A stretch of 32,000 bases of DNA from Candidatus Saccharimonas sp. (GTDB lineage Bacteria > Patescibacteriota > Saccharimonadia > Saccharimonadales > Saccharimonadaceae): assembly GCA_015256915.3 (NCBI GenBank), contig CP076101.2:570001-602000 (forward strand), written 5' to 3'. Below, piece after piece: positions 1 through 32,000 of this stretch. The first letter of the stretch is position 1. Each line of letters starts with the position of its first letter. The position numbers and the translations under genes are program-made. The notes beneath the pieces are model-generated. The model had not been told where the DNA came from, ran no database searches, and saw only the letters and a list, made by a program, of their open reading frames with translations.

Positions 1-377
1 AACTTTGCCATTGAACGAGGAATCCAAAGTTCCGTACTATTTTGTATGTTTTTGCCTCTTCGATAATAAAAAATCCAAGTTGAGATCCCAGCAGCAACTA
101 AAATACCAGCCAAGACTGCCCAAGCTACTTTCGAAAATGCAATATTATAAAATATTCCAGCAAAATATGCAAAAGTTGAAAAAATAAGAATAGTTGCAAA
201 AACTGATCCAAAAACTAAAGACATAGATAACTTTGTTAATTGTAAATGCGACTTTTTCTTGCTTAAAGTGTGCCCACTCAAAAGTGTTAGAACGCTAATA
301 CTCAAATGAAAACTAGCATGCACCATTGCCGCTAAGATTACTACTAATAAAATCATCCGAATTTCCATAAGCTTCAT
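1..377 (-). CDS. hypothetical multi-pass membrane protein, N-terminal part (ORF runs off the left edge of the window)
   Basis: My own reverse-strand translation from ATG at 377-375: MKLMEIRMILLVVILAAMVHASFHLSISVLTLLSGHTLSKKKSHLQLTKLSMSLVFGSVFATILIFSTFAYFAGIFYNIAFSKVAWAVLAGILVAAGISTWIFYYRRGKN... It stays open to position 1 and has several hydrophobic helices. It is absent from the ORF track because no stop lies inside the window. There is no clear SD, so the start is uncertain. Confidence 0.5.
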   Translation of the reverse strand, partial: MKLMEIRMILLVVILAAMVHASFHLSISVLTLLSGHTLSKKKSHLQLTKLSMSLVFGSVFATILIFSTFAYFAGIFYNIAFSKVAWAVLAGILVAAGISTWIFYYRRGKNIQNSTELWIPRSMAK

Positions 378-441
378 TTAAATTATATTATAAGCACAAG
401 CGAAAATCAAGAAAAATGTTTAAGTTTTTTCGAAAAAAGTC

Positions 442-470
442 TTGACTTTTATATTTTTATATGTTATTAT
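442..470 (+). promoter_or_regulatory. sigma70-type promoter with extended -10
   Basis: TTGACT 442-447, 17-nt spacer, TGtTATTAT 462-470. It lies about 40 nt upstream of the SD-led small ORF at 510. Confidence 0.6.
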
Positions 471-509
471 AAATAACGTAATATTATTTAAAAACAAAAA
501 GGAAAATAA

Positions 510-632
510 ATGGCACGACACGAACGAATGTCCTCATGGGATAGACACCGAACTAAAAAAGAACTCCGAAACTTCATTGATGCAAGAATTTCACGATTCA
601 ATGAATTTGATGAGTTCGAAGATTTAGTCTAA
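510..632 (+). CDS. small highly charged protein, 40 aa (not in ORF track)
   Basis: ATG 510 is preceded by AAGGA (499-503, 6-nt spacer). Translation: MARHERMSSWDRHRTKKELRNFIDARISRFNEFDEFEDLV, stop TAA 630-632. It sits between the promoter at 442-470 and the terminator at 640-668. Confidence 0.45.
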   Translation: MARHERMSSWDRHRTKKELRNFIDARISRFNEFDEFEDLV

Positions 633-639
633 GAATATG

Positions 640-668
640 AAGCTCGCAAAATTAGCGAGCTTTTCTCT
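640..668 (+). terminator. intrinsic terminator
   Basis: AAGCTCGC (640-647) / GCGAGCTT (655-662), 8-bp stem, 7-nt loop, followed by TTTCTCTT. Confidence 0.7.
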
Positions 669-707
669 TGAAAAAAGTTTTTCAATGTGCTAAAATATAA
701 ACATTAT

Positions 708-784
708 GGTAGCGTAGCTCAGTTGGTTAGAGCGTAGGACTCATAAGCCTAAGGTCGCAGGTTCAATCCCCGCCGCTACTACCA
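708..784 (+). tRNA. tRNA-Met (CAU), elongator type
   Basis: Cloverleaf read by eye: GGTAGCG-TA-GCTC-AGTTGGTTA-GAGC-G-TAGGA-CTCATAA-GCCTA-AGGTC-GCAGG-TTCAATC-CCCGC-CGCTACT-A-CCA. Anticodon CAT and encoded CCA. The D arm resembles E. coli elongator tRNA-Met as I remember it. One A-G mismatch closes the anticodon stem and pair 1-72 is G-U. Confidence 0.8.
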
Positions 785-799
785 GAAATTATATAGAAA

Positions 800-830
800 A
801 TCGTTGCAAATTTTGTAACGATTTTTATTT
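800..830 (+). terminator. intrinsic terminator after tRNA-Met
   Basis: ATCGTTGCA (800-808) pairs with TGTAACGAT (814-822), including one G-U pair. 5-nt loop, then TTTTATTTTT. Confidence 0.6.
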
Positions 831-885
831 TTATAAATAAAAATAACCTTCCATTTTTGAAAAGTTATTTTTTGAAATAATTTCT

Positions 886-963
886 TGGTTGCGGGAGTAG
901 GATTTGAACCTACGACCTCTTGGTTATGAGCCAAGCGAGCTGACCAGACTGCTCCATCCCGCG
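886..963 (-). tRNA. tRNA-fMet (CAU), initiator type
   Basis: Reverse complement: CGCGGGA-TG-GAGC-AGTCTGGTCA-GCTC-G-CTTGG-CTCATAA-CCAAG-AGGTC-GTAGG-TTCAAAT-CCTAC-TCCCGCA-A-CCA. The C1xA72 mismatch is the bacterial initiator hallmark and the sequence is close to E. coli tRNA-fMet. Only two, not three, G-C pairs lie at the base of the anticodon stem. Confidence 0.9.
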
Positions 964-1015
964 ATATCTGCTTTATATTTTATCACGCAGATATTTAAAA
1001 GTCAAGGGTTTTTGG

Positions 1016-1456
1016 CTATTTCGTTGCCTTTTGAGCATTTCCACCAAAAATAAAGTTAATCCATTGTGTAAAATTTGAAGGTTTTGGCGTTTTAGTTTGC
1101 TCTTTCTTTTGTTCTTCTGGGTATTTCGAAAGAATCAAAACATGTTCACCTGGCATTGCAAGACCAAGTTTTTCACGTACAGCAAGCTCTTGGTATTCAG
1201 AACTTTTCAGATATTTTTGCTCATATTCAAGTGTTTTATAGCTAATTTCATCAATTAAAGCCTGGCGCTGTTTGAGTTCTAGCTTTTTTTGAATTGAATA
1301 ATTTTTTTCCATCGCCGCAATATTCCCCCAAACCCAAATTATCGAGATAAAAATAACACTGGCCATAACAATATTACTCAAAGTTAAAATATCGTTCGAA
1401 AAATAATATTTCGCACGGCGAGTTTTAGTTTTTAAATCGTTTAAGTTTAATTTCAC
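1016..1456 (-). CDS. septum formation initiator family protein (DivIC/FtsB/FtsL-like)
   Basis: 146 aa with a single N-terminal TM (IVMASVIFISIIWVWG), then a coiled coil and the family-typical C-terminal segment EYQELAVREKLGLAMPGEHVLIL. GTG start with no clear SD, so the start is uncertain. Confidence 0.75.
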   Translation of the reverse strand: MKLNLNDLKTKTRRAKYYFSNDILTLSNIVMASVIFISIIWVWGNIAAMEKNYSIQKKLELKQRQALIDEISYKTLEYEQKYLKSSEYQELAVREKLGLAMPGEHVLILSKYPEEQKKEQTKTPKPSNFTQWINFIFGGNAQKATK

Positions 1457-1496
1457 TATTTAATTTTATCACATTTTCTGATATAATTAAATAGTC

Positions 1497-1572
1497 GGGG
1501 GATTAGCTCAGCGGTTAGAGCAGTCGTCTCATACACGATTGGTCGCTGGTTCGAACCCAGCATCCCCTACCA
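1497..1572 (+). tRNA. tRNA with CAU anticodon, probably tRNA-Ile2 (lysidine type)
   Basis: GGGGGAT-TA-GCTC-AGCGGTTA-GAGC-A-GTCGT-CTCATAC-ACGAT-TGGTC-GCTGG-TTCGAAC-CCAGC-ATCCCCT-A-CCA. From the D arm through the T arm it closely resembles E. coli ileX as I remember it. The Ile2 versus Met assignment needs a covariance-model classifier. Confidence 0.85.
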
Positions 1573-1614
1573 AAATCGCCTAATTGGCGTTTTTATTTTT
1601 ATTTTGAATTTAAC

Positions 1615-1647
1615 AAAACCGCCCCATCTGAATGAGAGGCGGTTTTT
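1615..1647. terminator. bidirectional intrinsic terminator
   Basis: AAAACCGCC (1615-1623) pairs with GGCGGTTTT (1638-1646), with A/T runs on both sides. It lies just downstream of the minus-strand gene ending at 1657. Confidence 0.6.
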
Positions 1648-1656
1648 ATAAATTGA

Positions 1657-1863
1657 TTATTTCTTGCGAGAAACTGTCAAGAAGCCGTTTCGTGGATTTT
1701 CTTTTACAATTCGGTCTTCTGGAAGGTCGCAAGGCTCACCCTTATCGTTCTTTTCTTTTTTAGCAAAGAAGTAAATTGTTTGTGGTTTTCCGCCACGCAA
1801 AGTTACTTCACTTTTGTGCAAATAATATGTAATTCCTTTTGAATTTGTTTGACTATAAGCCAT
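1657..1863 (-). CDS. small conserved-looking hypothetical protein, 68 aa
   Basis: The track ORF is 1657..1899. I prefer the internal ATG at 1863 because AAAGGA lies about 6 nt upstream. Product: MAYSQTNSKGITYYLHKSEVTLRGGKPQTIYFFAKKEKNDKGEPCDLPEDRIVKENPRNGFLTVSRKK. I do not recognise a family with certainty. Confidence 0.6.
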   Translation of the reverse strand: MAYSQTNSKGITYYLHKSEVTLRGGKPQTIYFFAKKEKNDKGEPCDLPEDRIVKENPRNGFLTVSRKK

Positions 1864-1932
1864 TTCTATCCTTTCATTACTACTGTTATATATTTTCATT
1901 GTATATCAGTTTTAAAGTGGTGTCAAGCCTTT

Positions 1933-2616
1933 TTACACTTTTGGTGTATATTTTTTCAAAATAAGCTTAAGAATTATAGTTGTTATCATTTTTATTATAA
2001 TCATAAAAATTAAAATTATTGCTACTAAAGTTGTCCATCCAGCCAAATCTGGTGACCAAATTGGTGCGACAAAACTATAAGTATATTCTGAAATATTTGG
2101 GTATTCAGCCTTAACTTGACCCTGACTACTTGCAGGATATTTATTTTGCTCATCTAAAATACACTGTTGATATGCTAAAGAATATCCGCCACGGAACCTT
2201 GGCCGGCAAGCTTCTTCCGCCTTTTTAAAAATATTTCCATTCGGATTATCACTTTCAGCTTCACGAGCAACCTGCTCGGCTTTTCTCATATCACTTTCAT
2301 AAATATTCGCCCATACAATTTTCACTTCTCGGTTCATTTTGAACCAGTGAGTTTCATCACTATAAAAAATTCCGCCACTATTCATATGAGCATAAACGTA
2401 ATTAGCTAATTCAATTGTTGCTTTTCTGGTAGCTTCAACATCGCCAGATTTATCAGCCGTTTCAACAGCCTCTCTTCTACGAATCATTCCCACATTATTC
2501 AAACGTAAAGCTGTTAAATTTACAAAAATCACAAGTATAAGTAAAATAAACAATTGCCAATTTTTAAGCGATTGTATCTGTTTAAGACGTTTTTTAATTC
2601 TGCCTTTACCCACCAT
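1933..2616 (-). CDS. hypothetical membrane protein (N- and C-terminal TM helices, extracytoplasmic middle)
   Basis: 227-aa ORF with TM helices at about residues 20-38 and 195-215. No recognisable catalytic motif. Confidence 0.6.
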   Translation of the reverse strand: MVGKGRIKKRLKQIQSLKNWQLFILLILVIFVNLTALRLNNVGMIRRREAVETADKSGDVEATRKATIELANYVYAHMNSGGIFYSDETHWFKMNREVKIVWANIYESDMRKAEQVAREAESDNPNGNIFKKAEEACRPRFRGGYSLAYQQCILDEQNKYPASSQGQVKAEYPNISEYTYSFVAPIWSPDLAGWTTLVAIILIFMIIIKMITTIILKLILKKYTPKV

Positions 2617-2652
2617 AATACTTATGTATATTTTACCAAAATTCCAAGAAAA

Positions 2653-4212
2653 TTACAAATTTTGCTTAATTTTTTGAGCTAATTTTTCACCAACAATTTT
2701 CGAAAGCTCTTGCACAGGGGCTTCGCGAATTTTCTTTAGCGAACCAAATTCTCGCAATAATTTTGCCCGCGTTTTTATTCCTACACCATCAATTTTTTCT
2801 AATGCATTCTGAGTTTGCTTTTTAGTTCGCAAATTAGAATGATAATTAATTGCAAATCGGTGAGCTTCATCACGAATCCGCTGGAAAAGCTTGGTTAAAT
2901 CACTAAATTCTGAGTTACTTTCACCTAGCAAGTTGCGGGCGTGGCCGTGTGAATGGCTTTGCAAAAGGTGCAAATTTAGTATCAAAAAATCGCCCTCTCG
3001 CCGAACCGAAAAATCTCTATCATTTTTTTCGAAGTTTTTATCTAACCAATTAGTTTTGAGGTTTGGATTTTGCGTATCAAAAATAATCTCTTCATCACGC
3101 TTAGCAATTCCAATTGCTAAAATATCTCTTGGCAAAACTTCTCGCACTGCACTTAATTGACCTTTTCCACCATCAATCAAAACTAAATCAGGCCATCCCC
3201 ATTTTTCGTTTCGCTTCGAGAATCTCCGTATTAAAACTTCTTTCATATGAAGAAAATCATCATTTCCGCCAGTTGTCATTTTAAATTTTCGATACTCTCG
3301 CTTGTCGCTAAGCCCATTTGTAAAAACCACCATCGACGCCACATTGTTTTCTCCACCAGTGTGCGAAATGTCATAAGCCTCAATTCTCCTCAGTGGAATT
3401 TCAAGCGAGAGAATTTCCGCCAATTTCGCTAATGCGTGGTCTTTTGAAATATCCAAAAATTCCTCGTTCGAAAAAATAACCTGTTTACCAAGCTCACTTA
3501 AATCTCGCAGTTGGTTACGTTTTTTTGCAGCCATTTCGAAATTCTGTTCATTCGCAAAATCGAGCATTTCTTTCTCAATTTCAAGCTGAAGCATTTTTCG
3601 CTCACCTTTTAAATATCGCGAGAGCTGGCGTAAATTACGTTTATATTCTGTCATTTTTTGTTGATATTCGGGCAAATTTGGTTCAAAATTTTCCAGCCCA
3701 GGAGTTAAACCAATCTGAAAATCTAAACTATTTCTAGCTGGCATTTTTTCACTCAAATAATACGGAAAGACTCTTCGAAGCAATCGGACCGATTTTTTCA
3801 CTGCATTAGAATTATAAAATGGGCCAAAATATTCTGCTAAATCATCAAGCGGATTTTTAGTGAAACTAACATGCGGAATTTTGTCACGAAAACCAATTCG
3901 CACGTAAGTTGGTGATTTATCATCCCGCAAAAGTATGTTGTACTGTGGCTTGTAGCGCTTAATCATCTCGCTCTCTAAAAATAGCGCATCAATTTCAGTC
4001 TCAACCTCAATCCAGTCAGTCATCGCAATTTCTGATACCAAAGCTTCAGTTTTTGGATCTTTTCCGCGCGAGTTTTGAAAATATTGCCGCACACGATTTT
4101 TTAAATTTGCCGCTTTTCCAACATAAATAATCTCATCTTTCGAATTTTTATGAAAATAAACGCCAGCGGAATTTGGCAGTTCTTTTAGCTTTTTCGAAAG
4201 TTGTTTGTTCAT
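2653..4212 (-). CDS. uvrC: excinuclease ABC subunit C
   Basis: N-terminal GIY-YIG motif (GVYFHKNSKDEIIYVGKAANLKNRVRQYF), a central UVR-like helix, the endonuclease region (IEAYDISH...LIDGGKGQL) and a C-terminal helix-hairpin-helix (IDGVGIKTRAKLLREFGS). 519 aa, which is short for the family. Confidence 0.93.
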   Translation of the reverse strand: MNKQLSKKLKELPNSAGVYFHKNSKDEIIYVGKAANLKNRVRQYFQNSRGKDPKTEALVSEIAMTDWIEVETEIDALFLESEMIKRYKPQYNILLRDDKSPTYVRIGFRDKIPHVSFTKNPLDDLAEYFGPFYNSNAVKKSVRLLRRVFPYYLSEKMPARNSLDFQIGLTPGLENFEPNLPEYQQKMTEYKRNLRQLSRYLKGERKMLQLEIEKEMLDFANEQNFEMAAKKRNQLRDLSELGKQVIFSNEEFLDISKDHALAKLAEILSLEIPLRRIEAYDISHTGGENNVASMVVFTNGLSDKREYRKFKMTTGGNDDFLHMKEVLIRRFSKRNEKWGWPDLVLIDGGKGQLSAVREVLPRDILAIGIAKRDEEIIFDTQNPNLKTNWLDKNFEKNDRDFSVRREGDFLILNLHLLQSHSHGHARNLLGESNSEFSDLTKLFQRIRDEAHRFAINYHSNLRTKKQTQNALEKIDGVGIKTRAKLLREFGSLKKIREAPVQELSKIVGEKLAQKIKQNL

Positions 4213-4351
4213 CTCTTATTATTATATCATTTTATATTTTTTATAAAAACTATTTTATTATATTTAATAATATGCTATACTCAGAATATAGATTATACTC
4301 AAGATAAAATATATCTTGAATAGCCTTGAACTTTAGAAAGGGGTATATAAT

Positions 4352-4459
4352 ATGGAACAAACCGAAACTAACAAAGTAGAAGAACCTTGCCATATCAAAT
4401 TGTTCACCGGACAAATTGTGATCTTTAGACCCTGTAACGAGCAGTCAAAAAAAGAATAA
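4352..4459 (+). CDS. small ORF, 35 aa, two Cys (not in ORF track)
   Basis: ATG 4352 is preceded by AAAGGGG (4338-4344). Product: MEQTETNKVEEPCHIKLFTGQIVIFRPCNEQSKKE, stop TAA 4457-4459. A hairpin terminator follows. An extended -10-like TGcTATACT lies at 4273-4281. Confidence 0.4.
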   Translation: MEQTETNKVEEPCHIKLFTGQIVIFRPCNEQSKKE

Positions 4460-4473
4460 TACCCAAAAACCTT

Positions 4474-4510
4474 AAGCCACCTAATTTTGGTGGCTTTAAA
4501 TATTTTTTCA
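4474..4510 (+). terminator. intrinsic terminator
   Basis: AAGCCACC (4474-4481) pairs with GGTGGCTT (4489-4496), 7-nt loop, then TAAATATTTTTT. Confidence 0.6.
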
Positions 4511-4693
4511 AAAAAATAAATTTGATAAATTCATTATATGTTATTAGCTAAATCAAGCAAATTTAACATGATTTTAATCTGTTTTGTTAAAAATATTGGC
4601 AACAAAATTAGCAATTTTCAAGAAAACTTGGTAGTTGCAAATGAGCATTTTTTATATAATTGATGTATAATAATTAATATGAAAGGACAAAAA

Positions 4694-5566
4694 ATGTTTA
4701 ATCAGAATTTACAAAAATTACGAGCCGAGAAAAATATCTCACAAGAGCAACTTGCTGATAAAATTGGCGTTTCGCGACAATCAGTTTCAGCCTGGGAGAG
4801 TGGCAAATCTTCCCCTGAACTTGACAAACTAATTGCCCTAAGCGAACTCTTCGAAATTAGTTTAGATGAACTAACCGGCGAAATTTCAACCAAAAAAGCC
4901 AATTTTAATAAAAAAGAATATGAGAAATCATATCAAAAAATTGCACTAATTCGTGCGCTTGGTATGCTTATTCTTTTTACCGGCCTTGCAATAGCAGCAT
5001 ATTTTTCAGGATCAACAGCAAGTTTTAATGTTTTAGCAGGGGTTAGCTTAATGCTATCCTTAGCAATATCAGTTCCCCTACTAATTTTAGCTAAAAATTT
5101 TGATAATTCAGAAATTGAAAACCTACTTGATTATACTATAAAAATTGACAAATTTTTTTCAAAAAATGAAATCAGACAAGCCAAAAATATTAAAAATAGC
5201 AGTGCTATGGCACTGGTATCAACAATTTTTACAGCTATAGCAACTCATCAAATAATTTATCATTTTTCTGATCTTGGCATTAATTTAGCTAATGCTATAT
5301 TTATGGCCCTATTAGGAATTGGAATCTCAGCATCAACTTACGGAAATTCTATTTTTTCGAAAATTAATAACTTTTATGAAATCGAAAATAAAGATGAAGA
5401 AAAAGATTCAAAAATAGGATTTTTTGCGGCAATAATAATGCTTTCAATCACAGCAATTTATTTAACTTACAGTTTTATTACAAATAATTGGGAATCGGCT
5501 GAACTATTTTACCCGGTTGGCGGAATTGCAATTGCAATTTATGCTATTTACGTAAAAAAGAAATAA
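4694..5566 (+). CDS. XRE-family HTH transcriptional regulator fused to a multi-pass membrane domain
   Basis: HTH_3 signature LRAEKNISQEQLADKIGVSRQSVSAWESGKSSPELDKLIALSELFEISLDELTG, followed by about 6 predicted TM helices. The track start is 4679. The ATG at 4694 has AAAGGA 5 nt upstream, so either start is possible. Confidence 0.8.
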   Translation: MFNQNLQKLRAEKNISQEQLADKIGVSRQSVSAWESGKSSPELDKLIALSELFEISLDELTGEISTKKANFNKKEYEKSYQKIALIRALGMLILFTGLAIAAYFSGSTASFNVLAGVSLMLSLAISVPLLILAKNFDNSEIENLLDYTIKIDKFFSKNEIRQAKNIKNSSAMALVSTIFTAIATHQIIYHFSDLGINLANAIFMALLGIGISASTYGNSIFSKINNFYEIENKDEEKDSKIGFFAAIIMLSITAIYLTYSFITNNWESAELFYPVGGIAIAIYAIYVKKK

Positions 5567-5577
5567 TCATCAAAACA

Positions 5578-5610
5578 AAACGCTCAATAACTAAAATTTT
5601 GAGCGTTTTT
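5578..5610. terminator. bidirectional intrinsic terminator between convergent genes
   Basis: AAACGCTCA (5578-5586) pairs with TGAGCGTTT (5600-5608), with A-run and T-run flanks. Confidence 0.65.
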
Positions 5611-5624
5611 AATATTTTTGATAG

Positions 5625-7523
5625 TTAATTCTTATACAAAGCGTGCGAATTTGCCGCGACTCGCTCCAAGAAAAGTAACTGAGCTTGCTGAACATTTTCT
5701 GGTTTTCCAACCCAAGCTTGAAGCGCTGGCATCTGTAAAGCTCGCGCATAACTATAGGTCAATCCCCAGTCAAAAGGTCCGAGATTGGTTATTTCTTGGA
5801 GATTATCAGTTGCCTGAGTTGTGGTTTGTCCACCAGAAAGGAATACGATACCTGCCAATTCTTTTGGAACTATTTTCTTAAAAATAGAAACGGTTTCTCG
5901 TGCAACCTCTCTTGAAGAAGATTGAATTTCATTTTCAGAGCCAGCAAGAACCATATTTGTTTTCAAGACTGTTCCTTTAAGATCAACCTTAAATATTTTT
6001 AGTTCCTCAAAGAGCTTTTTAAGAATCTTTTCCGTAACTTCTCGGCACTGTTTAATAGTGTGTTTCCCAGAATAAACCACCTCTGGCTCAACGATTGGTA
6101 CAATTCCATAATTCTGGCAGGCTTTAGCATATTGTGCCAAAACTCGCAAATTTGAAGCGATCGCAGCTTTGCTCGGCGTTCCTTTTTCTTCATCAATTTC
6201 AAAAGCAACTCGCCATTTCGCAAAATCAATTCCTGCTTTTGAATATTTTTGGAGTTTTTCAACCAAAGAATCAAGTCCCAATGAAATCGTCTCGCCTTCA
6301 AATCCAGTTAAAGGCTGCAAACCACCGTCAAGTTTCACACCAACCAAAATTCCGCGATTTTTCAAATACTCAACAAAATTAATACCTTCAGAAGTGTTTT
6401 GTTCGGTTGTCTCTTCAAAAAGAATAATTCCACTTAAATAATTTTCAATATCTGGTGTTTTGAAAAACATCTCACGATAGGCTCGGCGATTTTCAAAAGT
6501 ATCTTCAATCCTAATCGTTTCGAATTTTTTATGAATATTCCCGCCAGACTCATCTGCAGCAAATATTCCTTTTGGCCGCGTAACTAATTTTGCAGCAGTT
6601 TTGTGCAATCGTGTTTCAATATCTGGCGTATTACTCAAAACATCAACAGGTAATTCATAATTTTTGCGATTTAAAATTTGATGCGCATAAAAAGGCTTCA
6701 ATATATCATTAAAATCAGATTTATTAGCAATCGTAACTGAAACCTGCAAATTTTCTTCTAATTTTGAAGGATTCGAAAAATTTTCAGCAACGAAAGCTGC
6801 CTGAAAAATATTATTCTGGTAAAACGAATTTAATTCAAAATTAGTTTCAATACTGGCAATTTTTTCTTTATTTCCAGCAACTATTTTCGAGCCATCAAAA
6901 ATAACAACGCCTCGCACGCCAGTTCTAATTAGTGAATCTATCGCATTTTCATAACTTGAATAATCAATTAGATCGCTTAAATTTTGTTTTCGAAAATCTA
7001 CAAAAACTAAATTCGCTCGAACGAAAAACTCATGCGCAAGCTCAGGACCCAAATCGGCGACATTAAAAACAAGCTCAATATTTGGATTCTCGCGCAAATA
7101 TTTTTTAAAATCTGTCAGATAATTTTGCGAAAAATTAGCATCCGCAATATAAATTAAATCTGGTGGAAAAGCTGGCGAAACCCATTTTGTGCTACGAGGG
7201 TTACTGGTTAAAATAAAACTCTTGCCTTTATACGAAACTATAAATCGATCAATCAGATTGCTGTTAATTTCATCATATTCGAAATGAGAAGTACCGTTTG
7301 GATTCGCACTTGAAAAAGCCTTAAAATGCGCTGCTGTAAAGATTTTTTCACTCAAAATTGTTCCACCATAAACACCAGCTTGTTTTTGATAATTTAAAGT
7401 TGAATCATCAAAAGTTAGATCATAATGAAAATCATTGAGCTCATCTTTATAAATTTTTTGATTTTGAATGTCTAAAAAGTTATCTTTTGTCGCATTTCCA
7501 ATCGATAAAATCGTCGGTTTCAT
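5625..7523 (-). CDS. fba: class I fructose-bisphosphate aldolase with an extra ~300-aa N-terminal domain (PfkB/ribokinase-like, apparently degenerate)
   Basis: The C-terminal ~330 aa carry class I FBA signatures: KGIFAADESGGNIHKKF, ENRRAYREMFFKTP, SGIILFEETT, GVKLDGG and the Schiff-base lysine context LKGTVLKTNMVLAG. N-terminal residues 1 to about 300 start like a PfkB kinase (ILSIGNATKDNFLD, VYGGT), but no DTxGAGD-type motif is recognisable. Confidence 0.85.
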   Translation of the reverse strand: MKPTILSIGNATKDNFLDIQNQKIYKDELNDFHYDLTFDDSTLNYQKQAGVYGGTILSEKIFTAAHFKAFSSANPNGTSHFEYDEINSNLIDRFIVSYKGKSFILTSNPRSTKWVSPAFPPDLIYIADANFSQNYLTDFKKYLRENPNIELVFNVADLGPELAHEFFVRANLVFVDFRKQNLSDLIDYSSYENAIDSLIRTGVRGVVIFDGSKIVAGNKEKIASIETNFELNSFYQNNIFQAAFVAENFSNPSKLEENLQVSVTIANKSDFNDILKPFYAHQILNRKNYELPVDVLSNTPDIETRLHKTAAKLVTRPKGIFAADESGGNIHKKFETIRIEDTFENRRAYREMFFKTPDIENYLSGIILFEETTEQNTSEGINFVEYLKNRGILVGVKLDGGLQPLTGFEGETISLGLDSLVEKLQKYSKAGIDFAKWRVAFEIDEEKGTPSKAAIASNLRVLAQYAKACQNYGIVPIVEPEVVYSGKHTIKQCREVTEKILKKLFEELKIFKVDLKGTVLKTNMVLAGSENEIQSSSREVARETVSIFKKIVPKELAGIVFLSGGQTTTQATDNLQEITNLGPFDWGLTYSYARALQMPALQAWVGKPENVQQAQLLFLERVAANSHALYKN

Positions 7524-7589
7524 TTCCCACCTTTAAAAATTATTATGCTTTTGCTTAAATTATATCAAATTTTCGAAAATAAAGCAAAC

Positions 7590-8915
7590 TTAAAGATTAA
7601 ACAAATCATTTAGACTTTCAGCCACGGTTGGGTGGGTAAAAATCTGGTCTCGCAGAACAGTATAATCAAGTCCAGTGTCAATCGCCGTTTTTATAATATT
7701 TATAACTTCCGGCGAATTATAACAAAACAGAGCTGCGCCTAAAATTTTATTAGTTTTCGAATCTACAATCGCTCGCAAAAGACCAGTTGTTTTAAATTCA
7801 AGCTGGAGTTTTGGCACTGCTGCTGCCGGAATTTCCTTTATCTTAATCTTGAAACCTTCCTCCAAAGCTTGTTTTTCAGTTAATCCAACTTTCGAAAATG
7901 GAACCTGCAAAAAAATCGAATTTGGCAAATTAACACGATTTTTTAGAGAATATTTTCCGTCACCATAAAACTGTGAGCGCAAAATTCGAAAATCATCTAA
8001 AGAAGTATAAGTAAATTGCTCTTTTCCTCTCACATCACCAACCGCCCAAACTTTTGAATTTGAAGTTTGAAGATTTTCGTTAGTCCAAATTCCACCATTT
8101 TCAAGTGTTTTAATACCTGCTCGTTCAAGATTTAATTTTGCAGTTACTGGTTTTCGCCCGGTTGAAATTAACACTTTATTAAAAGCTGATTTCTTACCAT
8201 TATTTTGGACTAAAATTCCATTTTCAACATTTTCGAAAGCCTCAATATTTGCATTAAACTCAAAATTAACACCTTGCGAAACTAAAAAGTCAAAAATTGC
8301 TTTTTGCATCGAATCATCTTCATTAGCTAAAATCTTATCGCCTCGCTCAAAAATTGTTACTTTCGTTCCCAACTTCGCAAAAGTTGAAGCGAACTCTAGA
8401 CCAATAAATCCACCACCAATAATTGCTAGGCCGTCAATTGCCTCCTGATTATCAAGAAGCTCTGTACTAGTTAAAATTTTTGAGTCCTTTAAACCTTCTT
8501 CAATTCCTGAAATTTTAGGAATAGAACTTTCTGCACCAGTATTAATAATAATCTTATCAGCCGAAAGCTCAAGTTTTTCATCATTCGATTCAACTAAAAT
8601 TGTGTTTTCATCTAAAAATGAACCAAAGCCGTCAAAAACTGTAATCGACTCGTTATCTGCAAGCATATTATAATTTTTTGAATTTAGCCTCTGCACAACA
8701 TCAAATTTTTGCGAAATTGCTTCTTCGAAAGTTAAATTTTCACTCGCCGCAACCGCTAGAACTTTGGTTGGAATACAAGCAATATTAATACAGGTTCCGC
8801 CATACATTTTCGGCGACTTTTCAATTAATGCAACTTTTTCACCTTTATTAGCAGCCAGAACTGCCAAAGTTTTTCCAGCTTTTCCAAATCCAATTATAAT
8901 TTTATCAAATTTCAT
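7590..8915 (-). CDS. class I pyridine nucleotide-disulfide oxidoreductase (RclA/MerA/Lpd-like flavoprotein)
   Basis: 441 aa with an FAD-binding GFGKAG motif, the redox-active disulfide GGTCINIACIPTK, an NAD(P)-binding IIGGGFIGLEFA motif and a C-terminal dimerisation domain with THPT. Substrate not assignable. Confidence 0.85.
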   Translation of the reverse strand: MKFDKIIIGFGKAGKTLAVLAANKGEKVALIEKSPKMYGGTCINIACIPTKVLAVAASENLTFEEAISQKFDVVQRLNSKNYNMLADNESITVFDGFGSFLDENTILVESNDEKLELSADKIIINTGAESSIPKISGIEEGLKDSKILTSTELLDNQEAIDGLAIIGGGFIGLEFASTFAKLGTKVTIFERGDKILANEDDSMQKAIFDFLVSQGVNFEFNANIEAFENVENGILVQNNGKKSAFNKVLISTGRKPVTAKLNLERAGIKTLENGGIWTNENLQTSNSKVWAVGDVRGKEQFTYTSLDDFRILRSQFYGDGKYSLKNRVNLPNSIFLQVPFSKVGLTEKQALEEGFKIKIKEIPAAAVPKLQLEFKTTGLLRAIVDSKTNKILGAALFCYNSPEVINIIKTAIDTGLDYTVLRDQIFTHPTVAESLNDLFNL

Positions 8916-8970
8916 TTTTACCTCTTTTCTATTTTAATTTTAACACATTTTACTTAGAAAAGTCTTAAAA

Positions 8971-9002
8971 TTGTAAGAAAAAGAAAAACCCCCGAGACTT
9001 CG
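8971..9002 (-). terminator. intrinsic terminator of the gene ending at 9049
   Basis: On the minus strand, CTCCCGAAGTCTCGGGGG forms a CCCGA/TCGGG stem with a 4-nt loop. It is followed by TTTTTCTTTTTCTT. Confidence 0.6.
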
Positions 9003-9048
9003 GGAGATTTTCTTGGCTCCCCTTGATAGAAATATTACTAACCAGCAA

Positions 9049-10647
9049 CTACTCGGGCGCTATATCGGACAGTCGAAAATCTTCAATTTTAATAGATGAA
9101 TCTGTTGAAAACATAGATAAATTAGAGTCATCTTCATAAGCAGATAGGTATTTTTCATATTCTTTAGAGTCTTGCCAATGCACCCCACTTTTTGCCATGT
9201 TTTTATACAATGATAATGAATTCGGTAAGAATTTATAATGAAATATTACCGATGATATATTTACAAAATTTAACTCTTTCGGAAATACATAATGATCATT
9301 CACGATTAATTCATTTCCAGTGTAATATAGTAGCGGAACCTTTTGTAGACTAGACCTTAAACCAAAAATTCTTCCTCTAGGGCCACCATAAATTCTTAAC
9401 CCGTAAAAAGGGTTGATTTCAGTTTTATAAGTGTTCGAATCTACAAATTTCATATCATTTATATTCTTATTTTTAAAAATAGGTTTTTTAGAATATACGT
9501 CTACCATAATAGCTTTAACAGATTTACGGCCATCCTTACTTATGGAGTCAATGTATTCTTTTATCTTTTCATCAACATGGAATAATTCATCAGAATCAAC
9601 ATTCAAATACCATCTGTTAATTCCATAAATATCTAAAATCTGCTGTCTCCAGCTACAAGCCCTAAAACAATTATAGGGAGCTTCAACATTGTATAAATCC
9701 AGTTTAATATCTTTAATATTTTTCGTAATTTCACTTATCTTTTTTATTGAATCATCATCAGAATTATTATTTACCAATACGAAATTCTTAACACCCAATT
9801 CGACATAACGTCTTATCCATTTCTCAAAAAATTCTGAAAAATTATTAAATACACAAACTAAAATAATCTCTTTTTTACTTTTATCAATAGGTTTTAAGGC
9901 ATTTTCAACCTTACTGAGTTTATCATTCAACCCTAAAATTAAATACTTTAGTGTTTCATTATTAAATTCTATATTGTTATAGTCTTTAGCGATATTTACA
10001 TATTTATGTCTGGTTTCACTATTCTTAATTTTGTCTGTTTCTCTAAGCCTTTTGCTAACTTCAAAATTCGATATATCACTCAATAGATTCTTGTGTTTTT
10101 CTAAAAATTGAAAATCAACATCTTTAAAAACTTCGAATTTACCTTTTTTCGCGTGAGAAGATTTTAACCCTAAAATCCGCTTCATAAAGGATATAATCGT
10201 TCCATGAGAAACTATTAATACAGTGTTGTTTTTGAAATTATTCTTTTGAACATCAGTTAAAAAATCGCATAATCTGCTTTCAATACTATATTTACTGTCA
10301 CCATATTGGCCAAATCTAATAAAAAAATCTCCAGCGACTTGCTTTTCCCTAACCTCATCTAGCTCCGCAGAGTTTTCTTTTCCATTAAATTTACCCCAAT
10401 TTATCTCTCTAATACGGTCATCTATTTCAACATTAAGGTTTCGATTATCTGCAACTTCTTTCGCTGTTTGTAGAGTTCTAATTAACGGTGAGGCGTATAT
10501 TTTATCTATTCTAGGTAGTAATTTTACTGATTCGATAACTTGCTTTCTACCATTTTCAGTCAATATTGAACATTGTATTTCTTGGCTTGATAAAATTTCA
10601 CGCGTATTATCTAAAGCTTCACCATGCCTCATAAATATTAAGTTCAT
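9049..10647 (-). CDS. fusion protein: histidine phosphatase (PGAM-like) N-terminal domain plus GT2-like glycosyltransferase (Glyco_tranf_2_4-type) C-terminal domain
   Basis: N-terminus: LIFMRHGEALDN (RHG motif), ASPLIRTLQTA and VSHGTIISF. C-terminus: ILVCVFNNFSEFFEKWIRRYVELGVKNFVLVNNNSDD followed by NVDSDELF (DxD-like). The gene is clearly more AT-rich than its neighbours, with sampled 60-nt lines at about 17-25% GC. Confidence 0.7.
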   Translation of the reverse strand: MNLIFMRHGEALDNTREILSSQEIQCSILTENGRKQVIESVKLLPRIDKIYASPLIRTLQTAKEVADNRNLNVEIDDRIREINWGKFNGKENSAELDEVREKQVAGDFFIRFGQYGDSKYSIESRLCDFLTDVQKNNFKNNTVLIVSHGTIISFMKRILGLKSSHAKKGKFEVFKDVDFQFLEKHKNLLSDISNFEVSKRLRETDKIKNSETRHKYVNIAKDYNNIEFNNETLKYLILGLNDKLSKVENALKPIDKSKKEIILVCVFNNFSEFFEKWIRRYVELGVKNFVLVNNNSDDDSIKKISEITKNIKDIKLDLYNVEAPYNCFRACSWRQQILDIYGINRWYLNVDSDELFHVDEKIKEYIDSISKDGRKSVKAIMVDVYSKKPIFKNKNINDMKFVDSNTYKTEINPFYGLRIYGGPRGRIFGLRSSLQKVPLLYYTGNELIVNDHYVFPKELNFVNISSVIFHYKFLPNSLSLYKNMAKSGVHWQDSKEYEKYLSAYEDDSNLSMFSTDSSIKIEDFRLSDIAPE

Positions 10648-10819
10648 AATATATCCTATCTAGCTCTTCTATTTTTATCAGACTAGTCATATTTTTTCTA
10701 TTATGATATATCAATTGGAAATTTTTTGCAATATAGAATTAAATAAAAAATAAAAAAGGCTCTATTTTAATCTGTTAGAACCTTTTCTCACATTATCAAA
10801 TTGTCATAAAACTCAAATT

Positions 10820-10894
10820 TGGCTCCGGCAGCTGGGCTCGAACCAGCGACCTATTGGTTAACAGCCAACCGCTCTACCACTGAGCTATGCCGGA
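10820..10894 (-). tRNA. tRNA-Asn (GUU)
   Basis: Reverse complement: TCCGGCA-TA-GCTC-AGTGGTA-GAGC-G-GTTGG-CTGTTAA-CCAAT-AGGTC-GCTGG-TTCGAGC-CCAGC-TGCCGGA-G-CCA. Confidence 0.9.
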
Positions 10895-10950
10895 ATAATA
10901 ATCTTATTATACACGAGTTTTTTAATAATTTCAAGACTTTTTTCTATTTT

Positions 10951-10986
10951 TTCAGAAAAATCGGCCCACTTTGTTAGTGAGCCGAT
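10951..10986 (-). terminator. intrinsic terminator of the ABC permease gene
   Basis: ATCGGCCCAC (10960-10969) pairs with GTGAGCCGAT (10977-10986) with one mismatch. On the minus strand it is followed by TTTTTCTG. Confidence 0.6.
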
Positions 10987-10997
10987 TTTTATTATCT

Positions 10998-12302
10998 CTA
11001 TTCAGTTCGAAGAGCCTCAATTGGGTTCATCTTTGCTGCTTTTCGCGCTGGCAAGAATCCAGAGATCACCGAAAGTAACATCAAACCAACCACCAATAAA
11101 ATCCAAGCGAATAAATCTGGTTGAAGTAAATTCGTATCCACGCCAGAAGTTTTTTGTAGTTTTAAAACACTACTGATTACAGGGTTTAAGAAAGTAATTC
11201 CATACGCTACAACAATTCCAATAATTCCACCAAATAAACCAATCAGCGCCGCTTCGTATCTAAAAAGTTTCGAAACATCACTCTTTCGCATTCCGAGCGA
11301 TTTCATCAAACCAATTTGTGAAGTTCGCTCTAAAACTGAAATATATTGCGTATTAATAATTCCAAAAGCTGAAGCAAGAAGCGTTAAAAATCCAAATCCA
11401 GCAAGACCCGCCGCCATAACATTAATTGCTGCTTGAACCGTTGCTTTATCATCTGCAAAAGTGGAAACTTGGTAAAATTCACCACCGTTTAATGCTGTAA
11501 TTTCCTTTTTAATTTCATCAACTTTTCGTATGCCGTCGGTTGTTACGCTCGCACTATAAAACCGCATTTCACCAGAATTTTGCTTTTTCGCAATTTCCAA
11601 ACCATCACTATTATTCATCCAGAAATTTCCTTGATAGTTAAAGTTAGTATCCGTTTTTCCGGCATCAACTGCTTGAATTTCAAAAGTCTTTTCGAAAGTT
11701 TTACCTTCCGCATCTTTCATTTCGAAAACTACTTTTTTGCCCACGATATCAGCAGAAATTTTACCTCCAAAAGGTTCAACATAAGCTTTTGGTGCGATAA
11801 CTTTTCCATTATCAATTTGATTATTTTTGCTGAGCTTTCCGGCTGAAAGACCCATCTCTTGTTCGTCATTTTTTGTCGCAACGCTTCCATCATATTTTAC
11901 TCCATTTTCAACACGAATAGTATCAATATTTATAGGAACTTTTGGTGAAACGTTTCGAACGCCTTTAATTTTTGTGATTTTTTGTAAATCTTCATTTTTT
12001 ATTGAATGCTTTTCCATATCAGCTTCAGCCAAATTTTTTCGTGAATCTTCAAGTGTAGTTTCAACCTTATTTGGTGCATAAGGGTCTTTTTTATTCTTGA
12101 TTAATCGCGAGATAGTTAAAGCATTTTGATCGCCTAACTTGTTAGCTAGACTTTCAACATAAGCATTGCCGCCCTTTCCGGCTGCAATTGCGAGTGCAAC
12201 AGTTGTCGCGCCAACCGCAATCGCCAAACTCGTCAAAATTGTTCGCCCTTTTGCTAAACGAATATTTTTTCCAGCTCGCTTAATAATATCAACTCTACGC
12301 AT
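10998..12302 (-). CDS. ABC transporter permease, FtsX/MacB type
   Basis: N-terminal TM, large extracytoplasmic domain and C-terminal FtsX-like 3-TM bundle (GLMKSLGMRKSDVSKLFRYEAALIG). The track start 12317 is a TTG. The ATG at 12302 has GAAGGAG upstream and overlaps the ATPase stop (ATGCGTAG). Confidence 0.85.
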   Translation of the reverse strand: MRRVDIIKRAGKNIRLAKGRTILTSLAIAVGATTVALAIAAGKGGNAYVESLANKLGDQNALTISRLIKNKKDPYAPNKVETTLEDSRKNLAEADMEKHSIKNEDLQKITKIKGVRNVSPKVPINIDTIRVENGVKYDGSVATKNDEQEMGLSAGKLSKNNQIDNGKVIAPKAYVEPFGGKISADIVGKKVVFEMKDAEGKTFEKTFEIQAVDAGKTDTNFNYQGNFWMNNSDGLEIAKKQNSGEMRFYSASVTTDGIRKVDEIKKEITALNGGEFYQVSTFADDKATVQAAINVMAAGLAGFGFLTLLASAFGIINTQYISVLERTSQIGLMKSLGMRKSDVSKLFRYEAALIGLFGGIIGIVVAYGITFLNPVISSVLKLQKTSGVDTNLLQPDLFAWILLVVGLMLLSVISGFLPARKAAKMNPIEALRTE

Positions 12303-12981
12303 TTTTAACTCCTTCAATATGCTCTATTTCGCCATCTTTTATCCGAATCCGAATATCACACTTTTCTGCCAATTCTTCATCGTGAGTAATAATAAATAGC
12401 GTTGCACCAGACTTTTTATTATATTCAAAAAGTAATTTTTCAATTTTTTCACTAGTTGCGGAATCCAAATTTCCCGTTGGCTCATCCGCAAAAATTATTT
12501 CTGGCGAGTTTACAATTGCTCGCGCAATTGCAAGGCGCTGTTTTTGCCCACCCGAAAGGTCACGAGCTGGTGTTTTAATTTTATCTTTCAAGCCAACCGC
12601 TTTTAGGGCGTCTTCTACAATTTCTTTCCTTCGAAAAATTGGCTCTTCAGCAATTTCAAGCGGTAAACTCACATTTTCGAAACAAGTTTCATTTCCCTGC
12701 ACAAAAAAGCTTTGAAAAATAAATCCCATTTTTTTCGAACGAAATTTATCAATCTTCTTTTGATTCATTGATAAAATATTTACTCCATCCATTAAAACTT
12801 CACCTTTTTCTGGAGCATCTAGGCCACTCATTGCATGAATCAGTGTTGATTTTCCACTTCCCGATTTCCCAATAATCGCCACGCTTGAACCATTTTCAAT
12901 CTTGAAACTTACATCTTTTAACGCCTGAAAACGATTCTTCTTTTTGCCATAAATTTTTGAAATATTTCGAACTTCAATCAT
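12295..12981 (-). CDS. ABC transporter ATP-binding protein (MacB/LolD-like)
   Basis: Walker A GKSGSGKST, Q-loop, signature LSGGQKQRLAIARA, Walker B IIFADEPTGNLD and H-loop ITHD. Confidence 0.92.
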   Translation of the reverse strand: MIEVRNISKIYGKKKNRFQALKDVSFKIENGSSVAIIGKSGSGKSTLIHAMSGLDAPEKGEVLMDGVNILSMNQKKIDKFRSKKMGFIFQSFFVQGNETCFENVSLPLEIAEEPIFRRKEIVEDALKAVGLKDKIKTPARDLSGGQKQRLAIARAIVNSPEIIFADEPTGNLDSATSEKIEKLLFEYNKKSGATLFIITHDEELAEKCDIRIRIKDGEIEHIEGVKNA

Positions 12982-12994
12982 ATTCCTCCTTTAA

Positions 12995-14575
12995 TTAAAA
13001 TTCATCTCTATCTAAATTTTCAAGATAAAAACATTGGCCTTTAGTATTCTCGTTAAAATCATAGTTATTCACTTTTACATTTTTTGCGCGAGCTTTCAAA
13101 CGAGTGACTTTTGGACTATTAAAACTACAATTTTTAGTTTTAACATTTGCATTTTCAACATTATTTAGTTCAACACTTCCACTATTTGAATTTAATGTTA
13201 AGTTCAAAACATCAATATGTTTTCCTGAAAACACGCCATATTCACCTTTCGAAATCTCTAAATTTGTAATTTTGGCTGAATTTTCAAAATAAACTGAACC
13301 GCCATTCATTTTTACTTTCATATTCTCAGTATCTTTCGCAAAATAATTTACATTCGAATTTGAAGTTACATCAATTTCATTTAGTTCTGGGCCATAAATA
13401 TGAATTTCCTCATAGCCTAATCCGCCAAAATATAGATTTTGTGGAACATTATTTAAGCTCAATTTTAAAGTTTCTCCTTCAAAATCAACTTTTAAATTGT
13501 GTTTTCGAAAATTCATATGCGTAAATTCAATTTTTCGCTCATCTGAAATATGATAGAACACAGAAACTGAAGAATCAACTTTTAGTTTTTTAACACTTTT
13601 CATTTTTTCAGAATTAAATTTAATTTGCTCAGAAACTAAACTTTTCGAAATTTTTTCATTAGCCTTATCACGTAAAATTGAGGTAAAAGAAATCGATCCC
13701 AAAATTCCACCTAAAGCAACTACCACCGAAACAATAATTGCTATAATATCAATTTTCGAAGCCTTCAATTTAAACAGCATTTTTGCAATAAAAGCCGTAA
13801 AAATCAAATACGAAATTCCCATTATATTTGCTGAAATTATTATACCAGTTGCAGCACTCTTTGCGTTGGCAAAATTAGCCATTTCGCCAATTTGCATTAA
13901 TGCCCAGTTTCCAAAAAACATCGCTAGGATTCCACCAAGAAAAGCAAAAACTGTAAAAATTCCAAAAATTATCCCAAAAATTCGAGCAATTTTCATATTT
14001 CGAGCTGCATTTTTCTCGAAATTATATTCTTCGTTAACTTCTCGAATTGCACTTGCTGTAATAACTTCACCGCGAAGTCGTAAAATATCATTAGCATTTT
14101 TTGCCGCTGGAATGATAAGAATTGATAGAATATAAATTGGAACAATTGCGCCAAAACTTACAAAAAACATAACCGCTAAAGCTAACCTAACCCAAACCAT
14201 ATCAATTCTCAAATATTGTGCTAATCCTGCTGCCACACCTGAAATCATTCCGTTTTGTTCGTCTCGAAATAGCTTTTTTGAAATTTTCGGAATGCGAATT
14301 TCTTCATTTTCACCATCAAAATTCAAATCTTGAAATACTTCTGGTGAGCCAATTTGAGCCTCAATTTTCGAAATTTCTTTTTCAGTGATTACTCCGCCTT
14401 CTTTTATACCAAGTTCTGCTAGAATTTCAGTAATTCGAATTTCAACATCCTCAAAAATATCTTCATCGCCAGAGTATATTTTTAAATCTTTTAGATATTT
14501 CTCAAGCCTCTTTTTGGCATAAATTTCAATTTCGTAAGGAATTTTCGCCAAATGAATTCTTGTAATTTCTTTCAT
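12995..14575 (-). CDS. PspC-domain membrane protein with PadR-associated N-terminal helical region and beta-rich C-terminal domain
   Basis: PspC domain GMISGVAAGLAQYLRIDMVWVRLALAVMFF and several further TM helices. The N-terminal helical segment resembles DUF1700-type sensors paired with PadR. The C-terminal repetitive beta-like region (LNLTLNSNSGSVELNNVENANVKT) resembles DUF4097-type domains. The last two assignments are from memory only. Confidence 0.65.
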   Translation of the reverse strand: MKEITRIHLAKIPYEIEIYAKKRLEKYLKDLKIYSGDEDIFEDVEIRITEILAELGIKEGGVITEKEISKIEAQIGSPEVFQDLNFDGENEEIRIPKISKKLFRDEQNGMISGVAAGLAQYLRIDMVWVRLALAVMFFVSFGAIVPIYILSILIIPAAKNANDILRLRGEVITASAIREVNEEYNFEKNAARNMKIARIFGIIFGIFTVFAFLGGILAMFFGNWALMQIGEMANFANAKSAATGIIISANIMGISYLIFTAFIAKMLFKLKASKIDIIAIIVSVVVALGGILGSISFTSILRDKANEKISKSLVSEQIKFNSEKMKSVKKLKVDSSVSVFYHISDERKIEFTHMNFRKHNLKVDFEGETLKLSLNNVPQNLYFGGLGYEEIHIYGPELNEIDVTSNSNVNYFAKDTENMKVKMNGGSVYFENSAKITNLEISKGEYGVFSGKHIDVLNLTLNSNSGSVELNNVENANVKTKNCSFNSPKVTRLKARAKNVKVNNYDFNENTKGQCFYLENLDRDEF

Positions 14576-14583
14576 ATTTCTCC

Positions 14584-14925
14584 TTAAAGTTTGCTGATTG
14601 TTTTATTTAATTTGCTGATTTCTTCGCTAACCTTTTCACAAACACTAGCGCCAAATTCAGTTATTGAATAATATTTTCTAGGTGGACCTTGCTCACTTTC
14701 TTGCCATTCATGGCTTAATAATCCATCTTTTTGCAGTCTTGATAGTAACGGATAAATTGTTCCTTCGACCACAACCATTTTAGCTTCACGCAATTCTTTA
14801 ATGATATCGCTGGTGTAAACTGGCTTTTTTGCACAAACTTTTAGCACGCAAAACGCCATAAAACCTTTTCGCATCTGGGTTGAAATTTGTGAAGCATATT
14901 TTTCAATACTTTCTTGTTCCTTCAT
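14584..14925 (-). CDS. PadR-family transcriptional regulator
   Basis: 113 aa with the winged-helix pattern LKVCAKKPVYTSDIIKELRE...VEGTIYPLLSRLQKDGLLSHEW...PRKYYSITEFG, typical of PadR. Confidence 0.88.
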   Translation of the reverse strand: MKEQESIEKYASQISTQMRKGFMAFCVLKVCAKKPVYTSDIIKELREAKMVVVEGTIYPLLSRLQKDGLLSHEWQESEQGPPRKYYSITEFGASVCEKVSEEISKLNKTISKL

Positions 14926-14980
14926 ACTTCTATGTTATACAAGGTAGTTTAAAAAGTCAAGTACTTTTTTTCAAAAAATA

Positions 14981-15010
14981 AAAAAGTCTGTTCGAAAACA
15001 AACTTTTTTT
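14981..15010 (-). terminator. intrinsic terminator after galE, with TTCGAA at the hairpin apex
   Basis: Minus strand: AAAAAAAGTTTGTT-TTCG-AACAGACTTTTTTATTTTTT. The stem has one mismatch and the loop is the centre of TTCGAA (14991-14996). Confidence 0.55.
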
Positions 15011-15017
15011 AAGATTC

Positions 15018-16031
15018 TTACACTAGCCCATTCGGATTTTTACTTTGCCAATTCCACGAATCTCGACACATCTCCTCAAGTGTTTTTTCAGTTTTCCAGC
15101 CAAGTTCTTTTTCAGCCTTAGTAACATCGGCATAACAAAATGCAATATCACCTGCACGGCGCGAGGTAATTTCGAAAGAAATCTTTTTGCCGGAGGCTTT
15201 TTCGAAAGCACGAACTAGTTCCAAAACACTCACTCCCGAGCCTGAACCGAGATTATAAATTTTAACGCCACCATTCTTGCGGTTACTTTCTAATGCTTTT
15301 AAATGACCCTTAGCTAAATCTACAACATGAATATAGTCACGCACTCCTGTGCCATCAGGAGTTTCGTAATCATCGCCAAAAATTGAAAGTTTTTCTCGTT
15401 TTCCAATGGCAACTTGAGAAATATACGGCATCAAATTGTTTGGAATTCCTTGTGGATCTTCACCAATTAAACCGCTTTCATGCGCACCAATTGGGTTGAA
15501 ATATCGCAAAATTGTAATCGACCAGTGCGTATCAGCCTTTGCTAAATCTTTCAAAATATGCTCAATCACAACTTTAGTATACCCATAAGGATTTGTTGCT
15601 GTTTCACAAGGCATTTCTTCTCGATAAGGAACTGGATTTTTGTCGCCATAAACTGTTGCGCTTGAAGAAAAAACAATATCATAAACGTTAAACTCTCGCA
15701 TAATTTCCAAAAGAGAAATTGTTCCTTGAATATTGTTTTTATAGTATTCAAGTGGCTTCTCAACACTTTCGCCAACTGCTTTTAAGCCTGCAAAATGTAT
15801 CACTTGCTCAATATTATTTTCTTGAAAAATTTTTCGAAGCCCATCTTTATTTAAAATATCAACTTCATAAAATTTAAAATCCTTACCCGAAATTTCACGA
15901 ATTCTCTCTAAAGCCTTAGGTTTTGAATTCAGAAAATTATCAATAATTATAATTTCTTCATTATTTTCAAGAAGTTCAATTGAAGTGTGAGCACCAATAA
16001 ATCCTGCACCGCCAGTTACTAAAATCGCCAT
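15018..16031 (-). CDS. galE: UDP-glucose 4-epimerase
   Basis: 337 aa with GGAGFIG Rossmann motif, [13 protein letters not shown] (YxxxK catalytic motif) and [10 protein letters not shown]. Confidence 0.92.
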
Positions 16032-16107
16032 TTTTTCCTTTCATGATATAAAATTAAGCACTTTATAGCATTATTATACTATTTTTCAAAAGACATGGCA
16101 TTTTATC

Positions 16108-18918
16108 CTAAAGAATATTTTTAAGATATTTTCCCGTCCAGCTCTTTTCGACTTTCGAAACCCGTTCTGGAGTTCCAGTCGCCACAACAGTTCCACCACC
16201 CGCTCCACCTTCTGGGCCCATGTCAATTAGCCAGTCAGCACTTTTAACAATATCTAAATTATGTTCAATTATTACCATTGAATTTCCAGCATCAACCAAA
16301 CGGTTCAAAATTGAAAGCAATCTTTTTACATCTGCATTATGTAAACCAGTTGTAGGCTCGTCCAGAATATACATTGTTTTACCAGTTGAAGCCCGAGCGA
16401 GCTCAGTAGCAAGTTTAATTCGTTGAGCCTCACCGCCCGAGAATGTTGTTGCAGGCTGCCCGAGTTTAATATAGCCTAAGCCAACTTCTTGAATAGTTTT
16501 TAATTTTCGATGGATCGCAGGAATATTTTCAAAAAATTCCGTTGCTTCATCAATTGTCATTTCTAAAACATCCGAGATTGTTTTACCTTTGTAAAGTATC
16601 TCCAAGGCTTCACGATTATATCGCTTGCCATGACAGACATCACACTCCACATAAACATCTGGCAAAAAATGCATTTCAATTTTAATTACACCGTCACCTT
16701 GACAGTTTTCACAGCGCCCACCTTTAACATTAAAGCTAAATCGACCAGATTTATAGCCACGGATATTCGCTTCTGGCGTGCCAGCAAAAAGCTCACGAAT
16801 CTGCGTAAAGACACCAGTATAAGTTGCGGGATTTGAACGTGGCGTACGGCCAATCGCACTTTGATCAATCACAATTGCTTTATCTAGTTTTTCCAAACCT
16901 AAAATTTCATCATGCGCACCAGGAACTTCTTGCGCACGATGCTTCCGCGCCAACAATTCTTTACTTAAAATTTCGTTGACTAAGGTTGATTTTCCGCTTC
17001 CTGAAACACCAGAAACTACCGTCATTACGCCTAATGGAATTTCAACATCGATATTTTTCAAATTATTTTCTCGTGCATTTTTAATCACCAATTTTTCATT
17101 TTTCTGAATTTTTCGGCGCTTTTTTGGTGTTTGGATTTTATCTTTTCCGCTTAAAAATTGCCCTGTTAAAGATTTAGGATTTTTCGAAACTTCATCAGGT
17201 GTACCAGAAGCCACAATCATTCCGCCATTCACACCAGCACCAGGACCAACATCAACAAGCCAATCCGCCGCTCGAATTGTGTCTTCATCATGTTCCACTA
17301 CTAAAACAGTGTTATTTAGATCACGAAGGTTTTTTAGCGTCGCAATTAATTTATCATTATCTCGCTGGTGAAGACCAATTGAAGGCTCATCTAAAACGTA
17401 AAGCACACCTTGAAGCCCAGAACCAATCTGTGTAGCCAAACGAATCCGCTGAGCCTCACCACCACTCAAAGTATTAGCCGCACGCGAAAGCTCCAAATAA
17501 TTCAAACCAACATTATTCATAAAGCCCAATCTCGAAGAAATTTCTTTTAGGATTTGAGTTGAAATAAACTTTTGCTGCTCGTTTAGTTCTAAATTTTTGA
17601 AAAGTTCAACAGCTTCATCAATTGCAAGATCACAAATTTCTACAATATTTAGACCAGCAACCGTAACCGCAAGAACAACTGGTTTCAAGCGCTTTCCACC
17701 ACAAGTTTGACATTTTCGAACACGCATAAATCGCTCAATATCTTTACGCTGAAATTCACTACCCGTATCGCGATGACGGCGCTCAAGATTTGGAATTACG
17801 CCTTCAAAATTCATGTTATAAACACGGCCATTCATTTCAATTGGATATTTTTCATCTGTTCTTGTGCCGTATAGAATAATTTCGATAGCTTCTTTCGAAA
17901 GCTTTTTAGTTGGGACTTTTGTTGAAAATCCATGACGTTTTGCAATCTCCTCAAGCAATTTAATTCTATAGCCCTTCTCCATCACACGATTATAAGGTCG
18001 AATCGCACCCTCAGAAATTGTCAAATTTGGTGAAAGTACTAATTCTGGGTCAATCTCCATTCGTGTTCCAAGGCCTGAACAAGTTTCGCAAGCTCCTTGT
18101 GGCGCATTAAAAGAGAACAAACGTGGTTCAAGCTCAGGAATATGCTCATCTGGGTGAAGTTCACAAGCATAACGTTGCGAAAAAATCTTCACCTCGCCAG
18201 TTTCATCATTTAAAATCTCTAAAATTCCGCTAGTCATTTCAAGCGCCTGCTCAACACTTTGCGCTAAACGTGTTCGCATTTCTTTCGAAAGAACCAAACG
18301 ATCAACTACAATTTCAATATTATGCTTAATATTTTTTTCAAGTTCAGGGAACTCATCTAAAGCATAAATCACTCCATCAACCCGCGCACGAGCAAAACCT
18401 TTTTTCGCAAACTCTTCAGGGATATGCGCAAATTCACCTTTTTTAGCTTTTGCAATCGGTGCAAGCAATATCAACCGTGAACCTTCTTTAAGATTCATAA
18501 TACTATCAACAATACTTTGGGGAGTACGCCGAACTACATCTCGGCCACAAATTGGACAATGTGGTGTACCGATTCGCGCAAAAAGAAGACGCAAATAATC
18601 ATAGATTTCAGTTACGGTTGCTACGGTTGAGCGTGGATTGCGACTAGTAGATTTTTGATCAATTGAAATTGCCGGGCTGAGCCCTGTAATTTGATCTACA
18701 TCTGGCTTATCCATTGTACCTAAAAATTGTCGCGCATAAGAATTAAGACTCTCCATATAGCGGCGCTGGCCTTCCGCATAAATTGTATCAAACGCCAAGC
18801 TAGACTTTCCACTACCAGAAAGCCCTGTTATAACCACTAATTTATCACGCGGAATTTTTAAATCTACATTTTTCAAATTATGTTCACGCGCACCTTTAAT
18901 TTCTAAAAAATCAGCCAT
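16108..18918 (-). CDS. uvrA: excinuclease ABC subunit A
   Basis: 936 aa with two ABC ATPase modules ([14 protein letters not shown] and [13 protein letters not shown]; [12 protein letters not shown] and [12 protein letters not shown]). Zinc-finger cysteines CPICG, CETCSG and CENCQGDG...CDVCHG. SD AGAGGTG lies before the ATG. Confidence 0.97.
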
Positions 18919-18943
18919 TTCACCTCTTTCGAAATTTATTTAT

Positions 18944-19603
18944 TCATATATTTTTCGGCGGTATAGCCTTTACGAAGTTAATTTTTAGCCCTTCTGCCGT
19001 AAAACGTTTCTCATAAGTTGTCATCACTTTGTAATTTTCGTTCAAATTACTTTCATGTAAATCAAAACTAAGCCGTTCAATTTTCCAACCTTCTGATACA
19101 AGCTGCTCCAAGCTCCATTCGAAAAGATCCTTAGCATCAGTTTTAAAGTAGAGCGCACCATCTTCGGCCAAAAGCTTAGCATAAATTCGCAAAAAAGTTG
19201 GGTGTGTTAAACGGCGGCCCGAATTCCGCTCACGTGGGTAAGGGTCAGGAAAGGTCACCCAAAGATATTTTACCGAATTTTCGCCAAAAGCTTCAAGAAG
19301 TTGATCGGCTCGCGCTCGCAAAAAACGAATATTTTTAACGCCATCTTGCTCAGCTTGAATAGCACCTTTAACTAGTCGGTCGGCCTTAACATCAACCGCC
19401 ACAAAATTCTTCATTGGATTTTTTGCTGCCAAAGCTTCACTAAAAAGCCCTGTTCCTGCACCAATTTCTAAATTATTAACTTCAGCATTTTCTTTTTGCC
19501 ATTCATTGAATTCAAAACAAATTGCAGAATTATTGAAAAGCGCAAATTTATAAAGTTTACGCTTGCGAGTAATAATAAAATCTTTCGGATTTAAAAAAGC
19601 CAT
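18944..19603 (-). CDS. trmB: tRNA (guanine46-N7)-methyltransferase
   Basis: 219 aa with SAM motif [10 protein letters not shown] and the family-typical [12 protein letters not shown]...RRL. Confidence 0.88.
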
Positions 19604-19612
19604 TCTTCTCCT

Positions 19613-20026
19613 TTATTGGTCTGTTATTCTTAAAGTTTCATCACTTAAGGAGCTTTCGCTAAACTCATCTGTATGAATTTTCTTTCTTGCTTGCGAATAA
19701 AGCCTTTCGAAATCCGCCATGTCTTTATTCGAAAGACCACCTTGCGGTAAAAACTCCTCATCTTTTTCATTTTTTTTGCGTTCTTCTTCCTCTTTTTTTG
19801 CCTTTTTCTGAGCCTCACGCGCCTCTTGCAAAACTGGCCTACTTAAATCAAGCTGAATAGTTCCATCCGAAGTGTAAAGAATTAAGCTTGCAATCACCAA
19901 AACTAATGCGATTCCTAAACTTCCCGCAAGAAAAATTAGCAAATTGCGAGAACCATTAATTTCTTTTTGTGATTCCAATGTCTGATTTTTAATTTTTGCT
20001 TTAATTTTATTCAAAAAATTATTCAT
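19613..20026 (-). CDS. hypothetical membrane-anchored protein with Lys/Glu-rich segment
   Basis: 137 aa with one TM (LLIFLAGSLGIALVLVIASLILY) and the low-complexity stretch KKAKKEEEERKKNEKDEE. Its ATG overlaps the upstream stop (ATGAATAA). Confidence 0.55.
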   Translation of the reverse strand: MNNFLNKIKAKIKNQTLESQKEINGSRNLLIFLAGSLGIALVLVIASLILYTSDGTIQLDLSRPVLQEAREAQKKAKKEEEERKKNEKDEEFLPQGGLSNKDMADFERLYSQARKKIHTDEFSESSLSDETLRITDQ

Positions 20027-20594
20027 TCAAAACTCCTGATGTATTTTTTACAACAAAATCATGAACCTGAACACCATATTTTTCAGCAATTTCATTCAAT
20101 TTTTTAGTGTTGTAATTTACTTCTCGGCGAGCACGACGTATTTTTTCAAGTTTTAAATAAAATTCACGCGGATTCTTAATGCAATCTTGCGAAACTAATT
20201 CCGAAAGCTCCCGTTCATAAATCTGAAAATTCTCTTTAAAATACCTAAAATTCTCTTCAAATTCAGAAGCAATTAAAATTAATTCAGCACCATTTTTCTT
20301 GTTTAAAGCAATTCTTGCATTAAAATTCGACATCAATCCATTCGAAATCTTCTCATAGCTTTTACCCAGATTAACCCTTTTTAGAGCGTCTTCAGAGCGA
20401 AGTTTTTTCAAATTATTTTTTAAATCGTTGCATTTTTTACTAATTTTCGAAATCTGAATTTCAGTTGGTTTTTCTTTTGCAACTTCTTCAGCAAAAACAA
20501 TTTTCGAAAATTGAAATAGAACTAAAAATCCACCGATTATAAGAATCGCTAAAAAACCGAATTTTTTTTGAAAATTTGCCAATTTATTCTTCAT
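20019..20594 (-). CDS. hypothetical membrane-anchored coiled-coil protein
   Basis: The track start 20609 is a TTG. The ATG at 20594 overlaps the aspS stop by 11 nt. N-terminal TM FGFLAILIIGGFLVLF, and the rest is predicted helical. Confidence 0.55.
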   Translation of the reverse strand: MKNKLANFQKKFGFLAILIIGGFLVLFQFSKIVFAEEVAKEKPTEIQISKISKKCNDLKNNLKKLRSEDALKRVNLGKSYEKISNGLMSNFNARIALNKKNGAELILIASEFEENFRYFKENFQIYERELSELVSQDCIKNPREFYLKLEKIRRARREVNYNTKKLNEIAEKYGVQVHDFVVKNTSGVLNE

Positions 20595-22350
20595 CTTCAG
20601 AGAGCTCAATTTTTAACTCCTTTAGCTGCCCTTCATCCACAAAGCTAGGTGAACTCATCATTACATCTACGCCAGATCCATTCTTTGGAAACGCCACCAC
20701 TTCACGAATATTATCTTCATTCATTAAAATCATAAAAATTCGATCCAAGCCAAATGCACAACCTGCATGCGGAGGAGCACCAAATTTAAAGGCGTTTAAC
20801 ATCGCACCGAATTTCGCTTCAACATATTTTTTATCATATCCAAGCAAGCCAAAAGCTTCGTACATCACTTCTGGGTTATGGTTTCGAACAGCGCCTGAAC
20901 AGATTTCATAGCCATTCATCACCATATCATATTGGTCAGCTTTAATCGCCAATTTTTCAGTATCAGTTTTAGCGTTTCGAAGAGCCTCAACGCCGCCTTT
21001 TGGCATTGAAAATGGATTATGGCCAAAATCAACTTTATTATTTTTCTCATCAAATTCATAAAATGGAAAATCTACAACCCAAGCGAGAGCCACTTTATTT
21101 TCATCTTTAAGATTGAAGAAATCTGCAAATTCATTTCGAAGACGACCAAGAACTTTATTGACAACTTCACGTCTATCCGCGCCAAAGAAAATTGCGTCGC
21201 CATCTTCAGCACCGGTTTCTTCTTTAATTTTTGAAAGTTCATTTTCGTTCAAGAATTTAACAATTGGGCTTTTTACTTCACCTTCAGTATATGTAATATA
21301 AGCCAAACCGCCCGCACCTTCACTTTTGGCAATTTCAGTAAAATTATCAATCTGTTTTCGACTCAAACTTGCACCATTTTTGACGCAAATTGCTTTCAAG
21401 CATTCAGCATTTTTAAACACACCGAATTCAGTTTCAGCCAAAACATCATTTAAATCAACTAATTCCATTCCGAAACGCAAGTCAGGCTTATCACTACCGT
21501 ATTTTTCCATCGCAACTTCATAAGGAATACGTGGAATTTCTTCACTCAAAAGCTCTTTTTTAGCAAAATTTTTCACTAGATCTTTAATGAGAACTTCCAT
21601 TTCTGAGCGAATATCTTCACCATTTTCAACAAAAGCCTTTTCAAGGTCAAGTTGATAAAAATCACCATAAAGCCTATCCGCCCGCGGATCTTCATCACGA
21701 AAACAAGTAGCAATTTGATAGTATTTATCAATTCCACCAACCATTAAAAGCTGTTTAAACTGTTGCGGAGCTTGCGGTAGAGCATAAAATTTTCCAGGGT
21801 GGACACGGCTCGGAATCAAGAAATCACGTGCACCTTCTGGGCTAGAATTCGCAAGAATTGGCGTAGCAACTTCAATAAATTCATGATTTTCCATAAATTT
21901 TCGAATTTCACAATAAAATTCAGCACGGCGACGCAACATTTTTTGCATTTTTTCGCGGCGCAAATCTAAAAAACGATATTTTAATCGTAATTCTTCATTC
22001 GATTTTTGACCATTATCCGAAACAGCAATTGGTAAAGGATCACTTCGGTTTAAAATTTCAAGATTTTCAACAATAAGTTCAACTTCACCAGTTGAGATAT
22101 TTGGATTTTTTAAATTTTCAGCGCGCTCTTTTACTACACCAGTTGCCGAAATCACAAATTCATCACGGCATTTTTCAGCTAATTCAAAACTTTCTGCAAA
22201 TTCTGGCGAAATCACAAGCTGGAGTAATCCAGAGTGATCACGTAAATCAATAAAAATCAACCCACCGTGGTCTCGTCGAGAATTCACCCAGCCTTTTACA
22301 GTAATTTTTTCACCAATTTTATCAATCGAATTTTTCGCTAATATCCGCAT
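20584..22350 (-). CDS. aspS: aspartate--tRNA ligase (bacterial type; discriminating or not cannot be told)
   Basis: OB-fold N-terminus (VKGWVNSRRDHGGLIFIDLRD) and class II motifs (FRDEDPRADR, GGLAYI..., APPHAGCAFGLDRI). The start is moved to the ATG at 22350, which has AGGAG upstream. The track start is 22392. Confidence 0.93.
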   Translation of the reverse strand: MRILAKNSIDKIGEKITVKGWVNSRRDHGGLIFIDLRDHSGLLQLVISPEFAESFELAEKCRDEFVISATGVVKERAENLKNPNISTGEVELIVENLEILNRSDPLPIAVSDNGQKSNEELRLKYRFLDLRREKMQKMLRRRAEFYCEIRKFMENHEFIEVATPILANSSPEGARDFLIPSRVHPGKFYALPQAPQQFKQLLMVGGIDKYYQIATCFRDEDPRADRLYGDFYQLDLEKAFVENGEDIRSEMEVLIKDLVKNFAKKELLSEEIPRIPYEVAMEKYGSDKPDLRFGMELVDLNDVLAETEFGVFKNAECLKAICVKNGASLSRKQIDNFTEIAKSEGAGGLAYITYTEGEVKSPIVKFLNENELSKIKEETGAEDGDAIFFGADRREVVNKVLGRLRNEFADFFNLKDENKVALAWVVDFPFYEFDEKNNKVDFGHNPFSMPKGGVEALRNAKTDTEKLAIKADQYDMVMNGYEICSGAVRNHNPEVMYEAFGLLGYDKKYVEAKFGAMLNAFKFGAPPHAGCAFGLDRIFMILMNEDNIREVVAFPKNGSGVDVMMSSPSFVDEGQLKELKIELSEDEE

Positions 22351-22398
22351 ATTTCTCCTAATTCTTGAATTTAACTCTTTATATTTTACCACATTTTC

Positions 22399-23298
22399 CT
22401 ATTTTTTGCGAATAAAATCTACCAAATTAACGATTCCAGACAAATCACCATTTCTTTCAAGCAAAATTGCATAGTTTTCACCTTTTGAAAGTATTTTTTC
22501 GAAAGCCGCTAAGGCACTTAAATTAGGTTTTATCGATAGGAATTCTTCATGCATTACTTTTTGAGCTTTTTTCGAATCACTTGAATCAATTTTAGTAATA
22601 TCTTCTAGAAAAATTACACCCTTAACTTTATTTTCTTCCTCGTTCATAACCGGGAAAATCTTTTGCCTGGTTTTGAAAAGTTCATCAATCATTAATGGTG
22701 TTAACAAATCACTATCGTGGATTATTGCCATTTTTTCACTAGAAACACCAACTTCTAAAATTGTTTTTTCTTCAAGTTCGAAAATTTTTTCAATCCATTT
22801 TTGTTCATTTTCAGTTAAAATTCGTTTATGATTAGCTAAAAAATTTAAAAGTTCTTCTTTTGAATAAAATGACCATGGTTGTTTTTTATTCGCCATCTTC
22901 GAAATCCTATTTTGTGTTTTTATATTTTGAGCAAAATAAATTCCATTTGCAATTGGGATAATTTTACGATTAATCTGGCTTGAAATTCGATTCAAAATAC
23001 CACTTTTTAAAATTCCCTTCGAAATCAGAAAAATAACAGAACAAATAACTATCGACTTCCAAAAATCAAAAACTTTCGAAAGTGAAATTACTGAAACAAT
23101 CATGATTGTGCAGCCAAAATATTGCAAAAAATAATTATAAACTGGTACAAACTTCTTTTTATTAAGCATTTTTTCAGCTCGTTTGTCACCAGAATTAATT
23201 CTGCGCTGGAGCTCAAATTCAGAAAATTCAATTTCCTTTTCTTTCAAAGAAAAAATAATAAGCATTAAAATTAAGCAAATTATACTTATAACTAACAT
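22399..23298 (-). CDS. membrane protein with C-terminal CBS-pair domain (DUF21/CorC-TlyC-like, truncated form)
   Basis: About 3 N-terminal TM helices, then the CBS-pair pattern ILEVGVSSEKMAIIHDSD...IFPVMNEEENKVKGVIFLEDI...AILLERNGDLSGIVNLVDFI. No CorC_HlyC C-terminal domain. Confidence 0.65.
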   Translation of the reverse strand: MLVISIICLILMLIIFSLKEKEIEFSEFELQRRINSGDKRAEKMLNKKKFVPVYNYFLQYFGCTIMIVSVISLSKVFDFWKSIVICSVIFLISKGILKSGILNRISSQINRKIIPIANGIYFAQNIKTQNRISKMANKKQPWSFYSKEELLNFLANHKRILTENEQKWIEKIFELEEKTILEVGVSSEKMAIIHDSDLLTPLMIDELFKTRQKIFPVMNEEENKVKGVIFLEDITKIDSSDSKKAQKVMHEEFLSIKPNLSALAAFEKILSKGENYAILLERNGDLSGIVNLVDFIRKK

Positions 23299-23380
23299 AT
23301 TTTTATTTTATCACACTTATGTATTTTGAAAAAGCTTATTTTTATGTTAAAATAGTAATAGTTAGTGAAAAAGGAGGAAA

Positions 23381-24112
23381 ATGTCTACTAATAAAAAAAA
23401 GGCAAAAAATCTTCAAAAAATAAAAGATTTTATAGCCGATAATAAATTTGCAATAATTTTTACAGTTTTGGTTGTTCTTTTTTTGAGTGGAATGATTTGG
23501 CTATCAAACCTTCAGAAAATTGATTTAAGTAATATTGATATTTCGAAAGAGATTTCTTCAAGTAAAAATTCAGGCGATATTTCTGAGCATGTTTATCATA
23601 AAAACAACTCGAAAGTAACTTTGGTTGAATATGGTGATTTTCAATGCCCAGGATGTAAGACTGCATCCAGCCGCGTTAAATCAATCGCAGAAGAATATAA
23701 AGATAAGGTTAATGTAATATTTCGAAACTTCCCATTAGTCACAATTCACCCAAATGCACTTGCTGCAGCGAGTGTTGCTGAAGTAGCAGGCTTGCAAGGA
23801 AAATATTGGGAAATGCACGATTTACTTTACGACAAGCAAGATGAATGGACGGCTTCAACTGCTAGCGAGCGAATGGAATATTTCACAGAATACGCTAAAG
23901 AGTTAAATCTAAATATCGACCAATTCAAAAAAGATATTGAGAGTGATAAAGTGAAGGCGAAAATTAAATTTGACCAAGCTGTTGGTTCGAAAGCAAAAGT
24001 AACTGGAACACCTTCATTCAAGCTTAACGGAAAAGATTTGTCTTCTGATATTTGGGGCGATGATGCAAAATTAAAATTAGCCTTAGACGAAGCAATTAAA
24101 AATCAGAAATAA
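23381..24112 (+). CDS. DsbA-family thiol:disulfide oxidoreductase, membrane-anchored
   Basis: N-terminal TM, thioredoxin-fold active site YGDFQCPGCKT, and a GTPSFKLNG cis-Pro loop region. SD AAAGGAGG lies before the ATG. Confidence 0.85.
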   Translation: MSTNKKKAKNLQKIKDFIADNKFAIIFTVLVVLFLSGMIWLSNLQKIDLSNIDISKEISSSKNSGDISEHVYHKNNSKVTLVEYGDFQCPGCKTASSRVKSIAEEYKDKVNVIFRNFPLVTIHPNALAAASVAEVAGLQGKYWEMHDLLYDKQDEWTASTASERMEYFTEYAKELNLNIDQFKKDIESDKVKAKIKFDQAVGSKAKVTGTPSFKLNGKDLSSDIWGDDAKLKLALDEAIKNQK

Positions 24113-24121
24113 TCCCATAAT

Positions 24122-24157
24122 AAAATCTCACTCAGTAAAGAGTGAGATTTTCTTTTT
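24122..24157. terminator. strong bidirectional intrinsic terminator
   Basis: AAAATCTCACTC (24122-24133) pairs with GAGTGAGATTTT (24140-24151), a 12-bp stem with a 6-nt loop. T-runs on both strands. Confidence 0.8.
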
Positions 24158-24165
24158 GTCACTTT

Positions 24166-24258
24166 TTATTGTTCAATGTAGCGTTGCCATTCAGCAGGCA
24201 CCACATCCACCGCAATTATTTTCTTCCTTGAAGGAGGAAAATTGATTTTGATAGGCAT
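24166..24258 (-). CDS. small ORF, 30 aa, with its own promoter, leader and terminator (not in ORF track)
   Basis: AAGGAG lies 5 nt before the ATG (24258-24256). Product: MPIKINFPPSRKKIIAVDVVPAEWQRYIEQ, stop TAA at 24168-24166. It ends at the bidirectional terminator. Confidence 0.45.
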   Translation of the reverse strand: MPIKINFPPSRKKIIAVDVVPAEWQRYIEQ

Positions 24259-24346
24259 GCGTTCTCCTTTTATTCATGCAACTCACGCGCTCGACCGATT
24301 CCTTTATTTAATAAATTTTACACGTTTTTGCGCGAGCCTATGAACT

Positions 24347-24375
24347 ATTTTATCAAAAAAAATAACAAATGTCAA
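24347..24375 (-). promoter_or_regulatory. near-consensus sigma70 promoter
   Basis: On the minus strand: TTGACA (24375-24370), exactly 17-nt spacer, TAAAAT (24352-24347). It would give a leader of about 80 nt before the 30-codon ORF. Confidence 0.6.
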
Positions 24376-24476
24376 GAAAACACGCTATTTTTATGGTTCC
24401 TCCCAAAAATCACCTTAGCGCTTACACTTATATAATATATCATTTTATACACAAGCGCAATACTTTTTTATTATTT

Positions 24477-25064
24477 TTATGGTTTTCGAAAAATCGCCAA
24501 AGTTGCTTCAACTTCTTTTGAGATATTGTGTTTTTTACACCATTCGTTAACTGCCTTTGAAGCTCCTGGTAAAGCTTGATTTCCATAGTCATCTACAACA
24601 ATGATTGCACCGCTTTCAAGATTATTCCAGATTAAATTAAGCGGATCTAAAATTGAATCATAATAATCTCCATCCAAAAAAGCAAAGCTAATTTTTTCAG
24701 GAATTTGCGTTTTTGAAAGCGTATTAAACCAACCTTTTGTAATTTTTGGCATTTTTTTGATATTTGATTTACGCAAATTTGAAATTAACTGCTTTTTACT
24801 AGCGCACAACTCACCTTTTTTAAAAACTTCACCCAAAGAATTAATATCTTTCGAAGATTTTTCTGGTAGACCTTCGAACGAATCGTAAAGCCAAAGAGTT
24901 TTAGAACTTCCCCATTTTTCAAGAGTTTTTGCTAAAAATACACTAGTTGTACCAACATAACAGCCGAACTCTACAACATCTCCAAAAAATGCGCGAGTCT
25001 TTTCTAACTCGCGCAAAATTACTTTAATCTCGCGTTCATCAACTTGATCACTCAATAACTTCAT
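24477..25064 (-). CDS. class I SAM-dependent methyltransferase, TylF/MycF (macrocin O-methyltransferase)-like
   Basis: 195 aa with VVEFGCYVGTTSVFLA (SAM-binding glycine-rich loop), LYDSFEGLP, FLDGDYYDS (metal-binding DxD-like) and IIVVDDY. The family call is from remembered Pfam patterns. Confidence 0.65.
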   Translation of the reverse strand: MKLLSDQVDEREIKVILRELEKTRAFFGDVVEFGCYVGTTSVFLAKTLEKWGSSKTLWLYDSFEGLPEKSSKDINSLGEVFKKGELCASKKQLISNLRKSNIKKMPKITKGWFNTLSKTQIPEKISFAFLDGDYYDSILDPLNLIWNNLESGAIIVVDDYGNQALPGASKAVNEWCKKHNISKEVEATLAIFRKP

Positions 25065-25076
25065 AGTTAAATTATA

Positions 25077-25505
25077 CTACGAACGCTTGATTGTGCCAAC
25101 AATATCATAAGTTTCATCTTCACTAGCAGGAATAAACTCACCAGAAATCTCAACTCCGTTTGAGCTAGCTTCTCCGTAAAGATTTAAATTACTTCCACCA
25201 GAAACAGCATATTTTTGACCTTTAGAATCAACAACTCCAACTTTACATTTGCTTGGATTTGAATTATCAGTTTTACCTTTTTTTAATGAAAGACAAACTA
25301 CATTTCCTGAAATTGTTATATTTTTCGAAGACTGATTCTGATTTTTATTATTCGAAATATTTCGGTGGGCAACTGGCAGTGTAAAATCTAGAAGCTTCAC
25401 AACAAAACCTACTGCAAAAACTACAGCTACCAGTACAGCAACTACCAAAATTGAGGTTAATTTTCGATGAAAAGATTCCTTTTGATATTTCGAAATCTGT
25501 TTCAT
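25077..25505 (-). CDS. hypothetical membrane-anchored protein
   Basis: 142 aa with an N-terminal TM (LTSILVVAVLVAVVFAVGFVV) and a Ser/Asn-rich extracytoplasmic part with 2 Cys. Its ATG lies 1 nt after the upstream stop. Confidence 0.55.
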   Translation of the reverse strand: MKQISKYQKESFHRKLTSILVVAVLVAVVFAVGFVVKLLDFTLPVAHRNISNNKNQNQSSKNITISGNVVCLSLKKGKTDNSNPSKCKVGVVDSKGQKYAVSGGSNLNLYGEASSNGVEISGEFIPASEDETYDIVGTIKRS

Positions 25506-25506
25506 T

Positions 25507-27174
25507 TTATTTTAAGAATCCCATCACAACAATTACAATAAGGCTAATTAAAGTTAAAATAGCCATTAATGGAGCAGTTCTCTTAACCCAGTTTTTATAA
25601 GGAACACCTGCGAGCGCTAAACCAGCCATTAATGATGCAATTGTAGGGGCAACCATATTAAGAAGTCCAGATGCAGTCGCAAACGCAACGACAGCAATTT
25701 CTTTAGTTGAACCAGCCAAATCTGCAACAGGAGCAATAATTGGCATTGTAGCCTCTGCTAAACCAGAAGATGATGGAATGATAAATGACATTGGGATATA
25801 GAAAATATAAGCCAAAACACCAAATATCTGTGATGGAACTTTTCGAAGAAGTTCTTCACCCCAATAAACAATCGTATCTTGAATTCCACCAGCCTGCATC
25901 AAAACGCCAATTGCTGCAGCAACCGCAATAATTAAAGCAACACTCAATAAATCTGCCGAGCCAGCAAGGAAAGTATTTGTTACAGAAACATCATCTTTTT
26001 TAAATTCCTCATGATAAAGAATTTTAATCATTATTGTCGAGATTAAGAACAATGCTGAAATTTCGTTAAAATACCAAGAACCAAATGGAACAGCATGCTC
26101 AAATCCGAAGATTCCACCAACAATAGGCAAAGTTGCGAGCCATTCGTGCCAGTCTTCAAAGAATGTTACGTGCAAATCTTTCCAAGGAACAAGTGACATA
26201 ATCATTACAAGGAAAGTTAGCCCAAAAATTCCCATCACAAATTTTCGCTCAAGTGTAAATTCTGGTACTTTCGAAGCATCAATTGCTTTAACTGCTGGTT
26301 TTCCTTTAGAATCTTCAGCATATTCACCAGCTTTAACTTTAGCAGCATATCGCATCGTAAAGATAATCGAAGCAGCTAAAGATGCAACTAGAATTATAAA
26401 CTGAGGCAATAATATTTTCGATAATTCTGCACCAGCAGCGTTTGCAGCAATAATAGTTGAGAATGGATTTACAGTTGAAGCTAAAACACCTGAGCCAGCT
26501 CCAAGAACAATTACCATTACGGCAGTCATTGAATTATAACCAGCAGCAATCATAATTGGCACGATTAATGCATAAAACGCTACCGCTTCTTCTTGCATAC
26601 CATAAGTAGTTCCACCAATCGCAAAAAGTGTCATTAAAACTGGAATAATCCACTTTTCTTTACCTTTCATCTTTTTGAGTAAACCACCAATTGCAGAATC
26701 AAGTGCACCGGTTTTCATCACAACACCCAAGAACCCACCAAGGATCAGGATGAATACGATTACATCAAGTTTCTTAGCCATTCCATAAATTGGAGACAAG
26801 AAAATATCCCAAAATCCTTGCTTTAGATTAATGTAATAATCTTTTTTCTCTTTTTCAGCTTTTTTAAAATCACTTGCTGCATTTTTATAACCTTTGCTTT
26901 CTGCCTCAGAAATTGAAATTTCGGTTTTTGGATTTTTAACTTCTTCAACAACTTTCAAGCGTTTTTCAGTTTGCGAGTAACTGTTGGATTTAATTTTTCC
27001 ATCTTCCAGTCGTTCATAACGACCACTTGGTATAAGCCAAGTTAATCCAGCCATTATTGCAATAATAATGAATAAAACACTAAAAGCTGACGGCGATTTA
27101 AACACTTTTAGCTTTTTCGAAACCTTTTTAACCTTTTTTGAAGCAGTTTTATCTGCATCTTTTTTCATAGCCAT
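25507..27174 (-). CDS. YfcC / C4-dicarboxylate anaerobic carrier (DcuC)-family transporter, probable arginine/ornithine exchanger of the ADI cluster
   Basis: 555 aa, polytopic with more than 10 TM helices. Its position directly after arcA and the OTC gene matches the streptococcal-type ArcD arrangement, which uses this family. The substrate is inferred from context only. Confidence 0.7.
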   Translation of the reverse strand: MAMKKDADKTASKKVKKVSKKLKVFKSPSAFSVLFIIIAIMAGLTWLIPSGRYERLEDGKIKSNSYSQTEKRLKVVEEVKNPKTEISISEAESKGYKNAASDFKKAEKEKKDYYINLKQGFWDIFLSPIYGMAKKLDVIVFILILGGFLGVVMKTGALDSAIGGLLKKMKGKEKWIIPVLMTLFAIGGTTYGMQEEAVAFYALIVPIMIAAGYNSMTAVMVIVLGAGSGVLASTVNPFSTIIAANAAGAELSKILLPQFIILVASLAASIIFTMRYAAKVKAGEYAEDSKGKPAVKAIDASKVPEFTLERKFVMGIFGLTFLVMIMSLVPWKDLHVTFFEDWHEWLATLPIVGGIFGFEHAVPFGSWYFNEISALFLISTIMIKILYHEEFKKDDVSVTNTFLAGSADLLSVALIIAVAAAIGVLMQAGGIQDTIVYWGEELLRKVPSQIFGVLAYIFYIPMSFIIPSSSGLAEATMPIIAPVADLAGSTKEIAVVAFATASGLLNMVAPTIASLMAGLALAGVPYKNWVKRTAPLMAILTLISLIVIVVMGFLK

Positions 27175-27189
27175 TTTCTTCTCCTAAAA

Positions 27190-28179
27190 TTACAAAGTTA
27201 AAGCCATAACCGCTTTAATCGTATGCATGCGGTTTTCAGCTTCATCGAATACAATTGAAGAGTTTGAGTTAAAGACTTCATCAGTAACTTCCATTTCTTT
27301 CAATCCATATTTTTCGAAAATTTCTTTTCCAATTTTTGTATTTAAATCATGGAATGCTGGTAAACAGTGCATAAATTTTACATTTGGGTTTCCAGTTGCA
27401 TGAAGAAGTGCCATATTTACTTGAAATCCGCGTAGTTGGTGGATTCGTTCCTCAAATTTATCTTCTTCTCCCATTGATACCCATACATCAGTATAGATGA
27501 AATCTGCGCCGTGAGCAGCACCATATAGGTCGTCTGTAATTGTAATTTTTGCGCCAGTTTCACGAGCAATTTCACGGCATTTTTCAACCAAAGCAGGATC
27601 TGGATGAAGATTATTTGGGGCAGCAATTCGAAAATCAACGCCCATTTTAGCTGAGCCAACCATCAAGCTGTTTGCCATATTATTGCGTCCATCACCAACA
27701 AATACTAATTTAGCACCTTTTAGGTATCCAAGATGTTCTTCCATTGTCATAAAATCAGCCAAAATTTGAGTTGGGTGATACATATCAGTCAAACCATTCC
27801 AAACAGGTACACCAGCATATTTTGCAAGTTCTTCAACAGTTGAATGATCGAAACCGCGAAATTCAATTCCATCAAATGAGCGACCAAGCACAATTGCTGT
27901 ATCTTTAATTGATTCCTTTTTACCCATTTGAATATCATCTTTACCTAAAAATTCTGGGTGAATTCCCAAATCTCGAGCCGCCACAGTAAAAGCGGTTCGA
28001 GTTCGGGTTGAAGTTTTTTCAAAAAGCAAAGCAACTTGCTTACCTTCGTGAATTTTGTGAGCAATTCCAGCTCGCTTTAAACGTTTATATTCATGCGAAA
28101 CATCAAGCATTAAGCGAATTTCTTCTGGTGTAAAATCTAAAAGTGTTAGAAAATTTCGATTTTTCAAATTTAATGCCAT
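27190..28179 (-). CDS. arcB: ornithine carbamoyltransferase (catabolic context)
   Basis: Motifs [29 protein letters not shown] and FMHCLPAFH. The start is moved to the ATG at 28179 ([11 protein letters not shown]...), with GGAGAGAGGAG upstream. Only 2 nt separate it from the arcA stop. Confidence 0.93.
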
Positions 28180-28181
28180 TA

Positions 28182-29432
28182 TTAAATCTCCTCTCTCCAA
28201 ATTGGCATTGACATACAGCGTGGGCCTCCACGGCCACGACCAAGTTCAGCGCCCTGAATTTCAATAACTTCCACGCCAGCTTCACGCAAAGCTCTGTTGG
28301 TTACATAGTTTCGGTCATAAGTTACAACTACACCTGGAGCGATTGCTAGAGTATTCGAGCCATCGTTCCACTGTTCGCGAGCCGCCGCAATTGGATCACC
28401 ATCACCACATTGAATTAAATTTACATGGTCAAGACAAAGAACTTCCTCTAGAGTTTCTTTCAAGTTTGTGCGATGTGTAATTTTTGGCTGACCTGGAATG
28501 CCAGAATCTTCCAAAACGTAAATATTCAATTCACCATCTTTGTCTAAAATTTCTGGGTGAACTGTAAATTTATCATAATCAATCATTGTGAAAACAGTAT
28601 CAAGATGCATAAAAGCATGTGAAACTGGAATTTGAATTGCTAAAATTTTATTAAAATCTGAAAATTCAAACAATTTCGAAGCAACTTTTTCGATTGCTTC
28701 AGGAGTTGTTCGTTGTGAAACGCCAATTGCCATCACATTCTTCGAAAGAACGAGTTCATCGCCACCTTCCATATTGAATTTATTATAGCGATCAAACCAA
28801 ACCGGAACTTCACCACCAGGAGTTTTTGCTGCAAATCGTGGGTGATAGCGCATAATATATTCCATAAACAAACTCTCGCGTCGACGAGCTGGATATCGCA
28901 TTTTATTAATTGTTAAGCCATTTCCAACTGCAGCTGCTGGGTCACGAGTAAAGTAAAGATTTGGCATTGGGTCGAGCAAAAATGGATAATCACTCTTAAA
29001 ATAATAGTTCAAATGAGATTTTTCATCTTCATCAGTTTTAATCTCATCTTTTTTAACACCCGCCATAATTTTTCGAACAAGCTCGAGCGGCTCAAATTCT
29101 CCTAAATAACGCATCAAAGCGTGCGTTACATGTCGTTCACCTTGCTTCGAAGCTCGCACAAAATCAGAAATAAATCGCCACTTAATTTCATCATTATAAA
29201 GCGATTCTGCCGCTAATTGATCGAGATAAAGAACTTCAACTCCATGGTTTCGAAGAGTTTCCGCAAAAGCATCATGCTCAGCTTGTGCAACTTCCAAATA
29301 TGGAATATCATCAAAGAGTAGCTGTTCCAAATAATCCGGAGTTAACCCTTCAAGTTCTTTTCCTGGTCTATGTAAAATTACGGTTTTGAGTTTTCCGATT
29401 TCACTATTAACTTGAATCGGTTTTTCACCCAT
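28182..29432 (-). CDS. arcA: arginine deiminase
   Basis: [26 protein letters not shown]..., FTRDP, HLDTVF and the C-terminal catalytic Cys context [11 protein letters not shown]. The start is the ATG at 29432, with AGGGAGGG just upstream. The track start is 29474. Confidence 0.95.
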
Positions 29433-29464
29433 ATTCCCTCCCTTTATTTTATGTTTATGCTTTA

Positions 29465-29493
29465 ATTTTACCATAAAGATTATCTTTTATCAA
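29465..29493 (-). promoter_or_regulatory. arcA promoter (extended -10)
   Basis: Minus strand: TTGATA (29493-29488), 17-nt spacer ending in TG, TAAAAT (29470-29465). The imperfect palindrome ATAAAGAT-T-ATCTTTTAT overlaps the spacer and could be an operator. Confidence 0.6.
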
Positions 29494-29507
29494 ACAATTT
29501 AACTTTA

Positions 29508-29536
29508 TTGACTTTTTATTAGAAAAATTATATAAT
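29508..29536 (+). promoter_or_regulatory. near-consensus sigma70 promoter, divergent from arcA
   Basis: TTGACT 29508-29513, exactly 17-nt spacer, TATAAT 29531-29536. Confidence 0.65.
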
Positions 29537-29571
29537 AATAGCATCTTAGTACATTTTTGGAGGTGGAAATT

Positions 29572-29892
29572 ATGGTAAAAATTATGGTAACACACAGATA
29601 TCGTTCGAAAACCGTCACAATGGATGTTTCGGAAAATATTATTGCCCATGCTGAAAATGGTGACGACTGGGCAATTCGAAGAATTTTCGAAAATTATTTG
29701 AAGCTATGCCACTATCAAAGAGGTAAGCTTCAGCCCCGAAGTATACAATTCTGGCGAGTTAAGTCAAAATCGAAAATCCTTAAGCAAACTTTTGCACACC
29801 GAACAGATAATTTTTCGGCTTGCGAAAGGGAAAATTGTTTATTTTGTAACAATGGACAATACGAAAAATGCCCAAATAACCACCATATATAA
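29572..29892 (+). CDS. hypothetical Cys/His-rich small protein, 106 aa
   Basis: GGAGGTGG lies 5 nt before the ATG at 29572; the track start 29557 is a TTG inside the SD. The C-terminus CERENCLFCNNGQYEKCPNNHH looks like a zinc-binding cluster. The N-terminal part has a helical AENGDDWAIRRIFENYLKL segment. Flanked by its own promoter and terminator. Confidence 0.65.
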   Translation: MVKIMVTHRYRSKTVTMDVSENIIAHAENGDDWAIRRIFENYLKLCHYQRGKLQPRSIQFWRVKSKSKILKQTFAHRTDNFSACERENCLFCNNGQYEKCPNNHHI

Positions 29893-29915
29893 AAACCCTT
29901 TCGAAAAGGGTTTTT
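29891..29915. terminator. bidirectional intrinsic terminator with TTCGAA at the apex
   Basis: AAAAACCCTTTCGAAAAGGGTTTTT. The stem is CCCTTT/AAAGGG extended by A/T runs. TTCGAA at 29900-29905 occupies the loop. It is shared by the convergent genes ending at 29892 and 29914. Confidence 0.75.
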
Positions 29916-30855
29916 ATTTTTTAACTTGTTTTATGGATGAATGCTTTTGATGGCGAGTACGAGCTTTTGAATTCTTCATTTTAGCAGTGATTCGATTTAC
30001 ATCATGAATGACCATTTGCGGATATGGCAAAATAATATCGTTTTCATCAAAAGCTTTCTTGATTTCCCGCCGAAAAATTCCGGCAACATTCCATTGTTTT
30101 CCAGCTTTTACCCTTCCTAAACACTTAATTTCCATCGAGGAATCCAAGAATTTATTAACTCTTACAAATACAATTGGCTCAATAATATCTTTTTTCAATT
30201 CCGGATCTTCAAGCATTTTTAGCCCAACATTATTTATCACTTCTTCCAAAACATCAATATCCGTATCATAAGATACGCCAAACATTAAATTAACATTAGC
30301 ATATTTAAAAGAAAGATTTGTCACCGCCTCGCTTGCACCATTTCGAATTGTGTGAACTTTTCCATCACCATCACGAACCTGAGTAATTCGTAAAGAAATA
30401 TTCTCAACTTTCCCCGAAATTAGCCTTCCAGCAACCATAATTTCAATCGTATCTCCAACTCGATATTGGTTCTCACCTACAATGAAAAATCCCGCTAAAA
30501 TATCACGAGTTGTTGTTTGAGCACCAAGACCAACCACGACACCAACTAAACCAGCACCTGTCATTAAAGATGCTACATTAACACCAATTGAACTAAGAAA
30601 ATTTATAGCTGCAGTCATCCAAATAACGATATCAATTGTAGTTTTTGCAATTTTCGAAATTGTTTCATTTCTTTTTAAACGTTCTTCGGAGCGCTTTATT
30701 TTTTTAGTTTTCTTACGAACACTGAAAGCGAAATCAATAATTTTGCGTGATAAAAAACTCGCAAAAACTGCAATAAGAATAATCGTGATTGGTTCGAACC
30801 AGTCGTAATCTAAAAATCCTGTTATAAATTTTTCGAAACTCTTAAAAATATCCAT
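29914..30855 (-). CDS. mscS: mechanosensitive ion channel, MscS family
   Basis: 313 aa with 3 TM helices followed by the MscS beta-domain pattern ILAGFFIVGENQYRVGDTIEI...GKVENISLRITQVRDGDGKVHTIRNG. Confidence 0.85.
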   Translation of the reverse strand: MDIFKSFEKFITGFLDYDWFEPITIILIAVFASFLSRKIIDFAFSVRKKTKKIKRSEERLKRNETISKIAKTTIDIVIWMTAAINFLSSIGVNVASLMTGAGLVGVVVGLGAQTTTRDILAGFFIVGENQYRVGDTIEIMVAGRLISGKVENISLRITQVRDGDGKVHTIRNGASEAVTNLSFKYANVNLMFGVSYDTDIDVLEEVINNVGLKMLEDPELKKDIIEPIVFVRVNKFLDSSMEIKCLGRVKAGKQWNVAGIFRREIKKAFDENDIILPYPQMVIHDVNRITAKMKNSKARTRHQKHSSIKQVKK

Positions 30856-30899
30856 TACTAGTTATAATTAAAACATAAACACTTTATTTTTTCAATATT

Positions 30900-31250
30900 C
30901 TAATACCACAAAGTTAGAATTGCATCATCAATTTTTCTTGCTTGTTCAATTTGATTATTTTCAGCATAGGAGTCTCGCTTCTTAACTAAAAAATCATGAA
31001 TATTTTTTTCATCGCCAGAAAGTTCCGATATCTGTTTCTTAATAGAAATCGAACGAGCTTCACCACCATCAGATTTAGTTATTTTTCCCATTAAAACCAA
31101 ATTATCTATATGCTTCGCTACCGTTGCAACAGATTTATAGCCCATGCCACGAGCAATTTCGCGATATGTTGGGCTATAACCAGATTCTTCAATAAAAACT
31201 TCTATAAAATTCAAAAGTTCAACTTGTTTTTTAGTCAAATTAATTGCCAT
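30900..31250 (-). CDS. LexA-type winged-helix DNA-binding protein without S24 peptidase domain
   Basis: LTKKQVELLNFIEVFIEESGYSPTYREIARGMGYKSVATVAKHIDNLVLMGKI matches the LexA N-terminal DNA-binding domain. The remaining ~50 aa are helical and have no Ala-Gly cleavage site or Ser/Lys dyad. The ATG at 31250 has AGGTGA upstream and overlaps the LCP gene end by 11 nt. Confidence 0.7.
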   Translation of the reverse strand: MAINLTKKQVELLNFIEVFIEESGYSPTYREIARGMGYKSVATVAKHIDNLVLMGKITKSDGGEARSISIKKQISELSGDEKNIHDFLVKKRDSYAENNQIEQARKIDDAILTLWY

Positions 31251-32000
31251 TATCTTCACCTAACAAAATAATTATATCTGAATCTTCTCCTATTTTTGAT
31301 AATTCTGATGGTAATTTTTCAGCTTTGGTTGAATATTTAGATTCAAGATTTTTAATTGTTGCGGTTTTCGAATCTTCTTTTACATAATAAATTTTAGTTT
31401 TAGCATAGTCTCGCTTTGGTGCAGAATCAATATCTTGAATATTAAAGCCTTCTTTCTCAAGCTTTTTCTGTTCTTGAGCAGCTAATCCTGAATAATTCGT
31501 ACCATTTAAAATTTTAATTTTAGCGTTTTCTTTAATAACCTCACTACCAATTGTATTTTTTGAAATATAAGCTTGAATTTGGCTATAATTATAAGTTCCA
31601 GCTTTTGGTAAAACTGCACTAACCGAATTAATTAGCCCAGTTGTGAAATAATTTGCAGACTGATCATTTTCATTAACAAGTGGTAAAGAAGTTATAGATC
31701 CACCGTTAAAGTCTTGAGCAATTTCAGCCGCAGTCTTTAGTTCATCTCCGCTAAATGAGTGATGGATATTTTCACCCAAAGATGAAGCGAGCGAAAGTAA
31801 AGTTATTGGGTTAGTTTTTTGTTCATTTATCTTAGAAAACGCCGCTTTTAAAATCTTCTGCTGATTTCGTTCACGGTCAAAATTGCTTCCACTCAAACCA
31901 ACTCCGCCCGCTGAACCTCGAGCGCGCGAAAACGCCAATGCCGTTTCACCATCCATATGATAAGTTTCACCGCTCTTATAGTTAATTTTCGTAGCTACAT
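31240..32000 (-). CDS. LytR-CpsA-Psr (LCP) family protein, C-terminal part (ORF continues past the right edge)
   Basis: LCP core motif MDGETALAFSRARG...DRERNQQKILKA. The C-terminal LytR_C-like domain is KIKILNGTNYSGLAAQEQKKLEKEGFNI. My translation upstream of the track Met (…VATKINYKSGETYHM) stays open to position 32000. Confidence 0.8.
   Translation of the reverse strand, partial: VATKINYKSGETYHMDGETALAFSRARGSAGGVGLSGSNFDRERNQQKILKAAFSKINEQKTNPITLLSLASSLGENIHHSFSGDELKTAAEIAQDFNGGSITSLPLVNENDQSANYFTTGLINSVSAVLPKAGTYNYSQIQAYISKNTIGSEVIKENAKIKILNGTNYSGLAAQEQKKLEKEGFNIQDIDSAPKRDYAKTKIYYVKEDSKTATIKNLESKYSTKAEKLPSELSKIGEDSDIIILLGEDNGN

Follow-up and report, generated by a model that had tools for sequence, protein, structure and literature searches.

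A lineage-specific TTCGAA palindrome in human oral Saccharibacteria resembles the HIP1 word of cyanobacteria

INTRODUCTION

What generates and maintains a restriction-type palindrome at roughly nine times the number predicted by base composition? The DNA considered here (32,000 nucleotides, referred to as the window) comes from a human oral Saccharibacterium (TM7) and has a G+C content of 34.2%. It carries 97 dispersed copies of TTCGAA, and its mononucleotide composition predicts 11.0. The identical word, with the same sharp 6-bp palindromic specificity, is the recognition site of BstBI/AsuII/SfuI. Such a system predicts avoidance of its site, but the clade to which the window belongs shows a 4- to 9-fold excess instead, and no restriction-modification genes of this type were seen in the window and the adjacent DNA read.

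RESULTS AND DISCUSSION

Abundance in genes and spacers

The exact count equals the approximately 97 copies counted by hand in an earlier note on this DNA, and the expectation of 10 to 12 copies given there agrees with the computed value. The single-letter variants ATCGAA, TTCGAT, CTCGAA, and TTCGAG, previously described as ordinary, occur 9, 16, 8, and 6 times, respectively. Dinucleotide-preserving shuffles of the window gave 23.07 ± 4.36 copies, with a largest value of 32. Synonymous-codon shuffles, which keep every protein and the codon usage of each gene, gave 30.8 copies (standard deviation, 4.5 to 4.8), compared to 86 coding copies observed (z of about 12). With maximal-order Markov correction, TTCGAA ranks first by z score among the hexamers of the window, and this score is an underestimate of the excess, since the word also raises the counts of its own 5-mers TTCGA and TCGAA.

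The coding copies are distributed among frames 0, 1, and 2 as 21, 22, and 43 sites, and the synonymously possible sites are filled to 42%, 40%, and 38%, i.e., about 40% each. Codon choice varies with context: Ser in the T_AA context is encoded by TCG in 53% of cases versus 12 to 21% elsewhere. Context occupancy is highest in frame 1 (xTT-CGA-Axx), where CGA accounts for 69% of Arg codons in the TT_A context, a gain that comes at the cost of AGA, CGT, and CGC. Coding and noncoding DNA have nearly the same density of copies, 3.03 and 3.07 per kb, respectively. The frame tabulation and both types of shuffle thus bear out the view that the signal resides at the DNA level, independently of frame, and is no codon artifact. 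The three codon examples given previously for this view were all correct, although the site encoding F-E begins at position 3535 and not at 3536.

The genes of the window use TCG, CGA, and TTC fairly often, as would be expected if the excess were an artifact of composition, codon usage, dipeptide content, or a hidden repeat family. We consider this practically inconceivable. The shuffles that preserve proteins and codon usage predict only 31 of the 86 coding copies, and the equal densities inside and outside genes and the dependence of codon choice on context also argue against it. A repeat family is contradicted by flanks that lack a consensus beyond ±1 and by orthologous alignments, which display point substitutions and no insertions. 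The artifact reading was rejected on the strength of the dinucleotide and synonymous-codon shuffles and the context-dependent codon choice.

Longer words and individual copies

The 8-mer TTTCGAAA is present in 41 copies and the 10-mer TTTTCGAAAA in 9 (Table 1); the earlier estimates had been about 40 and at least 8, with the 10-mer at 29684 to 29693 having been missed. T occupies position −1 at 65% of TTCGAA sites, the same proportion as on the 5′ side of TTTGAA, and the flanks lack extra conservation. The extension to 8 and 10 letters is largely a matter of T-run/A-run context. The copy within the T-arm of tRNA-Met is functional RNA sequence and lies outside the drive discussed below. At two of the uvrA sites (16154 and 17183), the TCG serine of the motif replaces alanine, the most common residue in 25 outgroup orthologues.

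Table 1. Features of the window that bear on TTCGAA
Feature	Position	Strand	Remark
TTCGAA, dispersed copies	1..32000	no strand	97 copies; 86 in ORFs, 11 outside ORFs
10-mer TTTTCGAAAA, noncoding example	427..436	no strand	exact count
All nine TTTTCGAAAA copies (starts)	427, 5354, 6987, 7570, 13502, 20501, 24483, 27311, 29684		exact count
TTCGAA in T-arm GGTTCGAACC of tRNA-Met (1497-1572)	1550..1555	+	noncoding copy
Motif-poor accessory islet beside tRNA-Asn	9021..10818	-	28.5% G+C; 2 TTCGAA sites
His_Phos_1/GT2 fusion gene, inside the islet	9049-10647		
uvrA	16108..18918	-	5 TTCGAA sites
Terminator-like hairpin AAAAACCCTT/AAGGGTTTTT, putative	29891..29914	no strand	centered on TTCGAA 29900-29905; read from sequence context

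Distribution among relatives and acquired DNA

The word was counted in 25 clade loci (L001, L002, and L081 to L103) from many independent oral metagenome assemblies. All 25 have 2.7 to 3.7 copies per kb, and the DNA counted extends about 9 kb past the window. Other relatives with UvrA of ≤75% identity have 0 to 0.4 per kb; when more distant bacteria are counted along with these Saccharibacteria, the range is 0 to 0.8 per kb, even at similar G+C content. The excess is therefore limited to one small two-species clade of Saccharibacteria from the human mouth, and it is lineage specific and genome-wide. The suggestion that relatives be compared for the word is thereby answered: the clade shares it, and relatives at or below that level of identity do not.

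Recently acquired, strain-specific DNA is poor in TTCGAA. The accessory islet serves as an internal control: it is missing in L081 and L083 to L086 and found in L082 and others. At the same spot, L001 carries a 4.25-kb restriction-modification island with 2 sites (0.47 per kb).

The clade strains are recombination mosaics in which divergence of about 0% is broken by kilobase-sized blocks of 4 to 15%, with 65 distinct tract ends in 32 kb, and the population thus recombines heavily. Imported tracts are likewise motif rich. Tract ends lie no nearer to TTCGAA than expected by chance (median of 106 bp versus 106 bp), a point against the model favored below.

Conservation of the whole word

Site retention (Jaccard) between the window and L001 is 0.80 for TTCGAA, compared to 0.57 for palindromes of the same G+C content and 0.45 for other words of the form WWCGWW. 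The corresponding comparison of the window with L002 gives 0.36 versus 0.18 to 0.26 for the controls. Codons in the TTC|GAA phase were changed in 0/11 cases inside the word versus 13/49 outside, and those in the T|TCG|AA phase were changed in 1/29 versus 11/44. Where positions 1, 2, 5, and 6 fall at third-codon positions, 4/91 were changed versus 21.4 expected (P < 1e-4; window versus L002), and for CpG positions at third-codon positions the figure is 8/87 versus 24.6 expected (window versus L001). The flanking positions −2 to 0 and 7 to 9 had no extra conservation. The constraint covers exactly six letters and stops at the edges of the word. This suggests a DNA tag that a putative protein reads.

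One possibility is that each copy is selected directly as a putative binding site of an abundant chromosomal protein involved in nucleoid organization, replication, segregation, or strand discrimination, as Xu et al. proposed for HIP1; the earlier note likewise listed a nucleoid-associated protein among its options. Whole-word conservation with sharp limits fits this reading, as does the HIP1 precedent of conservation combined with periodicity (PMC5861425). Spacing in the window is slightly more regular than Poisson, with a coefficient of variation (CV) of 0.82 and 8 gaps of <50 bp versus 13.7 expected, but it is not significantly nonrandom (KS P = 0.55). The gaps listed in the earlier note do exist, yet apart from the accessory islet they are compatible with Poisson spacing. 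Furthermore, direct selection would have to be effective at about 2,000 sites, each nearly dispensable by itself, in a host-dependent bacterium whose genome is tiny, and complete site turnover is tolerated between the two species, with occupancy steady at about 50%. We regard this explanation as rather unlikely.

Recent changes are mostly losses (11 versus 1 among polarized changes; about 10 versus 3 to 4 among rare variants). A balance between mutation and drive would account for this pattern, but so, equally well, would the slow decay of a past process. If the generating process had acted on the long branch to the clade and were now extinct, losses would dominate as observed; the shared alignment, with 59 sites in the window clade versus 67 in L001, and a polarized gain rate at TTTGAA/TTCAAA that is not above the generic T-to-C rate are also consistent with such a relic. 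However, all six positions change less often than identical codons outside the word, which neutral decay does not predict. Between the window and L002, synonymous substitution has come close to saturation, yet both species hold about 3 sites per kb, and conserved contexts are occupied at about 50% in both despite complete site turnover. A relic thus seems very improbable. Among the points against the model favored below, the polymorphism-versus-divergence contrast was not significant (P/D of 10/4 versus 72/59; P = 0.27), and many of the “polymorphisms” in it are imported tracts and not independent mutations.

A possible repair-based drive

Biased mismatch correction tied to a putative TTCGAA methyltransferase could make and keep the word with no need for a role in uptake, either as very-short-patch repair of the Vsr type (T:G to C:G) or as methyl-directed heteroduplex correction towards the methylatable allele. 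The latter follows Elhai, who proposed a repair ratchet for HIP1 (PMC5861425 and PMC4390886). TTCGAA is a classic type II recognition site, CpG centered and with sharp 6-bp limits, and heavy recombination supplies heteroduplexes. Among orthologous-site differences between the window and L002, 14/21 are changes to or from TTTGAA/TTCAAA, and at short range CpGs within the motif are 3 times as stable as other CpGs (8/88 versus 238/728 changed). We consider a repair ratchet unlikely overall, though less so than the readings above.

In Escherichia coli, Dcm/Vsr is associated with a mild excess of CCWGG and with depletion of the T-containing products. The likeness to TTCGAA is that a palindrome of the methylase type is in excess rather than avoided and that C/T exchanges at the methylatable cytosine dominate the site differences. 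The Dcm/Vsr-type drive proposed in the earlier note nevertheless fails the tests set for it. No depletion of TTTGAA/TTCAAA was found in the window, where 40 and 43 copies were observed versus 47.5 and 33.2 expected (83 versus 80.7 in total). Protection is strongest at synonymous positions outside the CpG, and saturation is greatest in frame 1, where CpG transitions are nonsynonymous or create stops, so that correction cannot act synonymously. In addition, sites in UvrA were created by Ala-to-Ser changes. The undepleted products, the saturated frame 1, and the protected non-CpG positions together indicate that a Vsr-type T:G drive cannot be the sole cause. The whole-site, methyl-directed form meets no such contradiction, but machinery for it is not known in this phylum.

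Comparison with known iterated words

The uptake signal sequences (USS) of Pasteurellaceae and the DUS of Neisseriaceae are asymmetric 9- to 12-mers with extended flanks, read by a pilin or an unknown receptor. They share with TTCGAA a density on the order of 1 to 3 per kb in core DNA, genes included, a presence in recombining relatives and rarity in foreign or new DNA, and an accumulation compatible with molecular drive that recruits amino acid changes. In contrast, TTCGAA is a 6-bp palindrome with unconstrained flanks. An uptake signal, as the earlier note suggested, may be considered viable, given that Saccharibacteria are naturally competent (PMC10633639) and that the strains here are recombination mosaics. 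As a bare hexamer, TTCGAA discriminates only about 10-fold against other DNA, which speaks against a role in uptake.

The closest known analogue, absent from the options of the earlier note, is HIP1 (GCGATCGC) of cyanobacteria. HIP1 and the alternative cyanobacterial palindromes are likewise short words that far exceed their Markov and codon-aware expectations, have reached all frames and spacers by point substitution, and form lineage-specific “dialects,” with sites and constituent codons conserved above controls; both host groups are naturally transformable. They differ in that HIP1 is a GC-rich octamer with a 15- to 300-fold excess, whereas the AT-rich hexamer TTCGAA has an excess of about 4- to 9-fold, and in that the host is not a cyanobacterium but a Saccharibacterium (CPR) with a genome of about 0.65 Mb and a TTCGAA methyltransferase that is only putative. 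HIP1 is overrepresented and conserved in all frames (PMC5861425), and, according to PMC4390886, such palindromes are found together with their own specific methyltransferases. Natural transformation increases more than 100-fold when HIP1 is methylated (bioRxiv 10.1101/2024.09.10.611283), and Saccharibacteria are naturally transformable through ComEC (PMC10633639).

A model for the spread of TTCGAA

The best fit to these observations is a weak fixation bias that favors the word as a unit in a population with heavy recombination, in a manner resembling HIP1. We tentatively favor, at somewhat less than even odds, a lineage-specific, HIP1-like iterated palindrome that is read by a putative protein and whose fixation is biased, most likely via transformation and recombination. 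Neither the window nor roughly 10 kb beyond its start, in a genome of about 0.65 Mb, contains DNA methyltransferase, vsr, com, or pilus genes, and the reader protein is therefore hypothetical. The drive recruits more than CpG transitions, as the CGA share in the TT_A context and the Ala-to-Ser replacements in UvrA demonstrate.

The reader protein, the methylation, and the link to transformation are the parts of this HIP1-like explanation that we infer. A protein of the clade would read the word as a complete 6-bp palindrome; most plausibly, it would be an orphan DNA methyltransferase with type II-like specificity or a protein that recognizes the mark it leaves. Alleles bearing the word would be fixed about 4-fold preferentially over alleles lacking it. 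This bias may be linked to natural transformation and would most likely arise there, together with homologous recombination, if uptake, protection, or recombination favored DNA with the (methylated) tag. Molecular drive would then let the word build up at all places where the proteins tolerate it, while ordinary C-to-T mutation keeps eroding it.

Abundance and placement of TTCGAA

The palindrome TTCGAA is present in 97 copies in the 32,000 bases of the window (G+C content, 34.2%), in agreement with the about 97 that the earlier note had counted by hand, compared with 11.0 expected from base composition alone. The extended forms TTTCGAAA and TTTTCGAAAA occur 41 and 9 times, respectively; all eight of the 10-mers listed by the note are present, but it overlooked a ninth at position 29684. 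The single-base variants that it cited number 6 to 16 copies each. Dinucleotide-preserving shuffles yield 23.07 ± 4.36 copies of TTCGAA, with a maximum of 32, and lower-order Markov models predict 23 to 48. A maximal-order Markov model, under which 85 copies are expected, was dropped because its conditioning 5-mers, TTCGA and TCGAA, are themselves products of the excess. By Markov z score, TTCGAA ranks first among the hexamers of the window, and its excess is 4- to 9-fold.

Permutation of synonymous codons within each gene, which retains every protein and hence all dipeptides, together with the codon usage of each gene, yields 30.8 ± 4.5 to 4.8 copies in open reading frames (ORFs), compared with 86 observed (z = 11.6). 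The enrichment is therefore not reproduced by codon- and dipeptide-preserving shuffles, a check that the note had proposed. This null model is conservative because the shuffled codon pools are already swollen by TTCGAA.

Coding and noncoding DNA carry the word at 3.03 and 3.07 copies per kb, respectively. Genic sites fall in frame 0 (TTC-GAA, Phe-Glu; 21 sites), frame 1 (xTT-CGA-Axx; 22 sites), and frame 2 (xxT-TCG-AAx; 43 sites), filling 42%, 40%, and 38% of the protein-permitted places, respectively, and the choice of the codons involved is dependent upon their context (see the table of codon choice and conservation). Three codon examples in the note are correct, although one coordinate was wrong by 1 base. 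Orthologous sites vary through point changes, which indicates an origin by substitution and not by insertion. Codon, dipeptide, and repeat-family artifacts are excluded by the shuffles, the context-dependent codon choice, and the point changes between orthologues.

Beyond the hexamer, the consensus consists only of T at −1 and A at +1 (65%). The 5′ side of the neighboring word TTTGAA has an equal 65%, and the extended 8-mers and 10-mers can thus be attributed mostly to T-run/A-run context. Spacing of the copies is near random (coefficient of variation, 0.82; Kolmogorov-Smirnov P = 0.55) and about Poisson locally in the 32-kb window. The stretches described in the note as empty are within expectation, with one true exception, an islet that carries a His_Phos_1/GT2 fusion gene. 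One of the 11 noncoding copies is the T-arm of a tRNA-Met. Three tRNA genes with the anticodon CAT, presumably those for initiator Met, elongator Met, and Ile2, lie inside 0.9 kb, and only the third has TTCGAA, in its T-arm.

Conservation of sites and codons

Tests of conservation were modeled on those applied by Xu et al. to HIP1, the highly iterated palindrome of cyanobacteria (PMC5861425), and used alignments of the window with the loci of its nearest species representatives, L001 (94.7% DNA identity over 18.4 kb) and L002 (85% over 13.8 kb). Sites are shared with both at a higher rate than control words. Against L001, TTC is altered at 0 of 11 places before GAA and at 13 of 49 elsewhere, and TCG is altered at 1 of 29 places between T and AA and at 11 of 44 elsewhere. 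Synonymous transitions affect 8 of 88 CpG positions in the word, 238 of 728 in other CpGs, and 386 of 1,785 non-CpG C/G positions. In the coding alignment with L001, the CpGs outside TTCGAA differ synonymously more often than non-CpG C/G positions, which hints at a general CpG hypermutability, although CpG overall is not depleted.

The contribution of each position was assessed at third-codon positions only, with the same codons outside TTCGAA providing the expectation. The outer positions changed less than expected in both comparisons, as did the CpG positions against L001, while the CpG positions are saturated against L002. Flanking third positions (−2 to 0 and 7 to 9) are no more conserved than expected; because conservation ends at the edges of the word, the constrained unit is exactly 6 bp. 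At two of the five sites in UvrA, a motif serine stands in place of alanine, the residue found most often among 25 outgroup orthologues; word building has altered proteins also.

Codon choice and conservation of TTCGAA
Measure	Scope	Word context	Comparison
TCG share of Ser codons	Window	53% between T and AA	12 to 21% elsewhere
CGA share of Arg codons	Window	69% between TT and A	16 to 41% elsewhere
TTC share of Phe codons	Window	42% before Glu (52% before GAA)	17% elsewhere
Jaccard index of shared sites	Window vs L001	0.80	Same-G+C palindromes, 0.57; all same-G+C hexamers, 0.61; other WWCGWW, 0.45
Jaccard index of shared sites	Window vs L002	0.36	Controls, 0.18 to 0.26
Altered, positions 1, 2, 5, and 6	Window vs L001	5/148	10.3 expected
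Altered, CpG positions 3 and 4	Window vs L001	8/87	24.6 expected
Altered, positions 1, 2, 5, and 6	Window vs L002	4/91	21.4 expected (P < 1e-4)
Altered, CpG positions 3 and 4	Window vs L002	24/48	26.8 expected (saturated)

One explanation offered in the note was a drive of the Dcm/Vsr type, in which T:G mismatches are corrected to C:G at a methylated cytosine. Such a drive predicts that TTTGAA and TTCAAA are depleted and that there is no constraint outside the CpG. However, both words are at expectation: the synonymous shuffle predicts 47.5 copies of TTTGAA and 33.2 of TTCAAA, compared with 40 and 43 observed, and their ratio to the dinucleotide expectation is 0.88. Protection is strongest at the outer positions, and frame 1 is the most saturated, as the share of CGA shows, although a CpG transition there leads to Gln or stop. 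Gains of CGA in this frame are beyond the reach of T:G repair, because the losing codons are AGA, CGT, and CGC; against L002, CGA is kept at 10 of 10 motif-context sites, compared with 30 of 46 (65%) elsewhere. The excess of TTCGAA is not a Vsr-type effect.

Avoidance of a BstBI-type restriction site would appear as underrepresentation, and the excess of TTCGAA is the opposite. As a separate observation, GATC is underrepresented about 2-fold (42 copies compared with about 85 under a maximal-order Markov model; the lowest tetramer z score, −7.9), which suggests that a GATC-specific restriction system is or was formerly active in the lineage.

Distribution among relatives and in acquired DNA

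UvrA assigns the window to the Saccharibacteria (TM7). Identity of this protein to that of the window is 99% and 97% in L001 and L002, which are metagenome-assembled genomes, and ≤75% in every other relative. When intermediate relatives were sought with UvrA, all sequences retrieved were ≥99% identical; without intermediates, the excess is datable only to after the split from the relatives with ≤75% identity. Exact copies of proteins from the window are found in many human oral metagenome assemblies, with contigs of up to 0.64 to 0.69 Mb.

All 25 loci fetched from this two-species clade carry 2.7 to 3.7 TTCGAA sites per kb, including about 9 kb past the window start. The other 78 loci fetched, which include 20-odd from Saccharibacteria, some of these of similar G+C content, carry 0 to 0.8 per kb, usually under expectation. 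Thus, the word, which the note had suggested looking for in relatives, is common to both species of the clade and is absent at that density in other relatives.

The minus strand carries nearly all genes of the window, and C outnumbers G on the plus strand (6,414 and 4,538, respectively), a strand bias that is strong for a Saccharibacterium. An arginine deiminase pathway cluster fits a mammal-associated member of this group. A class I fructose-bisphosphate aldolase domain is confined to the C-terminal part of a 632-amino-acid protein, in which Pfam matches nothing over the 300 N-terminal residues.

Features of the window and of the corresponding L001 locus
Feature	Coordinates	Strand	Content
First anticodon-CAT tRNA gene	708-784	+	
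Second anticodon-CAT tRNA gene	886-963	−	
Third anticodon-CAT tRNA gene	1497-1572	+	TTCGAA in T-arm
Aldolase-domain protein	5625-7523	−	632 aa; domain only at residues 306-629
Islet	9021-10818	−	His_Phos_1/GT2 fusion gene; 28.5% G+C; only 2 sites
tRNA-Asn gene	10820-10894		Adjoins integration hot spot
Arginine deiminase pathway cluster	25507-29474	−	ADI, ornithine carbamoyltransferase, DcuC-type carrier
Coding alignment with L001	10998-29474		Synonymous differences at CpGs
Mosaic region, compared with L081-L086	1-13000		
Mosaic region, compared with L094-L103	9600-30000		
Restriction-modification island	L001:18173-22421		4.25 kb; 0.47 sites/kb, compared with 3.6 in flanks

The islet is strain-variable accessory DNA. 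Its fusion gene is found in the window and in some strains, while other strains are empty at the hot spot, and L001 has a restriction-modification island in this position. The island encodes a protein of 621 amino acids, in which the Dam-family (D12) methyltransferase domain is present twice, and a 401-amino-acid HNH_2 nuclease and is probably a type IIS-like restriction-modification system. Its double Dam-family methyltransferase was considered as a cause of the excess and rejected, since the island is strain variable and motif poor. No direct repeats were found around the islet, and scanning viral contigs for TTTCGAAAN{0,30}TTTCGAAA gave chance hits only, with no long contig at 3 sites per kb. 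Because the clade loci are rich in the word and the relatives and the island are poor, TTCGAA arises in place over time, by a clade-specific cause.

Recombination and the fate of sites

Strains of the clade are mosaics, in which stretches of about 0% divergence are broken by kilobase-sized blocks of 4 to 15%; the 32 kb contain 65 distinct tract ends, and some of the tracts match L002, the sister species. This mosaicism indicates that strains of the clade undergo homologous recombination very often, even across the species boundary, with donors that are also motif rich. Tract ends had no association with the positions of TTCGAA, and thus a Chi-like role is not apparent at this resolution.

Within the clade of the window, third positions of motif codons, polymorphic at 12 of 81 sites, are as variable as those of the same codons elsewhere, at 30 of 244. 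Parsimony polarizes the changes as 11 losses and 1 gain, and rare changes are likewise mostly losses, although this polarization is informative but weak, with L002 near synonymous saturation and many of the apparent polymorphisms being tracts imported in a mosaic population. Ordinary polymorphism with an excess of losses would be expected if mutation erodes sites normally but losses seldom become fixed, for which these counts give a thin indication. The contrast of polymorphism with divergence in a McDonald-Kreitman-like table was not significant (P = 0.27). That the sites are a decaying relic is, on balance, very improbable.

A back-of-the-envelope two-state model with one parameter, an approximately 4-fold preference, at any one of the six positions, for fixing the allele that carries the word, would reproduce the main numbers. 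It covers the rise in occupancy at the CpG positions to about 50%, from about 20% for C/G at comparable synonymous sites, and at the T/A positions to >90%; the 2- to 3-fold-reduced rate of loss at short divergence; and the saturation that CpG differences reach, near 50%, when divergence is long.

Candidate mechanisms

A clade-specific transmission bias (molecular drive) would favor word-bearing alleles. Direct selection on the word as a chromosomal binding site is quite unlikely; a bias that acts simultaneously on about 2,000 sites would be achieved more easily by transmission bias than by selection copy by copy. Two routes to such a bias are known in principle: DNA that carries the tag could be taken up or recombined preferentially, or heteroduplexes could be corrected towards the tagged allele. 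A ratchet of the Elhai type, in which methyl-directed repair acts on the whole site, is an unlikely explanation.

Saccharibacteria can be transformed naturally via ComEC, and com and pilus genes have a wide distribution across the phylum (PMC10633639). When methylated, HIP1 sites increase natural transformation >100-fold (bioRxiv 10.1101/2024.09.10.611283), and HIP1 abundance covaries with the DNA uptake machinery (bioRxiv 10.64898/2026.06.24.733823). Because the phylum is transformable, the population recombines heavily, and methylated HIP1 boosts transformation, preferential uptake or recombination of tagged DNA is our leading explanation, which we put forward tentatively. Since a 6-bp palindromic specificity is that of a type II site, we infer that a methyltransferase-like reader would be likelier than a pilin-type receptor. 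The window ±10 kb contains no gene for a DNA methyltransferase, vsr, or competence, and the only methyltransferases that Pfam identified among all ORFs of the window are those for tRNA and for small molecules. It is possible, if doubtful, that TTCGAA is a methylation-dependent self-recognition tag gating natural transformation within the clade.

Relation to known iterated words and implications

On sequence grounds, TTCGAA appears as a word of the HIP class in each defining feature that can be read here: it is hyperabundant against composition-, Markov-, and codon-aware null models; it occupies all three frames and spacers, via substitution; its sites and in-frame codons are extra conserved, the criterion of Xu et al. 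(2018), over about 14 to 18 kb aligned; and it is a lineage-specific dialect. A cognate methyltransferase and a periodicity of 10 to 90 kb are features of the class beyond those read in a 32-kb window. TTCGAA differs from the class in being an AT-rich hexamer, in the strength of its excess, and in belonging to a different phylum. It resembles the uptake sequences (USS/DUS) of Pasteurellaceae and Neisseriaceae, which the note had brought up, in density (at least about 1 per kb of core DNA), clade restriction, and poverty in new DNA. However, USS/DUS have an asymmetric core of 9 to 12 nt with conserved flanks, whereas the unit here is a 6-bp palindrome bordered by third positions that are conserved no better than controls. 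In full-text literature searches, no earlier description of an excess of TTCGAA was found, for Saccharibacteria or for any other organism.

The role of hyperabundant palindromes such as HIP1 has been a question for 30 years, with recent work pointing to methylation-dependent enhancement of natural transformation. The main value of TTCGAA is to provide a second system, independent of the first and with far simpler genetics, for the function of iterated palindromes. With a genome of about 0.65 Mb, a sharp on/off boundary between sister lineages, and hundreds of strain assemblies from human mouths, it is tractable through comparative genomics and through methylation calling on existing long-read oral metagenomes. 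If TTCGAA is such a self-recognition tag, it would be the first signal for uptake or recombination known from the CPR/Patescibacteria and a counterpart to HIP1 that is independent and much simpler, and the responsible gene or genes would be findable by comparing genomes of about 650 genes between the motif-rich clade and its motif-poor relatives. Saccharibacteria have already been manipulated through natural transformation, and a tag that promotes uptake or recombination could make uncultivated oral lineages more amenable to genetics and could also define which lineages exchange genes.
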